Part shown: positions 1-64,000 of the stretch, one piece after another
Layout: every line of letters starts with the position of its first letter
How positions within the stretch are numbered: position 1 is the stretch's first letter
IMG/VR virus record: IMGVR_UViG_3300028048_000042
Length of the DNA stretch: 64,000 nt
Reading direction: 5' to 3' (one strand)
Source: a virus
Lineage: Duplodnaviria > Caudoviricetes
Notes under the pieces: generated by a model
Told to the model about the DNA's origin: nothing
Database searches by the model: none
What the model saw: only the letters and a program-made list of their open reading frames with translations
Position numbers and translations under genes: made by a program

Positions 1-8
1 TAAAGAAT

Positions 9-380
9 TTGATGGCGGCAACTAGCGGAGCAAATCATGTGGGCAAAATGAAAAATGGTGTCACTTGTAAGAAGGGCGATATTTTAAGTTATACCGCAGG
101 TGGCTATATTTTGGCTAGTAATAATGATATTAATAAGGCTGACAATATTGTGGTTGCGACAAGTGATAGTAATTCATCAGGGGACGTAGATGTATCACAG
201 GCGATTACGGTTGTAACGACAGATACAAGTCATGATGGACAGACAGTATATTTGGGTGTTAATGGTAAGTATACTTTTGATGCTCCCACGGCAAAAAATA
301 CAATAATCAAGCAAATAGGATTTTTTGAGAAAAATAAATTTGTTTTTAATGGACTGGGATATTCATTTATCAATAAATGA
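9..380 (+). CDS. putative virion structural protein (possibly 5'-truncated by window edge)
   Basis: ORF whose frame is open back to the window start; Gly/Thr-rich beta-type composition; followed by a terminator. Confidence 0.5.
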   Translation: MMAATSGANHVGKMKNGVTCKKGDILSYTAGGYILASNNDINKADNIVVATSDSNSSGDVDVSQAITVVTTDTSHDGQTVYLGVNGKYTFDAPTAKNTIIKQIGFFEKNKFVFNGLGYSFINK

Positions 381-382
381 TA

Positions 383-414
383 AAAATAGCAGATTTTTGT
401 CTGCTATTTTTTTA
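383..414 (+). terminator. intrinsic terminator
   Basis: aaaaatagcaga-loop-tctgctattttttt hairpin with T-tract. Confidence 0.8.
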
Positions 415-460
415 CAGAAAATGTATGTTTTTATTAGATTCAATAAAGGAAGTGATTTAG

Positions 461-892
461 GTGGCAGTTACACCAAATGAATATATCAATATATATAAAG
501 GCACTGTGACAAAAGGTGCACAGGATGGCACGTTGGTTAGTCAGAATGATATTCAAACAGACCCATTGGAAGTAGATTTGGACGCTACGAACAATGAGGT
601 AAAGTATATTAAATGTGCAATCAGAACGCAGAGTGGTTATAAGAGCAATCGTACTTCGATTAGTTTTGTTGGTCAAACACGAGATAAATGGCAGATTGCA
701 AAAGATGAAAATTTCAAAGATGAAGAAGATGCTAAAAAGAATGGGGTATTTAAAAGTACGTTAGTTACCACAGATGAAATTAATGACAAAAATACTATTT
801 TTTGGGTTAGAGTAAGTTCTTCAAATGATGAAAAACCTCGTAGAGATATTTCTGTTTCATTTAAGATTGATACATATATTGTAACCATTTGA
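461..892 (+). CDS. hypothetical protein, probable virion/tail-associated
   Basis: GTG start with aagga SD; 143 aa beta-rich ORF. Confidence 0.6.
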   Translation: MAVTPNEYINIYKGTVTKGAQDGTLVSQNDIQTDPLEVDLDATNNEVKYIKCAIRTQSGYKSNRTSISFVGQTRDKWQIAKDENFKDEEDAKKNGVFKSTLVTTDEINDKNTIFWVRVSSSNDEKPRRDISVSFKIDTYIVTI

Positions 893-903
893 GGTGATTT
901 GTA

Positions 904-1869
904 ATGAGTATTCTCTATGTAAATTCAGGTTACAAATCCCTTTTGCAGGATTACAACATGAATTGTTATGAGGGTGTTAATGAACAATTTGCCAAATGTA
1001 AAAATTATTTAGTCCCTTTGGATTACAAAAATTGGTATACCGTATATTCAAATGAAAGAATGAAAGAATGGTATGTACGATTTAACATCTATACAAATTT
1101 AACCAATAAGCCATACAACGATTATGAAGGTTTTTTAAGAATTAGCACTTTAGGTAAGCATTTAATGTTAAGTATTGATTCTATGGGTAAATTAGTTTTG
1201 AGTGTAGAGATTGGTGAAGAATCTACTGAATTAGTTCGATTACCATTTGAATTAGATACTATAAATTCATATGAATTGCATTTGCATTCAAAAGCGAATG
1301 ACCGTGAAATTATTGAATTAAAATGCGGCGAAAAGGTTGTATATAGAAATTTAGCCAACGGAATTTATAATTATTTTGGTCATAGTGAACCATATAAAGT
1401 ACAAATAAAAAATATTGTTTATTTACCAAATGAAGAAAATTATCGTTTTGGTATGGCACTTTCAAACTTTATCGTTGGAGATACCCCCATTGGAGATTTA
1501 GTGGTTCAAGAATTAGACACAAATGTAACTTCAAATTGGAATTACTCAAAAGGTGAATACAAAACGGCAACTGATGGTAAAGAAATTGTTCAAACAATTA
1601 AAGACAAAACCGTTTTGTCTGATATAGAAAACAACGATAATATTATTTGTGCAGTTGCAATTGTAGCAGAACATGCAAAAACAGATACAAAAAATACAAA
1701 ATTATCTTTCGGCGTAGATGATTTCAATAACAATGAAACATTTTTAACAGAAGATTTTGATAAAGGTTACGAATCTGAAATTATGGAAACAAATCCTGTA
1801 GAAGGATTATTTTGGGATTATGATAATATAGATAAGAAATTTAAAATAAAGAGTGGGGGATATACATGA
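904..1869 (+). CDS. hypothetical protein, possible tail/receptor-binding beta-sandwich protein
   Basis: gaggtg SD; 321 aa ORF, coupled to neighbours. Confidence 0.55.
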   Translation: MSILYVNSGYKSLLQDYNMNCYEGVNEQFAKCKNYLVPLDYKNWYTVYSNERMKEWYVRFNIYTNLTNKPYNDYEGFLRISTLGKHLMLSIDSMGKLVLSVEIGEESTELVRLPFELDTINSYELHLHSKANDREIIELKCGEKVVYRNLANGIYNYFGHSEPYKVQIKNIVYLPNEENYRFGMALSNFIVGDTPIGDLVVQELDTNVTSNWNYSKGEYKTATDGKEIVQTIKDKTVLSDIENNDNIICAVAIVAEHAKTDTKNTKLSFGVDDFNNNETFLTEDFDKGYESEIMETNPVEGLFWDYDNIDKKFKIKSGGYT

Positions 1870-3020
1870 TTGAAAATTTAAAAAATCCCAAACTATTTAT
1901 TGTAAAAGGCAAAAATGAAGGTATTCGAGTTCAGGTCAATGTAGATACTTTACGTGTCGTTGGTAGAACAACAATTGCAAGAAATGATACTTTACGTATG
2001 ATTCATCGTACAGATTCGTTTTCTAGCGATACAGCTCGTAAGATTCACAATATGAATAACATTCAATTTGATACTAGGAGAAAAATCAATCGTCAAGAAG
2101 AATTGTACGTAGATACTTTTAGAATGGTAAAATCTTTGTTACCTGTATACAATCATTCTTTATACGTTCATTCTAAAACAGGTAAACCAATTGAATGTGT
2201 AATTTTTAGTAGTACAAAACTATTCCCTTACAAAGACAAATACATGCATGTGATATTGGACAATGGTGATACAGGCTATGTTCCATTAGCTCCTGTAGGT
2301 TCAGAGATGGATTCAGGATTAAGATATACAATGGATAATGGTGAAGTATGGCAAGTTTGTAGTAATGTAATTTACAATATTTTTGATACATTCCTTGTGG
2401 ATAGAAATTATTTCATTAATACTTTGAGTACGGATTACGTTTATCGTGCATTTAGAGCAATTTTTGGTGGTCATGTATCGAGACAAGGACGAGATATTTA
2501 CTTATTGACTCCACAGTTTGATTGTGGTGTGAGTAAATTATTTATGATTGGTGCAGATTTACGTATCACATGGATTGATGAAACAGAAACAGATTGGAGT
2601 AAGGGAATTACATTAACCACTTACAATAATGGTGTTTGTGATACAAGTTTTGGTGGTGATGAAAAATACAAAGCAAATGCAATGCTTGTTAAATTAGAAC
2701 CACGTAAAAAATACAAAATTACTTATTATGATTCATGTAAATGGACTTCATATACTCCTGATGAAAGGGTAAAGGGTTGCTTTATCATTGGTCGAGATGT
2801 TGAATCTTTGCCTGAAGAAAGCGCAAGTTATGAAAGTTTAGTAAAAACAGACAGCTATTGCACGTTGGATGAAAAAACCGATGTCATTCTTCATGCAAGC
2901 GAAAACACAGATGATTACTATTTTGATGCTTGGCAAATGAAAAATAATTGGTTGAAATACACCAATAGTCGTAGATGGTATCAATATTATGAAGGTAAAA
3001 AACTGAAATATACTGAGTGA
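1866..3020 (+). CDS. hypothetical protein with five approx 14-aa D-T-x-R repeats
   Basis: VDTLR, NDTLR, SDTAR, FDTRR, VDTFR in the N-terminal third; ATGA overlap with upstream gene. Confidence 0.6.
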   Translation: MIENLKNPKLFIVKGKNEGIRVQVNVDTLRVVGRTTIARNDTLRMIHRTDSFSSDTARKIHNMNNIQFDTRRKINRQEELYVDTFRMVKSLLPVYNHSLYVHSKTGKPIECVIFSSTKLFPYKDKYMHVILDNGDTGYVPLAPVGSEMDSGLRYTMDNGEVWQVCSNVIYNIFDTFLVDRNYFINTLSTDYVYRAFRAIFGGHVSRQGRDIYLLTPQFDCGVSKLFMIGADLRITWIDETETDWSKGITLTTYNNGVCDTSFGGDEKYKANAMLVKLEPRKKYKITYYDSCKWTSYTPDERVKGCFIIGRDVESLPEESASYESLVKTDSYCTLDEKTDVILHASENTDDYYFDAWQMKNNWLKYTNSRRWYQYYEGKKLKYTE

Positions 3021-3242
3021 TATAAAAATGACAACAAAAATTTTTGTTGTCATTTTTTTTAATACAAAACAATAAATTGTGTGATATTATTTTTTATTGC
3101 ATAATATTGGAGAATAAAAACAAAATACAAATATATTAAATATATTCTTAATATATTACCAAGGCAATATGACAATCTGTGAGGGATAATTTTGTATTTA
3201 GTATTTGGAAAATCAAAATAATTCATGGAGGTTTGAGTTTAT

Positions 3243-3602
3243 ATGGAATTAGGATTCGGAGTTCAAATTTTCCTTATTATCTTTCAAGCACTTGCGGCTA
3301 TGGTTACTGCTTATATCGGCATTCGTGTAAGGAGACATGATAGCGAGAAAGAGCAACAAAAGAAGGAAAAAGAGATTGAAGAAAAAGCGTTGAAGCATGG
3401 TTTGCAAGCAGTTCTTAGGGATAGAATTTTGCAGGCGTGTGCTTTGTATCAACGTAAAGGCTGTATTACAGTCTCACAGATGGATAATTTAAGTAATATG
3501 TATAACGCATATCACAATTTGGGTGGTAACGGAGTTGTGACAAATGTGTATTTACAGGTAATGGACTTGGAAAAGGATGTGGAAAGTAATGATGTGGTGT
3601 GA
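3243..3602 (+). CDS. holin-like / lysis-associated membrane protein
   Basis: N-terminal TM helix, coiled coil and Y-H-N-L-G-G-N-G motif typical of a common Bacillota phage holin-associated family. Confidence 0.6.
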   Translation: MELGFGVQIFLIIFQALAAMVTAYIGIRVRRHDSEKEQQKKEKEIEEKALKHGLQAVLRDRILQACALYQRKGCITVSQMDNLSNMYNAYHNLGGNGVVTNVYLQVMDLEKDVESNDVV

Positions 3603-3632
3603 ATAGAATAACTATTTTTTTTTCACCTTTAG

Positions 3633-3661
3633 TTTACACAAAATGCAAACAGACATATAAT
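3633..3661 (+). promoter_or_regulatory. sigmaA-type promoter (unit 1)
   Basis: TTTACA-17-TATAAT. Confidence 0.7.
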
Positions 3662-3667
3662 ATTAAT

Positions 3668-3781
3668 GTAAACATTTTACATATTTCCTTGATTATCTTG
3701 ATTTTTACAAAAAATTCGATTTGTGCAAAATAGTATCTTTCTACCTTTATCAACTGTTTTGTACAAATCGAAATTTTTTTT
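3668..3781 (+). ncRNA. candidate small RNA 1
   Basis: promoter, conserved 5' GUAAACAUUUU leader, long hairpin with UCUACCUUU loop, U-tract; no ORF. Confidence 0.5.
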
Positions 3782-3790
3782 GCAAATTAG

Positions 3791-3819
3791 TTATACAAAA
3801 ATGCAAATAGACATATAAT
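3791..3819 (+). promoter_or_regulatory. sigmaA-type promoter (unit 2, duplicate of unit 1)
   Basis: TTATAC-17-TATAAT inside an approx 60-bp direct repeat of unit 1. Confidence 0.6.
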
Positions 3820-3825
3820 AACAAT

Positions 3826-3921
3826 GTAAACATTTTATACATTTCTTTTTGATACAGGGTTCTGCATTAAATAATTGTTTTTCATCTACCTTTTTAACAA
3901 TTGTTTGACAGAACCCTTTTT
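3826..3921 (+). ncRNA. candidate small RNA 2 (paralog of sRNA 1)
   Basis: same 5' leader and UCUACCUUU loop; different stem sequence (agggttctg...cagaaccct) with U-tract. Confidence 0.5.
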
Positions 3922-3933
3922 CGTTAGGAGGAA

Positions 3934-4308
3934 ATGAAATTGAATATAGAAGATTTAATGAAAGCAAAATCTGACGGTGAACGTCATGATGATATGAAGG
4001 TTCAGGAAATGCTTGATGGTGAAACAAAAATTGAAAGCAATGAATTTGGAAGCACTATTAAGACTGAACAAGGTGATTTGAACATTCAAGGAAGACCACA
4101 GCAAATTCAAATCAATATACCACGTTGTGAGTTGTGTGGACGAATTGGTGACAAGCAACGACCTCTGTTTACAATAGATGGAGAAAAATATATCTGTAAA
4201 CCATGTTTGATTTATGGATTCAGAACTATGCTCTTAAATGGGGTAAATATGCCAACGATTGAGGAAATGAGTAATGAACAAGAAAAATTTGATGCCTATA
4301 AGTATTAA
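3934..4308 (+). CDS. C4 zinc-finger protein, ClpX N-terminal zinc-binding-domain-like
   Basis: CELCG...YICKPC resembles the ClpX ZBD pattern CSFCG...YICxxC; aggagg SD. Confidence 0.55.
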   Translation: MKLNIEDLMKAKSDGERHDDMKVQEMLDGETKIESNEFGSTIKTEQGDLNIQGRPQQIQINIPRCELCGRIGDKQRPLFTIDGEKYICKPCLIYGFRTMLLNGVNMPTIEEMSNEQEKFDAYKY

Positions 4309-4849
4309 GGTTCTTGATGTTTTAAAAGAGGAACAGATTCAAGATGAAGAAGTTCTTGAAGTGTTGAAAAATGTTTACAATAATATTGCCGCAGCTACAA
4401 GTTATTCCATTGATGTAGAAGAAATTTATTTTAATCTTCTAAAAGATACTGTTTGGTATAATCTTGAAAAAGGTTCGACCAAGACATTATCAAATTATGG
4501 TAGTAAATATATAACTTTTATGAATGCTTTTGAAGATGATAATATTATAAAAAATGAAGATATAGATTCTTTCTTGAAAAATTTGAAAGAAATTAAATCG
4601 AAGTTAAATGATAATAGCATTTTGGCTAGTTTGTCAGGTGCAGAAGATTTATTTGTTCAGACAACACCTGTATATTTCGTTGGACAAAAAGCAAAAAAGA
4701 AAAAAAATTCTGTAATTTGCAGAGCTGAAAATGCTATTGGGTCTTGCCATATGGAGAAGATTAAATTATTTTCTATTTTGGATGGATTCATTGAAAAGTC
4801 AGAAAAAGCATTACAAACAGGTGGATATATTGAAGTTAATTTCCATTAA
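4274..4849 (+). CDS. hypothetical protein
   Basis: 191 aa ORF with SD, overlapping upstream gene. Confidence 0.6.
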   Translation: MNKKNLMPISIKVLDVLKEEQIQDEEVLEVLKNVYNNIAAATSYSIDVEEIYFNLLKDTVWYNLEKGSTKTLSNYGSKYITFMNAFEDDNIIKNEDIDSFLKNLKEIKSKLNDNSILASLSGAEDLFVQTTPVYFVGQKAKKKKNSVICRAENAIGSCHMEKIKLFSILDGFIEKSEKALQTGGYIEVNFH

Positions 4850-4862
4850 ATAGGTGATGTAA

Positions 4863-5183
4863 ATGGCTAAAACAGCTAGAAAAGGCGATACGATTAAAAT
4901 TTCTTGTCCACACGGAACGCAAGTAGGAATTATTACTTCAGGTTCAACCACAAGGGCTGTTGACAATATTCCGTGTGCTCGATTGAGTGACAATGCAATT
5001 TGTTGTTCTTGTGGCGGTAGTGGAAATATAATTACAGGTAGTAATACAAACGTTACTGATAATTTGGCAGTAGCTAGGGTGGGCGACCAAGAAATAGGAA
5101 CATGTCAACCAGGTTGTAAAACGTGCAATCATACTCATAACGGAGAAATTAAACAAGGAAGCCACACAGTATTTACAGATTAA
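4863..5183 (+). CDS. PAAR-repeat baseplate spike tip protein
   Basis: TARKGD, PCARLSD, AVARVGD repeats with GS turns and Cys/His zinc ligands. Confidence 0.85.
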   Translation: MAKTARKGDTIKISCPHGTQVGIITSGSTTRAVDNIPCARLSDNAICCSCGGSGNIITGSNTNVTDNLAVARVGDQEIGTCQPGCKTCNHTHNGEIKQGSHTVFTD

Positions 5184-5193
5184 GGAGATTAAT

Positions 5194-5412
5194 ATGACAA
5201 AAGAGATGGCTGAAGAATTAGGATTACAAAAATATATTTTTGGTGAGGGTTATTGTAATGAAATTCTTGAAGTTAAAGCAGGTGGCTATGTAAAATGGTA
5301 TGACCGTGATAAGGACTGTGTTATTGAAGGTCATATCTCTGAATTCGATGGCGACCAAGTTTTTGTTACAGATGGGAAAGGGTATGAAAAGTGCTTTCCT
5401 GTGGAAATGTAA
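5194..5412 (+). CDS. hypothetical protein
   Basis: aaggag SD, 72 aa. Confidence 0.65.
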   Translation: MTKEMAEELGLQKYIFGEGYCNEILEVKAGGYVKWYDRDKDCVIEGHISEFDGDQVFVTDGKGYEKCFPVEM

Positions 5413-5427
5413 GAGGAAAGATGTAAA

Positions 5428-5607
5428 ATGACAAGAAAAGAATCAATTTTAGAAGAATTAAAAAATGATGATGAAAAACTTATTCTTCTTTTAGCTTTGG
5501 CTACTTGTTATAAAGATGTGCTTGAAAAAGCGAAGAAGGATGAAGAATATAAAGATGTTCTTGAAGAAAAAATCAAGGAATTAAATGAAGAAATTGGTGA
5601 AGGTTGA
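5428..5607 (+). CDS. small coiled-coil hypothetical protein (not in ORF track)
   Basis: 59 aa ORF MTRKESILEELKND... filling the gap, agagga SD. Confidence 0.6.
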   Translation: MTRKESILEELKNDDEKLILLLALATCYKDVLEKAKKDEEYKDVLEEKIKELNEEIGEG

Positions 5608-5613
5608 GTTAGT

Positions 5614-6135
5614 ATGCTAGTAGTAAATTTTTTTGCAGGAGCAGGTGCAGGGAAGAGCACAATTGCTTCAGAAGTGTTTTGGAAATTAAAAAAACTTGGT
5701 TATTCAACAGAATTGGTTGGTGAATATGCCAAAGAAGCCATTATTAAAAATAATCTTGAGGATTTAAAAGACCAAGTTTATTTATTTGCACAACAGCTAC
5801 ACCGTTTACGCTGTATGGAACAGAGTGGTGTTGAGGTTGCTGTTTGTGATAGTCCGTTGCCATTAGGTTTAATTTATCAAACAAATGAAACTGAAATTTT
5901 TGAGCAATTTGTTTGGAGTGAATTCAATCGTTTCCATAATATGAATTATTTTTTGGAACGAATTGATGGTTTTTGGAAACCTGATAATCGCATGGGTACT
6001 GAAAAAATTGCAAAACAAAATGATAAATTAATCAAAGAACTTATTATTGAAATTCCGTTTAAGAAGATTTCTCCTTTTAATGGCGATATTGTTGTTCGTG
6101 ATGTAGAGAAGGAAATTCATAATGTCGAAATTTAG
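5614..6135 (+). CDS. P-loop nucleotide kinase (NadR/AAA_28-like)
   Basis: GAGAGKST Walker A, EYAKE and VCDSP motifs. Confidence 0.75.
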   Translation: MLVVNFFAGAGAGKSTIASEVFWKLKKLGYSTELVGEYAKEAIIKNNLEDLKDQVYLFAQQLHRLRCMEQSGVEVAVCDSPLPLGLIYQTNETEIFEQFVWSEFNRFHNMNYFLERIDGFWKPDNRMGTEKIAKQNDKLIKELIIEIPFKKISPFNGDIVVRDVEKEIHNVEI

Positions 6136-6958
6136 TAATTTTATGATTGCATATAGTGATATGCAAAGAGAAAAAAAATTACAAATCACTCCATCAAATA
6201 GTAAACAGTTTGGTTGGAAAATTGGTGTAAACGCTAAAGCTGCATTTGAAAAACATTTAGATGAACAAGGTGACGTAGAATTTGAACCTGAAGTAAAAGA
6301 AAGGTTTAAAAATATGTTCACTAAGGGAAATGAAATGATGGCAGTAAATGTTATCAGCAATCCAAGTGGTAGTCGTGCTAATAAAGTTGTTTTGTATAAA
6401 ATCAAGGCAAAAAAAGAAAGTGCGACAATTAAAGATGTTAGCTTTAAAGGACAAAAAATTTTACATTCTTGTCCAATTGTAACTGACCCCCAAGGGGGAA
6501 AATTTACTTGGAAATATGGATTAAATTCCAATTGTATCACTATTAAAGATAGTGTAAATGTGTATGTCGATGAAGCAGGTAAAGGTAATGGTACTTTTGC
6601 AGATGAAGATAAAGGCGTTGCTGTAAATGGTACAATAAATTATCAAACAGGCGAAATTAAAATTCACAGAATGAGCGACCATAATGAACAGTTGGCGTTA
6701 AGATTTGAAAAAGAATACAATGAAATTCTTAATATGCAAACATCTGCTTTGACAGGCAGTGGTGGTTCAGGAAGTGGAGGTAGCTCTAGTAGTGGGTCAT
6801 CTTCTAGTGCAAGCCAATCCATTGGTGATGCATTGAATAAAAAACATGGATATTATGACAAAGATAATTTTGAAATTAGTTACACTGCGTTTTATGACCC
6901 TGTAAAAATTATTTGGGAATATGATATAACCGCAGATGATGAAAGTGAGGAAAATTAA
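6122..6958 (+). CDS. putative virion (baseplate/sheath-associated) protein
   Basis: GTINYQTGEI motif common in myophage structural proteins; Gly/Ser linker. Confidence 0.5.
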   Translation: MSKFSNFMIAYSDMQREKKLQITPSNSKQFGWKIGVNAKAAFEKHLDEQGDVEFEPEVKERFKNMFTKGNEMMAVNVISNPSGSRANKVVLYKIKAKKESATIKDVSFKGQKILHSCPIVTDPQGGKFTWKYGLNSNCITIKDSVNVYVDEAGKGNGTFADEDKGVAVNGTINYQTGEIKIHRMSDHNEQLALRFEKEYNEILNMQTSALTGSGGSGSGGSSSSGSSSSASQSIGDALNKKHGYYDKDNFEISYTAFYDPVKIIWEYDITADDESEEN

Positions 6959-6961
6959 AAA

Positions 6962-7171
6962 ATGACTATTCGTACACAAATCTTTGAATATAACGACAAG
7001 AAGCGCATTAACAGTTCTGCTAAGAAGCATAATGTTATGGCTGCAGAAAATGGCAGAAATGTAGCACTAATTGGTGAAGCAAACGATGTTTATGCTGTGC
7101 TTGATAGTTGCTTTGGACAAGGAAATTATCATTGTCGTTTAGACGGAGATATTTTGTTAGTCAATTTGTAA
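6962..7171 (+). CDS. hypothetical protein
   Basis: gagga SD, 69 aa. Confidence 0.6.
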   Translation: MTIRTQIFEYNDKKRINSSAKKHNVMAAENGRNVALIGEANDVYAVLDSCFGQGNYHCRLDGDILLVNL

Positions 7172-7182
7172 GGTGATTTTTT

Positions 7183-7611
7183 ATGGCATTAAATATGGAT
7201 AAATTTTTAGATGATGATAATATTATCACTAAAGATGAAAACGTAGAAGATGTGGAATTAGATTTTGAGGATAATACAGAGGAAGAACCTGAGGTGGAAG
7301 TTGTAAAACCAAAACCGAAAAAAAGAAAGATTCCAAAATCTTCTACACCAAAGAAGAAAGAGGAAAAAGTTGAGGTCGTTAAATCTGCAATTAAGTCGAG
7401 GAAAGAAATTATTGCAGATTTAATTAATCGTTATCAAGAACAAAAAATTGTTAAAGAAGTTGAGCTAGATATGAACCATTATTTATATAATAATGGTGGT
7501 GGAAATGACATTCGCAATCGCTGTGAACTTGTTATTAAAAATCTTGCTAATGACATTCGTACTATTGAACAAAAAATTAAGTTCTTGCAAGAAAAATATA
7601 AAGCGGAGTAA
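7183..7611 (+). CDS. hypothetical protein (acidic/basic blocks plus coiled coil)
   Basis: aaggtga SD, 142 aa. Confidence 0.65.
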   Translation: MALNMDKFLDDDNIITKDENVEDVELDFEDNTEEEPEVEVVKPKPKKRKIPKSSTPKKKEEKVEVVKSAIKSRKEIIADLINRYQEQKIVKEVELDMNHYLYNNGGGNDIRNRCELVIKNLANDIRTIEQKIKFLQEKYKAE

Positions 7612-7615
7612 GATT

Positions 7616-8158
7616 ATGGAAAGTGCAACACACAAACGATTAAAATTAGTAGCTTGTGCGTTCTTAAAAAAATGTTGTGTAGATGTTGTATCAACAGAAA
7701 CACGTTTTCGAAATCTGCGTAGCATTGCAGATGCTTGTGGTATTAATTTAAAACGCAAAGAAGTTCGTGTAGTAGAAGCAAAAGCTACTTGGGAAGATTA
7801 CCGTAGAGATAGAAAATTGTTTAATGTGGATAAGTCTTATTATCCACATTGTAATTATTTTTATATTATCTGTCCTACAGGAGTTATCCCTAAAGATAAG
7901 GTATGTAAAGAATATGGTTTGCTATATGTAGATGAAGAAAATAACATTGAAGTGATTCAGAAGCCGATTAAGAATAGAAAACTCAAAACTCGTTTTGAAA
8001 CTACATTAAAAAATTCTTGTCGCAGTATTACAAATGATTTGATGTTTAAATTCATGAAAATTGCAAAGCATGTGAAAGGATTTAAGTATTATAATGATTA
8101 TGAAGAATATGATGATTGGCTTGATGAACAAGATGAAGCTGAAGAAGATTCTGAATAA
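7616..8158 (+). CDS. MmcB-like PD-(D/E)xK nuclease
   Basis: AD..G...VVEAK..W.DY..D.K...Y...CNYFY pattern; start reassigned to ATG 7616 after the ggag SD. Confidence 0.7.
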   Translation: MESATHKRLKLVACAFLKKCCVDVVSTETRFRNLRSIADACGINLKRKEVRVVEAKATWEDYRRDRKLFNVDKSYYPHCNYFYIICPTGVIPKDKVCKEYGLLYVDEENNIEVIQKPIKNRKLKTRFETTLKNSCRSITNDLMFKFMKIAKHVKGFKYYNDYEEYDDWLDEQDEAEEDSE

Positions 8159-8351
8159 AACTATGCTTTATGTAGTTTTGGTTGCTGTATTAACAGCTTT
8201 GTCAATGTTCTTGACAGCTACTTTTAACGTCATGCCATTAACATTTCAGTCAGCACTTGGTTGTATGTCATTTTGGGGATTAGTGTTCCTCAGTGAATTA
8301 TATGATTATTTTGAAAAAATTAGACAAAAAATTAAAAATGTGATTTTTTGA
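8094..8351 (+). CDS. small membrane protein (2 TM)
   Basis: two hydrophobic stretches; start uncertain. Confidence 0.55.
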   Translation: MIMKNMMIGLMNKMKLKKILNKTMLYVVLVAVLTALSMFLTATFNVMPLTFQSALGCMSFWGLVFLSELYDYFEKIRQKIKNVIF

Positions 8352-8390
8352 TAAAAAAAGTGTAGAAAAATGTGATAGGGGTTGTGTTAA

Positions 8391-8963
8391 ATGCAAATCT
8401 TTTGTTTAGTGGGGGCTTCAGGAAGTGGGAAAGATACATTATGTAATGAAATTGTTAAGCGACAATTGGCAAAACCTATTGTTACTTACACTACTCGTCC
8501 TATTCGACCTAATGAAGTAAACGGTCGAGAATATAATTTTGTAACGGACGAACAGTATTGCAATTTCAAACGACAAAATAAAATCATTGAAGAACGTAGT
8601 TACAATACAAAACATGGCGTTTGGCGGTATTTTGTTGCTGATGATGGGCAGATAGATGAATCAAGTAAGGAAAAATATGTTATTGTAGATTCTTTAGAAG
8701 GTGCTACATCATTAGTCAAAAAATATGGTTATCAAGTATGTGTTATTCACATTTATTTGGATGATGAAACGAGATTAATGCGTTGCATTAAAAGGGAAAA
8801 AGAAGGACGTAAGGATTATATAGAATTATGCCGTAGATTTTTCCATGATGCTGAAGATTTTTCAAAAGATAAATTTAAAAAATTGCTATATTGGATGGTC
8901 ATTGAAAATTATGATTTAAAAAAAGCAATGGACGATTTAACACAAGTTATTGAGGGATTTTAA
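8391..8963 (+). CDS. gmk: guanylate kinase
   Basis: GASGSGKDT P-loop; TTRPIRPNEVNGREYNFV signature. Confidence 0.9.
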   Translation: MQIFCLVGASGSGKDTLCNEIVKRQLAKPIVTYTTRPIRPNEVNGREYNFVTDEQYCNFKRQNKIIEERSYNTKHGVWRYFVADDGQIDESSKEKYVIVDSLEGATSLVKKYGYQVCVIHIYLDDETRLMRCIKREKEGRKDYIELCRRFFHDAEDFSKDKFKKLLYWMVIENYDLKKAMDDLTQVIEGF

Positions 8964-9041
8964 AAATCCCTCTTTTTTTATGCATATTTTTTTCGTAATA
9001 ACTTATATATTTTTTAGATTAAATAGAAAGGTACGGATAAA

Positions 9042-10754
9042 ATGAAGAAGTTAATCGCCAAACTTGCTACCTTGCCACAATATAGTAAAAATGATAACTT
9101 TACTATGGCCTTGGTAGATTATTTATATAATGAATTAAAATTAAATGGTATTAGTGCAAGACGAGAAAAATCTTATGTAAAAGTTGCACTCAGCAATAAA
9201 TATGAAGGTAAATTTGAGCATATTATTATCGACTGTTGTGATGGTAGAATGTATTTACGTGGAAAAGATTGTAAAGATAAGCGTTGGGGAAAACTAAGCA
9301 AATTTAATCTCAAACGTAAATCTGATGCTTATGTTTGCGCAAATTACAATGCTCGTAGAATTATTAATCGAATTAAAAAGTTAGAAGATAAAATGATGGA
9401 GAAGGTCGAAATGATTCAAAAAGAAAAATTTTCACTTGCATCATCTACAAGCATTGATGATGAAGTGAATTATTATTTGTGTGATTTAGATAAAGATATT
9501 AATGAAACTGAAAAAGAACCTGTTGAGGTTGATATTATTGATTCAGACAATGATGAAATCATTGATTTAGATGCTGAAGATGAAATTATCGAATTAGATG
9601 ATGATACAGAAGCATATCCTTATTATGAATTAGATGAAAATGATGTAGTTGAAGAATATCCAATCTATGACCTCGATGATTACGATGGGGAAATCGAAGC
9701 ATATATTTTTGTCGAACCAATGGAAAAAGAGGTTATGGATGAACTTGTTCATGATTTGATGGAAGGTAACTATATTGAATTAAGTGACGAAGATGTAGTA
9801 GATGTTTATCCTTATTATGATTTGGAAGATGATGACGAAGTAGAAGCATATCCATATTATGAGTTAGACGAAAATGATGTGGATGAAGCATATACATTTG
9901 ATAACTTGTCAGAAGAAGAACAAACTGAATTACTTCATGATATGCTTGATGAAAATTATATTGACATCAAAACTGCATCAGATGAAGATAAACCATTGGA
10001 TAAATTAATGGCTCAAAAAGATGCAATTTTTGATGAATATTTTAAGAATTTTTTTCAGTCTCAGGAATTAACTAATTTTATTCAGAAACAACCACTTACT
10101 TATACAATGAGCCTTGGTGTTGAAGATTTAGTTCATGATGTAAAAGATAACTATCGTAAAGACATTGCTGATTTCGTTAAAAATAAATTGAATATTTCTG
10201 TGGACGATACAAATTTTGACAAAGACATATATGATGTTTTTAGTGATTATGTTTTCTCCAATGAGAAGAAACTTTTTGATAAATTAATCGTTACATTAAA
10301 GAACGTAGCAGGTAAAATGTTAGATGATTTTTCAAAGCAACTTGAAAATAATGATGACCAAGTTGGTAGAAAAATTGATATGGGTAATGGAGTAATTGAT
10401 ACCGTTGATATTATTAACCGTTCAAAACCATTTTTGTTTTTGGACGGAGAAGTTCATGTTGGGAAAAATAATCAGACACATTCTGATATTTTAAGAGAAC
10501 TCAACAAAACAGATAAAGAAGGTATGAGAAGACCTACAATGAATGATTTTCCTGATGATGCTGCAGTAGCATTTGGTCATATTTCAGGTAAAATTGGATT
10601 TTTGGATGGTTATACAAAAAACTGTTCAGATGAAGAAGTTGCTAAAGCTGTTGTACAATCAGGCGTTGTAAGCAAAGTTTATACTACACCTGACGGTGGT
10701 AAATATATAACAAGATTAGCAAATAATAAATTGGCTTGGATTCTTGGAGAGTGA
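9042..10754 (+). CDS. multidomain putative internal head protein (MKKL leader, acidic YPYY repeats, conserved THS/AFGH domain)
   Basis: 570 aa ORF; C-terminal domain paralogous to 42754, 51403 and 42337. Confidence 0.6.
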   Translation: MKKLIAKLATLPQYSKNDNFTMALVDYLYNELKLNGISARREKSYVKVALSNKYEGKFEHIIIDCCDGRMYLRGKDCKDKRWGKLSKFNLKRKSDAYVCANYNARRIINRIKKLEDKMMEKVEMIQKEKFSLASSTSIDDEVNYYLCDLDKDINETEKEPVEVDIIDSDNDEIIDLDAEDEIIELDDDTEAYPYYELDENDVVEEYPIYDLDDYDGEIEAYIFVEPMEKEVMDELVHDLMEGNYIELSDEDVVDVYPYYDLEDDDEVEAYPYYELDENDVDEAYTFDNLSEEEQTELLHDMLDENYIDIKTASDEDKPLDKLMAQKDAIFDEYFKNFFQSQELTNFIQKQPLTYTMSLGVEDLVHDVKDNYRKDIADFVKNKLNISVDDTNFDKDIYDVFSDYVFSNEKKLFDKLIVTLKNVAGKMLDDFSKQLENNDDQVGRKIDMGNGVIDTVDIINRSKPFLFLDGEVHVGKNNQTHSDILRELNKTDKEGMRRPTMNDFPDDAAVAFGHISGKIGFLDGYTKNCSDEEVAKAVVQSGVVSKVYTTPDGGKYITRLANNKLAWILGE

Positions 10755-10758
10755 GAAG

Positions 10759-11847
10759 ATGCTTTTAAATTCAGATAAATATTTTAAATCTCAAAAAATT
10801 CTTGATATGTTTAAAGTATCACAGTTGGATGTTCCTGATATGACAGTTCATGTAAATAGTGGTACGATTATTTATAACAATCAGGTAATTAATTTTAGCG
10901 AACAAGATAGTGAATATATTGAAGCTCCTAGAATCGGAACATGGCTTGTGGTTCTTTCTATTAATACAAAAGGACAATTGGTTTACACATATGGAGTTCA
11001 GTCTACGGAAGATAAGCAAATTCCTGTTTTGCCTGAAGATTGTTTCCATCTTTGTATTATTGAAGTTGGCGCAGATACAATGCAGATTACTAATGATATG
11101 ATTAGTGATATGCGAAATATGTATCATTTTAGTTCCACACAAGAGCAAAAATGTGTATATAAATGTGGTCTTGAAAGTGATTATTCTTTCACTGAAGAAG
11201 ACCGAAAAATGCTTAAATCTTTCTATGATAAATATGAAGACCTTCAGGCTCAAATTGATAAAATGAAACTGTTATTCAATCCTAAGAAGGAATATACAGT
11301 AATTACTGATAGCGGTCTTGAATATAAGATTCGTTTTAAAGATGATGGTACTCCATATTTTAGCAGAAATGATGCTTTTGATGATATTGACGATAACCCT
11401 GAAGAAAAGCATAAGAATTATAAATTTACATATAATAATGAAAAAATTACTGTTGTTATGGACAATCCTGAACAGTATTTGCAGTTACCTGTTAAAATTA
11501 AATCTTTTGACAATTTAAATGATGCATTGAATGTTACATTATTTGTTCGTTGTAAAGACGCAACTATTTATAGTCCAAATTTTGAACCACATTATCAGGA
11601 AGATGAATTCCAAATCAAAAATCTTGATTTGGCAAAAAGTGGGTTTTTTGAAAAATTCTCTGTAAAATTCCACGGCAGTGGAAATCATGATGTACAGTTG
11701 CTTTTGTATGATGCTGAAACAAAACAATTAATTGATAAAGCTAGTATTAGTTATGCAGTAGAATTTACTGACGAAGATTCAGAAGAAATTGGTGAAAATA
11801 CATATTCTAAAAGTTCTTCTAGGTCTTCAGGGAAAATCCATTTTTAA
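10759..11847 (+). CDS. putative fibre/appendage protein, paralog of 35334
   Basis: N-terminal approx 110 aa aligns with 35334 (PxMTVxVNxG...WxVVxxxNxxGxL...ITxDMIxDxR). Confidence 0.6.
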   Translation: MLLNSDKYFKSQKILDMFKVSQLDVPDMTVHVNSGTIIYNNQVINFSEQDSEYIEAPRIGTWLVVLSINTKGQLVYTYGVQSTEDKQIPVLPEDCFHLCIIEVGADTMQITNDMISDMRNMYHFSSTQEQKCVYKCGLESDYSFTEEDRKMLKSFYDKYEDLQAQIDKMKLLFNPKKEYTVITDSGLEYKIRFKDDGTPYFSRNDAFDDIDDNPEEKHKNYKFTYNNEKITVVMDNPEQYLQLPVKIKSFDNLNDALNVTLFVRCKDATIYSPNFEPHYQEDEFQIKNLDLAKSGFFEKFSVKFHGSGNHDVQLLLYDAETKQLIDKASISYAVEFTDEDSEEIGENTYSKSSSRSSGKIHF

Positions 11848-11854
11848 AAATATA

Positions 11855-11883
11855 TTGACAAAATAATCATGTTGTGATATAAT
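11855..11883 (+). promoter_or_regulatory. sigmaA consensus promoter
   Basis: TTGACA-17-TATAAT with extended TG. Confidence 0.85.
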
Positions 11884-11920
11884 AAAATCACAATACAGTA
11901 GTGAAAGGAAAGAAAATACA

Positions 11921-12382
11921 ATGAATATTATTGAAAAACGAATTAAGAAAGTTGCTTCCGTAGAAGGTTTTTTGAGTGGTATGAAAGAAGAGTATTCTAA
12001 TTATAATTGGGAACAGCTTGATAGCAACAACGTTGGCTTTTCTGTTTCTTATACAGGCGATGCTAATGGAGTTACTGATAAAAACGTAGCTTTGGTTATT
12101 GGCTTTGGCTTTCAGCCTGAAGACGAGCAGGAAGCGGTTGATGATGAAAATGTTCGTTTGACAATCATTGCAAAGACTTATATTGATAATGTTTTGAAAA
12201 ATACTGCTATTGAAAAAGAACTGAATGGAGTTAATGTAAAAAACATTATGACTCGTATTGAGAATTATATCACATCTGTGAATAGTGGTTGGTATAATCT
12301 CAACTTCCTTACAAAAACTGCAGCTTTTGTGAAAGAACAGTTCGGTGATGACTATACAAAGATTACATTTGCTCAGAAGTAA
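11921..12382 (+). CDS. hypothetical protein with KRIKKVAS leader
   Basis: aagga SD, 153 aa, followed by terminator. Confidence 0.7.
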   Translation: MNIIEKRIKKVASVEGFLSGMKEEYSNYNWEQLDSNNVGFSVSYTGDANGVTDKNVALVIGFGFQPEDEQEAVDDENVRLTIIAKTYIDNVLKNTAIEKELNGVNVKNIMTRIENYITSVNSGWYNLNFLTKTAAFVKEQFGDDYTKITFAQK

Positions 12383-12444
12383 AACTTTTTGAAATATTCA
12401 GAAAAAAGAATCTCAAAAATACGAGATTCTTTTTCTTTTTTGTG

Positions 12445-12473
12445 TTGACAAAATACGAAAGGTATAGTATTCT
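12445..12473 (+). promoter_or_regulatory. sigmaA-type promoter
   Basis: TTGACA-17-TATTCT. Confidence 0.65.
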
Positions 12474-12550
12474 GTATTTATTAAACTACTATATATACAC
12501 AAAAAACCATATATAAAACACACATATATAAAAAGGAGAGTATTGGGAAA

Positions 12551-12916
12551 ATGGAATTTTATGAAGGTGAAGAAGTAGCATTGTTTGCTGTATATTTTTC
12601 AGAAAAAGACCAACAGTGTAAATACAAATCAATAGAAGCAACAGTAATCACATTTAATAATCAATTATATTTGGAATTCCGACAGAGCTTTACAGAAACA
12701 ATTACAGGTATTTATGTATCTGAATTAAATAAAGTAGTTAGCGATGAAAAAGTAGATGTAGTGTTCTGTAATCAAGTTTTTAAAGAAGTGCTTAAATCTC
12801 AATATGAATTATCGTATAAAGTAGTGAATGAAATTAACAAATTGAAAAATAAAATTGCAGAGCTAGGTGAATTGGAAGCGAGAATTTTAATGAAATCTGC
12901 AACTGAAGAAAAGTGA
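12551..12916 (+). CDS. hypothetical protein
   Basis: aaggag SD, 121 aa. Confidence 0.65.
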   Translation: MEFYEGEEVALFAVYFSEKDQQCKYKSIEATVITFNNQLYLEFRQSFTETITGIYVSELNKVVSDEKVDVVFCNQVFKEVLKSQYELSYKVVNEINKLKNKIAELGELEARILMKSATEEK

Positions 12917-12995
12917 GAATAACAAAAAAGAGGTGCATCTTGAAAACGTACTACACCTCTTTTTTGTTAAATATGAATATTTTTTTAAAAAACTG

Positions 12996-13024
12996 TTGAC
13001 AAATCTTTATATATGTGTAATAAT
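12996..13024 (+). promoter_or_regulatory. sigmaA-type promoter
   Basis: TTGACA-17-AATAAT with extended TG. Confidence 0.65.
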
Positions 13025-13075
13025 ATAATCAAACGAAATCAAGATAAAACTTATAAAAAAAGGAGATTGTATAAA

Positions 13076-13882
13076 ATGTTGACGAAGGTAGCAGAAAAGA
13101 GATTTGCAAACGGTGTTGTATATGCATTGAGAACGGAAGATGGGTATCTGATTGAAACCACTGATACTTTCCTTCCTTACTATACTAAGGATGCTATTGG
13201 GAGAAAGCAGAATTTCCTTAATAACAAGGATTTGGGTTCGCGTAAAGAGCGTTGGATGATTGGAGTTTCAACCATGAGTGGCTGTTGTGTTGGTTGCCAA
13301 TTCTGCGCCACTGGTAATATGAAGAAATTCCGCAATTTGACGGCTGATGAAATTGTAGAACAGGTAGAGTTCATTATCGGCACTCACAATACCCCTGAGA
13401 CTCGTCAGAATCCCTCAGAATCGCTTGAATTTAAGATTAACTATACTCGTATGGGTGAACCGTTCCTCAACATTCAGAACGTGCGAGAAGCGATTACACG
13501 GCTTGATAAAGAATTGTCTGATACCAAAATCCACCATTATATCTCTACGATTGGAATTAAAGGTAGTGATTTTTCTTGGATTAAAGACAATATCACGTTG
13601 CAGATTTCTTTGCATAGCCTTGATGATGAACGTAGAAACAATTTGATTCCTATTAAAGGGAAAATGACAATTGAAGAGCTTGGTCAGATTCGTACCAAAT
13701 CTAATTTGAAAACAACTATCAATATGACATTGGTAGATGAAAAAGATTTTGACATTGATAAAATGAAGAAGTATTTTGACCCCAAATATTTCTTTGTAAA
13801 ACTGTCACCTATCAACGAAAACAATATTTCAAAGAAAAATCATATGGGGAAAGGAATCATTGAAGGGGTGAATATTGTTTGA
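13076..13882 (+). CDS. RlmN/Cfr-like radical SAM enzyme, N-terminal (large) part lacking the C-terminal AACGQL segment
   Basis: VSTMSGCCVGCQFCATG, RNLTADEIVEQ, MGEP, IST.G and ISLH motifs; start at ATG 13076 after aaggag SD. Confidence 0.85.
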   Translation: MLTKVAEKRFANGVVYALRTEDGYLIETTDTFLPYYTKDAIGRKQNFLNNKDLGSRKERWMIGVSTMSGCCVGCQFCATGNMKKFRNLTADEIVEQVEFIIGTHNTPETRQNPSESLEFKINYTRMGEPFLNIQNVREAITRLDKELSDTKIHHYISTIGIKGSDFSWIKDNITLQISLHSLDDERRNNLIPIKGKMTIEELGQIRTKSNLKTTINMTLVDEKDFDIDKMKKYFDPKYFFVKLSPINENNISKKNHMGKGIIEGVNIV

Positions 13883-14331
13883 CACCAAGAGAATTAAGAC
13901 AATTTGAGGAATTAAAAGCAGTTTATGATATTTTTTGTGGTGCGCACAAAAATGAAGAAGATACGGAAGAAGAAGATATGGATGATTTAGAAAAAGAATT
14001 AGAAGAGTTTTTTGACAATATGTATATACCTAAAGATAAAGATATGGAGGAAGAAGAAATGAGAACACCTAATGATGATTTTGATATGGACGATTTGATT
14101 ACAGGTGATGGAACGTCAAAATATGTAGTGGATTTGAAGGATGTGCTTGATTTTTATGATTTCCGAAAATCCAAAGGTTCAAATGTAACATCTCGTGATT
14201 GTTTGAAAATTTCCAACCAAGAGCTTGTACAGAATTTTGTTAAATTGACACGAAGAATGAGTCAGGAATATGGTAATGATAAAGAAGGATTTTTGAACGA
14301 CATCAAACGTGTAATTGAAATGGAAGGATGA
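13879..14331 (+). CDS. acidic hypothetical protein
   Basis: 150 aa ORF overlapping neighbours by 4 nt. Confidence 0.6.
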   Translation: MTPRELRQFEELKAVYDIFCGAHKNEEDTEEEDMDDLEKELEEFFDNMYIPKDKDMEEEEMRTPNDDFDMDDLITGDGTSKYVVDLKDVLDFYDFRKSKGSNVTSRDCLKISNQELVQNFVKLTRRMSQEYGNDKEGFLNDIKRVIEMEG

Positions 14332-14744
14332 CAAAAATGACTCTGAACGATGAATTTAAGAGTATTACTGCTAATCGAGCAAAAGAAAAAAAAGAATTGG
14401 ATTTTATTCTTGACTACATTGAATTTAAGACAAGTAAAGGGAATCATTGTACGCTTGGAGATTTTAAAATGAACCCCAATTTTAATCAAGAAACATTGCA
14501 ACTCGTGGCACAGGGAGCACGGCTTTTGCAGTTGCTTGGTGATGATTGGAAAGAAAAAATGGAAATGTTAAAAAATGTTAATACGCAGGGCGTTTGTGAT
14601 GGTTCAAGTGCAGGTTGTTTTGTAAGAAAACGTACTTCAGGCGGTGATGGCTGTCATGGTGGTTCAACGTATCTTGTGTGTGATAATGCAAAATATTGTG
14701 ATAAGAAAAATTGTGCTCTTAAACGGCGTGTAGAGGTGTATTAA
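14328..14744 (+). CDS. hypothetical protein with Cys/Gly-rich C-terminus
   Basis: CDGSSAGC...GGDGCHGG...CDNAKYCDKKNC. Confidence 0.65.
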   Translation: MTKMTLNDEFKSITANRAKEKKELDFILDYIEFKTSKGNHCTLGDFKMNPNFNQETLQLVAQGARLLQLLGDDWKEKMEMLKNVNTQGVCDGSSAGCFVRKRTSGGDGCHGGSTYLVCDNAKYCDKKNCALKRRVEVY

Positions 14745-14746
14745 TC

Positions 14747-15613
14747 ATGATTAAATTGGCTAAGTATTATTGTTCATTGAATGATGAAGAGCCGAAACGA
14801 ATAAAAGAACCGCAGATAAATGTATATGTACGTTTGCAGAATGTTTGCAATGCAGATTGCGACTTCTGCGAATTCTGTGGTCAGGCGAAAAAATTTGATG
14901 AAGAAAAATTCAAAGCCCTTTTAATTAAACTACATACTACCATCAAAATTAACAAATTATCATTTACAGGTGGAGAACCGACATTAGATTTTCCCTTATT
15001 CAAAAGGATGCTAAATTTTGTTAATGAATTAGACAAAGATATATTTACAGTAGTAAATACGAATGGTCTTCATCTAAAAGAATTAGCAGAGCTAGATATA
15101 AATAGTGTAGCTTTGTCGAGACATCATTATAATGATGAATTAAATCAATCTGTATTCAAAACGAAAGTGCCAACGAGTGAAGATATACGTTTATATAACA
15201 AAAAGAATACCAATTTACATTTATCGTGCAATTTGGTAAAAGATTATATAGACAGTCAAGAAGAAGTGTTAAACTATCTTGATTGGTGTGATAGTGTAAA
15301 TGCAAGGGATATAGGATTTGTAGGGTTGATGAAAACCAACGATTTTTGCAAAGAGCACTATATAGACTACAGTGTAGTAACAAAAAACCATAAACGAATT
15401 TGGAATAGTAAAACGTATAGTCGTCACGAAGGGAAAAATTTAATTTGTCGTTGTGGCAATTACGTATTCATGGGAGAAAATGGATTAGTTAATTTTTATT
15501 GTCGGCATTATATGTGCAATAACAACAGTGAAAGCACATTGGTGTATGACATTGATGAATTCAAGAATGGGTTTACAGGAGAGAACGTAGATGGTTGGAT
15601 TGTAAGCAGGTGA
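14747..15613 (+). CDS. radical SAM protein
   Basis: CNADCDFC, TGGEP and NTNG motifs. Confidence 0.9.
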   Translation: MIKLAKYYCSLNDEEPKRIKEPQINVYVRLQNVCNADCDFCEFCGQAKKFDEEKFKALLIKLHTTIKINKLSFTGGEPTLDFPLFKRMLNFVNELDKDIFTVVNTNGLHLKELAELDINSVALSRHHYNDELNQSVFKTKVPTSEDIRLYNKKNTNLHLSCNLVKDYIDSQEEVLNYLDWCDSVNARDIGFVGLMKTNDFCKEHYIDYSVVTKNHKRIWNSKTYSRHEGKNLICRCGNYVFMGENGLVNFYCRHYMCNNNSESTLVYDIDEFKNGFTGENVDGWIVSR

Positions 15614-15786
15614 AGAAAATGAATATTAATGAAGAAGCTATTTCAAAGGAATACTATGTAGTTTTGAATGAGAAAAAAGAAATGGTCGAAAGCTATGTAA
15701 GTAGGAGTTCAGCAGAAGCTAGGGCAAAGTTTTTAAGCAAAGAAACAGGCAAAGAATATAGTTGTGCTGTTATGAGATATGAATGA
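15595..15786 (+). CDS. hypothetical protein
   Basis: short ORF in operon; true start probably MNINEE. Confidence 0.55.
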   Translation: MDCKQVKKMNINEEAISKEYYVVLNEKKEMVESYVSRSSAEARAKFLSKETGKEYSCAVMRYE

Positions 15787-15795
15787 GGAAACAAA

Positions 15796-16515
15796 ATGTC
15801 AAGAACTGTAAAATTCAAAGAATATAAAAGCAAGGATTCTAATGGAAAGATTGAAATTAAAAAGGTTGCATATTTCAGTGCCACATCAAGAGCAAGGAAT
15901 ATATTTGGCAGTGATATTGTAAAAGAAGCAATAATAGTAGTGGATGAATATGATGAAAGTGTTGGTAGTGAAGAAGAATGGAAAGAATGTGTAAAATCGA
16001 GTAAATATAATATTGGTAATAGAGAAGTTATGAATTTGACTAATAACGTTGTTTATGTAACGTTTAATAATGGAGAGACAGTTAGATTTTATGCTTCTGA
16101 CTTGGGAAGTATAAAAAAGACGGATGAAATTAAGGAAGAAGGGGAGGATATGAATAGAGGATTTAGTGTTTGCATTTTAGGTAGTGACAAAGGATGGGGA
16201 AAGAAATTCATGGATTTATGTGATAAACTTTCCATTCCAAGTGAAGCAACCAAAGAAGATTTCATTAATGCAGGCTTTAAGAATTTAGATGACGTTGTAT
16301 TTACATTTTTTCGTGCATTGCATTTGAAGGATAAATATCCTGTTAGCTTGACGATTAGAGCTGTGCAGAAGAATAAAAAAACGATTGTATTGACAGACAT
16401 TGATGTGTTGGATGAAAACTTTTTGCAACCACATTTTATAGATGAACAAATTTATCAGCAGTGTGAAGAATATTTCCGTATGCTAAAAAACAAAAATGTT
16501 TTATCAATTGATTAA
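15796..16515 (+). CDS. hypothetical protein
   Basis: gagga SD, 239 aa; internal SD plus in-frame ATG near 16150. Confidence 0.6.
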   Translation: MSRTVKFKEYKSKDSNGKIEIKKVAYFSATSRARNIFGSDIVKEAIIVVDEYDESVGSEEEWKECVKSSKYNIGNREVMNLTNNVVYVTFNNGETVRFYASDLGSIKKTDEIKEEGEDMNRGFSVCILGSDKGWGKKFMDLCDKLSIPSEATKEDFINAGFKNLDDVVFTFFRALHLKDKYPVSLTIRAVQKNKKTIVLTDIDVLDENFLQPHFIDEQIYQQCEEYFRMLKNKNVLSID

Positions 16516-16523
16516 AAAAATTG

Positions 16524-16552
16524 TTGACAAATCCTTTCTTTTGTGAGATAAT
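16524..16552 (+). promoter_or_regulatory. sigmaA-type promoter
   Basis: TTGACA-17-GATAAT with extended TG. Confidence 0.7.
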
Positions 16553-16580
16553 ATGATTAAAGGAAGGGGAGCGTGAAAAT

Positions 16581-17093
16581 ATGGAATTTGATGTAAAATT
16601 CAAATATAAATGTGGTGAGTATTACAATAAAAAAGACCCCACGAAGAAGATAACTTTGCTTAAAAGAAGATTAATTCCTTGTGAATCAAGAGGTGTATAT
16701 GGCAAAAATTATTTGATTGAAAGAGATGATAGAACGAGAGATTACATCAAAGAGAATGATTTACCGATAGAAGAATATGGTATTGAAGAAGACAATACAA
16801 ATAACTGTTTAACGATTAATAGCAAATATGAAATTGGTCAAAACATAAATTTGTATAAACGACTTTCAGGTACAAACATTAAAGTTAAGATTGTAGATAT
16901 ACAAGTTAAGGTTACGGATATACGGTTAAAAAACAAAAGTGAAAATTTTGTTTTTTGTGATTATCTTATTGACAACCCTGATACAGAGCAAAGATTATGG
17001 ATGAATTTAGAGGATGACTTGTATGAAAAGGAAATTATTACAAACAAAAGAAAAAAATCTTTAAAAGGATTTTTTAAAAAATTTTTTAAATAA
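16581..17093 (+). CDS. hypothetical protein
   Basis: SD present, 170 aa. Confidence 0.65.
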   Translation: MEFDVKFKYKCGEYYNKKDPTKKITLLKRRLIPCESRGVYGKNYLIERDDRTRDYIKENDLPIEEYGIEEDNTNNCLTINSKYEIGQNINLYKRLSGTNIKVKIVDIQVKVTDIRLKNKSENFVFCDYLIDNPDTEQRLWMNLEDDLYEKEIITNKRKKSLKGFFKKFFK

Positions 17094-17122
17094 TTGACAT
17101 TCATATGATTTCATGATATAAT
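17094..17122 (+). promoter_or_regulatory. sigmaA consensus promoter of the 42-aa AACGQL gene
   Basis: TTGACA-17-TATAAT with extended TG. Confidence 0.85.
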
Positions 17123-17154
17123 GAATATATAAAACAAAAAATGAGGTGGATAAA

Positions 17155-17283
17155 ATGGAAAATATTAAAAAGCAGTTGGAAGAAAATGGGTATGATTATG
17201 CGGTAGCAATTGCTACGGAAGCTGAAATTAAGAATGGAGCTGCTTGTGGTCAGCTTGCCATTATTGTTGAAAACGAAGAATAA
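17155..17283 (+). CDS. 42-aa protein equivalent to the C-terminal catalytic-Cys segment of RlmN/Cfr (not in ORF track)
   Basis: MENIKKQLEENGYDYAVAIATEAEIKNGAACGQLAIIVENEE; gaggtg SD; own promoter and terminator. Confidence 0.8.
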   Translation: MENIKKQLEENGYDYAVAIATEAEIKNGAACGQLAIIVENEE

Positions 17284-17288
17284 TTCAA

Positions 17289-17334
17289 AAAAAACCCAAT
17301 CAATTAAAATACATTCTTAATTGATTGGGTTTTT
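17289..17334 (+). terminator. intrinsic terminator
   Basis: aaaaacccaatcaattaa-loop-ttaattgattgggttttt. Confidence 0.85.
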
Positions 17335-17358
17335 ACATATGGATTGGGGGTATAAAAA

Positions 17359-17628
17359 ATGCCTACAGAATATGTACAAGAAACAGAAGATTATTTTGAA
17401 AGTTGTTTCAAATTTGTTGATAAGATAAATAAATTCAGCGTAAAATTATTTTATAACTGTGGAAATTCCAAATCAGGTAGATATAATGGTATGTTTGACA
17501 TTTATGTGGAAGATTGGAAAGTAAAATCTTTCAAAGGTTTTAATGAATATAAAATTGATAATTATGGAGTATATCGTTGGTTGACGAGAAGACAACGGAA
17601 CTTTGTTAGTAGAACGTTAGGAGTGTAA
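17359..17628 (+). CDS. hypothetical protein
   Basis: 89 aa ORF with G-rich SD. Confidence 0.6.
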   Translation: MPTEYVQETEDYFESCFKFVDKINKFSVKLFYNCGNSKSGRYNGMFDIYVEDWKVKSFKGFNEYKIDNYGVYRWLTRRQRNFVSRTLGV

Positions 17629-17630
17629 AA

Positions 17631-18128
17631 ATGAGTTATCGTACAAGTGTGAATGAAGTTCAAATTTTTGGTAATAATGAGTATTATCCTGAGTGGATTG
17701 AATTCATTAAATCACAGGGAATTGAAGTGAATGATGACGGTTGTTATGATGGAGAAATTACAGATGTAATGGGTGCATTGAAAACAATCGAAAAAATTGT
17801 TATGCAATTAGAAAAAGAACATCGAGAAGAAAAAGTTGATAAATGGGAAGACAATTATATAACTTCTGAAAATGGCGAACTATATAAAAGCCTTTTTAAT
17901 TTCTCTTACATTTATGATAAAGTGGTGGATAGCGAAGGGAAACGATATAGCAATCACTTAACTGATTTGTTAATTGAAATTAAAAATAATTCTTATGTAT
18001 TTATGCCTTTAGCGTTTTTGCAAGCATGTGGGGAAAATATTAAAAAAGGTCATATTTCAAGAACAGATGGAAGACTTTATACATATTCTTTAATTGATGG
18101 GAAAAAGATTAAAGTACATGCAGGATAA
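17631..18128 (+). CDS. hypothetical protein
   Basis: aggag SD, 165 aa. Confidence 0.65.
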   Translation: MSYRTSVNEVQIFGNNEYYPEWIEFIKSQGIEVNDDGCYDGEITDVMGALKTIEKIVMQLEKEHREEKVDKWEDNYITSENGELYKSLFNFSYIYDKVVDSEGKRYSNHLTDLLIEIKNNSYVFMPLAFLQACGENIKKGHISRTDGRLYTYSLIDGKKIKVHAG

Positions 18129-18186
18129 TTTAAATGAATCCTTCTTTATTTTCTATAATAAAAGTAGAAAATAAAGGAGGATTTTT

Positions 18187-19020
18187 ATGTCTGCAAAAAT
18201 TTTATATGGAAAAGAGTACGCCGATAAGATTAAGCAAGAAGTAAAAGACTACATTAATAATAAAAATGTAGGACTTGCTGTTATTATTGTAGGTAGTGAC
18301 CCTGCTAGTCAAGTGTATGTTCGCAATAAAGCAAAAGCATGTGATGAAGTAGGTATTACAAGTACAACAATTGAATTGCCTGAGGAAAGTACAAAAGAAG
18401 CAATTATTGCTGAAATTCACGCATTGAATAATAATGATAATATTTCAGGTATTCTTGTACAGTTACCGTTACCAAAACATTTGCGTGAATTTGAACAGGA
18501 GATTTTAGATGAAATCTCCCCAAAAAAAGACGTAGATGGATTTTTGCCGATAAATGTTGGTAAACTTGGTATTGGCTTAGATTGTGTTGCTCCATGTACT
18601 CCATCAGGTGTTATTAAAATGCTTGAAATGGAAAATATAGATTTTAATGGCAAAAATGCTGTTGTGATTGGTCGTAGCAATATTGTTGGGAAGCCAATGG
18701 CAAATATGCTATTGAAGAAGAATTGCACCGTAACAATTTGTCATTCTCGTACACAGAATTTGAAGTATTATACAAAAAATGCTGATATTGTTGTGGTAGC
18801 AGTTGGTCAACCTAATTTTTTGACTGATGACATGATTAAGAAGGGTGCTATCGTTGTTGATGTGGGCATTAATCGTGTAGATGGCAAACTTGTTGGTGAC
18901 GTTAATTTTGAAACGGTTAAAGAAAAAGCAAGTATGATTACTCCTGTACCAAAAGGTGTCGGTGCATTAACAATTGCAATGCTTTTACATAACACAATGA
19001 TGTTGGATAAAAGAAAGTAA
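18187..19020 (+). CDS. folD: bifunctional methylenetetrahydrofolate dehydrogenase/cyclohydrolase
   Basis: YVRNK, GILVQLPLP, KDVDG, PCTP, GRSNIVGKP, VDVGINR and TPVPKGVG motifs. Confidence 0.97.
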   Translation: MSAKILYGKEYADKIKQEVKDYINNKNVGLAVIIVGSDPASQVYVRNKAKACDEVGITSTTIELPEESTKEAIIAEIHALNNNDNISGILVQLPLPKHLREFEQEILDEISPKKDVDGFLPINVGKLGIGLDCVAPCTPSGVIKMLEMENIDFNGKNAVVIGRSNIVGKPMANMLLKKNCTVTICHSRTQNLKYYTKNADIVVVAVGQPNFLTDDMIKKGAIVVDVGINRVDGKLVGDVNFETVKEKASMITPVPKGVGALTIAMLLHNTMMLDKRK

Positions 19021-19059
19021 AAAAAAGTATGGTAGAAAAAATCTACCATACTTTTTTTT
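19019..19059. terminator. bidirectional intrinsic terminator between convergent genes
   Basis: aaaaaagtatggtaga-loop-tctaccatacttttttt. Confidence 0.85.
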
Positions 19060-19462
19060 ATTTTTCTAATTCAACTTTAAACGAAATGTGGTCTTCAAAG
19101 GCACGAGCAGATACCGTAGCTTTATATTTATAAGAAGTCTCAATTTCATTAAATGCTAAAGCACCGATTTCGTCTTTTTTGGAAACCATGTAGTTCATTA
19201 AGTCTTTGCCCAATTTGCGTTTATTTTCAGTAGTAAGACCTGTAAATCCGATGTCGGTAGCATTTGCGAGGTCATCTAAATCAATTGTAACGACTGTAGA
19301 ATATTTATTTTCGCCGTCTTCAGAAAGAACGCCAACGTAAGGGCGACAATCGTGAATTGTCTGCTGTTCGAGTACCCACTGTTTACGTTCATTAAGGCAT
19401 TCATCATACTTACTGTTATCTTCAGCAATGCGAATAAGTCTCTGTTTAATTACATTACTCAT
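19058..19462 (-). CDS. hypothetical protein with KQRLIRIA leader
   Basis: start reassigned to MSNVIK after aaggag SD; the longer track ORF overlaps the terminase. Confidence 0.7.
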   Translation of the reverse strand: MSNVIKQRLIRIAEDNSKYDECLNERKQWVLEQQTIHDCRPYVGVLSEDGENKYSTVVTIDLDDLANATDIGFTGLTTENKRKLGKDLMNYMVSKKDEIGALAFNEIETSYKYKATVSARAFEDHISFKVELEK

Positions 19463-19526
19463 AAAATATAAACTCCTTTTAAAAACAAATTTTACACTAA
19501 AAATATATTTAACAAAAGTATTAATA

Positions 19527-21620
19527 TTATCTCCATCTATATCTTCCATGACCTGCTTTTGGCATAGTGGAGCGTTGACCTGAATTCGTAGCGAAGTTAG
19601 CCAAAACGTCAGCATCACAAACGTCATCATGATAACCTGAAGGGGCTTCAATTTTTTTATTAACAGAAAAACCTGTAGTAGTCTGTTCAAGGTCAGCCCA
19701 TTCACCAATCATACGGTGATAATAATTAACGTTATCTTTACCTGCGCATTTTGTTGGTGAATTTAAGAATCTTTCTTTTGTAGGGTAGAAGAAACGACCA
19801 TTATCAAGTTCTTGTCGCCATTTGCCGTACATGGCATTTTTCATATTCATACCTGAATTGGTATATCTATCACGAGAGTTGAAGATGATACCTTCTACAT
19901 TACGCATACCATATTCATCTTGTAAAGTTTGAACAACTGCCGCACCACAGCCTGTATAATCAGCAAAGATTTTTGAACATTTAAATCTAGGATTTGCGCC
20001 ACCTAAAAGTCCTGCTATATAGTACATTTGTTCAGGATAAGTAGCATCTTTAAATTCTTTACCAAATACTTTATTTTTAGTACCATCACGATTAATACGA
20101 AGGACAGAGATTTGGGTAGCATCACCTTCAGGATTAGCACCTGCAAAGTCGATACCTGCCACATAATGTTCACCAATAATACCGTGGTCTAGCCAATCGA
20201 ATTCACCTGAACGCATTTTATCTACTTGAACTGAAGTAAGGAATTTACCTGCGCCATCAATGAATTCAAGCATGTACTGAGTACGGAAGTCTTCAATATC
20301 CAAGTTTCCTTCTGTCCAAACTTCAGGATTATTTGGGAACATTTCTTCTTTTAGAGCTTTAGGCATTGCCTGCTCTACAATAAACTTTGAATACGGACGA
20401 ACGATACCTGTTTTGGGGTCAGGAAGATAAATAGCACCCAAAGCCCAAGATTGAGCACATTGAGTCCAATCACGTTTAATAACAGTCCATTTATTACTAG
20501 CTTTACCTTCTACACAGTCATAGAAATGATTTCTAGTTTTAGGAGTACCAATTTTGACCAACTTAGCGTTTGTAGCACCGCCCATAGGTACAATTCGCTC
20601 TGACCAAGTATAATCAGAAACTTTTTGAGCCTCATCCAATACGATAACATCAAATGTCAAACCTTCGATATTGGATTGGTCAGAAGCAGAAACGGCACAT
20701 ACATAAGAACCATTATCTAATTCGACTTTATCTTTTGTTATTTTGACAATTTTGTGATTTAATTTATCTTCGTTCATTTGGAAGAATGTAGATAAACGTC
20801 CAATAGAAACTTCTGCCTGTTGCAAACGTGGTGTAAAAATACCAATGCGCATACAAGGGAAATTGTCAATTAAGAATCCACAGAATGAAGAAATAGATTC
20901 AGTGTTATGTACTACGGTATAGTCTTCAAGCATGAACAATTTATCTTCACTATCTAAGGTAAAACCGTAGTAATTTGCTTTTCTCTTTTTTACAACAATG
21001 AATCTATATTTTGTGAAGCTAGTTAAATCTTTAGACATTCTCCATCCAAAAAGATTTTCTCTTGTTTCTTTTTTTAATTTTAAATAATCTTTTATATTGA
21101 TATTTACAATATGATTATCAAAAGTCATCAATGATAAAATGTGAGACTCGTTAACTGTGTATTCAGAGTTATCAAAACCTTGAATTTTATACATAGTTTC
21201 TTTGCCACGCCCTAAATCAATAACTGTTGTGATATTACCAAATGGAGAAATTAATTTATCACCAACTTTGATGTCTTCAACTTTTTTTATTGATTTATCA
21301 GCCATCAAAATTTTTGTACCTTTGGCAAAGCATTTACCTGCCTGACGAGACATCATGCCTGCAACCATTTTTAATTTTGGATTGCAGACAGCACGAATAA
21401 GTGCTGTTTGATTCTCATGTAATTTTTGAAATTTTATAGGTAAATGACCACGTAATACATTTTCCACGTATTCAATAGGGTCAATTCGATTTAAAAATTT
21501 ATGATACATGAAATCATCTAATGGCATACCGTTAATTGTATTGTCTTGGCTTACTAAAGAGATTTCATCTTTGATTGCAGATACATTGTCTTGTATATGA
21601 ATCAATGAATTATTTTCCAT
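19527..21620 (-). CDS. terL: terminase large subunit containing a mini-intein
   Basis: SRQAGK|T Walker A, VLDEAQ Walker B, AGIDFA RNase-H nuclease motif, DYTGCG and HDDVCDA; start MENNSL after aaggag SD. Confidence 0.93.
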   Translation of the reverse strand: MENNSLIHIQDNVSAIKDEISLVSQDNTINGMPLDDFMYHKFLNRIDPIEYVENVLRGHLPIKFQKLHENQTALIRAVCNPKLKMVAGMMSRQAGKCFAKGTKILMADKSIKKVEDIKVGDKLISPFGNITTVIDLGRGKETMYKIQGFDNSEYTVNESHILSLMTFDNHIVNINIKDYLKLKKETRENLFGWRMSKDLTSFTKYRFIVVKKRKANYYGFTLDSEDKLFMLEDYTVVHNTESISSFCGFLIDNFPCMRIGIFTPRLQQAEVSIGRLSTFFQMNEDKLNHKIVKITKDKVELDNGSYVCAVSASDQSNIEGLTFDVIVLDEAQKVSDYTWSERIVPMGGATNAKLVKIGTPKTRNHFYDCVEGKASNKWTVIKRDWTQCAQSWALGAIYLPDPKTGIVRPYSKFIVEQAMPKALKEEMFPNNPEVWTEGNLDIEDFRTQYMLEFIDGAGKFLTSVQVDKMRSGEFDWLDHGIIGEHYVAGIDFAGANPEGDATQISVLRINRDGTKNKVFGKEFKDATYPEQMYYIAGLLGGANPRFKCSKIFADYTGCGAAVVQTLQDEYGMRNVEGIIFNSRDRYTNSGMNMKNAMYGKWRQELDNGRFFYPTKERFLNSPTKCAGKDNVNYYHRMIGEWADLEQTTTGFSVNKKIEAPSGYHDDVCDADVLANFATNSGQRSTMPKAGHGRYRWR
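20904..21332 (-). mobile_element. mini-intein (143 aa, no homing endonuclease) in the terminase Walker A motif
   Basis: begins CFAKGT, has block B TVNESH, ends VVHN followed by T. Confidence 0.92.
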
Positions 21621-21716
21621 ATAATATTGCTCTCCTTTTGTAAAAGGTTTTAACATAAAAAATATAACAGTTTCTATATTTTTTATGTGGTATAATGAAA
21701 AAAAATTCATGGAGGT

Positions 21717-22133
21717 TTGTATATGATAAGTATATATCAAAAATTCAAAGAAACAATGAAAGAATTATCGAAAAAAGCAGAAATTACTTGGATAAAAAAT
21801 AATTATACTCCTTTAAATGGTGTAGGAGTAAAAGGAACATGGAATATCAACGTAACAGGAAATGCAGGTAGTGCAGATGTTGTCTCATGGGATGGTATTG
21901 AAAATAAACCAACATCTTTTACTCCTGTGCCACATAATCATGATAGCTCTTATCCTTCAAAAATAGGTAATGGGGCAAGCGGAACTTGGAATATTAATAT
22001 TACAGGAAATGCCAAAACAGCCAATAGTGCAAATAATGTATCTTGGGAAAATGTATCAAGTAAACCAAAACTTGTAATTGTAGAATCGTTTGATAAAGAA
22101 AATGGAGTGCTGAAATTAAAAAGTTTAAATTGA
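21717..22133 (+). CDS. tail-fibre-like repeat protein
   Basis: two GTWNINxTGNA...VSWxxxxxKP repeats typical of tail fibres. Confidence 0.7.
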   Translation: MYMISIYQKFKETMKELSKKAEITWIKNNYTPLNGVGVKGTWNINVTGNAGSADVVSWDGIENKPTSFTPVPHNHDSSYPSKIGNGASGTWNINITGNAKTANSANNVSWENVSSKPKLVIVESFDKENGVLKLKSLN

Positions 22134-22164
22134 TTATGGTATTTTTTTGAAAAATGTATAAAAG

Positions 22165-22707
22165 GTGTTTATTATGATTTATAATGGTGGTATTGAATTA
22201 AAAAATATTTTTTATTTTGGTAATGAATTGAAAAAAGTATATTGTGATAATAAATTGATTTACGAAAAAGAAAGTGATAATACTGTAATAGGCAAGAAAA
22301 CCGATTCAGGATGGGGTTGGTTTATTCCTCCATTTACACAACAAAATATGAATGCGAATCCGAACGTTGATGCAATAGTTTTAGGAAGACGTTTGGGTGG
22401 TCAAAATTTTAAACGTATTGCAAAAATTGATGAAATAGAAGTAAATATTCCATTCCCAACATCTTGGACAGTAATATATCCTATGGTAACAGGTAGGCGC
22501 GATGAGGTACATGGAACAACGTATTGGGCAACTTTTACAATTGGAATAAAAAATAATGATGTATTAGAATATTGTTTTTCATCTCCTAATTTAAACCAAG
22601 AACAGACTTTGTATGAATATGTTTCACAAATTAATAATAAACAGCTTGCAGAAAAACTAAACAAAGATTCACAATTAAACAAACCAATTTCAATAAACTT
22701 TGAATAA
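22165..22707 (+). CDS. hypothetical protein, possibly tail-fibre associated
   Basis: N-terminal ELKNIFYFGNELKKVY beta-repeat; start uncertain. Confidence 0.55.
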   Translation: MFIMIYNGGIELKNIFYFGNELKKVYCDNKLIYEKESDNTVIGKKTDSGWGWFIPPFTQQNMNANPNVDAIVLGRRLGGQNFKRIAKIDEIEVNIPFPTSWTVIYPMVTGRRDEVHGTTYWATFTIGIKNNDVLEYCFSSPNLNQEQTLYEYVSQINNKQLAEKLNKDSQLNKPISINFE

Positions 22708-22805
22708 AAATTTTAAAAATTTTTGAAAAATTTCAAAATTTTCTATTATTTTTTGAAATTTTCAGACTATTTTTCTATAATAATGGTGAAAGGAATTTAA
22801 AAAAT

Positions 22806-24029
22806 ATGAGCGAAACGAAATTAAAGAATGGGCTTACAATCGTCACGACACCTTTTGACAGTGAATTTGTAACAATTGCTTTTTATGTAAATAAAGGTGC
22901 TAGAGATGAAAAAGACGATGAATTGGGTATTGCACATTTAGTAGAACATATGGTTTTCAAAGGTACGATTAATCGTGATAGAAAACAGATATGGGCAGAC
23001 ATTCAGAAAAACGGAGGAATACTGAATGCTTGTACCACAGAAGATTATACAATGTTTTTTGTTCATTGTTTGAAAGAATATATGGACGAAGCATTGGATG
23101 TTATTTATGAACTTGTATTTCTTAATACAATTCCTGAAGAAGAATTTGAGTTAGAAAAATCTGTTGTTGTTGAAGAAGTTAAAATGTATGAAAATCAGAT
23201 AGAACAACAGGCATTGGTCTTACTCAATAAGACGTTATATCCCAACAATAAAAACAGATGGGATGTTGGTAGTACACCTGAAAATGTTTCAAAAATTACA
23301 AGAAAACAGGTAATTGATTTTATTAATCGTAATTATATTCCTCAAAATATCACTTTATATGTAGCAGGTGATGTAGAACAAAAACATTTTGTTGATAAAA
23401 TGGAAGATTATCTGAGGGATTTTGAATTCATTAAATCTTCTCCTGAAATTCGTGCAAAGAATATAAAATTAAATTTTGATAATGCAAAAGAGTCAAAAGA
23501 TGGGTCACAGTCAGCAATGATTGCTTATTATCCAATGAATCTCAAAAATAATAAAGAAGTTATTATGGATGAAATTTCAAATTATATTTTGGGTGATGGA
23601 TTTAACAGTCGTTTCATGACAATTCGTGAAGACTTCGGTTATGTATATAGTCTTGAATGTGATACAGATTTTGATGGATTTGACGAAGAAGGTTATTCTT
23701 TAGTTTTTACTCAATTAAATAGTCAGAATATTCCAAAAACAAAAGAAGTAATTGAAGGTATTTTGGATGAATACTGCAAGGATGGAGTTTCGGATGAAGA
23801 ATTTGAATGTGCAGTAAACAATATAAAATTCAAAATTAGAAAAAGCTTTGAAACAGTTAATAAGACTAACGAAACAATTATTGGTAATAGACAAAAAGGA
23901 ATTCCTGAAACAGAAAAAGAATTGATGAAACTCCTTAATTCGATTACAAAAGCAGATTTTGATAAATTTATTAAAGACAAATTTAAAGACGTAAAGGTTA
24001 ATTATATTATTGTAGAACAAACGAGGTAG
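22806..24029 (+). CDS. M16 family zinc peptidase (insulinase/pitrilysin-like)
   Basis: GIAHLVEHMVFKGT (HxxEH), NACT and EKSVVVEE motifs. Confidence 0.93.
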   Translation: MSETKLKNGLTIVTTPFDSEFVTIAFYVNKGARDEKDDELGIAHLVEHMVFKGTINRDRKQIWADIQKNGGILNACTTEDYTMFFVHCLKEYMDEALDVIYELVFLNTIPEEEFELEKSVVVEEVKMYENQIEQQALVLLNKTLYPNNKNRWDVGSTPENVSKITRKQVIDFINRNYIPQNITLYVAGDVEQKHFVDKMEDYLRDFEFIKSSPEIRAKNIKLNFDNAKESKDGSQSAMIAYYPMNLKNNKEVIMDEISNYILGDGFNSRFMTIREDFGYVYSLECDTDFDGFDEEGYSLVFTQLNSQNIPKTKEVIEGILDEYCKDGVSDEEFECAVNNIKFKIRKSFETVNKTNETIIGNRQKGIPETEKELMKLLNSITKADFDKFIKDKFKDVKVNYIIVEQTR

Positions 24030-24037
24030 GAATTTAC

Positions 24038-24682
24038 ATGAGCGAACAAGTGACTGAAAATTTTGATTTAGTTCCCCCATTTGAACCGTTATATGAATGT
24101 GTAAAACAGGATAAAAATAAAATTTGGTTTTTTTATGAAGAAAAAATTAATCGTTTAATTGGTTGGCTCAGTTGGATGAAAAATTTTGATAAAGATGAAT
24201 TGCTACAGCAAGCGTATCTTTATTATTATGATTTGTGTGAAACATATGACCCATATTATGAAGGAAAATTTTATAAATTTGACCGTTACTTGTTTAAGAA
24301 TTTAATTATCAAACTTCGTGCTTATATTCAGCGTTATTACTTTAAAGGTAATCGTGAAAAACCAAGTGATTGTGATTTCTTGTTGCAAGACCAAGTGTTT
24401 GATAACATTAAAGATACAGAGAGTGAAATGTATATGGATTACATTTACTCCTTGCTTGATGACAGACAACAGGAAGTTGTAAAAATGACATTGAATGGAT
24501 ATAAACAACAGGAAATTGGTAAACGATTGAATATTAGTCAGAGTCGTGTATCGGTAATCAAGAAAAAAGCTTTGAAGGATTTATTCTTAGTCATTGATGA
24601 AAATCATACGGATGAAGAAAAACGAGAGATGAAAATCAATGATTTGAAGGATTATCTATACGATAAAAAACAAAAAAAATAA
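24038..24682 (+). CDS. phage RNA polymerase sigma70-family factor
   Basis: DELLQQA region 2; LDDRQQEV...YKQQEIGKRLNISQSRVS region 4 HTH. Confidence 0.85.
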   Translation: MSEQVTENFDLVPPFEPLYECVKQDKNKIWFFYEEKINRLIGWLSWMKNFDKDELLQQAYLYYYDLCETYDPYYEGKFYKFDRYLFKNLIIKLRAYIQRYYFKGNREKPSDCDFLLQDQVFDNIKDTESEMYMDYIYSLLDDRQQEVVKMTLNGYKQQEIGKRLNISQSRVSVIKKKALKDLFLVIDENHTDEEKREMKINDLKDYLYDKKQKK

Positions 24683-24866
24683 TAGATTTCAAAAAAAGAG
24701 GTATTTTTTACCTCTTTTTTTTGCTTAGAATCACAAACATTAAGTAATATTATACTTTTATTAGGTTATTTTTTTTGTAGAATATTCTGTGCAAATGATA
24801 GTTCTTGTCAAAGGTTGATAGGAACTTTTGTTTTTGTTTTTCAGAATAAACACAATTTAAAACGAG

Positions 24867-25487
24867 GTGAAATTCGTGATTAAACGAGTTGCAGAAAGAC
24901 TTGATGACAGCACAATGAAACGAATCGCATCCGCAATCAAAGAAAAGCAGAACAAGTTGTTTTCTGTTGTGAAATCTGAAGCAGAAGCAAAAGAGATTGT
25001 GACCGATTTGAAAGTGAATGGTTATCAAGCAAATTATCAAAAGGTCGGTAGTTTGTATAAGGTTTTCTACTGTACACAGATTCCTCAGTACAAAGATACT
25101 CCTTTGGCAAACCAAGAAAGTTCAGCATATGCCAATTTTGCAAAAAGCGGTTTAACACAAGTTTTAAATAAACCTGCAAAATGTGCATTTGATGAAGGAA
25201 GTATATGGCACGTAAAAGAAATTGATGGTGTTCCATATATTGTAAAAGAAGTTGCAGAAGATAATGAAGATGTAGTTATTCGAAAAAAAGCAACTGCAAG
25301 TGCTAAAGAACAGTACAAAGGCGAATTGGACGTTTCGATTGTACAGTTATTGGCAAAAAAGAATATAATAATTTCGGCAAAGCTCGTAGATGAAATCAAA
25401 GATAAGGTTTTATCTAAAGCATTAAAAATGCCATCAATGCAGAAACTCATTGAAGAATACGCAACAAAGGAGTTCAATAATGGCTGA
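24867..25487 (+). CDS. hypothetical protein with KRVA/MKRIAS leader, probable virion protein
   Basis: 206 aa ORF heading a putative late operon. Confidence 0.6.
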   Translation: MKFVIKRVAERLDDSTMKRIASAIKEKQNKLFSVVKSEAEAKEIVTDLKVNGYQANYQKVGSLYKVFYCTQIPQYKDTPLANQESSAYANFAKSGLTQVLNKPAKCAFDEGSIWHVKEIDGVPYIVKEVAEDNEDVVIRKKATASAKEQYKGELDVSIVQLLAKKNIIISAKLVDEIKDKVLSKALKMPSMQKLIEEYATKEFNNG

Positions 25488-26352
25488 TAATGTCAAGAAA
25501 AGTAAACCTGAGAAACCAAAGGAATACGATTACGAACAGAATTTGAATTGGCGTGATGACGGTGATGAATTAGGAGATGCTTCTATGAACGATTATTTAA
25601 AAGGTTATCAGATTGAACCTTATGCCTTTCAACAGTGGGCGAACAAGAAAAACATTAAAATTGCTGCACAAGAAGTCATTAATATGCATTATTATCCTGA
25701 ATTCTTGGCAGACTACATTCTTACTCTATGGAATGGTACTGATGGTACTTTGCAGAATTATTTTGAAGGTTTCACATTGAGATATAACAACAATATGAAA
25801 CAGAGTATTGCAAATGAGTTGGCAAAGAAGGGATATAAAGTACATCCTATTCTTACAGATGACCGTGCTTATTATGCAAGCAAAGTAAATAAAATTGTGA
25901 AGAAAGCTAGTAAAACATCTATTGCTACAAAATTGGATATTGCTAGACAGATGTTTAAAGATAGCGAAGCGTTGAGACTTTGCCTTGGCGAAATTGCCGA
26001 TATTACAGAAATGGGTATTAAAGTATCAAAAAAACGTGTAGCTGATTTGATTGATTATTACAAAAATATTTTCCCTGAAGATTATGCACTTTGTTTGACA
26101 GATAATTTGGTTCAGGAACGTGAAGATAATGAGCTTGAACATTATAAAGATTTTAATTTGAGCGATGAAGCGTTAATGTCCATTGAAAATATGTTGAATG
26201 GTAATCGTGAACCATATTCACCAATGTATGATGGTGGTGATGGAGAAATGGGTTATGATTATATTTCTCAAATGCGTGGTTTTGATGGAGTAACCCCTGA
26301 ACAGTATGAGTTACCAACTGTTCGTTCTGCACGTTTAAAAAAAAAAGACTAG
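25480..26352 (+). CDS. hypothetical protein, probable virion protein
   Basis: start MADNV after aaggag SD. Confidence 0.65.
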   Translation: MADNVKKSKPEKPKEYDYEQNLNWRDDGDELGDASMNDYLKGYQIEPYAFQQWANKKNIKIAAQEVINMHYYPEFLADYILTLWNGTDGTLQNYFEGFTLRYNNNMKQSIANELAKKGYKVHPILTDDRAYYASKVNKIVKKASKTSIATKLDIARQMFKDSEALRLCLGEIADITEMGIKVSKKRVADLIDYYKNIFPEDYALCLTDNLVQEREDNELEHYKDFNLSDEALMSIENMLNGNREPYSPMYDGGDGEMGYDYISQMRGFDGVTPEQYELPTVRSARLKKKD

Positions 26353-26378
26353 GTGCTGATGCTATAGGGAATGTCCCA

Positions 26379-26732
26379 TTGAGCGAAGTTATGGATGCAA
26401 TACAGCAGGCTAGTAAAAATGTAAATATTTTATTGAAAGAAAAATTTGCTATTCCTCCTGTTCCAATTCGCAGCATTCGTAGACAGAAAAATAGGGCAAA
26501 AAGTAAAATTGATGATTTCTATACTGTTGTTAATGTTCCTGACATTCTTGATGTTTTTGAAGTTTGGAAATTGACACTAAATGATTCTGAGTATAGTGAA
26601 GTATTTGTAGTAATTTCAGCAACCTGTGAAATGGCAGGATATAAAAAAGCAAAATGGTCTAATGTAGAATATCGTGGTTTTTATAGTACAGTAGACGAAG
26701 CTATCCATGACATTTATGGGAATTTAGCGTAA
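26379..26732 (+). CDS. hypothetical protein
   Basis: 117 aa ORF in operon; start uncertain. Confidence 0.55.
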   Translation: MSEVMDAIQQASKNVNILLKEKFAIPPVPIRSIRRQKNRAKSKIDDFYTVVNVPDILDVFEVWKLTLNDSEYSEVFVVISATCEMAGYKKAKWSNVEYRGFYSTVDEAIHDIYGNLA

Positions 26733-26747
26733 GGAGCAATTGATAAG

Positions 26748-29700
26748 ATGTTTGATACAGTTGATGGGAAACTTTTAACCAATACGGAAGTGCAAATTCC
26801 TGATTGGATTAAGGAAACCAAATTTAAAAAACCTGTTAAGGCTAAGTTAGATGTTAGCTTTAATACAAATATTATTAATCGTACTCATGCAGTTGCAGAA
26901 CGTAGTTTTGACGATTTGGCAAATGTTCGTGAACTTAAATATACGTTAAGTGCAAAACAGTTGCAGGTTTTTGCTATGAATGATTTAGCAAAATTCCTTC
27001 GTCAGTATCGTTATGAAGCAACTGCTAGTTCGAAAGAAAACGCAGTAGATATTAATGTAATGTTTGTAAACAATCCTTTTGAATATACATTTACTTATAG
27101 TGATGTAAATGGTAAAGTGGTTGCAAACAAAACATTCAAAACAAAATTTGACGGTAAGGTTAATGAATACCCATATAGTTATGCAGGTATTGAAGATTCT
27201 ATTGAAGACAGTAAAAATATTGACCGAAAAAAATCTGTAAAAGTAGCAAATAAAAATGTTAAATACAGCATTATTTCTAAGTATGATATTGTACAACGTT
27301 GCAATAATTATCTTGGTGAAGCTAAAAAAATTATTGAAAAACATTTAAATGAAGGTAATATTGTTGCTGTAGGAAGTAATGAGTATGCTACTGTTTATGA
27401 TACAAACCTTTTATTCCCTGATTTGCGTGAAGAATTTCAGGGTGAAGTATCTCATATGGCTGATTTTGTTGATAATCATGTTGCAACAGCAAGCTATGAA
27501 AATAAAACAGCTAATCGTTTAGCAATGGAATCTTGCAAAGTTCTTGGTGAGGTTTTCAATGTAGAAAAAATTGCTGAAGCTAATCGTGAAGGAGATAATC
27601 TCTATGTAACAGCTTATGTTACACATAATAATGTTCGTGATAAGATTAGCGTTGCTATGAGCATTGAAAATGAACGTGTTGGTAAAATTAAATGCGTTGA
27701 AGATTCTGATTCTAATCGTTACAGTGTGGCGCAAATTCTCGCTAAGTTTGGCGAAAACGATAAGAAAATTGTTGCTTATTTGAATGGTAAAGATAAGCAC
27801 GTTGCAGGCGGTTATATCTATTCTGCAAAAGCTGTAAAGGCTCAGTTGGGCAAAGTAATGAGCCATGATAATATTAATAAAATGTTGAATCTTTGGGTAG
27901 AAAATGGATTTGCTGAAAAAGTAAATACAACTACATACGCAAGTAGAATGAGCTTGGCAGAAATGGTTCAACGCACAAATGCAGAATTCTTGTCTGATGA
28001 TAAGATTGAAGAAATTCTTCATGCTTCTGCTACATTTGGTAATGATGCTCATTTCCATAAGTATTTCCAAAAAGATAATGACACACGTAACAAAGAAGCT
28101 GTTGCTGTTAACCAAGCATATAAGGGTAACGTAGAATATATGCTCGGTAAATATTTCAATAACATTAACGTTCATATGTTATCCAAAGATAAATTCGTTG
28201 TTGAATTTATGAATGAAAATGGTAAAAAGCAAAAAGTTTCTGCAAGTCTAAATAATGGTAATATCTTGTTCAAAGTTGGTAACAAAAATGTTACTATGGA
28301 TAAGATGAATCAGATGTTCAAAACAAGTGAATTACTTAAAGCTTATGCTAAAGACGTAGATGAAGATTTGTCTAAAGTTCATAAGATGGTAATTTCCAAG
28401 AAACAGTTTGCAGACAATGTTAAAGATTATCTAACAGAAGAACAGACAAATGAATTGATTGATAATCTTGTTTCTGAATATAAATTGGTAAAAGTCGCTA
28501 GTGATAAATACGTTAGTGAATATCAATTCAAAGATTTATTGAAGAGTTTTGTTGGGGATTTTGACAAAAACCTAAAACAGGAAAATATTGCAAAAGCAAA
28601 TCGTACCACTTTGAAAGAATTGGTTCGTAATTATATTACTGATGGTGACACACGTAATCAGATTGCTCTTTCTGAGAAAGAAGCTAAGTTTGCAAATAAC
28701 TACAAAAAAGTTGCAAAATATCTAAACAACTTCAAATTAAATATGGTATCTGATGATATGGGTGTTATTAACTTCTGCACAGATAATAATGAATGGGGAA
28801 AGCGCAAAATTGCCGCTAAATTTGCCGAGAATGGCGTTCAATGTAAGGTTGGCAGTAAATGGGTAGGTATTGAATTTGTCCCTGCTCTATTTAAGTCTAG
28901 CGCAGTTTTAAAGGCATATGTGAAGGACACGAAAGCTTCAGTTGATAATCATAGTATTGTTATTTCTAAGAGACAGTTCGTAGATAAAATGAGTGATTAT
29001 GTAACAGAAGATGATATTAATGCTTTTATTAAACTACTCACTACAAACAAAAAACTGACACAGATTGCAAGTAATCTATATGTATCTGACAATTCTTTCG
29101 AAGAATTACTCAGCGAATATGAAGGTAATGTAGATGAAGGTATTAAGACTGACAATCTAAATAAAAAGAATCGTTTAGCAGACAAAGAAGTGGAAAGTGA
29201 TTACATTGAAGATGGAGATACACGTAAACCACAAAAAATGTTAAGTGAATCTGAATTCAAGGCACAGTTTGAACATGCATTACCATCACACATTGCATGT
29301 AAAGAATTTAAAGACATCTCTATTAATGAAACTGCCGCAAAATGCAAAGCAGTATTGTTTAATAAACATAATGGTTTATCTGTACTTGGTTCTTATGACA
29401 TTGCAGTTACAAATGGTCAATTAGATAAAGCATTTGGTAAGAATGCAGATGCAATTTTTGATTTAACTACAATCAATAAGGTTTTCAATAAGTATAATCA
29501 CGAGAAGAGAGAAGCCAAAAAGAGAATTATTTCTAAACGTTATTTGAAGGAAAAATTAAATAAGATTGCTTACACAGGTGATTTAGATACTGTATTTGAT
29601 AATTGGGAAAAGAAAGGTTTAGCAGAACGTATTGATGGAAATACATATGCTACTGAATATACAGTAGATGAATTACTTGCAAAGAGTAATATTTTAGCTT

Positions 29701-29999
29701 ATAAAGAAGAAGAAATTCAGAATAAATTTGATAAAGCTAGTGCAATCCGTCAGATTATTCCAAAGCAGTATCATGTACAGGATAGCGATTCTAAATCTTT
29801 AGCAAATGTAGCTGATTGCAAAACTGATGATGAAATTCAGAAAGTAAAAGCATATTATAAAGATAAATTAAATCAGATGGTTGAAGACAATGTTGTTACA
29901 GCTAGTCGTGTAGAAAAACTTTATAAGAAGTTAGATGTTATCAAAGAAGTAGTTGAATTATCTGATTTTGGTAAAGAGCTTGAAAGATATATGAGATAA
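26748..29999 (+). CDS. large protein with five internal approx 185-aa repeats, putative internal virion protein
   Basis: 1083 aa; recurring ISK...Y(A/V)(S/T)...D-x-D-T-R modules. Confidence 0.65.
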   Translation: MFDTVDGKLLTNTEVQIPDWIKETKFKKPVKAKLDVSFNTNIINRTHAVAERSFDDLANVRELKYTLSAKQLQVFAMNDLAKFLRQYRYEATASSKENAVDINVMFVNNPFEYTFTYSDVNGKVVANKTFKTKFDGKVNEYPYSYAGIEDSIEDSKNIDRKKSVKVANKNVKYSIISKYDIVQRCNNYLGEAKKIIEKHLNEGNIVAVGSNEYATVYDTNLLFPDLREEFQGEVSHMADFVDNHVATASYENKTANRLAMESCKVLGEVFNVEKIAEANREGDNLYVTAYVTHNNVRDKISVAMSIENERVGKIKCVEDSDSNRYSVAQILAKFGENDKKIVAYLNGKDKHVAGGYIYSAKAVKAQLGKVMSHDNINKMLNLWVENGFAEKVNTTTYASRMSLAEMVQRTNAEFLSDDKIEEILHASATFGNDAHFHKYFQKDNDTRNKEAVAVNQAYKGNVEYMLGKYFNNINVHMLSKDKFVVEFMNENGKKQKVSASLNNGNILFKVGNKNVTMDKMNQMFKTSELLKAYAKDVDEDLSKVHKMVISKKQFADNVKDYLTEEQTNELIDNLVSEYKLVKVASDKYVSEYQFKDLLKSFVGDFDKNLKQENIAKANRTTLKELVRNYITDGDTRNQIALSEKEAKFANNYKKVAKYLNNFKLNMVSDDMGVINFCTDNNEWGKRKIAAKFAENGVQCKVGSKWVGIEFVPALFKSSAVLKAYVKDTKASVDNHSIVISKRQFVDKMSDYVTEDDINAFIKLLTTNKKLTQIASNLYVSDNSFEELLSEYEGNVDEGIKTDNLNKKNRLADKEVESDYIEDGDTRKPQKMLSESEFKAQFEHALPSHIACKEFKDISINETAAKCKAVLFNKHNGLSVLGSYDIAVTNGQLDKAFGKNADAIFDLTTINKVFNKYNHEKREAKKRIISKRYLKEKLNKIAYTGDLDTVFDNWEKKGLAERIDGNTYATEYTVDELLAKSNILAYKEEEIQNKFDKASAIRQIIPKQYHVQDSDSKSLANVADCKTDDEIQKVKAYYKDKLNQMVEDNVVTASRVEKLYKKLDVIKEVVELSDFGKELERYMR

Positions 30000-30022
30000 T
30001 AAATGACAGAAGGGAATAATCT

Positions 30023-30292
30023 ATGAAAAGATTGGTTCGTTTGTCAGCATTAGATATGAAAAAATTAGAAGAAGATTATTTGAAGATGATTGAGAAGGAA
30101 AATCAATCATCTTCTCCTTCTAATAAACCAACATATAAATTAACTGACAAAGAAAAAATGAATGATGACGAAAAAACATTTTTCCCATCGACAGGGCTTT
30201 TAGTTGAATATGATGATAATCAAGTAGATACAAATCCTAGAGGTGGAATACCTGGGCCTTGGGCGGCTTCATTAAGATGGATTGGAAGATGA
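30023..30292 (+). CDS. hypothetical protein with MKRL leader
   Basis: MKRLVRLSA start, SD. Confidence 0.65.
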   Translation: MKRLVRLSALDMKKLEEDYLKMIEKENQSSSPSNKPTYKLTDKEKMNDDEKTFFPSTGLLVEYDDNQVDTNPRGGIPGPWAASLRWIGR

Positions 30293-30296
30293 TGAA

Positions 30297-31262
30297 ATGA
30301 GATTTATCAAATTCGATAAGAAAAATTATCGTATAAGATTTCATTCAAGGTGTAAGAATTACAAAATAGAATGGTATTTTGGTAATATATGTAATTCGCA
30401 TTGTTCGTATTGTTTTGATAAAGACAGTCGAAAAACGTGTTATCGAAATATGACGAAGGAAGAAACGGATAAAGTAGTTAAATTCATCAATGATTTACCT
30501 CCATTATATGAATTATTGTGTTTAGGTGGAGAACCATCTTGTTTTAAATATTTAGAATATGGGTTAGATAAGATAAAACATGGGTGTGCGATAACGATTT
30601 TAACAAATGGTAAAGATGAAGAATTTGTAAAAAGGATGTTAAAACGTGGAACAAAAAAGCAACCGATGCACGTTGATTTAACTGCACATTCTGAAGAATT
30701 TTTAAAAGACAAAAAAAACAATTTAGAACATTTGGGTAGATTAATCAATTACAAAAATAACAATCCATATAGTAGATTAGCATTTCGTATAATGTTAGAT
30801 GGAGAAAAAACAATGGAGTATAAAGAATTAGTAGAATTCTTATATAACAACATTGTTCGAAATCATAGTGGATTAGAATTACACGTATCATTTATTTATC
30901 GTGAAGGAACTCCGAAAGAATTTATCAATAATATTCTTACCACAACAAAGTTTGATGAAGAAATTGGTGAATTTTTAAAGAGTGAATTAATGGCGCAAAG
31001 GAGTTCGTCATTAAAGAACAATTGTCATTATGGCAAGAAGTGTCCTGTATTAGAACATTTTGCATATATAAGGTTGGATGGTAGATTGGACGCAAGACCT
31101 TCATGTACAGAGAATGACAGTGAATTAACACATAAGTCGATATTTGATGATGATTTTGATTTAGAAGAAGAAAAAGAAAACATCAAATGGATTTGTCATA
31201 AAAAACATGAGCAAAATTGGGGACTATGTGAGCACGTATATGGGCAACTGAGGGAAGGATAA
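30297..31262 (+). CDS. radical SAM protein (tandem paralog 1)
   Basis: CNSHCSYC, LGGEP and TNG motifs; C-terminal Cys cluster. Confidence 0.88.
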   Translation: MRFIKFDKKNYRIRFHSRCKNYKIEWYFGNICNSHCSYCFDKDSRKTCYRNMTKEETDKVVKFINDLPPLYELLCLGGEPSCFKYLEYGLDKIKHGCAITILTNGKDEEFVKRMLKRGTKKQPMHVDLTAHSEEFLKDKKNNLEHLGRLINYKNNNPYSRLAFRIMLDGEKTMEYKELVEFLYNNIVRNHSGLELHVSFIYREGTPKEFINNILTTTKFDEEIGEFLKSELMAQRSSSLKNNCHYGKKCPVLEHFAYIRLDGRLDARPSCTENDSELTHKSIFDDDFDLEEEKENIKWICHKKHEQNWGLCEHVYGQLREG

Positions 31263-31265
31263 AAT

Positions 31266-32213
31266 ATGTGGAAGAAATATACAAAAGATTTGCGTATAAA
31301 ATTCCATTCAAGAATGTCTTATTATCGCATTGAATGGTATTATGGCAATATTTGTAACCAAAGGTGTTCATATTGTTTAAACAATCATACGTATTCTGAT
31401 TATTATAAAAATGTAACGAAGGAACAAGTAGATAAAGTAGTTGATTTTATTAATAATTTTCCGAAACCGCTTTTTGATATACAATTTATTGGTGGAGAAC
31501 CATCTTGCTTTAAACATTTTTTCTATGCATTGGAAAGAATTAATCGCAGAGGAAGAATTAATGTCATGAGTAATGGTGCGGATGAAGAATTTATAGAAAA
31601 ATTACTTTCTATGGGTACAAGGAATAATCCTGTATTAATTTGCGTTTCGCCACATTATGAATATTATTTAAAAGACAAAGAAAAATTTTTAGAACATCTT
31701 GAACGAATAGCGAAGATGAATTTAAAATATGAATACGGCGACCTTGAATTCAATGTATTGTTAGACCAAGAAAAGACAAAAGAATACAAAGAATTAGTTG
31801 AATGGGTATATCATGTGGCACGAGGAAAATACAAAGTGTGTTTTGTTAGTTCTTATGTTCGCAGAACAAGGGATGCTAAAGAAGTAGTTAAGAATTATGC
31901 AATCACTTCAATTTTTGATAAAGAAACAAGGGATTACATTCGTGAAGACTTTGGTGGAGCAAGATTAGAGTATTTAAGACATAATAACCATTGTGGGGAA
32001 ATATGTCCTGTATTTGAAAATTATGTATTTATTAGAATGGATGGAAGATTGGAAGCTACAGGATGTGAGCAACCAATTATTTCAAATAAATCCATTTATG
32101 ATGATGACTTTGATTTAGAAGAAGAAAAACGTCAATTAACACAGGTTTGTAAATGTAAAAGGCAACCAAATAACGGAATGTGTGACCACGTACATGGATT
32201 ACCACCTGATTAA
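31266..32213 (+). CDS. radical SAM protein (tandem paralog 2)
   Basis: CNQRCSYC, IGGEP and SNG motifs; colinear with the upstream paralog. Confidence 0.88.
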   Translation: MWKKYTKDLRIKFHSRMSYYRIEWYYGNICNQRCSYCLNNHTYSDYYKNVTKEQVDKVVDFINNFPKPLFDIQFIGGEPSCFKHFFYALERINRRGRINVMSNGADEEFIEKLLSMGTRNNPVLICVSPHYEYYLKDKEKFLEHLERIAKMNLKYEYGDLEFNVLLDQEKTKEYKELVEWVYHVARGKYKVCFVSSYVRRTRDAKEVVKNYAITSIFDKETRDYIREDFGGARLEYLRHNNHCGEICPVFENYVFIRMDGRLEATGCEQPIISNKSIYDDDFDLEEEKRQLTQVCKCKRQPNNGMCDHVHGLPPD

Positions 32214-32224
32214 GGAGTTTGATT

Positions 32225-32590
32225 ATGAAAAGATTGATAAAAAGGACAGCAAGGTATGTACCGAAACAAGAATTTGAAGTAAAAAGTTTTATATCAAAGG
32301 ATGGTTTGCAATACACATATAATGTACGTATTGTAGGTAATGAACCTAGATACTCCATAGTTATCAATAGTGCTTATGATAGTTATTCTTTGTATGATGG
32401 TGATGATTATGAAGGGTCGTTTAAAGTATTTTGTGAATTATCAATTGCATTGAAAGGCGTATCTTTTGCTGAAGATTTATATAGCACGAAAAAAGAAATT
32501 GAAGAAAAAATCAAAAAGATGACAGTACAGCCAAGGGATAGCTATTTGAAATATAAACACTTATTCCTTGGAGATTCGGATATGGTGTAA
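32225..32590 (+). CDS. hypothetical protein with MKRL leader
   Basis: MKRLIKRTA after aaggag SD. Confidence 0.65.
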   Translation: MKRLIKRTARYVPKQEFEVKSFISKDGLQYTYNVRIVGNEPRYSIVINSAYDSYSLYDGDDYEGSFKVFCELSIALKGVSFAEDLYSTKKEIEEKIKKMTVQPRDSYLKYKHLFLGDSDMV

Positions 32591-32592
32591 TT

Positions 32593-32793
32593 ATGAAACG
32601 ATTAGTAGCAGAAGAAATGACTCATAGAGATATAGTCATGCAATTTGGATTATCCAATCATACGTATAATGATTTAATTATTAATAATGGAGAAATTGAA
32701 GATAGTAAATATACTCCTGAATATAAATTTGAAGAACCTTGTGATAATCCTGAATGGCGATTTAAAGACCAAAACAATTCACAAAAATTTTAA
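32593..32793 (+). CDS. hypothetical protein with MKRL leader
   Basis: MKRLVA start. Confidence 0.6.
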   Translation: MKRLVAEEMTHRDIVMQFGLSNHTYNDLIINNGEIEDSKYTPEYKFEEPCDNPEWRFKDQNNSQKF

Positions 32794-32878
32794 AAAATAA
32801 TATAATATTTTAAGGTTCTTTTATTTTTGTTATAGTGATATAATAAAAAATCTGTTATAAAAATTTAAATAGAAAAAG

Positions 32879-34399
32879 ATGGTGAATATTTTGAAAATTA
32901 CTAAACAGAGTAATGGTCTGCCTGAATGGTTGTCCACGTTGGCAGACGTATTTAAGGAAAAGAAAAACGCCAAAGCAGAAATGCAGGTTGGCAACCTTCC
33001 AACAGTAGATTGGAACGATAACACATTTTATGTAGATGTTGTTGATGGTGAAGTAATTCTTTATAATCAGTATGGTAATGAAGTTCTTAAACTTATGGCT
33101 AATGAACTTGGTAAGACTGATGATGAAGATGTAGTAAGTGCTGTTGATAAATATTTGAATGAGCACTATGTAACTGCAAGCGTCAACTCTGAGGGTTCAA
33201 CAACTTTTGAAAAGAAAGTTATTGCTGAAGAGGGAGATATTGACGTTGACTTGGATGACAACGATACGAATCCTAATGATGAAATGGATATGGTCTTTGA
33301 GCAGGAACTTGAAAAAGTTGCTAGTATGGAAGACGGTATGCCTGAGGATGAAGGTTCAGGTGATTCAGAAGGTACTGATGGTGCTGAACAGCAGACAGCT
33401 ACAGCTTCTGTAGAAGAAGTTGAAGAAAACGTTGACGAAGAGCCTGTTGTAGAGGAAACTCCTGTAACAGAACCTGTGGCTTCTGATGAAGAACCTGCAA
33501 TTGCAACTGACCCTGTTGTTACTGAACAGCCTGAAGAAAAAGCAGGCGAACCTTCTCAGGGCGTTGAAGATGAAGCAGGAGAAATCTCTGAAGGTATTGA
33601 TGACGTAGCTACAAAAGGTGATGCAACACCTACTGATGATTTTGGTTTTGATGATGTAGATTCTGAACCTGTTGAAGAAGGTTGCGAATGCGAAGAATGT
33701 GCTTGTGAGGGTTGTGAAGAAGAATCTAAAGACAAAGAAGGTTTTGTAAGCCTTGCTTCTTATAATCGTCTTGTTGCACGTTTGAATGCTCTTGAAAAAA
33801 CAGTTAAGGCTTTTCAGGCAGAACAGAGAGCATATACAGACCCAGGTGATGTTTATGACCTCAATTGTCAGGAAGAAGAAGTAAAGAACTTTCAGAAAAG
33901 TGCTGCTGAAACACAGGCAGTAGTTGATGCAGAGCATGAATTGGATATGTCTAAGATGTCTGACCGTGCAAAGCTCAATGAAAATTTTGTAAATGAGGTT
34001 ATTAATAACAGTGCAGAACAGACAGAAGCAGTAAATGAAGTTGTTGCTCCTGCCGAAGTTCCTTCTGAAACTAATGAAGAAGTAACTGAAGAACCTGTTG
34101 CTACTGAAGAAGCAGTTGAGGGTGAAGTTGTAGAAGAACCAACAGAAGAAACATCTGAGGAAGCTACAGAAGAACCTGCAACTGATGAAGAAATTCCTGT
34201 TGAGGAAAATGCAACAGAAGCTGATTATGTTGCCCTTGATGAAGAACAGTTGAATAAATTTGCTAAAAAAATTTGTCCTTTCTGCGGTAAAGAACATTTG
34301 ACACCTGTTGATGAAGTAGGTGGTGTTATTGGTGTTCGTTGTGATGATTGCGGTAAGGAATTTGCCGTTAGTGATGACGAAGTATATACAAAAGAATAA
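32879..34399 (+). CDS. highly acidic protein with C-terminal zinc ribbon, putative scaffold/core protein
   Basis: E/D/P-rich tracts; CPFC...CDDC; coiled-coil YNRLVARLNALEK. Confidence 0.6.
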   Translation: MVNILKITKQSNGLPEWLSTLADVFKEKKNAKAEMQVGNLPTVDWNDNTFYVDVVDGEVILYNQYGNEVLKLMANELGKTDDEDVVSAVDKYLNEHYVTASVNSEGSTTFEKKVIAEEGDIDVDLDDNDTNPNDEMDMVFEQELEKVASMEDGMPEDEGSGDSEGTDGAEQQTATASVEEVEENVDEEPVVEETPVTEPVASDEEPAIATDPVVTEQPEEKAGEPSQGVEDEAGEISEGIDDVATKGDATPTDDFGFDDVDSEPVEEGCECEECACEGCEEESKDKEGFVSLASYNRLVARLNALEKTVKAFQAEQRAYTDPGDVYDLNCQEEEVKNFQKSAAETQAVVDAEHELDMSKMSDRAKLNENFVNEVINNSAEQTEAVNEVVAPAEVPSETNEEVTEEPVATEEAVEGEVVEEPTEETSEEATEEPATDEEIPVEENATEADYVALDEEQLNKFAKKICPFCGKEHLTPVDEVGGVIGVRCDDCGKEFAVSDDEVYTKE

Positions 34400-34420
34400 T
34401 TAAAGGCAGGTAAAAATAAA

Positions 34421-34645
34421 ATGAGCATGATTCATGGTAAAACGATTACAGCAGGTCTTAATGTAAATAATACAAGTATTCAGGAAATGCTAACACTCAT
34501 GGGTGTTGAAGCTACTGATGAAATGACCAACAATGCAATGAATTATTTCTTGCAGAAAAAGGAAGGTATTACAATGGCAGGTCTTTATGATTTCCTTCAG
34601 TCCGAAGGTGTTATGGGCGTTGCTAAAGTAGTAGATATTCGATAA
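34421..34645 (+). CDS. hypothetical protein
   Basis: 74 aa ORF with SD and terminator. Confidence 0.65.
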   Translation: MSMIHGKTITAGLNVNNTSIQEMLTLMGVEATDEMTNNAMNYFLQKKEGITMAGLYDFLQSEGVMGVAKVVDIR

Positions 34646-34749
34646 GAAATTTTGAAAGAGGAAGAAAATTCTTCCTCTTTTTTGTTATATTTTTTTGTTT
34701 TAAAGTTATATTTTTGTTGAAAATTTTGAACGATAAGGATTGAAAAAAT

Positions 34750-35169
34750 ATGATTTTGAAAAAAGAGAGAATGCGCAATTATATCAACTATGATTACAAT
34801 GAAGACGAATACGAAGAAAGTCCTGTATATACATATAAACTCAATGAGGAAGAAGACGATGAATATGATGAAGAAAAAAATAAAGATTTTGGTGCTAGTG
34901 ATGACTCTATCATTGACAATTTGGATAAAGATATTCCAATGCAACCTCACCCAACTGTTAGAAAACACAGAAAACAACGTGCCACAACAATGAATAAGCG
35001 TAAGAAATTAGATGTTGTTTATGAAGTAGGAACGGAAGTTATTTACAAAAAGAAAAAAGCCAAAGTTATTTTTGGGCCTTATGAAAAAAATTATAAATTT
35101 GTTTACGAATTGCAAATGGAAGATGGCAGTATTACAAGTGCAATTGCAACCTCTGTAAAAAAAGCATAA
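34750..35169 (+). CDS. hypothetical protein with C-terminal SH3/KOW-like domain
   Basis: YEVGTEVIYK...AKVIFGP pattern after an acidic N-terminus. Confidence 0.55.
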   Translation: MILKKERMRNYINYDYNEDEYEESPVYTYKLNEEEDDEYDEEKNKDFGASDDSIIDNLDKDIPMQPHPTVRKHRKQRATTMNKRKKLDVVYEVGTEVIYKKKKAKVIFGPYEKNYKFVYELQMEDGSITSAIATSVKKA

Positions 35170-35333
35170 AATTAAAGGATAACTATATAGTTATCCTTTT
35201 TTTTTTAATTGTGCGGTTTTTGTCAGAATATGTATGTAAAGCAATAGAAATATTAAGCAATTTAAAAAAAATATTTAATGATTAGGTACTTGAAATAAGT
35301 ATTTTATATCGTAAATAAAATGAGGTGATATTT

Positions 35334-37811
35334 ATGAATAAACCTGTAGCAGGTAGCGAATACCGCGAAATGGGCGCATGGGGGCAGGAATTAAAAGTTT
35401 CTGCTCAGAAAGACCCAAATATGACGGTTGACGTAAATGCAGGTATTTTTTATACTGAGGGTATGAAACTTGTAGAATATGAAGGTGGCGTATCTCCTGT
35501 AATTAAAAAACCTTCTCAGTATAATGAATGGGTTGTTGTTTGCTTAAACAAACAGGGTACTCTTTATGTATTAGAAGGTGCTCCTGCACAGAAACCTGAA
35601 TTACCTGTTCTTGAAAAGAATTATCTTCCATTGGCTGCTATTTATTTAACTGCCAATACTACAAAAATCACAAGCGATATGATTTTTGATGTTCGTCCTC
35701 GCTTTGTAGCAGGTGGATATGCAGTTGACCATGCTAATGTAGAAAATACTAAGCAGGAAAATTGCCATCCTATTGATGCTATTACAAACCTTCGTGAAAC
35801 ATTGGATTCAAAAGCAACTCTGCTTGACCTTGATAAGTTAGATGAAAAGATTGATAATGTACATGGTACAAATGCAGCTACATTCGTACTTAATCAGGCT
35901 CAAACAGGTGTTCCTTTTGCTAATGTAGGTATTGCAGTTAAACGTGGTGAAGAAAACACCGTAGGTATTCGTTTTAACGAACATAAAGGTGCTTGGGAAT
36001 TCACAAATGATGGTTCTGTATGGAACGAATTCATTACTACTGTATCTTTGGATGGTAGTTTGCGTGAAGCAACTGCTAGTTCAAAAGGTGTTTCTCAGCT
36101 TTCTTGTGAACCTGTAGATGCATTCAAACCAATTGCTGTTGGTGATAATGACCCACGTATTTTGGCTGTAGCTAACAAAGCTGATAAAGTAGATGTTTAC
36201 ACCAAAGACGAAGTGGATGCAAAAATTTCAGAAAAAATTGATGACAAATTTACCTATTCTCGTCAATCCATTGATGAAATGCTCAAAGGTAAAATGGATG
36301 TAGGCACAATTTATACCGAAGCTGAAATTGATGCAAAATTGATGGGTAAAGCCAATGTTGGTGACTCTTACGATAAGGCAGAGGTTGATGTTGCGCTTGA
36401 TAAGAAAGCAAATAAAGCCGATGTTTATAGCAAGGTAGATGCTGATGCTGAATTTGCCAAGAAAGTTGCTGTATATGACAAAGCTGAAGCTGATACATTG
36501 TTTGCCAATAAAGCAAATGTAGCTGATGTTTATGACCGTTCTCAGGTAGACCTTATGCTTGCTGATAAAGCAGATGTTAATAATGTCTATGACCGAGCAC
36601 AGGTAGATGGAGCATTGCTTTTAAAAGCAGATAAAACTGATGTATATACTCAGGGTGAAGTAGACGCTGCACTTGCTCTTAAAGCAAATACTGAAAGTGT
36701 ATATAGCAAAACTGATGCAGATAACTTGCTCTTATTAAAAGCAGATAAATCAGATGTTTATGGTAAAGCTGACGCTGATTCTACATTTGCAACAAAAACT
36801 GAAGTATATAATAAAAACGAAGCAGATGCATTACTCGCAGATAAGGCAAATGCAGTTGATGTTTATAGCAAAACAGATGCTGATGTTAAGTTTGATGAAA
36901 AAGCAAATGTACTTGATGTTTATAATAAAACTCAGGCAGATGCATTGCTTGACACAAAAGCAGATAAAGCTAGTGTTTTCACAAAAGTAGAAATCGCTGA
37001 TGAATTGCTTCCTTATGCTAAAACTGATGATGTAATTACTCGTCTTGGTGATTATGCAAAAGCAAAAGTAACATATACAAAAGCTGAAGTTGACAATAAA
37101 CTTACTGAAAAAGCTAACGTTGCAGATGTTAAAGCTGCTCTCGAAATCAAAGCCGATGCTGCTCAGTATGATACAACTGCTGTTGTTAATGCTAAACTCG
37201 AAAACTATGTACGTAAGTCTGATTTCAATGTTCTTAACACAGAAGCGGCACGTTTGGCTGATGTATATACAAAAGCTGATATTGATGCTAAATTGAAAGA
37301 TAAAGGCAATAAGGCAGAATTGGTAGATTTGATTTCTACAAAAGTTGATGATGCTGATTTGCTTGAATATGTTAAGAAAGATGAACTTGATACAAAACTT
37401 AACAAATATGCTACAGTTAGTGTTGTAAACGCAAAAGCAGATGCTATTGATGTTTATACTAAAGATGAAGCTGATGCTAAGTATGAAACAACAAAACATT
37501 TAGCATCAACTCTTGCATTGTATGCAAAGAAATCCGAAATTGTTACTGCTGTTGACCTTAGTGATGAATTGTTGAAATATGCTACAACAGTTAGTGTTTC
37601 TGCAAAAGCTGACAAAACAGAAGTTGCAAAAGTTCAAAAAGATGTAGATGATTTGGCAGACATTGTTGGTCAGAAAGCTGAAATGTCACAGTTGAATATG
37701 TATATGAAAAAATCAGATTCCGTAGATAACGTTGTTCTTGAATCTGCTGATGGAAGCAAATTCCGTCTTACAGTTGATAATGACGGTAATCTCTCTGCGG
37801 TAAAACTCTAA
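35334..37811 (+). CDS. fibre protein with approx 19-aa KA(D/N)xxxVY(T/S)KxExD repeats
   Basis: long run of tandem repeats typical of phage fibres; C-terminal DGSKFRLTVDNDG cap. Confidence 0.8.
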   Translation: MNKPVAGSEYREMGAWGQELKVSAQKDPNMTVDVNAGIFYTEGMKLVEYEGGVSPVIKKPSQYNEWVVVCLNKQGTLYVLEGAPAQKPELPVLEKNYLPLAAIYLTANTTKITSDMIFDVRPRFVAGGYAVDHANVENTKQENCHPIDAITNLRETLDSKATLLDLDKLDEKIDNVHGTNAATFVLNQAQTGVPFANVGIAVKRGEENTVGIRFNEHKGAWEFTNDGSVWNEFITTVSLDGSLREATASSKGVSQLSCEPVDAFKPIAVGDNDPRILAVANKADKVDVYTKDEVDAKISEKIDDKFTYSRQSIDEMLKGKMDVGTIYTEAEIDAKLMGKANVGDSYDKAEVDVALDKKANKADVYSKVDADAEFAKKVAVYDKAEADTLFANKANVADVYDRSQVDLMLADKADVNNVYDRAQVDGALLLKADKTDVYTQGEVDAALALKANTESVYSKTDADNLLLLKADKSDVYGKADADSTFATKTEVYNKNEADALLADKANAVDVYSKTDADVKFDEKANVLDVYNKTQADALLDTKADKASVFTKVEIADELLPYAKTDDVITRLGDYAKAKVTYTKAEVDNKLTEKANVADVKAALEIKADAAQYDTTAVVNAKLENYVRKSDFNVLNTEAARLADVYTKADIDAKLKDKGNKAELVDLISTKVDDADLLEYVKKDELDTKLNKYATVSVVNAKADAIDVYTKDEADAKYETTKHLASTLALYAKKSEIVTAVDLSDELLKYATTVSVSAKADKTEVAKVQKDVDDLADIVGQKAEMSQLNMYMKKSDSVDNVVLESADGSKFRLTVDNDGNLSAVKL

Positions 37812-37922
37812 TATTGAAAAAGGGATAGGAAATTAATCCTATCTCTTTTTTTTTAACTATAATAAAAGGTAAGGTATTTACTATATTTTTTTTAGAATAA
37901 TAAGCAGAAGGATGGTAAGATA

Positions 37923-39680
37923 ATGAAAAGAAACCATAGAACTGCTGTTGCTAATAGAACAAATAATTTGGCTATGAATAGCATTATTGATAAAAGTGAT
38001 TTGCCTAAGAGTATTCAGCGACAAATGAAGCGCAATTCAAAAATGGCAAAAGCTTCAGGTGTAGATATTAGAATGTCAAACCCTGTATTTTATCAGCCAC
38101 TATTTCAAAGCACAAATATGTTGTTGCCTAGAGATAGGCGTGAAAGAAATGAGTGGTGTCGCCACTTTTATCGAACAGAACCTATCATTGCAACGGCATT
38201 AGATTTACATACAGAATTTCCAATATCTGATTTGAATAATGTGTGCTCGGATAGCTATATCAGGAAGTTTTTTGATTATATGGCATTTGAAAAGCTAGAT
38301 TTAGTCAATCTTTTGTTGGATATTGGTCTTGAATATTGGAAAATTGGTGATGTTTTCCCATTTGGTCAGTTTAATGAATCTGAAGGTATGTGGGAAAAGT
38401 TCACGTTGTTAAATCCTGATTTTGTCAATATTAATTCTTCTATTTTTGCAGGTCAGGAACAGATTGAAATGATTCCTGATGATACCATGACAAGTATTAT
38501 TGCAAATGGCCCTTCAGGTTCATTAGGTGATTTGTATAGACAATTCCCTGAAGATATTATTATGCAGGTTAGACAAGGTAAAAATATTGCGTTGGATAAT
38601 CGTTTAGTATCTCATATTACCCATAAAGCTAGTTCCTATGAAACTTGGGGAACACCATTAATGATGCGTTGTTTTAAAACGTTGATTTATAAAGATAAAT
38701 TGAGACAAGCACAGGATGCTATTGCAAATAGACATATTATGCCTTTGCGTGTAGCAAAAATTGGTACACCTGGTGAGCCTATGCCATCACAGGCTGATAT
38801 TGATGATTTTCGCGATACATTGCTTGAAGGTGAGGGCGACCCAAACTATTTCCTTGTTTATCATTATGGTTTGTCTTTTGAGTATGTTGGTTCAACAGGA
38901 AAAATCCTTCCTTTGAATACAGAATTTGATTTTATTCAGCAAGAACTTATGACAGGTCTTGGTATTACACAGGCAATGCTTAATGGTGATGGTTCGGGTT
39001 ATACACAAGCACAGGTTGGTGCAGAAGCGTTAGCTAGACGTTATGCGGCTTATCGTTTGAGGTTGGAACGTTGGATTAGAGAACATGTTTATAAACCTGT
39101 TGCAGAAACACAGGGTTTTTATAAACCGAAAAATGGTTCAGGTGCTATTGCTACAAAATATATGACAGCTAGTGAAAGAAAACGTGCTGTAGCAAATAAA
39201 GAGATGGATTTGATTGTTCCGAAACTTTTGTGGCAGAAGCAAGATTTGACTTCAAATCAGACAGCAATGACATTTATTCAGAATTTACGTGATAAGGGAT
39301 TAATCTCCATGACTACAGTATTACCGTTGTTGTCGCTTGACCCTGAAACAGAAAAACGAAATCTTGAAGCAGAACGTGGTACTGTATTTGATGAAAATGC
39401 ACCTAAAACAGGGCCTTTGCCAAAAGAAGGTCAATTGCTTAATGATGAATTTGAGACAGGTTATACTATGCGTGAAATTTCACCTGAAAGTCAATTTGAA
39501 GAGGTAGATTACACATTTGATGAAAGTGGAAATGCTGTTTCTACAGGTAATAATCCTGCTGACTTTGGGTTAGAAAGACACGATTCAATTGGTCAGAATT
39601 CAGCAAAACAAGCTTTAGATGTAAATAAATTTTTTAATAAGAAAGAACCTGTGGATAAGATTTTAATTAAAAAGAAATGA
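37923..39680 (+). CDS. portal protein
   Basis: 585 aa; WCRHFYRTEPII..ALDLHTEFP, LLNPD and WGTP motifs; located upstream of protease and capsid genes. Confidence 0.8.
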   Translation: MKRNHRTAVANRTNNLAMNSIIDKSDLPKSIQRQMKRNSKMAKASGVDIRMSNPVFYQPLFQSTNMLLPRDRRERNEWCRHFYRTEPIIATALDLHTEFPISDLNNVCSDSYIRKFFDYMAFEKLDLVNLLLDIGLEYWKIGDVFPFGQFNESEGMWEKFTLLNPDFVNINSSIFAGQEQIEMIPDDTMTSIIANGPSGSLGDLYRQFPEDIIMQVRQGKNIALDNRLVSHITHKASSYETWGTPLMMRCFKTLIYKDKLRQAQDAIANRHIMPLRVAKIGTPGEPMPSQADIDDFRDTLLEGEGDPNYFLVYHYGLSFEYVGSTGKILPLNTEFDFIQQELMTGLGITQAMLNGDGSGYTQAQVGAEALARRYAAYRLRLERWIREHVYKPVAETQGFYKPKNGSGAIATKYMTASERKRAVANKEMDLIVPKLLWQKQDLTSNQTAMTFIQNLRDKGLISMTTVLPLLSLDPETEKRNLEAERGTVFDENAPKTGPLPKEGQLLNDEFETGYTMREISPESQFEEVDYTFDESGNAVSTGNNPADFGLERHDSIGQNSAKQALDVNKFFNKKEPVDKILIKKK

Positions 39681-39731
39681 TGTAAAAAATAATGGCATAT
39701 AATAAATATGCCATTATTTTTGTGAAGGAGG

Positions 39732-40748
39732 ATGTTGCTTTTGGAAATGTCAGTTAAATGTATTTCAGATGATGTTATGGCAGGAGCTATTGAAACATTA
39801 AATGTAGATACAGATTTAAATTCTAAAGCAAATACGATAGCAGAAATTTTAGTGAACGGAATTTTATTGACTACAGAACAGGCTGTAAAAAATACAGATG
39901 AAAATTATTATGTTTCTACTAATTTCCAAAAAATGCAATCTGAACACATTGAAGAAATTCATACAATGTGGGCTAGACAGATGTATTTGTTTTTGGAGAA
40001 AAAATATGGAAAAATTAAACAAGGTGAATTTTTGGATGGATTGAAAAAAATTCTTTGTGGCGAAATTTCCAATTGGTATAAAAAAGCACAATATCAGATT
40101 ATCAAAGAAGAGAATCTTTGTATGGATTTTGTTTGTCATGATTCTGCTTGTGCTATTTGTAAATGTATGGAACAGAATGAATATGTAGAAGAAAAACTCC
40201 TTTTTGGTGATACTTGTGATTCATATTTTGTAAAACCTGTAAATATGATGGAAGTGGATAATTTGATTAGTGGGGCAATTAAATTCTACGATGTTCCAAA
40301 AAAATATAAGAAATCTGTCGCTAGTTTTTATAAATTGACGAAAATTAAATTCGATAGATTTATGAAAAAATCTATAAAAATCAAGTTTGTTTCAGAATTC
40401 GATTATGGAGATGAATACAAAGATATTACAGATATGATTAACTTTGTATATGATTCTGAAAAAAATCAGTTTGAAATTAAATTTGACGATAGAACTTATC
40501 AGCATGATATTTTAAAAGCGTTTTTTCATGATGTAAAACCGACAGAAAAAATGACGGAGTTGTATTATGCCAAAACTTCAAAAGATGTGATTTTTCCAAA
40601 AGGTAATTTTATTACATATTTAGCAGGACAAAATGAATATGAATACATGAAGGAATCGCTCATTGCTTATGTATTAACCCCTTGGAAATTGAAAGTTGTG
40701 GACAATGAAATGTTTCAACTGATTCAGTCGGAGGTGGAGAAGCGTTGA
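39732..40748 (+). CDS. putative head morphogenesis (MuF-like) protein with degenerate zincin-like C-terminus
   Basis: follows portal; D..CxxC motif; FITYLAGQNEYEYMKESLIAY. Confidence 0.45.
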   Translation: MLLLEMSVKCISDDVMAGAIETLNVDTDLNSKANTIAEILVNGILLTTEQAVKNTDENYYVSTNFQKMQSEHIEEIHTMWARQMYLFLEKKYGKIKQGEFLDGLKKILCGEISNWYKKAQYQIIKEENLCMDFVCHDSACAICKCMEQNEYVEEKLLFGDTCDSYFVKPVNMMEVDNLISGAIKFYDVPKKYKKSVASFYKLTKIKFDRFMKKSIKIKFVSEFDYGDEYKDITDMINFVYDSEKNQFEIKFDDRTYQHDILKAFFHDVKPTEKMTELYYAKTSKDVIFPKGNFITYLAGQNEYEYMKESLIAYVLTPWKLKVVDNEMFQLIQSEVEKR

Positions 40749-41071
40749 TGTATTCGTTTGAAATTTGGTTTGCAAATCAGAAAAGGGCAAAGGTTTGCAT
40801 TGATACTGAAGAAATGGTAATGGGATTTAAAGGCGGTAAAGATGATACTTTAAATTCATTGTTAACTATTATTGTAAATGCCCCATATTTAACAACCAAT
40901 ACAGGAGGTTTCAAAAATTCTTCATATATTGGATTGAAAGAAAAAATTACGATAAAAGACGAACGATTTGTTGACGTTTTAAAAACGCAATTGTTTCCAT
41001 ATGAGATAAAAAATCGTTCAGAAGTAAAAGATTTGACAATTGAAGAAGTTTTAAATACTGAAATCTCCTAA
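40745..41071 (+). CDS. hypothetical protein
   Basis: ggagg SD, 108 aa. Confidence 0.6.
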   Translation: MMYSFEIWFANQKRAKVCIDTEEMVMGFKGGKDDTLNSLLTIIVNAPYLTTNTGGFKNSSYIGLKEKITIKDERFVDVLKTQLFPYEIKNRSEVKDLTIEEVLNTEIS

Positions 41072-41100
41072 CGTATATAAGAATTGAAGGAGAGAATTGT

Positions 41101-41403
41101 ATGTTAAAAAGACTCTGTAATCATGTTTCTCCATTTACACATAATGTAGTTACTGATATTGTAAAGAAAAGTTCTAGCAATGAGATTGCTAGTAGTTATG
41201 CTCATGTGTTAGCAAAACAAATTTTGGCAGACTTGCCATTAATTCCGACAGGACATTTGGTTTATAATTTGACTCAGCAGATTCAGTTTGGTTTGCTTGA
41301 TTCTGTTTGTCCTTTGGAAGATGTAAAAAATCATTGGCAGGAATGCTTAGATGTTGCAGGTCAGTATTTAAAAGATATGGGTATTTGGTGTGAAGCGAAA
41401 TGA
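41101..41403 (+). CDS. hypothetical protein with MLKRL leader
   Basis: aaggag SD, 100 aa. Confidence 0.65.
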   Translation: MLKRLCNHVSPFTHNVVTDIVKKSSSNEIASSYAHVLAKQILADLPLIPTGHLVYNLTQQIQFGLLDSVCPLEDVKNHWQECLDVAGQYLKDMGIWCEAK

Positions 41404-42323
41404 TTATTATTAACAATACAGAAGGTAGGATTGAAGATTACGTTGAAAGTAATGATGGTGTCGTTTTATTTGGTAATAAAAAAGTTGACATTAACGTATT
41501 GAAAGATAGTCCTACGTTAAATAAAGTTGGGAAGAAAATTGCTACAGCGAAGTTGGTTAAGTTAGTCCCTAAAGAAAAAGATTTTTTGTATATTCGAAAT
41601 CGTGCAGTTTCAGCAGGTAATGTTATTGAAAAAGAAGATGGCACATGTGATTTAGTTCCGATTGAGGAATTTCACAATAATTTTGGCAAATATGCTTTTA
41701 TTTGCCGTGGTGCAAATGATAACGGTGATTTCTTTTCTCATGAAGAATTAGAGAAAAAATATAAGACCTTTATTGGTAAGGCTGTTTTCTATGAGCATGA
41801 TGATGATAACATTAATAAAGCTCGTGGTATTATTCTTGATTCCATTTATAATACAAATGGTTATTACGTTGAATTATTTGAAGCAATTGACGCAAAAGCT
41901 TATCCACAGTTAGCAACTGCTGTAAAAAATGGTCATTTGACAGATACTTCTATGGGATGCTATATTGGAAAAGCAATTTGTTCCATTTGTGGCAATGTTT
42001 CCAAAGAAGTAAATCCTGAAGAGGGAATGGATGACCGTTGCGAACACATTAAACGTTATAAAGGTTTAACTTATAATGGTTTGCCTGTTTTTGAAGATAA
42101 TCGTGATGTTGTTTTCTTTGAAGATAGTATCGTTGGTACAGGTGCGGATTCGCAAGCAAAGATTATGGAACGTGTTGCAAGCAAGAAAAATCAATCAGGT
42201 ATTATTCTTCCTCAGTATTATCAGAAGAAAAACGATGTTTTCGCAAAAGAACAGAATCAGCGTACATTCCAAGGTCGTGTGCACAATCTTGAAAATAAAT
42301 TCAGTGAATTGCCTTGGTCATAA
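41400..42323 (+). CDS. prohead (capsid maturation) protease
   Basis: NDNGDFF..EEL, EH...ARG.ILD, TSMGC and CSICGN...CEHI motifs of herpes/HK97-fold phage proteases. Confidence 0.8.
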   Translation: MIIINNTEGRIEDYVESNDGVVLFGNKKVDINVLKDSPTLNKVGKKIATAKLVKLVPKEKDFLYIRNRAVSAGNVIEKEDGTCDLVPIEEFHNNFGKYAFICRGANDNGDFFSHEELEKKYKTFIGKAVFYEHDDDNINKARGIILDSIYNTNGYYVELFEAIDAKAYPQLATAVKNGHLTDTSMGCYIGKAICSICGNVSKEVNPEEGMDDRCEHIKRYKGLTYNGLPVFEDNRDVVFFEDSIVGTGADSQAKIMERVASKKNQSGIILPQYYQKKNDVFAKEQNQRTFQGRVHNLENKFSELPWS

Positions 42324-42336
42324 AAAAAGGAGCAGA

Positions 42337-42660
42337 TTAATCTGCTCCTTTTTCATATATAAGTTCTAATTGTGTTTGAGATGTGCGTAAAAAGATTCTA
42401 TTTGCACCTTGTTTTTTAAATGCATTAATAATGTCATCTTTCATCATATTGTTAAGTATACGTAAATTTTCAACAATGAAGTCGTTATTAATCTGATGAA
42501 AAAAACAAAAATGATATTGGAAGGGGTTGTAATAAAATTTTCTTAGTGCAAGAGTATGTGTTTTTCCTTTGTATATTTTCCCTTTTGAAAATACACCTGC
42601 ACAATCTCTTGTATTTAAATCAAGAATATCAATATTGAATTCTTTTTGTATTGTTGTCAT
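42337..42660 (-). CDS. stand-alone member of the THS/AFGH domain family
   Basis: DLNTRD...GKTHT...FFH aligns with the shared domain of 9042, 42754 and 51403; gaggag SD. Confidence 0.6.
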   Translation of the reverse strand: MTTIQKEFNIDILDLNTRDCAGVFSKGKIYKGKTHTLALRKFYYNPFQYHFCFFHQINNDFIVENLRILNNMMKDDIINAFKKQGANRIFLRTSQTQLELIYEKGAD

Positions 42661-42685
42661 TATAATCACTCCTCACTCTATTTAG

Positions 42686-42714
42686 ATTTTAGCATAGAAG
42701 ATAAAATTTGTCAA
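42686..42714 (-). promoter_or_regulatory. sigmaA-type promoter for the 42660 gene
   Basis: minus-strand TTGACA-17-TAAAAT with extended TG. Confidence 0.75.
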
Positions 42715-42753
42715 CATTTTTTTAATATAAAAAATAAAAGGCGGTATGATTAA

Positions 42754-43821
42754 ATGAATAAGAGATTGATTGCGGATAGAGCAGATATTCTTAAAAATGG
42801 ATATGAAGATTTAGTTGATGTAATTAATGATTCTTCAGAAGATGCAGTTAAAGAAGATTTTTTCAGTGTTATTAAAAAGAATTTCCCTGCAAAAACTTTT
42901 GTAGAAGCTACTTTAAAGCAGGGTGCGGCAACGCAGAATGAAATCAATAAAGAAACACTGATGAATAAGTTACCACAGTATTTGAAAGATACAGCGCATT
43001 TATATTATCAGAAATTCTACAAAAAACGTTTAATTGATGACGAAATCGCTTGTGAACCAAAAGATAAAATCTTTAAGCAAGCTGTTGAAAAGTTTTCTTC
43101 GGAAATTGTATTGAACGAAGAGTTGGGTAAAATGGTAGAAGATGCCATTAATGACGAAAGTGTTCAAGAACGTTATTTTAAACATGAAGAAAAGCCAAAA
43201 GAAAAAGAAAAATCAAAGGACAAAAAGCAAAACAATGAAGAGTTATCTTATGAGGAAGAAATTGAACAAACTGTCAAAAAACGAGGGGTTATACCATTTG
43301 GTGTTTTAAAAGATTTAGATGAACCTGTTGGAACAACAGGCATTCCAATTATGCCTGTTGATGTTGGGCGTAGAGATTATCCTTTTATTGTTATGGACAA
43401 TTCTATTTTCGTTAAAGGAACGTCAAAAGATAGCCATTCAACTGCATTGCATGAATGGGCAGAAAAACATAAAAATGACAAAACGGAATTAGGAAAAAAA
43501 CTTAAAGAAATTTATGATAAAAATGATGATGATTGGTATCGTGAGAATGCAATAGCTGCTCTTGCAAAAGCAGGAGTGACTAAATTAGCTTTCGGTCACG
43601 TTCGTGAAGATATGGCTTTTGTTGATACATGTGATGGATGTACAGCCGATGATGTAAAAAGTGTTGTAAAAAGTGGCACAGGAGTTTCCAAGGTTTATGA
43701 TGTAACAAAACATATGTCTTACGGTGCTTGGAGTGGAGTTCGTGTAGCTAGATTAATTCCTAATTACAATAAAGAAATGCATAATTCGGCTATTGAAGAA
43801 ATGAAAAAATTTAAGCATTAA
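42754..43821 (+). CDS. putative internal head protein (MNKRLIA leader, THS/AFGH domain)
   Basis: paralogous C-terminal domain ending in RVA. Confidence 0.6.
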   Translation: MNKRLIADRADILKNGYEDLVDVINDSSEDAVKEDFFSVIKKNFPAKTFVEATLKQGAATQNEINKETLMNKLPQYLKDTAHLYYQKFYKKRLIDDEIACEPKDKIFKQAVEKFSSEIVLNEELGKMVEDAINDESVQERYFKHEEKPKEKEKSKDKKQNNEELSYEEEIEQTVKKRGVIPFGVLKDLDEPVGTTGIPIMPVDVGRRDYPFIVMDNSIFVKGTSKDSHSTALHEWAEKHKNDKTELGKKLKEIYDKNDDDWYRENAIAALAKAGVTKLAFGHVREDMAFVDTCDGCTADDVKSVVKSGTGVSKVYDVTKHMSYGAWSGVRVARLIPNYNKEMHNSAIEEMKKFKH

Positions 43822-43915
43822 AAAAAAAGAAGTGGAATATTCCACTTCTTTTTCAAAAAATGTGATTAAAACGAATTGTAAAGTTATATTTATTTAGTAA
43901 GGCGGTGACAAAATA

Positions 43916-44404
43916 ATGAAACGATTAATCGCAGATAATAGCAAATCAATTGAACAGATGATTAAGAGTACGGCTGTTGAAGGTCGTGAGATTTTGAAAT
44001 CTTTGGAACAATTTAAATTTGAATTGGAACAATGTGTAAAGATTTCGGTAAATGAAGATATTAATAGTAAAATACATCAACATTATGATATGGTAGATAA
44101 ATTAATGTCAGGTTTATATACTATTTGTTATGATATGGAAAACGTTGATTTAGTGCCTGTTTATGATAATGACCAAATTGATATGAGTAATCAAGATTCT
44201 CCTGATAGTGATAATGCAGGTTATAAATTGGGTGAGGAATATCCACTACCTGAAGATGAAAACGCTGACGAAGAAACTAATAATGAATCTTCAGAAAATG
44301 AATCTAGTGACGAAGAATCATCAGATACAGAGACAGATGAAAATGATTCTGAAAATGAAAGTGAGGAAAAAGGAGAAGAAAGTTCCGACACTGAAGAAGA
44401 GTAA
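43916..44404 (+). CDS. hypothetical protein with MKRLIA leader and acidic tail
   Basis: 162 aa. Confidence 0.65.
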   Translation: MKRLIADNSKSIEQMIKSTAVEGREILKSLEQFKFELEQCVKISVNEDINSKIHQHYDMVDKLMSGLYTICYDMENVDLVPVYDNDQIDMSNQDSPDSDNAGYKLGEEYPLPEDENADEETNNESSENESSDEESSDTETDENDSENESEEKGEESSDTEEE

Positions 44405-44429
44405 TTGATACATAGGAAGGATTGATAAC

Positions 44430-45164
44430 ATGAAATTGAAGGTTGTAAAACCTAAACCAAAATATTATAAGATTTCATATGCTATGTTGAGTTATCATTT
44501 GGAAAAAGAAACGCCACAGGAAGAAGAACAAGATGTTGTGGAGAAACCTGTGGTAAAAAAAGCGACCACACAATTTGCTACAAAATATGAAAAATTAGTG
44601 GATATGGCAATTACTAAAGGCTTGGTGGAGGAAGATGAACGAGAAACAAAAGTCTTAGAATTGCAATGTTTATCCGAAGAAGATTTTGATGAATATGCAA
44701 AAGAGGTTGAAGATGCAGTTTCTGCGAAAGTTGGTAGTATTACTGACAAAGAACCTGAGTTTGAAGAAGGTATGACAGAAGCAGAAAAAACTTTAGCGAA
44801 AATTCGTGCTACAGGTTCAGCACCAATTATGACAGATTTTTCAGGTGCTAGTGAAGATATGTTATTGGGTGATGAATCATCAGGCTCACGTTCGTTGGCA
44901 GATATTAAGCAAGATAGATTGATGGCGCAAGCTATGGAATCAATGACGATTAAAAACGATACTCAATTACTTCAAGATGCAATGGGAGATTTGGCTGACA
45001 AATTACATAAAAATAAAGCAACGGCAAATGCTAAATCTCCAATGTCAGGTTTAAAAGGATTGACTAAACCAATTGTTGTTCCACAACAACAGCAATTTGG
45101 GTATAGAGGTAATTCTTGGGCAGATAAATTAGCAGGCTTGAATTGGTCTTCAGGAAGTAGGTAA
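44430..45164 (+). CDS. hypothetical protein, possible scaffold-related
   Basis: 244 aa; lies between protease and capsid genes. Confidence 0.55.
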   Translation: MKLKVVKPKPKYYKISYAMLSYHLEKETPQEEEQDVVEKPVVKKATTQFATKYEKLVDMAITKGLVEEDERETKVLELQCLSEEDFDEYAKEVEDAVSAKVGSITDKEPEFEEGMTEAEKTLAKIRATGSAPIMTDFSGASEDMLLGDESSGSRSLADIKQDRLMAQAMESMTIKNDTQLLQDAMGDLADKLHKNKATANAKSPMSGLKGLTKPIVVPQQQQFGYRGNSWADKLAGLNWSSGSR

Positions 45165-45167
45165 ATA

Positions 45168-46247
45168 ATGATTAAATATTTTTCAAATAAGGTTGATTGG
45201 CTTAGTGTAAGACGTAATGTTATTAAATGGGTTGAAGAAAATCTTGATAGCAATGCTTTTTTACATGGCAAAGCGTCAAGAGAATTTGCAGATAGAATTA
45301 AAAACTTTATCGGTAGTAAATATTGTGTTTTGACGAAATCAGGCACTCAGGCTTTAGCTGTAGCATTAAAAAGTTGTGGCGTTGGACAAGGTGACTATGT
45401 TATTACAACTCCATTTACTTTCATTGCTACAATTAATGCAATTAAATTGGTTGGAGCAGAACCAATCTTTGTAGATATTAAAGAAGATACTTTTAATATT
45501 GATGAAAATAAGATTGAGGAAAAAATTACTGATAAAGTAAAGGCAATTATGCCTGTGGATATTTTTGGTAATCCTTGCAATTATGATGCAATTTTGGCTA
45601 TTGCAAAGAAGCATAATCTGAAAGTTATTGATGATATGTGTCAGGCAATGACAGCAGAATATAATGGTAAAAAGTTAGGTAGTTTTTGTGATGCTTCATG
45701 TGTATCATTCTATCCAACTAAACCTTTTGGTGGGTTTGGCGAAGGTGGAGCAATATTCACCAATGATGATGAAATCTATAAAATGGCAAATTCTTATTTA
45801 GACCACGGTTCAGATGGTAATGCTAATTGCGTAATTGATGGAACAAATGGCGCATTTGATATGATACATGGTGTTTTCTTAAATGAAAAAGCAAAAATGA
45901 TGTTACCACAAGTATTGAAAAAGAGAAATGAATTAGCCCAAATTTATCATCAAATGGAAGGTGTAACTTGGCAAAAACAAGAACCAAATGCTGTAAGTGC
46001 TTGGTGTAGAATGCAGGGTGCTTTCGATTGCGAAGAAAATTTTGAATTAGCAAAGACTATATTTGAATTTGATGATTGTTATTCAAGAGATATTTGTGAT
46101 AATACTTTATATGCTCAATATCGAGAAGAAAATCCTGTATCTGCAAAAATCGCACATACATATGTTAGTTTTCCTATGTATACCTATCTTGCTGTCAAAG
46201 ATTTAAAAGATGCAGTGGAAAAATTTAACTCTTTGAGAAAAAAATAA
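45168..46247 (+). CDS. DegT/DnrJ/EryC1/StrS family PLP-dependent sugar aminotransferase
   Basis: SGTQAL, TPFTFIAT, GAEPIFVD, DDMCQA and SFYPTKPFGGFGEGG (PLP lysine) motifs. Confidence 0.93.
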   Translation: MIKYFSNKVDWLSVRRNVIKWVEENLDSNAFLHGKASREFADRIKNFIGSKYCVLTKSGTQALAVALKSCGVGQGDYVITTPFTFIATINAIKLVGAEPIFVDIKEDTFNIDENKIEEKITDKVKAIMPVDIFGNPCNYDAILAIAKKHNLKVIDDMCQAMTAEYNGKKLGSFCDASCVSFYPTKPFGGFGEGGAIFTNDDEIYKMANSYLDHGSDGNANCVIDGTNGAFDMIHGVFLNEKAKMMLPQVLKKRNELAQIYHQMEGVTWQKQEPNAVSAWCRMQGAFDCEENFELAKTIFEFDDCYSRDICDNTLYAQYREENPVSAKIAHTYVSFPMYTYLAVKDLKDAVEKFNSLRKK

Positions 46248-46523
46248 AAATTTTTAAAAATACGCAAATATTTATTAATTTTTTGCGTATTTTTAATTTA
46301 GAAAGCGTTAAGAAAAACGTTCAAAAAAAATGTGCGTAGGTGTAATAAACGACATTTTTGAGTGTATTTTTTTAATGTCAAAGAAGAAAAAAGAAAGTGT
46401 CAGTCAGACAAAACAACTTATTATAATTTATTAACGTTTACAGCAATTATCACGTTTTGTGGGCTACACTTCTTATAATACAAAAAATTTAGTTTAAAGA
46501 AAATTATGGAGGTGTATCTTCTA

Positions 46524-47030
46524 ATGGCAGGTGGAAATTTTATTTTTAAGCCAACTGCGGATTCTACAGAGTATGTCCGTGCTGCTTATGAAGGTGTAAT
46601 TAATGGTCTTTATGACGTAAATGTTGCAAAGGCAAAAGAAGTTAAAGGCGAACTCGCAGGTAAATTTGCTGCAATCGCTGCTGATGGTACTGTAACTCTT
46701 GCAGGTGATAAGGGTAAAGGTGCTGTTGGTCTTATTCGTGAAGATTTGATTGATATGGAAAACGCTTCTGCTAAAGCATCATTCTATATGCTTGGCATGG
46801 GCGGTGAATATCACGTTTCTGCAAAACGTCTTGGTGCAGATATTTCTACTTTCAAAGTTGGTGAGGAAATCACTACAAATGCTGACGGTGCTATTGTTCC
46901 TGCAGCTGCAGGCGATAAGGTACTTGGCACTGTGGTTTCTGTTGGTGAGTTCCGTATGGGTAATATGAAGGAATGGGCAGGCACAGAAGCTAACGGCGGT
47001 CTTTTCCTTGGTTTCATTATGCATGTTTAA
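46524..47030 (+). CDS. capsid decoration/minor head protein
   Basis: immediately upstream of MCP; Ala/Gly-rich; ggagg SD. Confidence 0.65.
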   Translation: MAGGNFIFKPTADSTEYVRAAYEGVINGLYDVNVAKAKEVKGELAGKFAAIAADGTVTLAGDKGKGAVGLIREDLIDMENASAKASFYMLGMGGEYHVSAKRLGADISTFKVGEEITTNADGAIVPAAAGDKVLGTVVSVGEFRMGNMKEWAGTEANGGLFLGFIMHV

Positions 47031-47052
47031 TTAGTAGGAGGTAAAAAGAATT

Positions 47053-47898
47053 ATGGCTATGACTCAAGAAGAACAGGAATTCCTTATCTCCGAAGCATTG
47101 GAGACAAGTGAAGGTCGTGCGGCATTGGCTTCCTCAATGGCTAACCCAATCCGTACATCATTGGATTATCAGGGTATCGCTCGTAAATTGCTCGTAGTAG
47201 ATGCTCTCCCACAGGGTGCTCTCCCTGTTTATGACCGTGATGTTGATGCGAAAGCATTCATCATCTCTAAGCGTGGTCAAGCTCCTGACCAGCTCATTGA
47301 AGGCGAACGTGTTCAGGTTCCAACCTTTGAGATTGTTTCTCACCCACTCGTTCGTTTCTCTCAGATTAAGGAGCGTCGTTTCAACATCATTGACCGTGCA
47401 CAGCAGCGTGCTAAGTCTGATATTATGGCTGTTGAGGATGAAACTGTATTCTCCCTTATCGACAGTGCAGCTTCTGCTGTTAATACTGTAACGGTTTCTA
47501 AAGGTGCTCTTACTCGTGATGCTCTTACAACTGCTTTTAAAGAAGTTGAAAAGCATGACCTCCCTGTTACAAAGATTGTTATGAACGCTCAGGCTTTTGC
47601 TGACATCCGTAAATGGGGTCAGAATGAGTTTGACCCTGTTACTCAGCACGAAGTTCTTCAGACTGGTAACTTCGGTCATCTTTGGACAGCAGAAATTCTT
47701 ATTTCTAAGAAAGTTCCTGCAAATACAGTCTATGTTATGTCCGACCCTGAGTTCGTAGGCGTTATGCCTGTTCGTCAGGATATTCAGGTAATTCCTGCTG
47801 ACGAGCCTGAAAAACTTCGTGTAGGTTGGGTTGTATACGAGGAAATCGGTATGTCTGTACTCAATGCACAGGCAGTTGCTAAGATTGAAATTCAGTAA
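47053..47898 (+). CDS. major capsid protein (HK97 fold)
   Basis: LASSMANPIR..LDYQGIARK.LVVD.LPQGALPVYDRD signature; highly biased codon usage; strong aggagg SD; terminator follows. Confidence 0.88.
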   Translation: MAMTQEEQEFLISEALETSEGRAALASSMANPIRTSLDYQGIARKLLVVDALPQGALPVYDRDVDAKAFIISKRGQAPDQLIEGERVQVPTFEIVSHPLVRFSQIKERRFNIIDRAQQRAKSDIMAVEDETVFSLIDSAASAVNTVTVSKGALTRDALTTAFKEVEKHDLPVTKIVMNAQAFADIRKWGQNEFDPVTQHEVLQTGNFGHLWTAEILISKKVPANTVYVMSDPEFVGVMPVRQDIQVIPADEPEKLRVGWVVYEEIGMSVLNAQAVAKIEIQ

Positions 47899-47996
47899 TT
47901 GATTTCTATATAAAATAAAAAAAAGACTAGAAATGTTTCTAGTCTTTTTTTTTGTCGTTTCTATATATAATATGTGTAAAAAAAAGGAAGATAAAC

Positions 47997-49259
47997 ATGG
48001 GAAAAAGTATATGCGTTGTCGGTTGTGGATATGTTGGTTTGCAATTGGCATTAGCTTTTCAAAAGCACATTCAGGTATATTGTGTAGATATTAACGAAGC
48101 AAGGATTGAAGCTTTCAAAAAAGGCATTGATAATACAGGTACAGTAGCTTTTTGTAATGCAGAAGAAGAATTTAAAAATATTAAATTTGAAACGGATATT
48201 AAGGCTGTGCCAACAAATATTGATACATTTATTGTATGTGTGCCAACTCCTGTTGATGAAACACATACGCCAAATTTAACTGCTACAAAAAGTGCTTCAA
48301 GTAGTGTGGCGAATGTCTTAAAAAAAGGTGATTTGGTTGTATTTGAATCGACAGTAGCTCCATTTACAACTGAAAAGATTTGTGTTCCTATTTTGGAAAA
48401 AGAATCAGGATTAAAATGTGGTGATGATTTTTGTGTAGGGTATTCACCTGAACGTTTACAACCTGGCACAAAAGGTAAAGGAATTTTGGAGATTGTAAAA
48501 CTTGTATCAGGTTACGATAAAACATCATTAGAACGAGTGTATAAGTTGTATAATACTATTTTGCCTGATGATATGTTGTGTTGTTGCAATACAATGGCTG
48601 AAGCAGAATTGTCAAAAATAATGGAGAACGTTAATCGTGATGTAAATATTGCATTAATGAATTATTTTAAGTTGGTTTGCGATAGATACGGTATTGATTA
48701 TGAAAATGTATTTAATGCCGCCGCCACAAAATTCAATTTTAATCAAAATGTTACGTATGGTATGGTTGGTGGACATTGTATTGGTGTTGACCCATATTAT
48801 TTAATTGATTTTTGTCAGAAAGACAAAGACTTTTATGATGAACAAAAAGACATTTTGCTAACTGCAAGAAGAATTAATGAATATATGCCTTATTATTTAG
48901 CAAAGAAAGTTCACAAAGCACTTGGCGAAACAGGTGAAGGAAAAGTAACAATTGTTGGTTTTACATTTAAAGAGTATTGCAGTGATACACGCAATACTAA
49001 AGCATATGATTTATATAAACACTTGCTTGATTTCGGATATGATGTTGCTATTTATGACCCTAAAGCAGATGCAACCGAAGCAAAAATTTTGTATAATGTT
49101 GATATTTTGCAAGAAGAAATGCCGAATAACAATGATTGCATTGTATTTACTTTGAATGATATTGAATTAGTTGATTTTGATGTAGATAAAAAATTGGCTA
49201 ATGGTGGAGTAATTGTTGATTTTAAAAATGTTTTAACAAAGAAAAAAAGTATTAATTAA
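47997..49259 (+). CDS. UDP-N-acetylhexosamine 6-dehydrogenase (WbpO/WecC/TviB family)
   Basis: GCGYVG Rossmann motif, CVPTP, ESTV, YSPER, AELSK..EN and GGHCIGVDPYYL. Confidence 0.93.
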   Translation: MGKSICVVGCGYVGLQLALAFQKHIQVYCVDINEARIEAFKKGIDNTGTVAFCNAEEEFKNIKFETDIKAVPTNIDTFIVCVPTPVDETHTPNLTATKSASSSVANVLKKGDLVVFESTVAPFTTEKICVPILEKESGLKCGDDFCVGYSPERLQPGTKGKGILEIVKLVSGYDKTSLERVYKLYNTILPDDMLCCCNTMAEAELSKIMENVNRDVNIALMNYFKLVCDRYGIDYENVFNAAATKFNFNQNVTYGMVGGHCIGVDPYYLIDFCQKDKDFYDEQKDILLTARRINEYMPYYLAKKVHKALGETGEGKVTIVGFTFKEYCSDTRNTKAYDLYKHLLDFGYDVAIYDPKADATEAKILYNVDILQEEMPNNNDCIVFTLNDIELVDFDVDKKLANGGVIVDFKNVLTKKKSIN

Positions 49260-49321
49260 TATCTCTGAGAAAATATGAATAGCTAAGAACAATCTGTATA
49301 TTTAATATATAGAAAAATTTA

Positions 49322-49876
49322 ATGGTGGTGAATCAAATGCCAATTATATTGCAATCCTCTGAGGACAGCCTGATAACCCCTCTGAGCGATTCAGAGAGGG
49401 ATTTGGTACATAAGTTAAGGGCAATGCTAAAAGACGTTCCTGACGAGCAATTTCGCAGTTTAAATACGCTTGTAGAAAAACAAAGAGGGCAGCGTTGGTC
49501 AGATGAATTATTGCTTGTGTATTTGCAAACAGCAATTGCAGATATAAATGCAGAACCACCTTTCACAGCCTATACATTAACAGGTGTTCCTGTTAGTTGG
49601 CATGGCTGTATTCTTACAGGTGCTTTCATTATGACTCTTATGGGTGAAGCAGTTGTACAGAATGGTGAATCATTTAGTTATTCTGACAATGGTATATCTT
49701 TGAATATCAATCAAGCGGCAGGTTACTTATCCATTGCACAAGCAATGCTTAGTGCATATGCAACTCAGAAGAAAAATCTTAAAACAGCGATTCGTCCTCA
49801 TGCAGCAGGTATTATTGGAAGTCCTGCTCCTGTTAGAATTAGGTCTTATGCACCAAGAATGTGGGTATATCGCTAA
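49322..49876 (+). CDS. putative neck/head-tail adaptor protein
   Basis: position after MCP; WSDE.L...L..A..DIN..PP.T and FSYSDNGISL motifs. Confidence 0.55.
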   Translation: MVVNQMPIILQSSEDSLITPLSDSERDLVHKLRAMLKDVPDEQFRSLNTLVEKQRGQRWSDELLLVYLQTAIADINAEPPFTAYTLTGVPVSWHGCILTGAFIMTLMGEAVVQNGESFSYSDNGISLNINQAAGYLSIAQAMLSAYATQKKNLKTAIRPHAAGIIGSPAPVRIRSYAPRMWVYR

Positions 49877-49936
49877 ATTTTTTACAAAAGACATGATTTA
49901 TTTCATGTCTTTTTTTATACTTTATTTAGAAAGGAT

Positions 49937-50794
49937 TTGATTTGTATGGTTCAAGTGTTGATTTATTATCCTTATTTAGATGGGACTTCAACATCTTTAA
50001 TTGATACTTATTATAATTTGAAAAGTTTTGGTGTAGATATTGAATGTTACGTGGCGGTAGATACTTCAGATATGAAACGTAATCTTGAATATATTCAAAC
50101 ATTGAAAAAGAGTGCGCCGAAAGATTTTTATTATAAAACTATACCTTTAAAAGAAATTTATAATAAAAATTTTGATAATTTGATTATGTCTTTTGGTATA
50201 TTCAGATTTGTTGATAAATTACCAACCAATTATAATCATTTATTTTTATTAGATGCAGGTAGAGTTGCATATGACCATTTTGTAGGAAAATCACAATGTG
50301 CAAATTATGTAAAAAAAATGCAAAATGTCAGTATTTATGGTGGAAAAGCAAATGGTAATTTTTTAAATATTGATAATTATAAAATTTGGTATCACAAATT
50401 TAGTAAGGAACGTTTTGAAGTATTGAAGCATTTACCTCAAAATGAAAATATTACAACAACACAAGACAGAGAAAAGACAGGGAACATTAAATATGATTAT
50501 TTGCTGACTAGCGAATATCATTATAATCGTTATAAACGTTGGGGAGAATTTGTCGGTGGTTATTGGGAAAATATTGGTAAAATGGTTTTTGAATTCCCTG
50601 CTTTAGGCAAAAAGGTTTTTTATTCTCCAAAAAATAAAAATTGTGATGATGGATTAACGGAATATTTGGCTTTGTTTGGAATAAATGATGAAGTAGAACA
50701 AGAAATAAAAATTTCTGAAGAACAATTGTTTAAAGTTTTGGGAATGCATGAAGATGACGTTTTGTTAAACGATATAAGGAATTACGAAAAATGA
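49937..50794 (+). CDS. hypothetical protein, possibly glycosyltransferase-like (GT-B)
   Basis: G-T-S-T-S-L N-terminal loop and ENIGK..FEF..LGKKV C-terminal motif reminiscent of the GT-B E-x7-E region. Confidence 0.4.
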   Translation: MICMVQVLIYYPYLDGTSTSLIDTYYNLKSFGVDIECYVAVDTSDMKRNLEYIQTLKKSAPKDFYYKTIPLKEIYNKNFDNLIMSFGIFRFVDKLPTNYNHLFLLDAGRVAYDHFVGKSQCANYVKKMQNVSIYGGKANGNFLNIDNYKIWYHKFSKERFEVLKHLPQNENITTTQDREKTGNIKYDYLLTSEYHYNRYKRWGEFVGGYWENIGKMVFEFPALGKKVFYSPKNKNCDDGLTEYLALFGINDEVEQEIKISEEQLFKVLGMHEDDVLLNDIRNYEK

Positions 50795-51228
50795 TTGATA
50801 GTGTAAGGTTAAAAACAAGAGTTCAGCGAGTGATGGATAAAATTTTTGAATTCGCTGATGGAAAAGATATAACATTCTATTCTTATAAAGGGAAGTATTT
50901 TATTCCTTTGAAAGATTTTTGTGATGGTTTGGTAGACTCTTTTGAGGTTGACAAAACAAACGTAAAACATATTGTTTATTTTAAGAATTATAAAAAACGT
51001 GATGCATGTGTAATGTTTACATTGCTTTTAAATGATGAACAGATTAATGATGTGAATTATCAATATGATAACATGAGTAATTACGTTAGTAGTTCAAATA
51101 ATAATGTGGATGCTTTGAAAATTGTTTTAAATTGTCAATATACAAATTATTCAGAGTTTTTAAAAATAATTTTATCTATGATAGGTGACTATTTGAAATT
51201 GAAAAATAATAATGGAAGGGGCTTCTAA
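50791..51228 (+). CDS. hypothetical protein
   Basis: 145 aa, coupled to upstream gene. Confidence 0.6.
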   Translation: MIDSVRLKTRVQRVMDKIFEFADGKDITFYSYKGKYFIPLKDFCDGLVDSFEVDKTNVKHIVYFKNYKKRDACVMFTLLLNDEQINDVNYQYDNMSNYVSSSNNNVDALKIVLNCQYTNYSEFLKIILSMIGDYLKLKNNNGRGF

Positions 51229-51229
51229 T

Positions 51230-51415
51230 ATGGAAACTGCAATAGCTTTACTTTTAGTTTTTGCTGTTTTTGTAACAGCAGTAAACTTTTTGGTTGAAGT
51301 GGTTATGCCGATTGCAATTTTTGTTTTTCTCTTTTATGCAATTGGTGGAGTTGATTATATTCGAGAATTGATTAAATATTGCAAAGCAAGGTGGGGTTAT
51401 AAATGGAAAGATTAA
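51230..51415 (+). CDS. small membrane protein
   Basis: hydrophobic 61-aa ORF. Confidence 0.55.
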   Translation: METAIALLLVFAVFVTAVNFLVEVVMPIAIFVFLFYAIGGVDYIRELIKYCKARWGYKWKD

Positions 51416-52569
51416 AAAAAGTATTGGCAGAGGAAGAAACAGAAAACGAAGAGCAAGAAATTGTTTGTGAAGATTTGAATGATATTAAACAGTATGTTGA
51501 AGATATTGATGGCTACGCATGTTCACCATATGTATTTACAGAATCAGGAATGGAAGAATACCTTGAATCTTTATTTCCTATTGATGTATCTGAAATATAT
51601 GATGATGGTGCGGAAACTTTTATTGAAAAATTAGAAGAATATACTTTTGAAGATTATTGTAATGATATTGATACCGAATCATTGAAAAGTGAATATGAAG
51701 ATAATTGGGACAGTTATGTTGCTGATGATGATTTGAATTATGATGTGTATTCGTTTGATTGGGACAATATCACAAGTGATTTGTGGGAACTTGCTTCAGA
51801 AAATGACGAGTTGGAAGATTTGTATGATTCTGTTGTTGAAAATTATATAGCAAAAGTTCCAAACACCGATTCTTCTGAACGTGTTGATGATGACGAGGAT
51901 AATTATGAGGTAAAATCTCTTGATGAAGTTGCTGAATCTGATGATAAAGTTGGTGATGTTTTCTCTTTGGAAGATTCAATTGATTATGATACAAGAGATA
52001 ATGCGTTCATTTATATTGATGGAGAGATTGTTGAAAGTAATAACGGAGAAACACATTCGCAATTATTACAGAGATATTTAGAAGAGAATGATAAAAATGT
52101 TCCTCAAGATTTGCGTGACCGTGACCAATATCGCGCTTCACGACCAAGTGTTAAGCAGACAAAAAAAATGACAAATGCAGATGATGTAGCATTTGGTCAT
52201 ATTGTTGATGATTGTGCTTTTATTGAGGTTATTTCAGGCGGTGCTACGATTGATGATGTCGCAAATGCTTGTAAAAAAGACTATTCAAAAGTATATCAAT
52301 ATGACGGAGATAATATCAAACGTGTAGCTAGTAGTAAGAAAATGGAAGATGTAATTCGTGGATTTGGTTTTCGTCCATTTGTTGTAGAAAATTTAGGTAC
52401 AGCATTAATGGGTAAGTACAGCATGATTACTATGGAAAATGGCTATCCACGTATTGATGTGGCTTTAAATGCTGACGTTGAAAATATTGACCAAGAAGAA
52501 TTTGATGATGAATTTGCAAAAGCTCTTATGCTTTGTAAGACATTGGGTAAATTGAAGTTGTATAAATGA
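51403..52569 (+). CDS. putative internal head protein (MERL leader, acidic domain, THS/AFGH domain)
   Basis: paralogous domain ending in KRVAS followed by an extra domain. Confidence 0.6.
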   Translation: MERLKKVLAEEETENEEQEIVCEDLNDIKQYVEDIDGYACSPYVFTESGMEEYLESLFPIDVSEIYDDGAETFIEKLEEYTFEDYCNDIDTESLKSEYEDNWDSYVADDDLNYDVYSFDWDNITSDLWELASENDELEDLYDSVVENYIAKVPNTDSSERVDDDEDNYEVKSLDEVAESDDKVGDVFSLEDSIDYDTRDNAFIYIDGEIVESNNGETHSQLLQRYLEENDKNVPQDLRDRDQYRASRPSVKQTKKMTNADDVAFGHIVDDCAFIEVISGGATIDDVANACKKDYSKVYQYDGDNIKRVASSKKMEDVIRGFGFRPFVVENLGTALMGKYSMITMENGYPRIDVALNADVENIDQEEFDDEFAKALMLCKTLGKLKLYK

Positions 52570-52648
52570 ACAAGGGAGCTAGGTACAAAAAGTGCCTAGC
52601 TTTGCTATAATATATAATAAAAGAAAATTTGAAATGAAGTGATATAAG

Positions 52649-53821
52649 ATGAAAAGACTTGCTAGTACAGAATTGACAGTTGTACACAGTCGTGAAGATA
52701 TTCCATCAACGGAAATGAAAAGTCTTTTTCTTGCAGGCCCTACTCCAAGAAAAAAGCATAATCTTGAATGGCGTTCGGAAGCAATTAAAATTCTTAAAGA
52801 ACTAGGCTATAATGGTATTGTATATACACCAACTGAACGTAAAGGTGAATTTGACCGTAATGTTCTGAAAGAGCAGTGTGCATGGGAATACAAGACAATG
52901 ATGGCTTGTGATGCTATTGTTTTTTGGATTCCTCGACAAAAACGACAAGATTTTGAAATGATTGCATTAACTACTAATGTGGAATTTGGTCGTTTCTTTG
53001 AGTCAAATAAAATGTTCTGTGGTGCTCCTAATGACGCAAAATCAATCGAATATTTGAAAATTATTTCTGAAAATAGATATGAATGGACAAATACTTTGCG
53101 AGATACACTTAAACGAGCTGTAGATTATCTTGGTGAAGGTGTATATCGTGAGGGAGCAGAGTGTTTAGTTCCTAAACATATTTTTGAATCTGCTCAATTT
53201 CAAAATTGGTATAAATCTCATAAGCAGAATGGAAATCAATTAACTGATTTTAAGACTTTGTTTGAATTCATTGCTCCTTATTCAAAGAAAATGTTTATGA
53301 CGATTTTTAAACCTGATGTGTTCATTGAAAAAGAAAATCGCACAAAAAATAATGAATTTGTAGTTGCAAGAACAGATGTATCATATATCTGTGCTTACCA
53401 TAAGACCAAAAAGGAAACTAAAATTCTTTTATGTGAAGAATTTAGAAGTCCTGTTGTAAATGATGATTCAATGGTTTATGAACTTGTGGGCGGTAGTAGT
53501 GATAATCCAAATGACGATGAATTGCAAGTTGCCGCAAATGAGTTTGAAGAAGAAACAGGCGTGAAATTAAAAAAGAGCAGATTCAAGAAGGTTGATATTA
53601 AACAGTCTGCAGCAACGCTTTGCTCTCATAGGATTACACTTTACTCTGTTGAATTAACGGATGAAGAAATTAAACATTTTGAGGAAGATAAAGATATTCA
53701 CGGAGTGACGGAAGCAACAGAACAGATTCATCTTCATGTCATGACTTTGGAAGATGCATTAAAGAAAGTAGATTGGACAAACGCAGGTATGATTTTTGCC
53801 GCAATGAAAGGAAAAGAATGA
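52649..53821 (+). CDS. nucleoside 2-deoxyribosyltransferase-like / Nudix hydrolase fusion
   Basis: LFLAGPTPR..WR, Q..WE, D.IVFWIPR, TT.VEFG (NDT-like); EEFRSPV..YELVGG...AANEFEEETG (Nudix box). Confidence 0.85.
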   Translation: MKRLASTELTVVHSREDIPSTEMKSLFLAGPTPRKKHNLEWRSEAIKILKELGYNGIVYTPTERKGEFDRNVLKEQCAWEYKTMMACDAIVFWIPRQKRQDFEMIALTTNVEFGRFFESNKMFCGAPNDAKSIEYLKIISENRYEWTNTLRDTLKRAVDYLGEGVYREGAECLVPKHIFESAQFQNWYKSHKQNGNQLTDFKTLFEFIAPYSKKMFMTIFKPDVFIEKENRTKNNEFVVARTDVSYICAYHKTKKETKILLCEEFRSPVVNDDSMVYELVGGSSDNPNDDELQVAANEFEEETGVKLKKSRFKKVDIKQSAATLCSHRITLYSVELTDEEIKHFEEDKDIHGVTEATEQIHLHVMTLEDALKKVDWTNAGMIFAAMKGKE

Positions 53822-54921
53822 GTAATTATTTAAGAAAAGACATTTCTACAATTTTTGTTATGTTGGGTCATGAATGTAATTTACAATGTAAATATTGTTT
53901 GCAACATGACGTAGTAAATATTGCTTTGGATAAGCAGGTTAATCCTGATATTTATAATTTTATTTGTGAAACAGCTCGTAATCAGTCAACGCCGTTAGGA
54001 ATTCAGTTCTATGGTGGTGAACCATTAGTATTTTGGAATAAAATTGTGGAAATTGTAACAGAATTGGAAAGTAGAAATACAGGTAATAATATTTATTTCT
54101 CTATGATTACAAACGGTAAGTTGTTTGATGAAGAAAAGGTAAATTTTGTTAATGAACACAATATTGGTGTTTGCATTAGTTGGGATGGTAGAAATTCTAA
54201 CATTACACGAGGATATAATGTGTTTGAAACAAATAAAGAAAACATTTTTAAGATTAAAAACTTTTCCATATCAGGTGTAATGTCTTCTTATAATTATATT
54301 GGTGATTATTTGGAAGATGCAATTAATTTGAATCTTGATTACGTTAAAAATTATAATGGGCATACCATTCATGTAAACGTAGATGATTTGCTTGATATTA
54401 ATCTTCCAAATCCTGATTTAAAAGACTTTGATTATAATAAAGCATATGAACAAATGGAAGCATTATGCGATGAATATTATAATTATGTAAAGAATGGCGA
54501 ACGGTTAGAAGTAATTAAGGTTGAATATTTTGAAAGAAAAATCAATCAAATTCGAGGTGCAATTACTAGCAAACATTATCAACCATTGAGAGATAGATGT
54601 GGTAATGGTTGTGAAGTTATCAATATGGATTTGAATGGCAATCTGTACAAATGTCATAATACAGATGCTAAAGTCGGTACAATTTATGACAATGGATTTG
54701 ATGTTTTAAAACGAGTTTTTGATTTGGATATGGTAAATCATACAGCAGAAAAGTGCAATGAATGTCCTGTACAAATTATGTGTATGAATGGTTGTCCATT
54801 AGTAAAAGAAGCACCAAGGGAAGAGTTCTACTGCGCCATGATTAATATTATGAATTATCCTATAATGAAATTGGTTACTAGGTTGGGTGACGGAGTTGAA
54901 CGGAAAGATAACGAAAACTAA
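53818..54921 (+). CDS. radical SAM/SPASM domain peptide maturase
   Basis: CNLQCKYC, FYGGEP, ITNG and ISWDG motifs; SPASM CG.G...G.LY.CH...C..C....C..GC....C. Confidence 0.9.
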   Translation: MSNYLRKDISTIFVMLGHECNLQCKYCLQHDVVNIALDKQVNPDIYNFICETARNQSTPLGIQFYGGEPLVFWNKIVEIVTELESRNTGNNIYFSMITNGKLFDEEKVNFVNEHNIGVCISWDGRNSNITRGYNVFETNKENIFKIKNFSISGVMSSYNYIGDYLEDAINLNLDYVKNYNGHTIHVNVDDLLDINLPNPDLKDFDYNKAYEQMEALCDEYYNYVKNGERLEVIKVEYFERKINQIRGAITSKHYQPLRDRCGNGCEVINMDLNGNLYKCHNTDAKVGTIYDNGFDVLKRVFDLDMVNHTAEKCNECPVQIMCMNGCPLVKEAPREEFYCAMINIMNYPIMKLVTRLGDGVERKDNEN

Positions 54922-55420
54922 ATTCTCAGCATTTGACATTGAAAATATAACAAAAAAACAATTGTTGAATGAATTGGATAGTGCTTTAACAAAACTAGAA
55001 GGTTATGCAACAAAAGTCAACAATTGTGATTGTGCACAAATTTATTCTTGTCAAGAAATGAGATGCCAAATTAAAGGCAAGGGTACAGGAAATTGTAATT
55101 GGCATCCATGTCAATCAGCAAAAAATTGTATTGATATTGTTGGATGTCAAAAAATGAGTTGTCAGTATTTTACTTGTCAAAAAATAATTTGTCAGCAAGG
55201 TACAAGTTGTCAAACATGTCAGGCTTGTGAAAAATGCCAAGTGTGTGAAACTTGTGAAAGTCAATGCTTATGCCAAACATGTCAAGTATGTCAAAAACAA
55301 ACCTATGATGTTTATTCTTGTCAGCAGGTTAAGTGTCAGTCGTGTCAGACTTGCCAAGTGTTGTTATGTGAGAATGTTTCTTGCCAAGCTAGAAAATCTG
55401 ATGGTAGAGACTTAGAGTAA
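54887..55420 (+). CDS. Cys-rich CQ-repeat protein, putative radical-SAM substrate
   Basis: 27 Cys after a Cys-free 46-aa N-terminus, 22 of them followed by Q or E; start uncertain. Confidence 0.75.
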   Translation: MTELNGKITKTKFSAFDIENITKKQLLNELDSALTKLEGYATKVNNCDCAQIYSCQEMRCQIKGKGTGNCNWHPCQSAKNCIDIVGCQKMSCQYFTCQKIICQQGTSCQTCQACEKCQVCETCESQCLCQTCQVCQKQTYDVYSCQQVKCQSCQTCQVLLCENVSCQARKSDGRDLE

Positions 55421-55487
55421 CAACGTCAAGATAAAAATCCTCATTTTTCTTATGACATTTTTGTAGTAGAATAAATGAGGTGATATT

Positions 55488-55805
55488 ATGGAAAAGTTTA
55501 AGAATGGTTTTTTTCATAATATAATGTCTGTAGACGAAACAAGAGTGTCAGTGCTAATGATAAGTCTTATTGGCGCATTGGTATTTGGCGGTTATATGTA
55601 CCTTTTAACAGGTGCTCTTAGTGTAGTTTGGGCAGATATTATTACTACTTTGATTTTGGCAGTTGCAGGTATTAATGCAGTAAACTCCATTACAACTAGC
55701 GGTATTTTTAGAAAAAATACTAATGAAATGGTAGAAATTGGGACAAGAGTTCCACAAGAAATTAAAAATACCACATCTGCTCAGAGTCAGCAATTAAAAA
55801 AATAA
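55488..55805 (+). CDS. membrane protein (2 TM), holin-like
   Basis: two TM helices, basic tail, gaggtg SD. Confidence 0.55.
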   Translation: MEKFKNGFFHNIMSVDETRVSVLMISLIGALVFGGYMYLLTGALSVVWADIITTLILAVAGINAVNSITTSGIFRKNTNEMVEIGTRVPQEIKNTTSAQSQQLKK

Positions 55806-55870
55806 TTGATTGACAAAATGGGAGAATACTATCTCCCATTTTGTTATAATTGAAAGGATTTGCTTTAGAA

Positions 55871-56653
55871 ATGAATCATAATTGTCCCTATCTTGAAATG
55901 CAGTGTCAGAATTTAAAATGTGATTGTCCAAAATATAAAGCATATATTGATGCTAAAAATCCTGAAATTTTTCGTAGGGTAATGGAAGAAAATAAATTTG
56001 ACGTAACGTTACCTGCTTTTGATTTGCTTATGAAAATGCAATATTCGTTTGCAAGTAGAGTAAGAAAAGTGGATAATTTATCTAAAGAAGAAAAAGATAA
56101 ATGGATTGACCGTTATTTGGTTTGCATTGAAGATGAAATTCGTGAAGTCCGAGAACACCTTAATTTGTATGGTGAGGAAAACACAAAAAAAGAAGACCAA
56201 AATCTCGAATTGAAAAAAGAAGTTATTGATATTCTTCATTTTATGATGGAATTGTTTTTGGTCGGTGGTGCAAATCAAGATACAATTAAAAATTATTATT
56301 CTGCAATGTATGGTTCTGAATTAAATGGAGATTTGATTGATGTTGCTTACGCAGAACAGAAAAATTTCATTGATGAATATCTTGATTGCGAATATGATAA
56401 ATATGATATTGCCGTTTTAAAAGCAAGCTGTAGATTGTCAGATTCTTGTGCTTTGGTAAGACAGCAAATCTCTTGGAAACATTGGAAAAAACCAAATGCC
56501 CAAATTGATTATGAAAAGTTATATAGTGCTTTTGCTAAATTATTCCATGAGTTTATAAATTTGTGTATTCTTACAATGGAAGTAAATGAAGTAAAAGATA
56601 TTTATATTAATAAAAATGTAGAAAATATCCTTAGACAGGAATATGGATATTAA
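55871..56653 (+). CDS. dimeric (all-alpha) dUTPase-like protein
   Basis: EDEIRE, KEVIDILHF, WKHWK and YINKNVENILRQ motifs. Confidence 0.8.
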   Translation: MNHNCPYLEMQCQNLKCDCPKYKAYIDAKNPEIFRRVMEENKFDVTLPAFDLLMKMQYSFASRVRKVDNLSKEEKDKWIDRYLVCIEDEIREVREHLNLYGEENTKKEDQNLELKKEVIDILHFMMELFLVGGANQDTIKNYYSAMYGSELNGDLIDVAYAEQKNFIDEYLDCEYDKYDIAVLKASCRLSDSCALVRQQISWKHWKKPNAQIDYEKLYSAFAKLFHEFINLCILTMEVNEVKDIYINKNVENILRQEYGY

Positions 56654-56669
56654 AAAAAAGACAGGCTCA

Positions 56670-56921
56670 TTAAAAGCCTGTCTTTTCTAATTCTTTTGTT
56701 GCCATTGAAATAAGTCTTCGACCAATGCAATTCATATAGATTTGACCTTTGTTATCATACATAGAATATGGTGAATATTGATGATGTTCGTAAATGTCAG
56801 AATCTTTAGAAGTTTGTGTGTTTTGTTTGTCATCTTTTTTCTTTTTGTTAAACTGCGTTTCTTGGTCATTGTATTGTGTGAACGCAGGATTTACAGGTGA
56901 AATCTTTTCCATTTTTATCAC
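56670..56921 (-). CDS. hypothetical protein
   Basis: only ORF between a bidirectional terminator and a divergent promoter region. Confidence 0.55.
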   Translation of the reverse strand: MIKMEKISPVNPAFTQYNDQETQFNKKKKDDKQNTQTSKDSDIYEHHQYSPYSMYDNKGQIYMNCIGRRLISMATKELEKTGF

Positions 56922-56966
56922 TTCCTACATATATAATAGTGAAAAAAACAATATTTTAAAACTTTG

Positions 56967-56995
56967 TTGACAAATAAGATAGATTTTGCTATGAT
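56967..56995 (+). promoter_or_regulatory. sigmaA-type promoter
   Basis: TTGACA-17-TATGAT with extended TG. Confidence 0.75.
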
Positions 56996-57027
56996 ATATG
57001 TACGAGATAAAAAAGGAGGTCTATAAG

Positions 57028-58743
57028 ATGTTTAAAAAACACTTTCCGTATAAAAATATACGTCCCACACAAGAGGATATATTGGAAAGCTTGGATAAGA
57101 TTTACAATTCACCAAAGAAATATCGTTATATTGTAATTGAAGCAGGTACAGGTATTGGTAAAAGTGCTCTTGCTAAGAGTATTTCAAATAAAGAGGGTTC
57201 AGCATATCTTCTGACAGCCACAAAACAGTTACAAGACCAATACGTTGATGACTTTGGTATGATGGGTGCTAGTGCTGTAAAAGGTGCTGACAACTATCGC
57301 TGTGGTGTTACAGAGAACATGACCTGTGGACATGGTGAGTGTGTATATGATGGAAGTCTTCGCAGAGATTGTTACTCTAAGAAAATTTGTCCTTACAAGG
57401 TTGCTAAAGAAAAAGCTGAAGCAAGCGAACTGTATGTGACTTCCTATGCTTATTTTATGAAAGCAAGTCGGCAACAGCGAATTGATGAAGAAGGTATTGC
57501 ACACAAGTTGATGAAAAAGCGTAATGCTATGATTGTTGACGAATGTCATATGCTCGAAGATATGCTGATTAATTTCGCAGGGTTTACAATTGTGCCTAGC
57601 GACCTAATTAAAAAGTATGATTTGGCAAATCTTCTTGATTTCAGAGAACTTGTTCTTTTTAAGAAACTTCCTAATCAAGATAATCAATCTGAATTTGATA
57701 AATGGGTAACTTTTATTAAAGGTAAACTTGAACAAAAAGTTGCCATTATGGAACAACAAATTCATAATTTTAAATTTGGAGATAGAAGTAATTTATCGGC
57801 AGATGAATTGACTGATATGAGCGATTTTGATATAACGAAAGAGTTACGTAAGGAAAATGTACTCACTTCGTTAATTGAAAAAATTAGTGCATATCTCCGT
57901 ATGACTGAAGAACAACGACAAGATTGGGTTCTTGATGTGAAGAAAGACTCTATTAGTGCAAAGCCAATTGATGTAGATAACTTATTTCAGAAATACATTA
58001 ATGATTTCGCTAACAACGTAGTAGTTTTTATGTCGGCAACTATTCTCGATAAAGAAACGTTCTGTAAAGACATGGGGCTTGACAAAAACAATACGGCATT
58101 TATTATGCGTGATGGAGTGTTTGAGCCTGACAAATCACCAATTGTATATATTCCTGTGGGTTCTATGAGTTATGCTAAACAGGCAGATACAATGCCAAAA
58201 ATGATTAAAGAAATCAAAGCATTGTTGGCACAGCATCCAAATGAAAAAGGAATTATTCATACTTCTACTTATGCCATTGCACAGAAGATTGTGGAAGAAA
58301 TTGATTCTGATAGGTTGTTGTACAAAAGTGATTTGAGTTCTAATGAAGTTCTGCTGAAAGAACATGAATTGAGTGAAAAACCGACAGTTTTGGTTTCTCC
58401 GTCTTTGATGGCAGGCGTAGACCTTCATGATGACCTTAGTCGTTTTCAAATTGTTGTTAAAATGCCGTATGTATCTTTGTCTGACGAACGAGTTAAGAAA
58501 AAGATGAAGAAGAACAATCGGTGGTATACTTGCAAAATGTTGAGAAACCTTGTGCAGGAATGCGGTAGAAGTACGCGAAATGAGAATGATTGGGCTGTTA
58601 CGTATATTCTTGATGAAACATTTACCAATGTCTTGAAGTACAACAAAAAATATTTACCACCATCCTTCTTAAAACGTGTAAGGGATATTGGTAATTTTGA
58701 CTTAGATTCATATTATGCAAAATATAAGGAGCAATCGAAATAA
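57028..58743 (+). CDS. DinG/XPD family Fe-S DNA helicase
   Basis: RPTQ, EAGTGIGKS, four Cys Fe-S ligands, DECH, MSAT, GVDL and QECGRSTR motifs. Confidence 0.92.
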   Translation: MFKKHFPYKNIRPTQEDILESLDKIYNSPKKYRYIVIEAGTGIGKSALAKSISNKEGSAYLLTATKQLQDQYVDDFGMMGASAVKGADNYRCGVTENMTCGHGECVYDGSLRRDCYSKKICPYKVAKEKAEASELYVTSYAYFMKASRQQRIDEEGIAHKLMKKRNAMIVDECHMLEDMLINFAGFTIVPSDLIKKYDLANLLDFRELVLFKKLPNQDNQSEFDKWVTFIKGKLEQKVAIMEQQIHNFKFGDRSNLSADELTDMSDFDITKELRKENVLTSLIEKISAYLRMTEEQRQDWVLDVKKDSISAKPIDVDNLFQKYINDFANNVVVFMSATILDKETFCKDMGLDKNNTAFIMRDGVFEPDKSPIVYIPVGSMSYAKQADTMPKMIKEIKALLAQHPNEKGIIHTSTYAIAQKIVEEIDSDRLLYKSDLSSNEVLLKEHELSEKPTVLVSPSLMAGVDLHDDLSRFQIVVKMPYVSLSDERVKKKMKKNNRWYTCKMLRNLVQECGRSTRNENDWAVTYILDETFTNVLKYNKKYLPPSFLKRVRDIGNFDLDSYYAKYKEQSK

Positions 58744-58994
58744 TGTATATTTGTTCTATCACAGAGTATAAACAGGATGAAAAAAGTTGTGTTTATCGGT
58801 TGGAAATGTTGGAGTTGGGAGATAATGGGTTTAATCATAACCATGAATTGAAATTTGATTTTTATATCTCAGACAATAACAAATTGGATTGGGAAAAAGA
58901 ACAAGTACGGCATTACTTCGAATATGATAAAGAAAAACCGAATATTGTTTGTAATAATATGGATGTACTGAAAATTCTTTATCAAAATGAATGA
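58743..58994 (+). CDS. hypothetical protein
   Basis: coupled to helicase, aaggag SD. Confidence 0.6.
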   Translation: MYICSITEYKQDEKSCVYRLEMLELGDNGFNHNHELKFDFYISDNNKLDWEKEQVRHYFEYDKEKPNIVCNNMDVLKILYQNE

Positions 58995-59099
58995 TGAAAA
59001 AATAAGCACTTTTTGAAAAAGTGCTTATTTTTTTTATGTAAAATTTTATATTGTTTGTAGATTAAAAAATAACAAATAATGAAAAGAGGATAAATATAA

Positions 59100-60254
59100 A
59101 TGAGAAATATTATTTTGGCTCGTTTGCGCAGAGCTTTAGCAAAAATGGATATTACTACAAAATGTCCTGCCACTCCATTTAAGGTTGGCGACCCTATTGG
59201 TGATACCGAAGTTGTTAACGCAAGTGCTTTGAAATCGGCAGGAGCACTTAGTAAAAATCTTATTGATTTTGAGGATAAGGCAGATAACAGCAAACTTTAT
59301 ACAAAACAATATATTGATACAACAGGAGAAATTACCGCAGTTGAATTGGCAAAAGTTCTTGGTGATAAAGGCCCTTGGATTGGTCAAGAACAAGATAAAT
59401 TGTATAAAAAGCTGATTGATTACATTGGTGGCAATGAATTTACTGCAAAAGTAAAGGGTAAAGAATATGAATTTAAAACTTCTACAGACCAAAAAATTTA
59501 TACAAAAAGTACAAATGCACATGACGAAAACGCATTCTTTATCAAAGTAGTTCGTGCTGATGATGAATCATTGAAATACAATTGTTTCTTTAGTTTCACA
59601 GCAAAAATTTATTATCTTGGTGTAGCAGATGCCAAAACAAAAACTTGGACAAATGAAGTTTATCCTATGGTTGATTTGGAAGGTGTTAACTTCAATGGCT
59701 ATAAAGTTGTAGGTAAAAATCAGGTTGTAAAAAAAGAACAAATGGATTCTGCTAATACAGTTGGAGAACTTGCAAAACATTTTACTGAACGAGATGCAGA
59801 AGAACTTTCCACAAAGAATTATAGCAAACTTTGTCAGAAACTAAAGAAGGGTAATCCTGTAGCAAATATTCGTAACTATTTTAAAGATTTTCTTGGATAT
59901 AAGAGTGGTAAAGATATTCCTGATGAAGCATTTGTGAAAATGATGGAAGATGCAGAACCTGCTAAGAAAGCGGTGCGTCAGGCAATGGTAGAATATGCTA
60001 AATCTGTAAGCAATCGTGCAAGAGAGAATGCAGAAGCACCACTCACAGAAGAGGATGAAAAGGCTCTTGGTGTTCTTGGGGCATTCGCAAGGTCTAATAC
60101 AGATGTTGGCGTTAATGAAGATTTTAAAGTTGGTACAACCTCACCATCAGGTAATGATTTGATGAAGCTGTATGCTAGTGGAAGTGCTGTTGGCGATGTG
60201 ATTCCATTCTCAGTAGATGATATTGTATCAATTCTTAAAACAGCAACAAAATAA
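59100..60254 (+). CDS. hypothetical protein with ARLRRALA leader, putative internal virion protein
   Basis: 384 aa monocistronic gene. Confidence 0.65.
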   Translation: MRNIILARLRRALAKMDITTKCPATPFKVGDPIGDTEVVNASALKSAGALSKNLIDFEDKADNSKLYTKQYIDTTGEITAVELAKVLGDKGPWIGQEQDKLYKKLIDYIGGNEFTAKVKGKEYEFKTSTDQKIYTKSTNAHDENAFFIKVVRADDESLKYNCFFSFTAKIYYLGVADAKTKTWTNEVYPMVDLEGVNFNGYKVVGKNQVVKKEQMDSANTVGELAKHFTERDAEELSTKNYSKLCQKLKKGNPVANIRNYFKDFLGYKSGKDIPDEAFVKMMEDAEPAKKAVRQAMVEYAKSVSNRARENAEAPLTEEDEKALGVLGAFARSNTDVGVNEDFKVGTTSPSGNDLMKLYASGSAVGDVIPFSVDDIVSILKTATK

Positions 60255-60295
60255 AATAATAAAAAAGAGAGGTATTTACCTCTCTTTTTTTATTG

Positions 60296-61030
60296 TCAAT
60301 GCCATAAAGTTTGTACTTTATCTATATCACTTGTTTTGTAATAAATAATTTTCCATATATTTGAATTTTTCATTTTGATTGTAGTTAATTCACAATCGTC
60401 AGGATTATAATCGTATTTTTCGTCTTCCGCTAATTTGTCAACCAATTCACTGATAACAGTATCAAAGTTTTCTTGCGATTCAATTTTTCGACTAACAAGA
60501 TAATTGTTTTTGTCTATACAGTTACGATACTTAAAGGTAATTTTTGTAAGTGTTTCACACTGTTTTTTGTTTAGTTCACATTCAAATAGACGTTCTTTTA
60601 TATGTTCTAACATGAATTTGATTTTCTTTTTGGTGTTATTTACGTTTTCATCAATTTCTGAACTAAAATCAAAATCATCGTTGAAAAGTTCTTCAAGCTC
60701 TTGTTCAATTGAATCGCTATCATTAGCACCAATTTCATCATACAATGCATTAATTTCTTTAAATTCTTCTTGTGAAAAAATCACAATTTTTTGTGGAGAA
60801 TCTTCAGTCATAAGAAAACTATGTTTTTTCACATTATATTTATCCCAAAATTCATTTTTAATATATAGTTGCAACCTAGTATAATGTTGGTCAACTTTAT
60901 CTTTAATTTTTTTGATATGAGATTGGATTAAATTTGTTTCATTCTGAAAAAACATTAGGTCTGCAGCATAGCTATCATATTCTTCGTCCAAAACAGTATA
61001 TAAGTCTTCGTATTTAAATTCTTGTTCCAT
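60296..61030 (-). CDS. hypothetical coiled-coil protein
   Basis: 244 aa, aaagg SD, convergent terminator. Confidence 0.65.
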   Translation of the reverse strand: MEQEFKYEDLYTVLDEEYDSYAADLMFFQNETNLIQSHIKKIKDKVDQHYTRLQLYIKNEFWDKYNVKKHSFLMTEDSPQKIVIFSQEEFKEINALYDEIGANDSDSIEQELEELFNDDFDFSSEIDENVNNTKKKIKFMLEHIKERLFECELNKKQCETLTKITFKYRNCIDKNNYLVSRKIESQENFDTVISELVDKLAEDEKYDYNPDDCELTTIKMKNSNIWKIIYYKTSDIDKVQTLWH

Positions 61031-61182
61031 ATTTTTGTTACCTTTCTTTAGCTTACCTTTATTATAGTTAAACTTAGAAAAAATTTCTTAAAACTATTAT
61101 TTAATGATTTTGTCTTGATATTTGATTTGTAGAAGATTAACTTGTCGAATTACAATTCATAAAATAAATACAAGAAAAATTA

Positions 61183-61734
61183 ATGAAAAACATAGGTAGG
61201 TGTAAAAAATTGGACAAATTTAATTATGTCTTGGACGTTTTGGAACAGCAAAACAACCCACTTTATAAGCATTGTGAGCGAGTTGCAATGCTTTGTTATG
61301 AATTTGGTCGCAATTTGGAATTGGACGCAAAAGCTCTTGAAGTATTATATAAATCGGCATTTTTACATGAAATTGGTAGATGTGATTTCCCTGAAGTTAT
61401 AACTATTGAAGGGCATGAATTAAAACTAAGCGATATTTATCCTTTATTCTCAAAAGCTGTTGTTTATAGCATTGGGGATAAATATATCGCAGATATTGTT
61501 GCGCAGCACTTGGAAAAAGTCGATGGTACAGGTCATCCTTGTGGAATTAAGGATGAAGTTCATCTGTTCGCTACAATTATTCGCATTTGTGATATGTATG
61601 ATAATTTCCGTTCTGAAGGAGATAATCATAATACAGCAACTGCAAGAATTCGCAAAGAGGGAGATTTCCCCAAAAAGTTAATCACTTCATTTATTAAGAC
61701 TTTGCTTGATAATGAAGATTTAGAATTGTGGTGA
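61183..61734 (+). CDS. HD-GYP-like phosphohydrolase (degenerate motifs)
   Basis: HCERVA, LHEIG, HLEKVDGTGHP and IIRICDMYD motifs. Confidence 0.8.
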   Translation: MKNIGRCKKLDKFNYVLDVLEQQNNPLYKHCERVAMLCYEFGRNLELDAKALEVLYKSAFLHEIGRCDFPEVITIEGHELKLSDIYPLFSKAVVYSIGDKYIADIVAQHLEKVDGTGHPCGIKDEVHLFATIIRICDMYDNFRSEGDNHNTATARIRKEGDFPKKLITSFIKTLLDNEDLELW

Positions 61735-61740
61735 TTTAAA

Positions 61741-61974
61741 ATGACAGGAAAAATCATTGGTCATATGAAGAAATTGGGGTACAAATATCATAAAGATGCC
61801 CTTGGTCATTACTTTGACAAAAATGACACACGCCTTTCTGTAATGATTTGTGGGCCTGTATATAATTGCTTTTGTAACAAAATTATCAATGGTCAGTTTC
61901 AACTACAAGATAAGCAGATTAATTTGCTAAATGATGATTTTGTCTACAAATGGTTGATGTTACATATTAACTAA
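61741..61974 (+). CDS. hypothetical protein
   Basis: 77 aa, followed by terminator. Confidence 0.55.
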   Translation: MTGKIIGHMKKLGYKYHKDALGHYFDKNDTRLSVMICGPVYNCFCNKIINGQFQLQDKQINLLNDDFVYKWLMLHIN

Positions 61975-62036
61975 AATGATAGTACGCATTTTTCAAGTAG
62001 TGCGTACTATTTTTTTGGTAGAAAGGAAATAACAAT

Positions 62037-62330
62037 ATGAGTGAAATAGATTTTAAAGTATTGAAAGACCAATATGGATATTATGTTGTTGGTTATATTA
62101 TGAGAGGAAATGTAGAAAGTCAATACCAAACTAATACAGCTTTGGGAATTCTTTTAAATCTCAACAAGGAAGACGTTAAATTTTTCTTGCATGATAAATT
62201 TGGTTCGGAAGAAGAATCAAAGAATGACAAAATGCATTTTGCTGATTATCAAACGGCATCAGATTGTGTAGATGGATTGCGAGATTTAATACCTATGGCA
62301 AAAGAAACAGGTAATTTATTTATTGTTTAG
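62037..62330 (+). CDS. hypothetical protein
   Basis: aagga SD, 97 aa. Confidence 0.65.
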   Translation: MSEIDFKVLKDQYGYYVVGYIMRGNVESQYQTNTALGILLNLNKEDVKFFLHDKFGSEEESKNDKMHFADYQTASDCVDGLRDLIPMAKETGNLFIV

Positions 62331-62341
62331 AGGTGAAGTAA

Positions 62342-64000
62342 ATGGTAAATCGTGATATAGTATTCTCCCTTGATAGAGAATTCAGACACGAATTTTATGA
62401 TTTAAAAGATGTTTTCTATACAAGAGAATATATTTATAATTTTGAATTTAGTTTCCATATTAACAATAATGATGTGCCTGTAAATTCAATTAATATATAT
62501 AAGAATGGAATTTTGTATAAAGATTGTCAGGTATTTCAGAATTCAAATAATGATTATCAAGTAAAAGACGATAATTGGATAAAATATGGTAATAATAATT
62601 TTGCTGTCGAAATTATTTTGGAGGGCGGCAGAATTTATAAGAATGATTTTTATTTGAAAGTCCTAAATGGTTATTCGCAGGATGATTTAGATATTGAAAG
62701 TTTCTCTACTTATGGACTACATGAGAATTTTTCTCCATTAAATGTTATTCTTAGAGTAAACACACAACAAACGATAGACCGTGTTTTATTATACTACCAC
62801 ATATCACCAAATACGCAGATAAATGGTAAATCATATATATCTCCTGAATCGGCAACAGCAGAGCATTATGATAGCAAGGATATAAAATGGAGTTATCTTG
62901 GTCAGATGGAATTAAAGAATCAGCAATATCAATTTACCCATCTAATCTTTGATACTACTATGCAGGAACAAAAATCATACTTATATAAAGCAGTAATTGT
63001 AACCAACAGCGAATTCAAGAAGCAAGTATCAATGAATACTGTAATCAAGCCGAATTCGTTTTCACTAAACACCATACAATATAGAGATGCCGAAACAAAA
63101 CAAAAAGGCTATGATATATATGGTGGAATTGTGGGAAGAATAATGACATCATTAGATGACCCAAATGGATTAAACCCCATGTTTAATGATAAGTTGTTTG
63201 AAATGGTTATAGATAAGACAGATACATGTAGCTATTTGACAATAGATATTGATGGGTGCTATCATTTCATTGCAGAGAAGTATCACGTAGATTATATGCG
63301 TAGGGTATATACTAAAAATCAAACAGACCGTGACCCAAATTATTTTGAGATTTATGGTGATGGGATGGCTACTTACGTGATAGACGAAAATAGAAATATC
63401 TATCAGAAAGATAATTGCCGATTTACAATGAAGCTTATATGTGGTGATAATATATATGTATCTTTTGATATTAAACCATTGAATGATGCTTCATTGGCTG
63501 TAAGGACAGAAAAGACGGCAAACAATGTTATTAGGTATAAGGCTGAAGATAAGGTTGAATATTTGGATAGCGTAGCTGAAGATAAAACTGTTTCGGCTAA
63601 TTCAACAGAAGGACATTTTAAGTATTCTAAAGACGATAAAAGATTACTTTTTGTTGATTCAAAAACCGAGCAAGAAACGAATGTAGCAATTACCATGTAT
63701 CAGAAATATTTTGATGAATGTGATTATTGTCTGTATAATAGTGAGAATTTTTACTTTATACGTTTTAATGAATATGGAATTAATGTTGTTAAGTATGATG
63801 GTATTAATTTTGATGAAGTTAAATATAAAACGTCACTTACAAATCAGACATTAAATTTTGTCAAGAAGAATAACGTAGTTTGTTTTGATAAAGACGATAA
63901 TTTATTTATTAGATTTATCAATACTGATGGAACGAACGTTTTAGAAAAAGTCATTGTAGAAAAAAATGAATTGAAAGTAATTGACTGTTCAGAAATGGTT
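62342..64000 (+). CDS. large hypothetical protein, 3'-truncated by window end (not in ORF track)
   Basis: gaggtg SD, ATG at 62342 (MVNRDIVFSLD...); frame appears open to the window end. Confidence 0.7.
   Translation, partial: MVNRDIVFSLDREFRHEFYDLKDVFYTREYIYNFEFSFHINNNDVPVNSINIYKNGILYKDCQVFQNSNNDYQVKDDNWIKYGNNNFAVEIILEGGRIYKNDFYLKVLNGYSQDDLDIESFSTYGLHENFSPLNVILRVNTQQTIDRVLLYYHISPNTQINGKSYISPESATAEHYDSKDIKWSYLGQMELKNQQYQFTHLIFDTTMQEQKSYLYKAVIVTNSEFKKQVSMNTVIKPNSFSLNTIQYRDAETKQKGYDIYGGIVGRIMTSLDDPNGLNPMFNDKLFEMVIDKTDTCSYLTIDIDGCYHFIAEKYHVDYMRRVYTKNQTDRDPNYFEIYGDGMATYVIDENRNIYQKDNCRFTMKLICGDNIYVSFDIKPLNDASLAVRTEKTANNVIRYKAEDKVEYLDSVAEDKTVSANSTEGHFKYSKDDKRLLFVDSKTEQETNVAITMYQKYFDECDYCLYNSENFYFIRFNEYGINVVKYDGINFDEVKYKTSLTNQTLNFVKKNNVVCFDKDDNLFIRFINTDGTNVLEKVIVEKNELKVIDCSEMV

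Follow-up and report, generated by a model that had tools for sequence, protein, structure and literature searches.

Tandem small-RNA genes beside a holin-like gene in a phage G-like jumbo phage: candidate antisense regulators of phage mRNAs

A short intergenic stretch of gut phage DNA carries two successive promoter-hairpin units, raising the question of whether these are small-RNA genes and, if so, which part of the RNA is under selection and which mRNAs it might contact. The DNA analysed here (the window, 64,000 nt) is part of a 318-kb contig of a phage G-like gut jumbo phage. The capsid protein of this phage shares 77% identity with its Bacillus phage G counterpart; DNA near-identical to the window is present in cattle and pig gut metagenomes. 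The host probably belongs to the Bacillota, as judged from sigma-A-type promoters and from the taxa of homologues of a holin-like gene at the locus. The initial annotation had proposed that the units encode early trans-acting RNAs that silence host mRNAs through a shared loop motif, or decoys for an RNA-binding defence protein.

Two promoter-terminator units between two phage genes

Both units sit between a 119-aa membrane-protein gene on the plus strand (3243-3602; PHROG 4105), referred to below as holin-like, and a zinc-finger-like gene (3934-4308). The ATG of the latter, at 3934, lies just 2 nt past its Shine-Dalgarno (SD) sequence (3926-3942), and a TTG at 3940 is the likelier start, giving a protein of 122 aa that matches the sister species. 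The gap that precedes the holin-like gene is a hotspot of insertion, with small genes that differ by strain (L001 2558-2869; L004 418-741; L008 387-527). Elsewhere in the window, a minus-strand gene with a Hint-type (Hom_end_hint) domain has a GC skew unlike its surroundings (19527-21740; L110 18385-20478).

The promoters, hairpins and U-tracts that had been described could all be located, each on the plus strand. Promoter P1 (3633-3661) has a −35 box TTTACA, a spacer of 17 nt and a −10 box TATAAT, matching 11 of 12 sigma-A consensus positions, and is the top-scoring of 61 sigma-A-like sites within 10 kb. Its duplicate, P2 (3792-3819), matches 10 of 12; strains L021-L028 retain the −10 box of P2 and have its −35/spacer region replaced. 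The direct repeat, reported as approximately 60 bp, was found to extend over 75 nt with 79% identity between copies 158 nt apart (3616-3690 and 3774-3848). Long hairpins followed by U-tracts were likewise recovered, with a folding z-score of −7.2. Hairpin 1 (3709-3781) has arms at 3709-3734 and 3753-3778 and an 18-nt loop, and hairpin 2 (3856-3921) has arms at 3856-3879 and 3896-3917 and a 16-nt loop; both are predicted to be terminator-like. An A-run on the left side of hairpin 1 suggests that it may terminate transcription in both directions, and the U-tract of hairpin 2 ends 5 nt before the SD of the following gene. The predicted products, sRNA-1 (about 3666-3781, ∼116 nt) and sRNA-2 (about 3824-3921, ∼98 nt), agree with the lengths of approximately 115 and 95 nt expected beforehand, and both RNAs are very probably transcribed.

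The 5′ segment of sRNA-1 (3666-3706) comprises, in order, a weak 7-bp hairpin, an anti-AUG, an anti-SD (UUUCCUU) and a U-rich tract able to pair upstream of the SD; nucleotides 3683-3706 are predicted to be largely unpaired, and the first 17 nt of the RNA are palindromic. By comparison and folding, the corresponding segment of sRNA-2 (3824-3853) contains only the anti-AUG and anti-SD and has no upstream-pairing tract. Each unit has its own promoter and intrinsic terminator and holds no conserved open reading frame, as is characteristic of trans-encoded small RNAs: of the short reading frames overlapping the units on either strand, none is kept between species. A minus-strand mini-ORF starting at the palindrome was considered and set aside, being unconserved and interrupted by the hairpin. 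No Rfam 15 covariance model matched the units of the window, L010 or L020 at the gathering threshold, and the models yielded only generic hairpin matches far below it; in a comparison with RNA anti-CRISPRs, which are solitary repeat units, no Rfam CRISPR-DR family matched at E≤5. Resemblances to Cas12a repeats, cre operators and boxA do not hold across the five units.

Conservation of the 5′ segment and replacement of the hairpins

Strains of the same phage retain both units. The site is occupied by two units in a sister species (L007-L010, with 69-82% identity in the neighbouring proteins) and by a single unit in a third species (L020); the second unit of L007-L010 is of the reduced type, like sRNA-2, and L020 has none of this type. 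Conserved in both sister species are the −10 box, an RNA start four bases beyond it and the initial ∼40 nt of the RNA, so that the P1 −10 box and its 4-nt distance to the RNA start are retained in all three species. The terminator hairpins of the sister species are unrelated to those of the window and do not contain the shared loop motif. Conservation of the 5′ part together with replacement of the hairpins indicates that selection maintains the 5′ segment and the presence of a terminator but does not act on the loop, and the terminator hairpin is best explained as a replaceable stabilising scaffold.

The loop motif, TCTACCTTT, does lie in unpaired loops of both window hairpins, as claimed (3740-3748 and 3885-3893). 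It occurs just twice in the window, where 0.6 occurrences are expected by chance and 10 of 100 shuffled sequences reach two. The stems had been held to differ entirely, which would have made the common loop a sign of selection; instead, the two hairpins align colinearly from end to end (score 44, against 28.5 ± 5.2 for shuffled sequences, equalled in 9 of 2000), with single arms aligned separately giving no significant score (p 0.12-0.15). The colinear alignment indicates that the units are diverged copies of one tandem duplication, so the shared loop can simply be inherited. The initial annotation had itself staked the loop on its conservation in homologous loci, and TCTACCTTT is absent from the homologous units of L007-L010 and L020. 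Nor did the loop, as an anti-SD-like seed, find a ribosome-binding partner beyond shuffled controls (120/150 and 114/150 were as good), and nothing pointed to a role as a protein decoy. The loop is consequently very unlikely to be either a protein decoy or the seed that recognises host mRNAs, even though it is exposed, is better kept than the stems between the paralogues, is invariant together with the 5′ 41 nt across six strain variants that differ in stem 1, and could be a species-specific second site.

Among the strains, 7 of the 20 pairs of hairpin 1 vary and all remain paired, one having changed on both sides, in a comparison of six related sequences that does not exceed its shuffle control. 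These stem-preserving substitutions and the conservation in three species support small-RNA genes. The proposal of trans-acting sRNAs therefore survives in its first half, with promoter and 5′ segment kept in three species, and loses the loop as its seed.

A view in which the locus makes no functional RNA, being a duplicated promoter and terminator with a conserved stretch that serves as a DNA operator or a mobile-cassette inverted repeat, can draw on the palindromic 5′ end and on the ATGTAAA behind the −10 box, which also begins ordinary mRNAs in related phages. It is hardly credible given that conservation runs over 41 nt with indels and broken symmetry, and that the inverted repeats lie ∼150 bp and 220 bp inside the cassette ends; the variable spacing and G-U-type changes in L007 also fit an RNA, not a DNA operator.

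At the site itself, the 119-aa gene and the unit are inherited together: both are present in the window, L007-L010 and L020, and both are absent from L011, L012, L016, L017, L019 and L044-L047. In more distant phages a promoter stands immediately before the zinc-finger-like gene, or there is a further gene in between. Other relatives have at the unit site a 600-nt AT-rich non-coding stretch (L016 2400-3000; L044, reverse, 900-1500) that contains short tandem repeats as well as inverted repeats in its interior and has no relation to the RNA units. That the downstream gene directly follows a promoter in relatives that lack the unit, and that the last terminator here abuts the SD of that gene and leaves no space for a further promoter, might suggest attenuator or antitermination leaders gating read-through in cis into the downstream operon (3934/3940 onward). 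Such leaders are improbable, however: no alternative structure is conserved and the terminators are unrelated, duplication of a whole promoter-terminator unit suits RNA dosage, and the complementarity to the holin-like leader described below would be left unexplained.

A sequence model scored true units at 41-61 bits and gave no match above 19 bits in ten related IMG/VR virus genomes; pattern scans gave no match in viral contigs and a single unrelated intergenic chance match (L018) in metagenomes, and blastn matches in phages and plasmids were at chance level only. Overall, the units are best regarded as real, conserved and undescribed small-RNA genes.

Candidate mRNA targets of the 5′ segment

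The 5′ segment is U-rich and mostly unpaired, and its sequence corresponds to the reverse complement of a leader rich in A together with an SD and an AUG. Pairing was scored against the 81 ribosome-binding regions of the window (mean for sRNA-1 −13.0, sd 4.1). The best partners of sRNA-1 were the leaders of an RlmN-like gene at 13076 (−27.6 kcal/mol), a helicase gene at 57028 (−26.5) and the holin-like gene at 3243 (−22.1); sRNA-2 ranked the same top two (−22.3 and −20.2). The best value was reached by 2 of 300 dinucleotide shuffles and the second-best by none, figures that rise to 15 and 3 of 300 when the anti-SD and anti-AUG are held fixed. Like known sRNAs, these RNAs thus have a segment that is conserved, accessible and imperfectly complementary to the leaders of candidate targets, with moderate statistical support, and this 5′ segment probably acts as an antisense seed. 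The strongest duplex in the window (−28.4) lies within a 191-aa gene at 4274 (site 4340-4387), falls to −10 in a sister species and was dismissed as chance; its loss shows that chance duplexes of this strength do occur. The duplexes are imperfect and AU-rich. The search covered window genes, 64 of 318 kb, and the holin-like gene was the one candidate that allowed a cross-species test.

In that gene the pairing site (3208-3231, plus strand), a conserved leader element with the SD, is better conserved across the three species than any other block of the leader. Pairing with the cognate RNA was predicted at −22.1, −22.2 and −21.3 kcal/mol. Of 2000 shuffles with the anti-SD held in place, 3, 45 and 11, respectively, paired more strongly, in comparisons that are not independent. 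In L008 the leader has gained one A and the RNA two U, and the L008 leader pairs better with its cognate RNA (−22.2) than with the non-cognate RNAs (−15.7 and −14.7); this covariation amounts to one indel event. Pairing of sRNA-2 with the holin-like leader is poor (−9.9), and in the window strain the leader element can be folded into a local hairpin (3184-3224). Duplex strength and conservation together make it somewhat probable that the holin-like mRNA is a real target of sRNA-1.

The 119-aa protein has one N-terminal hydrophobic helix and gave no holin match in Pfam or NCBIfam. Homologues elsewhere adjoin endolysin-type genes (GH25, NlpC/P60-SH3 or CBM), and one is annotated as a putative holin; there is no endolysin gene beside the 3243 gene in the window. 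The description as holin-like is hence drawn from genomic context and not from a family match. About 40 other holin-like loci have no RNA module, and nearly all of them continue directly into the next gene. The 504-kb phage G005 carries two tandem holin-like paralogues (L126 1483-2476) with a hairpin-rich 200-nt spacer, in which no unit of this RNA family was found. The holin-like gene (3220-3240) and the gene at 21723 (about 21703-21722) have a common 16-nt SD context, part of which is shared by the G005 paralogues.

Candidate target 2 (13035-13084, plus strand) takes in the leader, SD and start of the RlmN-like radical SAM gene (ATG 13076), which has a TTGACA promoter and a short leader almost wholly covered by sRNA-1. 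No perfect complement of sRNA-2 in the window exceeds the 13-nt match across the RlmN-like start codon, and in strain L110 the paired bases are unchanged and only a looped-out or bulged A-run varies, being longer. Candidate target 3 (57003-57034, plus strand) is the whole leader and start of a DinG/YoaA-like helicase gene (ATG 57028) behind a TTGACA-17-TATGAT promoter; nearly all of its short leader is covered by the RNA, and the helicase leaders of relatives that have no RNA score −8 to −14. On predicted pairing, either mRNA is a plausible target, each put forward with slightly less than balanced confidence. Across the window, sRNA-1 has its longest perfect complement (15 nt) at 57673-57687, inside the helicase coding sequence and so in the same mRNA as the candidate helicase leader. 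Among the IMG/VR relatives G001-G005, only two of which are near complete, the RNA and the RlmN-like gene are both missing and the helicase is kept in all. The region 30-50 nt upstream of an AAA_28/thymidylate-kinase-like gene (window 5562-5613; L007 1875-1922) also pairs with the cognate RNA, at −24.4 in L007 with 15 contiguous pairs and −20.8 in the window; this site falls in coding sequence, is weaker in strain L110, and is possibly a further target conserved in two species.

One feature of the holin-like duplex points beyond it. An A-C mismatch, or bulged C, persists in all three species, and the same central C does pair in the RlmN-like and helicase leaders. The C is therefore perhaps kept for another target, and other targets, in the host or in the remaining 254 kb, may drive conservation. 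Taken further, the RNAs could be antisense sRNAs whose main target lies elsewhere, in a host mRNA such as that of a defence gene, in the other 254 kb or in a competing phage, with the matches in the window secondary or due to chance. The targets found do not fully explain the invariant C and the invariant 5′ eight bases, whose ideal partner begins AUG UUU ACA, and known phage sRNAs such as PreS, VpdS and DicF often target host genes (PMC12197685). We nevertheless regard a main target elsewhere as rather unlikely, since an exact 22-nt complement was found in 185,579 species genomes only at two unrelated sites, neither at a ribosome-binding site and both attributable to chance, and conservation and co-occurrence favour the neighbouring gene.

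The messages of hok and AapA1 fold back over their own ribosome-binding sites, and the holin-like mRNA could do the same if read through to terminator 1, its 3′ tail then covering its own ribosome-binding site in cis. A weak stop signal is all that separates the holin-like gene from the unit, and folding predicts the long-range pairing at >0.9 for L008 and at ∼0.5 for L020, but not for the window strain. Fold-back also accounts neither for the conserved promoter directly before the segment nor for the second unit, in which pairing with the holin-like leader is missing. It is unlikely to account for the locus, although it and pairing in trans can coexist.

Comparison with known systems and a possible timer of infection

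The reading we favour, by a modest degree of belief, is that trans-acting antisense sRNAs repress translation of the phage's own mRNAs. From early infection the host polymerase would transcribe two paralogous genes, reading each from a host-type sigma-A promoter to an intrinsic terminator, and the 5′ 30-40 nt of the RNAs would pair in trans over the ribosome-binding sites of selected phage mRNAs, blocking translation initiation. By covering the holin-like leader and SD, sRNA-1 would hold back a potentially membrane-damaging protein in the manner of a type I antitoxin, leaving it untranslated until late transcription outruns sRNA-1. Both RNAs may also damp sigma-A-driven genes, for example those of the RlmN-like enzyme and the helicase. 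A wider proposal, tentative and less probable, is that one sRNA family controls a post-transcriptional, multi-target regulon within the phage genome and times infection at the level of translation, the RNA being shaped as the reverse complement of a common leader/SD/AUG design and so silencing the holin-like and sigma-A-driven genes.

As in type I toxin-antitoxin loci, a neighbouring RNA is complementary to a membrane-protein mRNA. In the non-overlapping type I loci tisB/IstR-1, zorO/OrzO, shoB/OhsC and dinQ/AgrB (PMC4147584, PMC3919570), as here, the neighbouring sRNA is separately transcribed, its 5′ end is complementary over ∼18-20 nt to the leader of the membrane-protein mRNA, and duplicated RNA genes also occur. 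In contrast to those loci, the RNA described here lies downstream on the same strand and is not divergent, its pairing extends into the SD, further targets are likely, and there is no sequence similarity; the protein is not a small hydrophobic toxin peptide but a holin-like one of 119 aa with a soluble conserved domain. The locus would work like a type I antitoxin but is not classed as a type I locus, because of its same-strand downstream position and because the protein is no short toxin peptide.

The nearest functional precedent is PAK_P4as15 of the lytic Pseudomonas phage PAK_P4, a proposed repressor of lysis gene translation (PMC5563952). It too occurs in one phage and is missing in a relative; it is cis-antisense to an endolysin gene, whereas the RNA here is trans-encoded and pairs imperfectly. 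Other phage antisense RNAs are sar of P22 and OOP and aQ of lambda, with PreS, VpdS and DicF acting in trans (PMC12197685). These have their own promoter and terminator, as the present units do, and act by base-pairing, as is proposed here; sar blocks translation initiation of a phage mRNA. They belong, however, to temperate phages of Proteobacteria and are either perfect cis-antisense RNAs or Hfq-dependent regulators of host genes, whereas the present units come from a phage G-like jumbo phage, probably of Bacillota, and their candidate targets are genes of the phage itself. Nearly all phage sRNAs with a defined function are from temperate phages of enterobacteria and Vibrio, in a survey that makes no mention of jumbo phages or holins (PMC12197685); a 2026 review of jumbo phages gives non-coding RNAs one sentence, without mechanism (PMC13282480), and literature searches for this combination of features found no description. 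A same-strand, downstream, antitoxin-like layout would be missed by searches for antisense overlap. If the favoured reading is true, jumbo-phage gene expression would have an RNA timer open to direct testing, in the form of a trans-encoded RNA whose covarying target sites in the lysis-type gene of the phage itself can be named.

Follow-up and report, generated by a model that had tools for sequence, protein, structure and literature searches.

Tagged genes in a relative of Bacillus phage G

The analyzed stretch of DNA (64,000 nucleotides, hereafter the window) comes from a giant phage that is a relative of Bacillus phage G, and about ten otherwise unrelated proteins in it begin with a common basic peptide of 6-9 residues, Met-Lys-Arg-Leu-Ile/Val-...-Ala, here termed the tag. 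Its carriers are given below with the principal head genes and other genes discussed in the text (PSSM, position matrix score).

9042..10754, + strand: 570-aa protein, diverged tag MKKLIAKLA, C-terminal R/D-H-H domain (PSSM 3.8)
11921..12382, + strand: probable tag MNIIEKRIKKVAS (PSSM 4.2)
19058..19462, - strand: 134-aa protein, tag displaced inward, MSNVIKQRLIRIA (PSSM 13.2)
22806..24029, + strand: M16B zinc peptidase, homologue of phage G gp2, intact HLVEH (PF00675 E 1.3e-29; PF05193 E 8.7e-23)
24876..25487, + strand: claimed carrier, not supported; better start GTG 24876 (first placed at 24867)
30023..30292, + strand: 89-aa tagged protein, MKRLVRLSA (PSSM 17.6; orthologue in relative G009 begins MKRLVKLSE)
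32225..32590, + strand: 121-aa tagged protein, MKRLIKRTA, phage G gp9 family (PSSM 15.4)
32593..32793, + strand: 66-aa tagged protein, MKRLVAEE, phage G gp10 family (PSSM 12.6)
37923..39680, + strand: portal protein, untagged (phrog_16240 E 5.7e-126)
41101..41403, + strand: 100-aa protein, shortened tag MLKRL-NHVSP, phage G gp17 family (by orthology)
41400..42323, + strand: prohead protease, untagged, C-terminus ...ELPWS (phrog_18299 E 1.4e-15; 49% identity to phage G gp19)
42337..42660, - strand: untagged stand-alone copy of the R/D-H-H domain (alignment; cluster recovered by profile search)
42754..43821, + strand: 355-aa tagged protein, MNKRLIA, C-terminal R/D-H-H orphan domain (PSSM 6.3; domain alignment)
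43916..44404, + strand: 162-aa tagged protein, MKRLIADN, phage G gp20 family (PSSM 12.8)
44430..45164, + strand: putative scaffolding protein, untagged, C-terminus ...GLNWSSGSR
47053..47898, + strand: untagged major capsid protein of HK97 fold with an acidic N-arm, MAMTQEEQEF (phrog_2522 E 1.1e-102)
51403..52569, + strand: borderline tag MERLKKVLA, R/D-H-H domain (PSSM 2.1)
52649..53821, + strand: tagged NDT-like/Nudix enzyme, MKRLASTE (PF15891 E 1.5e-12)

Membership was scored with a position matrix trained on 79 leaders, all from other genomes. Its consensus is [K/I]-[K/S]-R-L-[I/V/K]-[K/R]-[K/A]-[A/S], and 50 of the 79 have Arg as their third residue; the tag may be written as M-(K/S)-R-L-(I/V/K)-(K/R/A)-(K/A)-(A/S), shortened to MKRL(I/V)A in the subclade of the window, and the motif is retained even when it lies up to six residues away from Met. 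The preliminary description had proposed a common leader on about 13 unrelated proteins. All 13 N-terminal peptides were found where they had been placed, on the correct strands, and the claim stands for eight firm and three probable carriers. Five are firm by score (30023, 32225, 32593, 43916 and 19462(-), at 12.6-17.6, a range reached by no internal position of the window) and three by orthology (41101, 52649 and 9042), whereas 42754, 11921 and 51403 are probable and two others, 24867 and 59100, lack support. The former scores -7.6, and its MIKRV is the conserved N-terminus of the protein body, MI[KR]R being conserved at this point throughout the phage G gp4 family. The latter (59100..60254, + strand) scores at chance level (-0.6), and neither G009 nor phage G has an orthologue of it. 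The carriers are in general unrelated, as described, with the exception of 9042, 42754 and 51403, which have a C-terminal domain in common. The contrast drawn with ordinary enzymes also holds: Gmk, FolD, the DinG-like helicase and dUTPase, all confirmed by Pfam, lack the tag.

Orthologues document how the tag varies. Members of the family of 32225 (family 8) carry KRL or SRL[KR]K variants, and orthologues of 32593 begin MKRLV(S/A)., MKKRLISK or MKKSRLKK. Gene 41101 lies directly 5' of the prohead protease gene; its phage G orthologue, gp17, has the N-terminus MKRLIKKSNHVEP, and KRL precedes a conserved NHVSP..H..V block in 14 of 21 family members. In the gp20 family KRL is found in 13 of 17 members, the gene always lying 3' of the protease and 5' of the scaffold-like gene, and the window member, 43916, ends in a very acidic tail (49 D+E). 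The orthologue of 52649 is the phage G gene at 244460 (MKRLVKANK), that of 9042 is the G009 gene at 110345 (MKRLVAK), and the G009 gene in the position matching 11921 begins MKRLFANN. The borderline MERLKKVLA of 51403, an extremely acidic product (102 D+E of 388 residues), resembles SRLKK and TRLKK variants found elsewhere, and its G009 homologue has no tag. The product of 19462(-) gives a weak ToxN-like match (PF13958, E 7.7e-5) that falls under the curated cut-off. Gene 30023 is located immediately 5' of two radical SAM genes.

A portable add-on restricted to the phage G clade

The motif is far commoner than expected by chance: KRL occurs within residues 2-7 of 7 of the 80 window genes, as against 4 occurrences in 18,181 internal positions. 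Two controls of similar A+T content, Bacillus phage AR9 and Staphylococcus phage K (524 ORFs), yield no match at a score of at least 10 and a single KRL N-terminus. The tag is present in every phage-G-like locus examined and, at a score of at least 6, on 36 of 693 ORFs in phage G and 15 of 397 in a 281-kb relative; at that threshold ten distant loci have none. In phage G the tagged proteins comprise gp9, gp10, gp12, gp13, gp17, gp20, gp38 and gp53 together with dispersed ones. The K, R and L codons of the tag follow genome-wide synonymous usage (in phage G, CGT, AGA and CGA for Arg; TTA, CTT, TTG and CTA for Leu), which points to selection on the peptide and not on the DNA, and no upstream DNA motif common to the tagged genes was found.

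The claim that a portable tag ending in a small residue sits on unrelated proteins is borne out by leaderless homologues in three families, against which the tag appears as an addition, and its carriers include at least five conserved families that are not homologous to one another. In the NDT-like/Nudix family of 52649, 31 of 117 homologues have an eight-residue extension and 86 are untagged, so that the FL[AG]G motif is displaced from residue 19 in untagged members to residue 27 in tagged ones, and the ancestral Met is often kept after the tag. The ART-fold family of phage G, assigned through PF00644 (E 2.5e-4), DarT/Tpt1 profile matches and best Foldseek matches to Tpt1, KptA and DarT (probability 0.98), has seven tagged and two or three untagged members, and the R/D-H-H domain family has 29 tagged members out of 149. 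Among close orthologues the tag has been both gained and lost. The tag is thus a real, portable and clade-wide N-terminal add-on, restricted to the phage G clade.

Position of tagged genes and a conserved M16B peptidase

Six conserved tagged small proteins are encoded around the portal, protease and scaffold genes, and tagged small proteins adjoin these genes in phage G and G009 as well as in the window. The major capsid protein shares 77% identity with gp27 of phage G. The head region is enriched in tagged genes, both in phage G (9 of 36 within the first 40 kb, p 0.003) and in G009 (6 of 15, p 0.007); 60-75% of them map beyond the structural region. The tagged proteins are unusually and strongly acidic, and the enzymes among them in phage G are of ART-fold, NDT-like/Nudix, SLOG, GNAT and ParB_N types. 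The protease and the putative scaffold share a C-terminal L-x-W-[ST] motif in eight of the nine genomes compared, a set to which the window and phage G belong (gp21 being the scaffold-like gene of the latter).

Removal of the leader by the prohead protease, as in T4, is not borne out by the 79-leader matrix, in which neither a conserved Glu nor any other cleavage motif comes after the tag. The tag ends in A or S in 52% of cases, after which information content drops to 0.2 bit; an acidic residue, Glu or Asp, comes next in only some of the members. In a predicted structural model residues 1-7 of the tag are unstructured and precede the first strand. The preliminary description had overlooked a conserved MPP-like M16B peptidase (22806), which to judge by its sequence is a candidate for an alternative processing enzyme, that is, a leader peptidase. 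Its HxxEH lies at residue 44, its PDB matches include 3hdi (E 7.6e-32) and beta-MPP (about 1e-24), and the enzyme is encoded in 11 of 11 tag-positive contigs, in none of five tag-negative ones and in neither AR9 nor phage K.

Interpretation of the tag

The reading that best accommodates these observations, to which we assign a probability of about 0.5, is that the tag attaches its carriers to the prohead during assembly, much as the T4 capsid targeting sequence (CTS) does. Docking, packaging, ejection and cleavage of the tagged proteins are steps that we infer. The tag itself is short and basic, amphipathic over two turns, and lies apart from the folded domain of its carrier; its partner would be either the acidic N-arm of the HK97-fold shell protein or an acidic scaffold or core. 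Enclosure in this way would concern two classes of protein: small acidic core proteins encoded near portal, protease and scaffold, and enzymes (NDT-like/Nudix in the window; ART-fold, SLOG and GNAT in phage G). Some of them would be broken down as the head matures and others would be ejected along with the DNA, and the tag may be trimmed later at its terminal small residue, with the prohead serine protease and the MPP-like M16B peptidase as candidate enzymes. That the tag routes proteins into the head is plausible: six conserved small carriers flank portal, protease and scaffold in the way of the T4 core proteins, the head region is enriched in tagged genes, and the tagged enzymes of phage G (an ART-fold family, NDT-like/Nudix, SLOG and GNAT) are of effector type. 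The strong acidity of the carriers, unlike the basic T4 internal proteins, suggests that many might be core or scaffold material instead of injected cargo. Against head routing stand the location of most tagged genes beyond the structural region, the missing cleavage motif, the gain and loss of the tag among close orthologues, and the different motif that the protease and putative scaffold carry at their C-terminus.

The same peptidase lends itself to a different explanation, which we regard as rather unlikely, in which the tag is chiefly a recognition presequence for the phage's own M16B enzyme and serves processing, activation or timed destruction in the cytoplasm, without capsid loading. 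Beta-MPP cleaves short basic amphipathic N-terminal presequences, and the closest solved relatives of the phage enzyme are a bacterial 'processing protease' and beta-MPP itself. The gene, with its intact HLVEH, is located within the morphogenesis region, its single copy tracks the tag across contigs and controls, and a small residue marks a sharp end to the tag. This co-occurrence, nonetheless, is confounded by phylogeny, since it opposes a single clade to outgroups and the cases are not independent. The tag is also much shorter than MPP presequences and shows no Arg that is constant at -2 or -3 relative to a defined site, and M16B enzymes take part in RiPP maturation as well, in a phage rich in radical SAM enzymes. 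Moreover, cleavage of this kind would be compatible with head targeting and does not exclude it.

We give similarly low credence to routing elsewhere in the infected cell, be it to phage DNA or a replication centre, through an NLS-like basic patch, or to a membrane surface. The scatter of most tagged genes over the genome agrees with such a destination, as do the tag charge of +3 to +4 and the nucleotide- or DNA-modifying character of the phage G enzymes (ART-fold near DarT/Tpt1, NDT-like, ParB_N, SLOG, GNAT); on the other side, the six conserved carriers sit inside the portal-protease-scaffold cluster, and DNA binding is a poor fit with proteins otherwise so acidic. Also against it, a review of jumbo phages counts phage G among those outside the Chimalliviridae, and for many jumbo phages, which have no chimallin homologue, a protein nucleus is improbable (PMC13282480). 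The least probable option by far is a common N-terminus with no sorting role, arising from optimization of translation initiation, A+T-rich codon bias or a remnant Sec n-region. Lys at position 2 is indeed common in A+T-rich genomes, and Sec signal peptides of Firmicute prophage lysins begin with an identical MKRLIKKA. The near absence of the tag from the two unrelated A+T-rich phages and its codon usage, with an invariant Arg-Leu whose Arg often comes from CGN codons, largely refute this option, and conservation of the motif at up to six residues from Met speaks against it too, as does the lack of a common upstream DNA motif. A Sec signal peptide proper can be rejected: the n-region is that of the prophage lysins, but no window member continues with a hydrophobic h-region (10 residues or longer).

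Returning to head targeting, protein filling of giant capsids is little understood, and a short consensus tag would make the packaged or ejected proteome of uncultured phage-G-like phages predictable from sequence alone. It also points to candidate early-acting enzymes (ART-fold, NDT/Nudix, SLOG and GNAT), and phage G, the one cultivated member of the clade, offers a directly testable system. Should the tag suffice for loading, a peptide of eight residues would be a compact tool for placing proteins in phage heads, and the M16B link, if true, would define a new role for this family in virus assembly.

Comparison with known systems

Our literature search found no tag of comparable kind, and the closest parallel is the T4 CTS (reviewed in PMC5694885), borne by IPI-III and Alt and removed by the prohead protease gp21. 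Both are short portable N-terminal peptides on unrelated carriers, present on about 3-5% of genes. Small core-type carriers are encoded beside portal and protease, as T4 gp67 and gp68 are encoded between them, and the ART-fold family of phage G recalls Alt, a packaged ADP-ribosyltransferase. Yet the tag is basic and spans 6-9 residues, whereas the T4 CTS is acidic (PMC5694885) and spans 10-20. Kinship in sequence is rejected on these grounds, the consensus being KRL(I/V)KKA, and the tag would at most work like a CTS, not as its homologue. No Glu-type cut site follows it (T4 cleaves after Glu in L/I-x-E), nor an invariant Glu as in phiKZ; the carriers in the phage G clade are acidic whereas T4 internal proteins are basic.

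phiKZ-like giant phages such as SPN3US also combine a giant capsid with many internal proteins and an N-terminal region thought to direct incorporation; the propeptides of their ejection and inner-body proteins are family-specific, run to 80-130 residues and end at A/S/G-x-E (PMC5694885), whereas one minimal consensus serves many families in the phage G clade. Encapsulin cargo-loading peptides likewise are short terminal peptides with Leu/Ile anchors and basic residues that bring unrelated enzymes into an HK97-fold shell, although as a rule they sit at the C-terminus and occupy a defined pocket of the shell, whereas the phage tag is N-terminal and its binding partner putative. Mitochondrial presequences share with the tag a basic, amphipathic N-terminal character devoid of acidic residues, and an HxxEH M16B peptidase is encoded in the same genome; the phage peptide is much shorter, involves no membrane translocation and is linked to the enzyme by clade-level co-occurrence only. 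As a tentative and rather improbable extension, the phage G clade may possess a virus-encoded sorting and processing system in which a dedicated MPP-like M16B peptidase recognizes and removes a minimal basic presequence during loading into the largest known phage capsid. With 4-5% of the proteome so marked, ART-fold, NDT/Nudix, SLOG and GNAT enzymes included, this system could, on equally slender odds, provide a handle of six to eight residues for bringing chosen proteins into phage heads and be the counterpart, in a bacterial virus, of the import and processing of mitochondrial presequences.

Genomic setting

The window has a G+C content of 31% and is coded almost entirely on the + strand. 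Megablast finds no close phage for it among sequenced phages, and its sole tblastn match is Bacillus phage G, which the window's head genes and a protein of 1083 aa match. The genes run colinear with those of G009 (a 281-kb, 98%-complete IMG/VR phage), and the protein collection includes a contig of 318 kb that encodes the exact product of window gene 52649 (genes are named here by their start coordinates). Related loci were gathered with an alignment as the query; a single-protein scan returned none.

Features of the window
19527-21620 (-): large terminase, interrupted by a Hint/intein domain (PF05203, E 5e-25)
22806-24029 (+): M16B zinc peptidase, similar to mitochondrial processing peptidase (MPP)
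24038-24682: sigma-70 region 4 protein (PF04545, E 1.4e-10), adjoining the M16 peptidase
37923-39680 (+): portal
41400-42323 (+): prohead protease
44430-45164 (+): putative scaffold (phage G counterpart gp21)
46524-47030: decoration protein
47053-47898 (+): major capsid protein (MCP), with an acidic N-arm (MAMTQEEQEF)
10392-10727: R/D-H-H domain in 9042
43348-43767: R/D-H-H domain in 42754
51970-52335: R/D-H-H domain in 51403
42337-42660 (-): leaderless R/D-H-H copy (domain 42346-42633)

The sigma-70 region 4 protein is kept in G009 (74% identity) and as phage G gp3 (51%). A profile of the prohead protease has no sequence match in the PDB, and of the first ten tagged window proteins searched, nine have no significant match in Pfam or PHROGs.

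A basic peptide confined to gene starts

All 13 N-terminal peptides listed in the preliminary description are present as written there. The string KRL falls at residues 2-7 in 7 of the 80 window genes and at 4 of 18,181 internal positions, a rate from which about 0.07 N-terminal cases would be expected. To avoid circularity, the position matrix used for scoring was trained without the window, on a non-redundant set of 79 leaders that all came from other genomes. Their consensus, [K/I]-[K/S]-R-L-[I/V/K]-[K/R]-[K/A]-[A/S], has an invariant Arg-Leu and ends on a small residue, beyond which information content is about 0.2 bit; in 50 of the 79 leaders the Arg stands at residue 3, and the motif can lie up to six residues further inward. 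Five window proteins (30023, 32225, 32593, 43916 and 19462 on the - strand) score above every internal position of the window, three more (41101, 52649 and 9042) are members by the N-termini of their orthologues, and 42754, 11921 and 51403 probably carry the tag. The original list reflects a real motif and is mostly accurate, with the exception of 24867 and 59100, which neither matrix score nor orthologue N-termini support. An additional candidate, 7616 (MESATHKRLKL), scores 6.8, but the match lies in a conserved segment of the protein body and is a false positive. The motif is confined to true gene starts, and Gmk, FolD, the DinG-like helicase and dUTPase, whose identities Pfam confirms, lack it, as had been claimed.

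The description had itself raised the prospect that such a motif might be no more frequent than chance in A+T-rich N-termini; on examination the tag is enriched. Scores of at least 6 are reached by 36 of 693 ORFs in phage G and 15 of 397 in G009, and scores of at least 10 by 31 and 13, respectively, against fewer than one expected from internal rates. Two unrelated phages of similar A+T content, Bacillus phage AR9 (303 ORFs) and Staphylococcus phage K (221 ORFs), yield no match at 10 or above, two at 6 or above and a single KRL N-terminus, and these near-empty controls rule out A+T bias as the cause. The phage-G-like loci fetched through the protease (L001-L021) each hold 1-7 tags per 20 kb, and ten loci with merely distant protease relatives have no tag in 205 ORFs. 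A signal in the DNA is rejected as an explanation, the synonymous codons for the K, R and L of the tag varying with the overall usage of each genome (in phage G, CGT, AGA or CGA for Arg and TTA, CTT, TTG or CTA for Leu); a search for a shared promoter upstream of 58 tagged genes found no significantly enriched 7-mer. Taken together, the control phages, the clade limits, the genome-like codon usage and the lack of a common upstream 7-mer indicate that selection acts on the peptide, at the N-terminus, rather than on the DNA. A secreted lysin family of small Firmicute prophages (L082-L094) opens its Sec signal peptide with an identical MKRLIKKA, but there the n-region is followed by a hydrophobic core (h-region), which the phage tag lacks, and a signal peptide is likewise rejected as the identity of the tag.

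An add-on to separate protein families

Clustering of all ORFs yields at least five non-homologous, conserved tagged families (those of phage G gp9, gp10, gp13, gp17 and gp20), plus many singletons. Since these families are non-homologous outside the tag, paralogy as its sole cause is rejected. The carriers had been described as largely unrelated, which holds for the families as such but not for 9042, 42754 and 51403, which have a C-terminal domain in common. In three families a comparison of members identifies the tag as an add-on. In the family of window 52649, an NDT-like/Nudix enzyme (PF15891), 86 of 117 homologues have nothing ahead of the first strand (MxVVYA...), and their FL[AG]G motif lies at residue 19; the remaining 31, all relatives of the phage G clade, carry eight extra residues that place this motif at residue 27. 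The ancestral Met is often retained right behind the tag (MKRLIKKADN-M-KVVYA, in P0165-P0169); such a gene might in principle yield both a tagged and an untagged isoform through alternative initiation.

The (F/Y)HGTS family of phage G (L034, L035, L039, L043 and L053, with gp53 in L032) comprises seven tagged paralogues, and two or three members begin directly at YHGTS. It appears to belong to the ADP-ribosyltransferase superfamily, an assignment that draws on three weak but concordant lines, because the fold model is of low confidence: a Pfam match (PF00644, E 2.5e-4), profile matches to DarT and Tpt1 in the PDB, and Foldseek top matches to Tpt1, KptA and DarT (probability 0.98, on a poor model of pLDDT 50). 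DarT and Tpt1/KptA act on nucleic acids.

The orphan R/D-H-H domain common to 9042, 42754 and 51403 is about 110 residues long and has conserved R, D, H and H residues. At E<=0.001 it is represented 290 times in metagenomes, and the best 149 representatives include 29 that are tagged; the tag directly precedes the domain in some proteins and lies hundreds of residues away in others, and up to seven tandem copies occur per protein. Its AF2 model is confident (pLDDT 84), with no significant structural neighbor by Foldseek against the PDB (best E 0.04) or in a VIA-wide structural comparison (best Z 4.3), and with an uncharacterized phage protein as its sole match in BFVD.

Position and charge of the carriers

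In the window, G009 and phage G alike, genes for small tagged proteins lie on either side of those for head assembly: several immediately precede the portal, one immediately precedes the protease, and one, for a very acidic protein, comes after the protease. In T4, the core proteins gp67 and gp68 are encoded between portal and protease (PMC5694885), an arrangement that the small tagged genes mirror. Enrichment in the head region is significant in phage G (9 of 36 tagged genes in the first 40 kb, p 0.003) and in G009 (6 of 15, p 0.007), and the majority of tagged genes in both lie outside it. Further tagged proteins of phage G match ParB_N, SLOG cluster 4, GNAT and, weakly, WYL. Counted after residue 12, tagged proteins are clearly the more acidic: in phage G their net charge per residue has a median of -0.104, versus -0.017 for the rest (p 2e-12), and in G009 the medians are -0.073 versus 0.000 (p 1e-4); in the window (n=7) the difference is not significant.

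One tagged protein of 89 aa (30023) ends in GGIPGPWAASLRWIGR, and within 30023-32213 its gene directly precedes two radical SAM genes that are paralogues with 43% identity; it may be a substrate of their products. G009 has one radical SAM enzyme at the position of this pair, and a homologue of either enzyme was not found in phage G by BLAST.

A proposed head-addressing signal and its possible processing

The best-supported reading, an inference, is a head-addressing signal that would work like the capsid-targeting sequence (CTS) of T4 internal proteins. A basic, two-turn amphipathic peptide positioned outside the carrier's fold (residues 1-7 are unstructured in the predicted model) would dock carriers onto an acidic prohead partner, with the scaffold or core and the MCP's acidic N-arm as candidates. 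The earlier proposal of a signal routing injected cargo into the capsid is plausible and partly supported, a portable tag on non-homologous families being the part borne out.

As regards possible cleavage, the closing small residue alone is conserved at the end of the tag, and Glu or Asp comes next in some members, not in every one. The window's M16B peptidase has an intact HLVEH, and its closest relatives of solved structure are beta-MPP and a processing protease from bacteria. PHROGs has no family for it. Each of the 11 phage-G-like contigs checked has it among the core genes of its morphogenesis region, and in the window and two contigs it lies 15-19 kb upstream of the protease. Present as one copy in each of 11 tag-positive contigs and absent from five tag-negative contigs, AR9 and phage K, it might be tied to the tag, but the comparison sets one clade against outgroups, and the co-occurrence is hence a lead rather than evidence of coupling.

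The prohead protease and the putative scaffold have a C-terminal L-x-W-[S/T] motif in common, as ...L(P/H)W(S/T/G) in the protease and ...L(D/G/N)W(S/T)xxS(R/K) in the scaffold two genes downstream, and the pair recurs in L001, L003, L005, L006, L011, L012 and phage G gp19/gp21. The motif probably serves both proteins as a shell-docking signal of their own, comparable to the case of lambda C/Nu3, and the N-terminal tag would therefore be a second, separate address.

Comparison with known systems

As far as the searchable literature shows, the tag is undescribed: MKRLIK-type strings were not found in a phage context, nor was anything on tagged proteins in work on phage G. The T4 CTS would be a functional analogue and not a homologue, for the CTS is acidic and has a Glu cut site, whereas the tag is basic and shorter and shows no such site. 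The short tag of the phage G clade is also unlike the propeptides of phiKZ-like phages, which are long and family-specific.

Follow-up and report, generated by a model that had tools for sequence, protein, structure and literature searches.

The analyzed window, a 64-kb stretch of DNA, comes from a phage-G-like jumbo phage, whose portal protein is 66.6% identical to gp14 of phage G. This giant phage, of gut or rumen origin, is a relative of Bacillus phage G. Four copies of a domain of ~140 residues are encoded within the window, three located C-terminally in long proteins and one standing alone. The conserved motifs of the domain are, in order, DDxVGD, RD, DG, TH, RP, AFGH, FIE, KVY and R-[LVI]-A.

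The three long copies were identified with an external HMM and BLASTP, and all lie on the plus strand within strings of late or head genes. Copy 1 (9042..10754) encodes a protein of 570 aa, in which the leader MKKLIAKLA (9042-9068, plus strand) precedes a conserved N-terminal region, hyper-acidic repeats and the C-terminal domain (~10350-10745), ending with ITRLA. The copy 2 gene (42754..43821; 355 aa) starts with the leader MNKRLIAD (42754-42777, plus strand), and its domain (~43300-43758) ends with VRVA. It is placed inside the head operon, between the genes of a prohead protease (41400..42323, plus strand), homologous to gp19 of phage G, and of a scaffold-like acidic protein (43916..44404, plus strand) with the leader MKRLIAD, homologous to gp20 of phage G. 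Copy 3 (51403..52569; 388 aa; AlphaFold model m4adcc70f39a7) is composed of the leader MERLKKVLAEE (51403-51435, plus strand), an acidic region, the domain (~51910-52341, ending with IKRVA) and a 75-aa C-terminal extension (52342-52566).

A profile HMM built from 170 external domains recovered all four copies, with E values of 3.8e-48 (51403-52569), 4e-35 (9042-10754), 8.3e-31 (42754-43821) and 2.3e-9 (42337-42660, minus strand). The next-best ORF of the window reached only 0.25, and therefore the window contains exactly four copies. In BLASTP comparisons the three long copies matched one another with mutual E values of 4e-7, 1e-9 and 4e-8, at 27-32% identity. A preliminary description of this DNA had claimed a paralogous domain dispersed over four genes and had proposed an HMM as a check; the external profile, together with the mutual BLASTP matches, bears out this claim. 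The coordinates given there delimit the domain cores; the full domain starts at the DDxVGD motif, ~20 residues before the core. The N-terminal regions, all of which had been described as acidic, are strongly so in copy 1 (net charge -60) and copy 3 (-49), but only mildly in copy 2 (-6).

Copy 4 (42337..42660, minus strand), detected by HMM and hhalign, is a stand-alone, compact domain of 107 aa with a basic character (pI 9.1). Its hhalign alignment with the family profile (probability 93.6%, E 2.1e-7) extends over 82 columns, and it is devoid of the variable insert (profile positions ~61-85) and of the terminal R-x-A. The gene is preceded by a predicted sigma-70-type promoter, TTGACA-17-TGcTAAAAT (42686..42714, minus strand), which matches at 11 of 12 positions and has a 17-nt spacer and a TG-extended TAAAAT. 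A GAGGAG ribosome-binding site and the ATG at 42660 follow, with a hairpin and T-run terminator downstream. The divergent, untagged copy with a promoter of its own, as previously described, was thus confirmed. The hairpin GGAGCAGAT-TA-ATCTGCTCC (42322..42348), read directly and flanked by A/T runs on both sides, lies between the protease gene and copy 4 and is likely a terminator that acts in both directions; a terminator scan made no call at this hairpin, the loop of which is only 2 nt long.

A late-promoter-like box, TATAYTTT..TTTAGW, is present upstream of positions 9042, 37923, 43916 and 49937 (four found versus 0.6 expected, for a box defined post hoc). It was not found at orthologous places in relatives and was therefore not used as evidence.

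The leader is short and basic, with the consensus M-x-[KR]-R-L-x-[AK]. It occurs in 8 of the 81 window genes against a background of 0.2%, so the KRL-type leader previously noticed on the three long copies is real. Within the domain family it was found in 35 of 154 homologs (background 2.4%), and about three quarters of the members are devoid of it. The leader is also borne by an NDT-like protein encoded at 52649 and, in phage G, by the head-module proteins gp5, 9, 10, 12, 13, 17 and 20. A short N-terminal leader is therefore common to otherwise unrelated proteins of one phage, as is the case in head cargo with a T4-type capsid-targeting sequence (CTS). The T4 CTS provides a precedent for such a leader on head cargo (PMC9958956). 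Because of this analogy, the leader on phage G head-module proteins and the position of copy 2 between the protease and scaffold-like genes, virion delivery of the long copies is plausible.

Profile searches (E<=1e-3) revealed the domain in ~225 clusters at 50% identity. The family, with four copies in the window, is expanded, as had been claimed. All carriers found so far are metagenomic or jumbo-phage contigs. Two nearly complete relatives, G002 (281 kb, 98% complete) and G004 (416 kb, 99% complete), gave 10 profile matches each, some of them in tandem gene arrays, and 22 of 154 proteins contain 2-4 domains. An ortholog of copy 1 is encoded by contig L001 (7267-8982), with a syntenic downstream gene, and another by G002, while the copy 1 ortholog of G004 has no domain match. 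Copy 2 has orthologs in P0014, P0020 and P0028, and is absent from the corresponding position in G002 and phage G. In G002 and phage G the protease and scaffold-like genes are direct neighbors, and copies 2 and 4 are inserted between them in the window. The position of copy 3 is occupied in G002 by three tandem paralogs. The domain genes form an accessory family that is specific to one lineage, the phage-G-like jumbo phages of gut and rumen metagenomes.

In none of the four window proteins is the domain matched by a family of Pfam-A, PHROGs v4, NCBIfam 20 or PADLOC 2; likewise, no Pfam or PHROG profile match covers it in 150 homologs, and scanning of these homologs revealed no fusion to a known enzyme or binding domain. 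A sequence-profile search of the PDB yielded only chance matches (E>=0.5), with no sponge among them. With three different members as queries, tblastn matched nothing in 50,697 GenBank phage records; megablast of the head region was equally negative, and the profile had no match at E<=1 anywhere in the phage G record. One sub-family pattern was also run over 185,579 prokaryote species genomes, where it detected no relative.

The AlphaFold models of copies 3 and 4 are confident (pLDDT 88.9 and 81.7). Foldseek found nothing in the PDB at E<=1e-3, and no sponge; VIA-align of both models against 48,161 chains gave best Z scores of 3.6 and 5.0, and no nucleotide-signal sponge is among the rows listed for either model. 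The ESM Atlas produced no usable match. In BFVD the only neighbor, and the best structural one for both models, was the uncharacterized A0A8S5LCW2 of Myoviridae sp. ctULz28 (116 aa; Foldseek probability 1.00, TM 0.45-0.55, 13-14% identity, E ~3e-3 to 6e-3). Judging from the models, this protein probably adopts the same fold in a compact form; since it is distant and unannotated, it adds no function. With no known family or solved fold matched in the proposed AlphaFold and Foldseek check, the domain, earlier called unrecognized, is a genuine new alpha/beta domain of an expanded paralogous family.

Conservation was calculated over the 170 domains for D20 (94%), R24 (97%), H44 (99%), H92 (86%), K122 (94%), Y124 (96%), R133 (94%) and A135 (96%); the Arg and two His residues earlier pointed out as conserved (R24, H44 and H92) thus proved to be so in homologs. 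The median pI of the domain is 4.7. In the model proposed below, a domain that is acidic overall yet keeps invariant Arg, His, Lys and Tyr residues would most likely bind or process one specific anionic ligand with phosphate groups, either the end of a nucleic acid or a nucleotide, and would not coat DNA.

The ends of the leaders and of the domains share a [KR]-hydrophobic-Ala motif, which may be a prohead protease site. The pattern [KRTE][KR][LIV]A occurs 22 times, compared with 7.5 +/- 2.7 expected, and in some proteins with several domains the end of one is directly followed by a new KRL leader. In the prohead protease (41400..42323) the sequence AKIMERVASKK is placed immediately C-terminal to the catalytic core, and E[RK]VASK at this place is kept in both the window phage and phage G. 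R-x-A sits in the last predicted strand, so its conservation may be purely structural. The tail after A135 is so short (median 7 residues) that cutting there would often remove almost nothing.

We tentatively propose that the domain belongs to packaged, protease-trimmed head cargo and acts on an anionic phosphate ligand, a model that as a whole has somewhat less than an even chance of being correct. It starts from the observed family, its spread, conserved residues and leader, and the lack of a known fold; from these we infer packaging, cleavage and the ligand. The three long proteins would be the cargo, docked into the assembling prohead core by their basic leader, like T4 internal proteins by their CTS. 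The prohead protease would trim them at [KR]-hydrophobic-Ala, at the end of the leader and of every domain copy. The compact C-terminal domain would be kept in the head, enter the cell with the DNA, and bind or process a specific anionic phosphate-bearing ligand. Untagged copy 4, with its host-type promoter, would be the cytoplasmic source of the domain in trimmed form. The presence of the domain probably singles out accessory proteins that are loaded into the head.

Such proteins could instead carry a purely architectural module that oligomerizes or anchors them inside the head, as an inner-body or core component like those of phiKZ-like phages; the conserved charged residues would then form inter-subunit or metal-stabilizing contacts, with neither ligand nor catalysis. 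In jumbo phages, internal head proteins typically form multi-paralog families (PMC10052503), and tandem arrays and multi-domain chains do exist in this family. Moreover, the domain invariably occupies the very C-terminal end, Foldseek and VIA-align revealed no enzyme-like fold, and untagged members could bind tagged ones and so be co-packaged. However, the genes are not core: none is present in phage G, and close relatives differ in how many they have and in where these lie. His, Arg, Lys and Tyr residues that are 94-99% invariant in ~30%-identical paralogs are unusual for a scaffold-type module, and copy 4 is expressed alone from a predicted host-type promoter. We consider the architectural role possible but doubtful. 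That small, stand-alone gene with its sigma-70-type promoter would also fit proteins that are never packaged and serve in the cytoplasm in anti-defense or takeover, e.g. as an immune-nucleotide sponge or hydrolase, the leader having another role. The absence of the leader from most family members, the varying copy number and location (typical of counter-defense genes) and the conserved basic and aromatic residues, suitable for a phosphate or nucleotide ligand, point in the same direction. Nevertheless, the long copies reside in late or head gene strings, with copy 2 inside the head operon, and the same leader marks the scaffold-like protein. Neither sequence nor fold matched a solved sponge or phosphodiesterase, although such absence does not exclude the fold. 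The sponge or hydrolase against host defense suggested in the preliminary description has no direct support, neither AlphaFold model resembling a solved one in Foldseek or VIA-align, and an exclusively cytoplasmic role appears unlikely.

The structural comparisons also raise the question of a metal-independent nuclease with a tRNA-splicing-endonuclease or restriction-endonuclease-like fold, which would cut RNA or DNA of the host once injected. For the model of copy 4, VIA-align returned 11 rows of tRNA-splicing endonucleases, together with Hjc and other restriction-endonuclease-like rows (Z 3.1-4.7), and splicing-endonuclease rows were also obtained for copy 3 (Z 2.4-3.1). RNases of the tRNA-splicing-endonuclease type use residues resembling the His/Tyr/Lys/Arg set of the domain, but in EndA their order is Tyr-His-Lys, which differs from the conserved order observed here. 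In addition, every Z score is <=5, under the level that VIA itself regards as common among unrelated folds, gelsolin and antizyme score at least as high, and Foldseek gave no match in the PDB at E<=1e-3; we regard a nuclease as very unlikely. A bolder form of the head-cargo model, which we regard as quite unlikely, is that the KRL leader, domain and R-hydrophobic-Ala form a protease-delimited cassette. Heads of phage-G-like jumbo phages would then be loaded, partly from polyproteins, with many diversified copies of an enzyme or ligand trap of unseen fold, which would be injected together with the DNA and target nucleic acid of the host or nucleotide signals of immunity. If true, this would define a new class of virion-delivered effector.

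The closest known counterparts of the proposed head cargo are IPI, IPII, IPIII and Alt of T4. Both systems have a short conserved leader on otherwise unrelated, non-essential proteins and a T4/HK97-type prohead protease, the window leaders end with a hydrophobic-Ala-acidic sequence (LIAD, LVAE, VLAEE), and some tagged proteins are enzymes, i.e. Alt in T4 and the NDT-like protein at 52649 here (PMC9958956). In contrast to T4, the window leader, known here from sequence, is basic (KRL), and its cargoes share a C-terminal domain, whereas T4 cargoes are mutually unrelated. No homology to T4 IP or Alt proteins was found by Pfam or PHROG matching or by tblastn in GenBank phage records. The inner-body and ejection families of phiKZ and SPN3US are likewise expanded paralogs in jumbo phages (here four per 64-kb window), and in phiKZ-like phages the prohead protease removes N-terminal propeptides while the C-terminal parts stay in the head (PMC10052503). 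Those phages are of another lineage than the phage-G-like window phage, their cleavage motif ends in Glu and not in Ala as in the candidate presented here, and the window-family genes are dispensable between close relatives. No PHROG match or Pfam overlap links the two groups. In the sponges Tad1, Tad2, Acb2 and Acb4, which are small proteins of phages, Arg, His and Tyr residues grip the phosphate-rich ligand. In size and expression signals copy 4 resembles a sponge gene, but most family members are C-terminal domains of proteins of 250-400 aa, with no sequence or fold match to sponges found.

Jumbo phages contain large sets of head-internal proteins, the functions of which are almost all unknown. 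The family described here is well delimited and has an enzyme-like set of invariant residues, and its confidently predicted structure found no counterpart among solved folds. The leader and the [KR]-hydrophobic-Ala motif constitute a concrete proposal for head-cargo addressing and processing in phage-G-like phages, the leader part of which is directly testable in cultivable phage G. Copy 4, as a compact natural form of 107 aa, is tractable for structure determination and ligand screening.

The proteins encoded by the three long genes at 9042-10754 (copy 1), 42754-43821 (copy 2) and 51403-52569 (copy 3) share a C-terminal domain, with pairwise BLASTP E values of 4e-7, 1e-9 and 4e-8. When the window was searched, in all of its 561 stop-to-stop frames, with an HMM constructed from 170 homologous domains taken from databases (window sequence excluded), exactly four ORFs matched, i.e. 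copy 3 (E 3.8e-48), copy 1 (4e-35), copy 2 (8.3e-31) and a short ORF on the minus strand, copy 4 (42337-42660; 2.3e-9), while the next frame scored 0.25. Copy 3 carries a 75-aa C-terminal extension beyond the IKRVA sequence (52342-52566), which is kept in its closest orthologs (P0001-P0005) and absent from the homologs P0006 and P0007, ending right after the domain.

Copy 4 aligned with the family profile (hhalign probability 93.6%, E 2.1e-7, 82 columns) in two blocks, skipping a variable insert and lacking the terminal R-x-A. Its three orthologs (95%, 85% and 64% identity) are all 107 aa long. The AlphaFold models of copy 4 (pLDDT 81.7) and copy 3 (pLDDT 88.9, pTM 0.83) agree in the succession of their strands and helices, the former lacking the insert; this agreement is not fully independent, because family members were present in the alignment from which copy 4 was modelled. 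The two models share the best BFVD neighbour, A0A8S5LCW2. Copy 4 is preceded by TTGACA, a 17-nt spacer and a TG-extended TAAAAT, followed by GAGGAG and an ATG at 42660, and ends in a hairpin with a T-run abutting the stop codon of the protease gene. The preliminary description of a paralogous domain in four dispersed genes, and of a copy 4 with its own promoter, was upheld.

When searched against 1.84 billion clusters (50% identity), a profile built on copies 1-3 retrieved 225 representatives at E<=1e-3 (127 at E<=1e-10); the metagenome matches are carried by short contigs. Among the 154 family proteins examined, 132 contain one domain and 22 contain two to four, preceded by approximately 130 variable residues. 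The domain is nearly always located at the extreme C-terminus (median of 2 residues beyond the profile end), and both it and the N-terminal regions are acidic (median pI 4.7 for the domain and 4.4 for the N-terminal regions). The arginine and two histidines noted in the preliminary description proved to be conserved in the 170 domains (R24 97%, H44 99% and H92 86%; numbering of the translation of 51922-52362), and form the set of most conserved positions together with D20 (94%), G91 (93%), K122 (94%), Y124 (96%), R133 (94%) and A135 (96%). R73 is kept in 78% of these domains, and 94% carry an acidic residue (Glu or Asp) at position 101.

The window (G+C content 31.8%) consists of AT-rich, phage-like DNA. 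It encodes a large terminase (19527-21740, minus strand), a portal (37923-39680; 66.6% identity to gp14 of Bacillus phage G), a prohead protease (41400-42323; aligned end-to-end with phage G gp19), a major capsid protein (47053-47898) and a helicase (56998-58743). Megablast of the head region revealed no close DNA-level match in GenBank phage records, and parts of the window are syntenic with two near-complete IMG/VR relatives, G002 (281 kb) and G004 (416 kb). A paper of 2025 describes a phage G relative derived from moose (PMC12484599).

Each of these two relatives contains 10 profile matches, including tandem gene arrays: in G002, a three-gene array spans 69.7-72.2 kb and further matches cluster at 225-227 kb; in G004, clusters lie at about 104-107.6 kb and 391-394 kb. 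The position of copy 3, between orthologs of genes 50791 and 52649, is occupied in G002 by three tandem paralogs. Copy 1 orthologs in G002 and in the related locus L001 adjoin the same downstream gene; no domain match was found in the G004 counterpart of copy 1, just upstream of which lie two multi-domain genes. The protease gene is directly followed by a scaffold-like gene in G002 and phage G, while copies 4 and 2 intervene in the window. No copy was detectable in phage G (profile search of the whole record, E<=1). Given this variable number and position among relatives and the absence from phage G, the genes are accessory and mobile in the lineage, not core head genes.

A short basic leader, with the motif [KRNSE]-R-[LI]-x-x in residues 1-9, opens 8 of the 81 window genes (background in internal 9-residue windows, 0.2%), with MKKLIAK on copy 1 in addition. 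The bearers (9042, 24915, 30023, 32225, 32593, 42754, 43916, 51403 and 52649) include copies 2 and 3, the scaffold-like gene 43916, the NDT-like enzyme gene 52649 and several small ORFs 5′ of the portal gene. The same leader opens phage G head-module proteins gp5, 9, 10, 12, 13, 17 and 20, and is present in 35 of 154 family members compared with a 2.4% background. Its closest precedent is the capsid-targeting sequence of about 10 residues of T4 internal proteins, which likewise directs foreign proteins to the prohead core (PMC9958956). The portal N-terminus also reads MKR. Gene 52649-53821, directly 3′ of copy 3 in a neighbourhood kept in G002, encodes the leader followed by a nucleoside 2-deoxyribosyltransferase-like domain (PF15891, Nuc_deoxyri_tr2, E 1.5e-12).

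In the 81 window proteins, 22 instances of the motif [KRTE][KR][LIV]A were counted, compared with 7.5 +/- 2.7 in shuffles (about three-fold enrichment); the motif, with Ala as its last residue, is a candidate cleavage site of the prohead protease. Examples are found in 24867-25487, 11921-12382, 32879-34399 (aa 145), 26748-29999 (three sites) and the protease itself, 41400-42323 (aa 257), just beyond the catalytic core, where it is kept in the window (AKIMERVASKK) and phage G (AKILEKVASKS). Sites coincide with leader ends and with the C-terminal boundary of the domain in copies 1-3 (ITRLA, VRVA, IKRVA), the family consensus being hydrophobic-[TK]-R-[LVI]-A-[KRSN]. Some homologs with several domains have a new leader directly after a domain end (..KRLA|MKRLKKAD, ..VRLA|MKRLGAQE, ..EKIA|NKRLIKSK), an arrangement that would fit protease-delimited cassettes. 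Alternatively, R-x-A, located in the last predicted strand, may be structural. Two adjacent G004 genes (L040 9351-11710) encode proteins with several domain copies, the first of which begins no more than about 6 residues after the leader (MKRLSKHNAWSRD..., MKKLKKISIHNVSNRD...).

The most likely reading, held tentatively, is that these proteins are accessory head cargo, whose conserved domain would hold or process a single specific anionic ligand; copy 4 would be a cytoplasmic form. It is possible, with lower probability, that the domain is an architectural module. No curated family (Pfam, PHROG, NCBIfam, PADLOC) covers it in the window proteins or 150 homologs, and no recurrent fusion to any known domain was found among the latter. 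The suggestion of the preliminary description that these are anti-defence proteins, here taken as non-packaged, is slightly less probable than the architectural module; the analyses gave no evidence either for or against a sponge or hydrolase.

An endonuclease-like enzyme is the least probable of these readings. Searches of the AlphaFold models for a known structural module gave no PDB match at E<=1e-3 (Foldseek), and VIA-align against 48,161 chains gave best Z values of 3.6 for copy 3 (gelsolin-type domains) and 5.0 for copy 4 (antizyme). For copy 4, many of the other rows (Z 3.1-4.7) were tRNA-splicing endonucleases, Hjc and restriction-endonuclease-like proteins. By the program's own calibration, unrelated folds commonly exceed these values, so the endonuclease-like resemblance is only a lead; the predicted fold is without a clear solved counterpart.

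A TATAYTTT..TTTAGW box, defined post hoc, occurs at 9006, 37882, 43885 and 49916 (4 observed, 0.6 expected in the window), 20-30 nt 5′ of copy 1, the portal gene, the scaffold-like gene and the 49937 operon; a search of the orthologous sites in G002 and G004 did not reveal it. The large terminase comprises 737 aa in the window, compared with 1197 aa (L001 10171-13764) and 1569 aa (L035 2847-7556) in two related loci, the additional segments of which resemble insertions of inteins or homing endonucleases.

Follow-up and report, generated by a model that had tools for sequence, protein, structure and literature searches.

Two separate genes in the 64,000-nucleotide stretch of phage DNA analysed here (hereafter the window) very probably encode a single heterodimeric radical SAM enzyme, in which, according to our structural model, the final helix and strand of the barrel come from a docked 42-aa protein, whose Cys31 thereby reaches the SAM/cluster site (Table 1). 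This two-piece design is common to hundreds of phages. As judged from sequence and predicted structure, the enzyme is not an RlmN/Cfr: it lacks the RNA-docking domain, has an invariant Gly in place of Cys118, and its pocket is rebuilt. To our knowledge, accounts of class A radical SAM methylases portray them as RNA enzymes of a single chain that require two cysteines. An NAD-related molecule is a likelier target of this cattle-gut phage enzyme than ribosomal RNA, because there is no RNA-docking domain, no second cysteine, and frequent clustering with NAD-recycling genes. Our best explanation, offered tentatively, is that the enzyme methylates an NAD-family nucleotide by radical chemistry, likely as a counter to NAD-depleting host defences. 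A literature search confined to papers readable without subscription found no description of the family, for which Atlas labels give automatic radical SAM names only.

Table 1. Features of the two-gene system in the window
Feature	Position	Strand	Remarks
Hairpin, 16-bp	12920-12969		upstream of large-subunit operon promoter
Promoter of large-subunit operon, sigma-70-type	12996..13024	+	11/12, extended TG; consensus match only
SD of large-subunit gene	13060-13065		AAGGAG
Large subunit, 268 aa	13076..13882	+	RlmN-like radical SAM core; no N-terminal RNA-docking domain, no C355 segment
Second radical SAM enzyme, 288 aa	14747..15613	+	optional accessory
Mini-gene promoter, sigma-70-type	17094..17122	+	12/12, extended TG; not conserved in family
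SD of mini-gene	17143-17148		GAGGTG
Mini subunit, 42 aa	17155..17283	+	helix, strand, loop with invariant E24 and C31 (= RlmN C355)
Terminator-like hairpin	17290..17334	.	18-bp perfect arms, directly 3' of mini-gene

The large product carries the RlmN/Cfr motifs and ends before their C-terminal segment, a point of the earlier note on which coordinates, motifs and superposition agree. Its motifs comprise the cluster cysteines C70/C74/C77, RNL..EIV.Q, RMGEP, ISLH and N247 (= RlmN N312), and its key residues include E27 (= E105), R59 (= R114), G63 at the place of C118, R125 at that of G177, and also Q176, N216 and K242. The predicted structure (pLDDT 93.5) superposes on E. coli RlmN over residues 79-328 only (Z 22.5, rmsd 2.8, 233 aligned), with model residue 1 at RlmN residue 79 and the N-terminal domain (RlmN 1-78) missing; no separate gene for that helical domain recurs among the neighbours of the split enzyme. 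Membership in the radical SAM superfamily is supported by PF04055 (35 bits, cut-off 29.5) and by the invariance of C70/C74/C77, which in one lineage (L120) are interrupted by an intein inserted in the cluster motif. The checks set beforehand were alignment to RlmN/Cfr HMMs, docking in a co-fold, and co-occurrence and fused forms among relatives. In the first, the large product stayed below the curated cut-offs, with 80 bits against the RlmN family TIGR00048 (cut-off 290) and 58-60 bits against the Cfr families TIGR04432 and NF000424 (cut-offs 530-550; 58/550 for TIGR04432).

The ORF at 17155-17283, the only one in six frames of the window to contain CGQL, had been proposed to supply the missing RlmN segment with its C355 equivalent, and we reach the same conclusion, for which co-occurrence is the strongest evidence. 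The peptide alone matches RlmN weakly (52 of 2000 shuffles score equally), and a profile built from 43 homologues gives an alignment to RlmN 326-359 (E 2.4e-4) at a probability of only 44%, the coverage of RlmN by the two products being complementary (79-328 and 326-359). C31 is invariant in the 43 homologues, and the carrier cysteine is present in trans only. Co-folding docked the peptide onto the large subunit with a score of 0.83 versus 0.01 for the best control, a pass that may stem from likeness to solved single-chain RlmN; of 80 solved complexes, 58 pass the mark, as do 2 of 110 mismatched pairs. Runs agreed in at least 86% of contacts, with partner pLDDT of at least 71. In the model, the interface includes large-subunit residues 77-79 and 124-126 and peptide residues 27-39, and the peptide strand pairs with strand 239-243.

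Across relatives, the mini-gene accompanies the large gene at 80 of 80 viral loci, 36 of 37 genome loci and 146 of 156 further loci (the sets overlap), and all loci without it have less than 1 kb of downstream flank. Both genes are also present in 5/5 cultured phages; those for which laboratory hosts exist include Kehishuvirus tikkala, Moorella MTATph1, Vibrio D479 and Pectobacterium Arno18, where the genes are mostly annotated as hypothetical. Bacteroidales prophages carry the two genes only. Frameshift, read-through and cis-splicing are excluded because large-to-mini spacers range from -1 to 4,643 nt in all frames (e.g., 17, 19, 20, 21 and 59 nt, as well as kilobase gaps) and some mini-genes lie upstream. 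A search for an intron between the parts gave no Rfam match, and no joint was seen in RNA contigs, which carry little weight here as they show presence only. Among the 50% representatives of the large-protein search, fused relatives were detected in both orders, P0124 as an N-terminal fusion and P0181/P0183 in the canonical order; P0124 comes from two runs with consecutive accession numbers and possibly reflects a lost stop codon, and the single-sequence fold of this permuted fusion was unusable (pLDDT 45). Viral scans queried with P0128 or P0164, each a single distant protein, or with alignment A5 gave no matches. Taken together, co-occurrence, fusions in both orders and the co-fold bear out, at the level of sequence and model, the earlier proposal of a two-component enzyme with its methyl-carrier cysteine on a separate mini-protein. 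The arrangement can be likened to GrcA/YfiD, the autonomous glycyl-radical cofactor, a small separate protein giving a radical enzyme its catalytic C-terminal segment. GrcA/YfiD differs in having an unrelated fold and chemistry, and it repairs a cleaved full-length enzyme, whereas the split system has no full-length copy.

The promoter, SD and terminator-like hairpin ascribed to the mini-gene are all found, and the promoter is consistent with separate, strong expression in the window phage. As a family trait this does not hold: of 29 other lineages with separated genes, only 2 have a strong promoter before the mini-gene, and in most relatives the mini-gene is co-transcribed. RNA contigs from one bovine sample cover both genes, showing presence only, with DNA carry-over possible and no ranking of expression. 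Where five unrelated genes had been counted between the two parts, we find six ORFs (including a 55-aa ORF at 15619), and one of them, the second radical SAM enzyme, is not unrelated because 14 of 81 lineages have a member of its family close to the split enzyme.

The NAD linkage comes from the genomic neighbourhood. NAMPT/PncB, NMNAT, NadE, PncA or NrtR genes were found in 14 of 38 long-flank split lineages versus 1 of 30 of a fused sister family (Fisher p=0.0009), an imperfect control with smaller genomes, of which many look temperate; the lineages compared are not fully independent. In whole viral contigs, PF04095 was present in 13 of 26 (split) versus 3 of 27 (fused), and an NAD-salvage gene directly adjoins the split enzyme in 14 of 81 lineages, representing both salvage routes and spread across the tree. 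The commonest neighbours are the two genes of NARP2 (Nampt + Nmnat phage NAD reconstitution), which occurs in ~1.1% of phage genomes (10.1101/2024.02.11.579819). As described, NARP2 has no radical SAM component, and the word "radical" is absent from that paper and from the NARP3 paper. NAD genes are not required by the system, since neither the window nor the complete gut jumbo phages G007 and G009 carry NAMPT/PncB and Bacteroidales prophages have just the pair. In large phages, variable regions may gather NAD-salvage genes together with further counter-defence genes.

By analogy with RlmN, a first SAM would methylate Cys31, and a second would yield a 5'-deoxyadenosyl radical and from it a Cys-bound methylene radical, steps that we regard as probable. 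The acceptor would most likely be a small phosphorylated molecule of the NAD family (NAD, NMN/NaMN, ADP-ribose or a relative) and not rRNA or tRNA, held by a new polar/basic lining (R59, K120, N122, R125, Q176, K212, N216, K242). Polar residues on strands 2, 5 and 6 recall what is presumably the nucleotide-binding lining of viperin and MoaA, a lead only, and viperin resembles the large subunit at superfamily level only (Z 11.6). Without Cys118, the one-carbon unit might be released by another base (e.g., E24, E27) or from an electron-poor ring that readily loses a proton. Acting alongside phage NAD salvage (NARP2-type genes), the enzyme probably counters host defences that deplete NAD, either by producing or maintaining a pool of modified NAD or by changing signals derived from NAD. 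More broadly, and again tentatively, this would be a system with a separately encoded, replaceable Cys-carrier protein that modifies NAD or an NAD-derived signal as counter-defence, either by methylation or by an S-CH2 weld to the peptide, and class A radical chemistry would here proceed with neither the second cysteine nor RNA.

RlmN/Cfr enzymes cannot release product without their second cysteine, and C118 mutants stay cross-linked (PMC9692996); this speaks against NAD methylation, the replacement base here being only a candidate. Cys71, an extra cysteine of the window copy, was ruled out as a replacement for C118, as its position is Pro in 98%. It is therefore conceivable, if on balance unlikely, that the reaction halts at a Cys-S-CH2-substrate cross-link, with the mini-protein used once and ending covalently on a nucleotide, NAD derivative or nucleic acid while the large subunit reloads with fresh peptide. 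The model for such an adduct is RlmN C118A cross-linked to tRNA (PDB 5HR6/5HR7), which likewise lacks the resolving cysteine; it is an engineered single-chain dead end, whereas the loss in the split family is natural and family-wide (Gly in 100% of lineages) and the carrier is a separate protein. The retention of the split across the whole clade, the strong SD sequences on mini-genes in SD-using hosts, and two tandem cysteine-loop cores in one ORF of Vibrio phage D479, with synonymous differences between them, fit single use. However, the tandem core occurs in one phage only, the private promoter is not conserved, and the buried core strand (~160 contacts) speaks against fast exchange. Fused relatives, with T, I or N at the C118 place, would moreover be one-shot enzymes too (~265 matching loci in one phage sister family), and because they also lack C118, its loss predates the split. 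These uncharacterised N-domain-less phage families (PHROG 24834-like; RMGEP ... ITCGN, SNCGQ and AACGQA groups) share with the split enzyme the R/Q/N/K pocket signature and a Glu seven residues ahead of the cysteine; they differ in being single-chain and, in the phage group tested, in NAD linkage (1/30) and second radical SAM neighbours (0/30).

We consider it distinctly unlikely that the same two-piece enzyme acts on a non-NAD substrate (another metabolite, a DNA base or a protein), with the NAD genes as fellow travellers in counter-defence regions. The absence of NAD genes from ~60% of long-flank lineages and from the window would agree with this, but they are often directly adjacent: stop and start codons overlap with NAMPT in L220 and L285, and the split genes sit between pncA and nadE (L122, L204) or behind nrtR (L209, L222), in unrelated hosts.

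Little credence can be given to a split RlmN/Cfr proper that methylates adenosine of host or phage rRNA or tRNA. According to the earlier note, the Cys of AACGQL (E. coli C355) in RlmN/Cfr is S-methylated by SAM and donates the methylene to RNA adenosine. RlmN (23S rRNA A2503 / tRNA A37 C2 methyl synthase; PDB 3RF9, 3RFA, 4PL1, 5HR6/5HR7, 6FZ6) is, with Cfr, the closest relative in solved fold and in sequence, sharing the cluster motif, MGEP, ST, SLH, N312, E105, R114, the SAM-binding motifs and the AACGQL carrier-cysteine loop. The scores, however, fall well short of the family cut-offs; the N-terminal domain is lost, as are C118, M176 and R344; the barrel lining is altered; the further substitutions relative to RlmN are M176T, G177R, A231Q, E278N, N307K and R344A; and the peptide is acidic. 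The split enzyme is also phage-borne, with NAD genes and radical SAM enzymes as recurrent neighbours and not RNA-modification genes, so RNA-adenosine methylation is not sustained. Cfr (23S rRNA A2503 C8 methyltransferase; PDB 9P0P) shares the class A radical SAM core (Z 16.4), but the split enzyme has no C105 equivalent, no N-terminal domain and no sign of a resistance function.

Similarly improbable is a RiPP-like pathway, in which the mini-protein is a precursor that the large enzyme turns into an effector, aided by a small methyltransferase and the second radical SAM enzyme. Such a pathway might be read from the small separate gene, the D479 tandem core, and the second radical SAM enzyme near 18 of 38 split lineages versus 0 of 30 fused ones; among solved structures, this second enzyme is matched best by the peptide epimerase EpeE/YydG (E 7e-8). 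This match spans the generic radical SAM core only, however, and the accessory genes are missing from most Bacteroidales prophages. The peptide corresponds by homology to the C-terminal segment of RlmN itself, occurs fused to the enzyme in both orders, and has no variable core (50-90% pairwise identity to the window copy). Finally, a decaying pseudogene or assembly artefact, suggested by the truncation and nothing else, deserves next to no credence: the conservation data refute decay (homologues number in the thousands, nearly all of the best 120 measure ~260 aa and share a conserved new C-terminus, and silent-site bias indicates purifying selection on the large gene), cultured phages carry the system, and the layout is not an assembly error because it recurs in an independent bovine sample, where 21 of the 23 large-gene differences listed are silent.

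Overall, in this widespread family there is one cysteine, carried on its own gene, and no RNA-docking domain, so the reaction must end differently and the substrate is probably of another kind. Because the carrier, a peptide of 42 residues, is open to synthesis, labelling and titration, the methyl-carrier step can be tested directly. Should NAD or its breakdown products prove to be the target, the split enzyme would represent new chemistry in the fight between phages and their hosts over NAD.

Our analyses show that two conserved genes, the large gene and the mini-gene, jointly make up the RlmN core, without its N-domain and the resolving cysteine C118. The best matches of the large subunit were RlmN and Cfr, with scores far under the cut-offs of both families, and its AlphaFold model (pLDDT 93.5) superposed on E. 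coli RlmN residues 79-328 (Z 22.5), so that it lacks both the RlmN N-terminal domain and everything past residue 328. The mini-protein alone matched RlmN weakly; a profile of 43 of its homologues aligned to RlmN 326-359 (E 2.4e-4, probability only 44%), a segment that on this alignment corresponds to the part missing from the large subunit. An independent sample had the same gene layout, with 21 of the 23 listed large-gene differences being silent. The earlier note had placed five unrelated genes between the parts, but there are six ORFs, one of them encoding a second radical SAM enzyme; the strong private promoter that it gave the mini-gene is real in this phage, where similar promoters also precede other genes, but is not conserved among relatives.

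The window comes from a large, AT-rich phage (32% GC) that carries terminase and portal genes; sequencing runs of bovine and pig gut metagenomes contain it. Features of the window are listed below with those of related loci.

Features of the window and of related loci (L, locus; P, protein)
Feature	Position	Description
Large gene	13076-13882	268 aa, radical SAM protein; SD at 13060
Mini-gene	17155-17283	42 aa; own SD, 12/12 promoter 5', perfect hairpin 3'
Four further radical SAM genes	14747-15613, 30282-31262, 31266-32213, 53773-54921	
Possible sugar-modification cluster	45168-49259	DegT-type aminotransferase and UDP-glucose/GDP-mannose dehydrogenase genes; possibly DNA or virion glycosylation
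Nucleoside 2-deoxyribosyltransferase-like domain protein	52649-53821	PF15891; adjoins radical SAM gene
Terminase large subunit	19530-21740, minus strand	Apparent intein insertion
Genes near terminase	18187-19020; 8391; 22806	folD; guanylate kinase; M16 peptidase
Near-consensus extended sigma-70 promoters	11855, 12996, 16524, 17094	
Promoter regions	12979-13037, 16507-16565	76% shared over 59 nt
Vibrio phage D479 (OZ195776.1) mini-gene	L361:6803-7084	Two tandem 33-aa cysteine-loop cores, differing by synonymous DNA changes; only duplicate among all loci compared
Interrupted large gene	L120:143-1768; also P0122	~280-340 aa inserted directly past the cluster motif (first residue Cys in L120); probably an intein
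Divergent branch inside split clade	L085:3039-3878	P0205 group (P0182, P0190, P0203 and others)
Cassette between large gene and mini-gene	L086:8789-10004 and 24 other loci	Radical SAM enzyme with expanded cluster motif; 148-aa methyltransferase-like gene
Second radical SAM gene, closest relative	L001:9628-10552	Two pieces (113 + 167 aa); either frameshifted or mis-assembled

The co-folding check that the earlier note proposed, run on both subunits with SAM and the cluster, scored 0.83 versus 0.01 for the best control (58 of 80 solved complexes reach the mark, as do 2 of 110 mismatched pairs), with at least 86% of contacts agreeing between runs and a partner pLDDT of at least 71. Peptide residues 13-17 paired with large-subunit strand 239-243, and residues 27-39 lay within an interface that takes in the cluster loop (77-79) and 124-126. 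The two subunits are modelled as a heterodimer, although the pass shows likeness to RlmN rather than binding, because the single-chain RlmN structure is solved.

Searching with the large subunit returned 6,786 protein matches, not all in the split family; nearly all of the best 120 were ~260 aa, and the same new C-terminal motif ended all 53 aligned homologues. Co-occurrence and fusion in relatives, which the earlier note had suggested looking for, were both found: the mini-gene accompanied the large gene in 80/80 viral, 36/37 prokaryote-genome and 146/156 further loci (overlapping sets) and in 5/5 cultured phages, every locus without it having <1 kb of downstream DNA, and the peptide was fused at the N-terminus of the large chain in P0124 and in the canonical place in P0181 and P0183. 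Frameshifting and cis-splicing are excluded, since spacer lengths range between -1 and 4,643 nt and fall in every frame, the mini-gene lies upstream in L107, L252 and L264, and no Rfam intron match was found. A search of 185,579 species genomes gave 37 matches, scattered patchily over many phyla, the pattern that phage genes would be expected to show. In a FastTree tree, a well-supported branch has the split enzymes on one side. Within this clade, the large chain of the P0205 group retains the helix and strand but not the carrier-cysteine loop; the one locus read (L085) yielded no cysteine peptide. This divergent group shares a kinase/pyruvate-kinase-like gene cluster with L122.

C118, indispensable in RlmN and Cfr for release of the cross-linked intermediate (PMC9692996), is replaced by Gly in every split-family lineage, and the extra Cys71 of the window copy is not conserved. 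Compared with RlmN, the lining of the barrel is remodelled (M176T, G177R, A231Q, E278N, N307K, I309S), R344 is Ala and D350 an invariant Glu. Fused relatives share the C118 loss and pocket signature, including a phage sister family (L123-L202; ~265 matching IMG/VR loci) with RMGEP, Thr at C118, an ITCGN loop and no consistent neighbours. Because these relatives also lack C118 and the split enzymes form one branch, we infer from this fast, imperfectly rooted tree that C118 was probably lost before the split.

With loci collapsed to lineages at <80% identity, the commonest neighbours were NAMPT/PncB and NMNAT-Nudix, followed by two second-radical-SAM families and a small methyltransferase. NAD-salvage genes occurred in 14/38 long-flank split lineages versus 1/30 of the fused family (p=0.0009), a control with smaller genomes, the lineages being related to one another; they were the adjacent gene in 14/81 lineages. 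The pair lies directly behind NAMPT with stop and start overlapping (L220, L285), between NMNAT and NAMPT (L304, L330), between pncA and nadE (L122, L204) or behind nrtR (L209, L222); the linkage covers both salvage routes and is spread over the tree, deep branches included. On whole viral contigs, PF04095 was found in 13/26 split versus 3/27 fused; NARP2 (phage Nampt + Nmnat NAD reconstitution) has been reported in ~1.1% of phage genomes (10.1101/2024.02.11.579819). Neither the window nor either of two complete jumbo phages from the gut had the NAD genes. The L086-type cassette also lies inside NAD operons (L087, L209).

Tentatively, and at somewhat less than an even chance for the steps together, we propose that the peptide's Cys31 would become methylated and yield a methylene radical, which would attack an aromatic ring of an NAD-family nucleotide, the product being released without C118. 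As the main alternative, the reaction might halt at the cross-link and consume the peptide; the tandem cores of D479 fit this, but both the C118-less fused relatives and the burial of the peptide strand speak against it, and we regard it as unlikely. RlmN-type RNA methylation seems quite improbable.

GenBank annotates these genes mostly as hypothetical, and a literature search covering few of the subscription journals found the split family nowhere described. Overall, the split system is a real variant of class A radical SAM methylases, outside RlmN/Cfr.

Follow-up and report, generated by a model that had tools for sequence, protein, structure and literature searches.

How does a radical SAM enzyme of the RlmN type finish its reaction when the resolving cysteine is replaced by glycine, and what is the role of a separately encoded peptide of 42 residues that carries its catalytic cysteine? 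This question is raised by a 64,000-nucleotide stretch of viral DNA (the window), which looks like phage DNA from its portal gene. The sequence-only reading of the locus had proposed that the peptide is over-expressed and may be consumed by permanent attachment to RNA or another nucleic acid. By sequence, the large subunit and the peptide are the two parts of one conserved split RlmN-type enzyme without resolving cysteine. The large-subunit gene has the following features:

12996..13024, + strand: promoter match of sigma70/sigmaA type for the large-subunit gene, 11/12, extended -10 (consensus match only)
13076..13882, + strand: large subunit, 268 aa, RlmN-type radical SAM barrel (profile, fold model, alignments)
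13154..13156, + strand: Glu27, equivalent of RlmN E105, kept in 114/116 (alignment)
13262..13264, + strand: Gly63 (GGA) at the position of RlmN C118, the resolving cysteine (alignments)
13283..13306, + strand: CxxxCxxC cluster motif, Cys70/74/77, plus non-conserved Cys71 (sequence)
13433..13450, + strand: two residues diagnostic of the C118-less clade, Lys120 and Arg125 (motif xRMGEP, with the Arg standing at RlmN G177)
13799..13801, + strand: Lys242 at the RlmN N307 position, diagnostic of the C118-less clade

An AGGAG ribosome site precedes the open reading frame start at 13076. The best matches of the large subunit by family profile, PDB sequence and predicted fold (model pLDDT 92) are RlmN and Cfr. 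RlmN (E. coli PDB 3RFA, 4PL1, 5HR6/5HR7; S. thermophilus 6FZ6; TIGR00048) is the closest system; the fold resembles 6FZ6 with Z 21.6 and rmsd 2.5 over 230 aligned residues. Shared with RlmN are the cluster motif and the AACGQL methyl-carrier loop, together with equivalents of E105, MGEP, S211, S233/H235 and N312, all retained in the large subunit by alignment. Unlike RlmN, the system consists of two polypeptides, has Gly for C118, Arg for G177, Lys for N307 and Glu for G348, and lacks both the N-terminal RNA-binding domain and R344. Profile scores lie below the cut-offs (TIGR00048, 80.4 against 290 bits; TIGR04432, 57.7 against 550), in part from missing termini. The N-terminal HhH2 RNA-binding domain is absent, the model aligning from residue 62-65 of RlmN/Cfr. 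At the other end, the chain stops about 20 residues past the last barrel strand, without the C-terminal helix-strand-Cys loop, and a C-terminal CGQ motif occurs in the large subunit of 0 of 119 close homologs. Likeness to Cfr (PDB 9P0P) extends to the fold (Z 16.3, rmsd 2.9, 206 aligned) and probably to methyl-cysteine radical chemistry, but the C105 equivalent is missing, the RNA-contact residues S103, S151, N288 and R327 are replaced and the enzyme is split.

Within the stretch IGVSTMSGC-C-VG-C-QF-C, single-sequence and profile alignments both place Gly63 on E. coli RlmN C118, gap-free to the cluster motif. The multiple alignment mis-registers the strand before this motif, setting E105 on Asp30, and the profile alignment, which gives Glu27, was used. 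The replacement of the C118 equivalent by Gly, first proposed from this one sequence, holds across the family: the residue is Gly in 119/119 close homologs and in 113/116 sequences of a wider alignment. The extra Cys noted in the cluster motif is indeed present (Cys71, codon 13286-13288), but it has no family-level role, residue 71 being Pro in 96 and Cys in 19 of the 119 close homologs. Cys71 was rejected as a replacement base because the position is mostly Pro, as was Cys at position 66, which is found in 70/116 only, so is not invariant, and is Thr in this phage. No invariant Cys able to replace C118 was found in the family alignments of either chain. Since the resolving Cys is absent and has no invariant substitute, the reaction must end otherwise than in RlmN.

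The peptide gene lies downstream on the same strand:

17094..17122, + strand: peptide-gene promoter match, 12/12, TTGACA-17-TATAAT, extended -10
17155..17283, + strand: 42-aa peptide, corresponding to the last helix, strand and AACGQL loop of RlmN
17224-17226, + strand: Glu24 of the peptide, invariant, candidate replacement base
17245-17247, + strand: Cys31 of the peptide, equivalent of RlmN C355
17290..17334, strand not assigned: 20-pair hairpin terminator past the peptide gene

The gene is served by a GAGGTG ribosome site. Its product supplies in trans the methyl-carrier Cys (C355), which is invariant in 39 aligned peptides. The whole peptide corresponds to the enzyme's own C-terminus in fused relatives and is about 70% conserved from end to end, with no variable core. 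The link to RlmN rests on these fused relatives, as the peptide profile by itself did not retrieve RlmN in the PDB. Inside the split clade no fusion of barrel and peptide was found; the longer peptide-bearing proteins are four fusions to other domains, which is weak evidence. The peptide loop contains no Arg, RlmN R344/Cfr R327 being replaced, and the charges (large subunit +4, peptide -6; mean across peptides -4.7) leave the pair nearly neutral to acidic.

Modelling of the complex places the peptide as the missing helix, strand and loop of the large subunit, with a score of 0.84 against 0.02 for the best control (the score mark is reached by 58/80 solved and 2/110 mismatched pairs). The runs share at least 98% of contacts, with partner pLDDT at least 74. 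In the models, peptide strand 13-17 is predicted to pair with large-subunit strand 239-243, and the peptide touches Glu27 and residues 124-126, making about 155 contacts with one barrel strand included. The pass may stem from likeness to, or memory of, solved RlmN.

The two genes are firmly associated: in 109/112 loci drawn from viruses and genomes the peptide gene is a near neighbour of the large gene, and in 72/124 distinct loci it is at most 70 nt away. The peptide gene is single copy per genome, and the pair is also carried by phage isolates of Bacteroides, Moorella, Vibrio, Yersinia and Pectobacterium. A rejoining of the two genes at the RNA level was considered and rejected: no joints were present in two RNA-library assemblies, and the gene order is reversed in two loci (L130 and L142), where the peptide gene lies upstream. 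Over-expression of the peptide, as earlier supposed, is not borne out. The large gene also has an 11/12 promoter, and a strong promoter of the peptide's own (11 or 12 of 12) occurs in just 2/29 loci scanned. Both genes are partly covered by contigs from a single bovine gut study; these RNA-library contigs cannot rank the genes by expression and may hold DNA. In one homolog (P0128), the large subunit is split by an intein with a LAGLIDADG domain just past the cluster motif. Neither the ESM Atlas nor PHROGs yielded a named family for the system, and the literature searched held no description of the C118-less or split clade; a small subfamily of unknown function is mentioned in PMC2836569, though not in a form identifiable with the C118-less clade.

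Trees resolve the distant relatives into canonical RlmN, short two-cysteine enzymes without N-terminal domain, and one C118-less clade, supported at 0.999, and at 88.5/83 in IQ-TREE after removal of five diagnostic columns. This clade comprises single-chain enzymes that keep C355 (at least 570 GTDB matches in bacteria and archaea), the split group, and a group lacking both cysteines and E105. The split arose solely inside it. By parsimony, C118 was probably lost while the enzyme was still one chain, before the split, with moderate clade support in the stricter tree. E105 was lost only in the group without carrier loop, which supports S-methylation of the peptide. Single-chain C118-less enzymes stand beside a TrxB-like flavoprotein without CxxC in 72/80 loci and beside an isochorismatase-family cysteine hydrolase in 55/80, an operon that suggests a small-molecule pathway with an electron donor.

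Several features of these relatives were observed in passing. The widespread operon of hydrolase, flavoprotein and single-chain enzyme (L177-L256; for example L202:4383-6900 and L243:1609-4140) has no curated family, and hydrolase and single-chain C118-less enzyme are fused in one protein (P0194). A sister group from CPR bacteria and small archaea (L257-L270) lacks E105, C118 and the whole C355 loop and carries the motif KQMGDP; its gene always follows a pyruvate-kinase-barrel-like gene and an unknown Ser/Gly-rich gene, often with a protein kinase as well, and no peptide was found for this group in three genomes tested. The short two-cysteine family (L148-L176, L116, L119-L121, L123), likewise uncharacterised, occurs in prophages, phages and NAD-salvage operons.

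Loss of C118 is accompanied by a distinctive set of residues. A Glu seven residues ahead of the carrier Cys (here Glu24) is present in 130/132 distinct C118-less loops, compared with 0/46 of those with C118, and fused C118-less relatives have the identical loop, Glu included. Every sampled C118-less sequence that keeps C355 has Arg for RlmN G177, Lys for N307, and Lys or Arg for Cfr S151; these residues occur in almost no sequence with C118, and Arg125 and Lys242 in none of those sampled. The pattern indicates that the C118-less site is rebuilt with new conserved charged residues rather than merely broken; as C118-less enzymes share one origin, these co-occurring residues represent one evolutionary event, not independent trials. 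RlmN and Cfr cannot dispense with the resolving Cys, which sits on the face of the ring away from C355 and, as C118, serves there as general base (PMC9692996). Glu24, Glu27 or a water bound by Arg125 are candidates for the base role of C118. Residues 327-330 of Cfr, which neighbour the Glu position, approach the target base (10.1101/2025.09.18.677109). From its place on the C355 loop, however, a Glu may fall short of the opposite ring face.

The substrate is unlikely to be the one that RlmN recognizes. The N-terminal HhH2 domain anchors RNA in Cfr and RlmN (10.64898/2026.02.27.707579), and Cfr R327 binds the target ribose. RNA as the target, as had been suggested for this locus, finds no support: the N-terminal RNA-binding domain and R344 are missing, the peptide is acidic, and the gene context consists instead of NAD salvage and hydrolase/reductase operons. 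Of the split lineages, 7/38 have at least two NAD-salvage genes no more than 6 kb away, as do 5/28 of the short two-Cys lineages but 0/67 of the lineages that are fused or cysteine-less (Fisher p 6e-4), and in several loci of Woesearchaeota, Nanoarchaeota, Parcubacteria and Bacilli the pair is located inside pncB-pncA-nadE-NMNAT-nrtR operons. Since the two-cysteine sisters have this NAD context too, the two groups may carry out a similar reaction and complete it differently. Among split-system phage records, 5/16 encode a nicotinate/nicotinamide phosphoribosyltransferase (PF04095). Phage NAD-salvage genes adjoin several homologs; the paper describing the phage NAD reconstitution pathways NARP1/NARP2, which occur in 5.4% of phages, mentions no radical SAM or RlmN-like component (10.1101/2024.02.11.579819). 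The NAD link is partial: no NAD genes, including Namat/Nampt, Adps and Nmnat of NARP1/NARP2, lie within the 64-kb window.

From the split, the residue pattern, the clade structure and the gene context, all directly observed, we infer the chemistry, the substrate and turnover. The favoured reading, held tentatively and with slightly less than even confidence, is a heterodimeric radical methyl-transfer enzyme that would turn over on a small anionic nucleotide. The two genes would encode one heterodimeric RlmN-type (class A) radical SAM enzyme, with the peptide predicted to dock as the missing last helix, strand and loop. To judge from RlmN and the retained residues, Glu27 would aid SAM-dependent methylation of peptide Cys31, a second SAM would give the 5'-deoxyadenosyl radical and then a Cys-S-CH2 radical, and the latter would add to an aromatic carbon of the substrate. 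The cross-link would be resolved without C118, by proton transfer to Glu24, Glu27 or Arg125-held water, or with no base where the ring is an electron-poor pyridinium; with such an acceptor the radical adduct may be acidic enough without a cysteine base, a stable thioether being equally possible. The product would be a C-methylated small anionic nucleotide, formed with turnover. Its precursor would most likely belong to the NAD pathway (nicotinate or nicotinamide mononucleotide, NAD or ADP-ribose), with Lys120, Arg125 and Lys242 as its putative anchors. The enzyme would work like RlmN up to the methylene radical, but it should not be classed as RlmN or Cfr, because the resolving Cys and the RNA-binding domain are both missing. 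To our knowledge, every class A radical SAM methylase characterised so far depends on two cysteines and modifies RNA.

The main alternative is that the reaction stops at the cross-link. A covalent peptide adduct of any kind is possible but doubtful. The same doubt attaches to the proposal that the C118-less enzyme halts there, so that the peptide would end as a genetically encoded tag or carrier, covalently bound via Cys-S-CH2 to a nucleotide, either an NAD-pathway molecule or, with lower probability, a nucleic-acid base (RNA or DNA). It is also rather unlikely that the system is a radical SAM peptide ligase derived from RlmN through splitting off of its own catalytic loop. The specific form in which the peptide is a carrier, with a stable peptide-S-CH2-metabolite thioether formed on a small nucleotide by radical addition and one-electron oxidation, is unlikely; the adduct would be tailored or released by a second radical SAM enzyme or methyltransferase, or be the end product. 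In keeping with a carrier, the resolving Cys is absent, C118A and C105A variants remain cross-linked, and a Cfr C105A structure has been captured in the cross-linked state (10.64898/2026.02.27.707579). Confinement of the split to the C118-less clade also fits a consumed peptide, as do a four-gene cassette of large subunit, radical SAM enzyme, methyltransferase and peptide, and a tandem two-core peptide in Vibrio phage D479. However, hundreds of single-chain relatives would then be consumed whole, the modelled peptide is integrated into the barrel through its many contacts, and its gene is single copy, mostly co-transcribed and, in two natural proteins, fused to a methyltransferase. A trapped product as a consequence of C118 loss is doubted because each permanent cross-link would consume a 310-residue iron-sulfur enzyme. 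Single-use proteins do exist, and loop splitting could have evolved to cheapen a single-use reaction. The earlier proposal of a consumable peptide thus survives in part: without resolving Cys an adduct is possible, but the loss of C118 is older than the split, common to hundreds of single-chain enzymes and accompanied by new conserved residues.

Less probable again, and indeed very unlikely, is that the peptide itself is the product, with Cys31 S-methylated or cross-linked and matured by partner enzymes in the manner of split borosins. Like these (10.1101/2021.12.24.474128), a precedent for splitting enzyme and precursor, the system pairs a methylating enzyme that has fused relatives with a separately encoded small partner, here beside a radical SAM enzyme and a methyltransferase. 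Unlike them, it has an unrelated fold and chemistry, and its small partner corresponds to the catalytic loop of the enzyme itself, end to end the C-terminus of fused relatives in which the same loop and Glu are kept; the new basic residues, moreover, point to an added anionic ligand. In favour of the peptide as product, the next fold neighbour after RlmN and Cfr is the peptide-acting pyruvate formate-lyase activating enzyme (3C8F, 3CB8; Z 11.7, rmsd 3.7, 202 aligned), whose radical SAM barrel likewise accommodates a loop from another polypeptide. That enzyme generates a glycyl radical on a large protein and has no known methyl-carrier cysteine.

That the peptide is permanently linked to rRNA, tRNA or DNA of the host, to aid takeover or counter defence, is highly improbable: cross-linking of RlmN C118 mutants to RNA, the strong promoter and terminator of the peptide in this genome, and the phage or prophage origin of many loci agree with it, but the pair is nearly neutral to acidic without RNA-binding domain or R344, sits in ordinary NAD operons on bacterial and archaeal chromosomes, rarely has a strong peptide promoter, and lost C118 before the split. 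An RNA adenosine methylase (m2A/m8A, on tRNA or short RNA) with a replacement base has equally slight prospects, since the closest fold and sequence matches to RlmN and Cfr and the retained catalytic equivalents are set against lost RNA-contact features, the retention of canonical RlmN by bacteria carrying the pair, the absence of tRNA genes from the window and a context that points to small molecules.

The system belongs to a large, apparently uncharacterised branch in phages, bacteria and archaea in which the carrier Cys is kept and the resolving Cys lost, and one lineage of which appears to place the carrier Cys on an exchangeable 42-residue peptide. Either outcome would be new chemistry: C118-free resolution on a small nucleotide, or a natural radical peptide-ligation enzyme. 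If the favoured reading is true, a modified NAD-pathway metabolite may play into conflicts over NAD between phage and host. With the enzyme split, the debated role of C118 also becomes open to direct test: independently of the iron-sulfur protein, the carrier loop can be made synthetically, methylated in advance, labelled or mutated.

Between the two genes lies a probable accessory enzyme:

14747..15613, + strand: second radical SAM gene, 288 aa, probable accessory

In 12/38 lineages a member of its family lies no more than 6 kb from the split system; a second radical SAM enzyme of any kind is present near the pair in 18/38, often together with a small methyltransferase, which may point to further processing of a product attached to the peptide. 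For one type of second radical SAM, 50/50 loci carry the large subunit; a viral search with the gene of this window gave no match. In the closest viral relative (81% identity; L001:7628-8552), the second radical SAM gene is in two pieces, directly before the peptide gene. A 138-aa open reading frame with a Cys/Gly-rich C-terminus and no family match (window 14328-14744) lies directly upstream of the second radical SAM gene.

Two proteins bear the peptide in natural fusion to a methyltransferase; it stands at the C-terminus of the cassette's class I methyltransferase (L129:6449-8540; P0124, P0125). A NADAR gene is found 4 kb from the fusion of L129, and another NADAR domain near the pair in L002. 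The tandem peptide of Vibrio phage D479 (L117:5860-6084) is one open reading frame with two copies of the Cys-loop module. The window contains three more radical SAM genes (30282-32213, 53773-54921; five in all), two of them in tandem, as well as FolD, an M16 peptidase, UDP-glucose dehydrogenase and a nucleoside deoxyribosyltransferase-like domain (18187-19020, 22806-24029, 47952-49259 and 52649-53821, respectively). Elsewhere, the pair is adjoined by TerC/TerD genes in Yersinia phage P778 (L115:5789-8160), by thymidylate synthase in Moorella phage MTATph1 (L114:5965-6603) and by ThyX in Prevotella prophages (L053:5143-5970).
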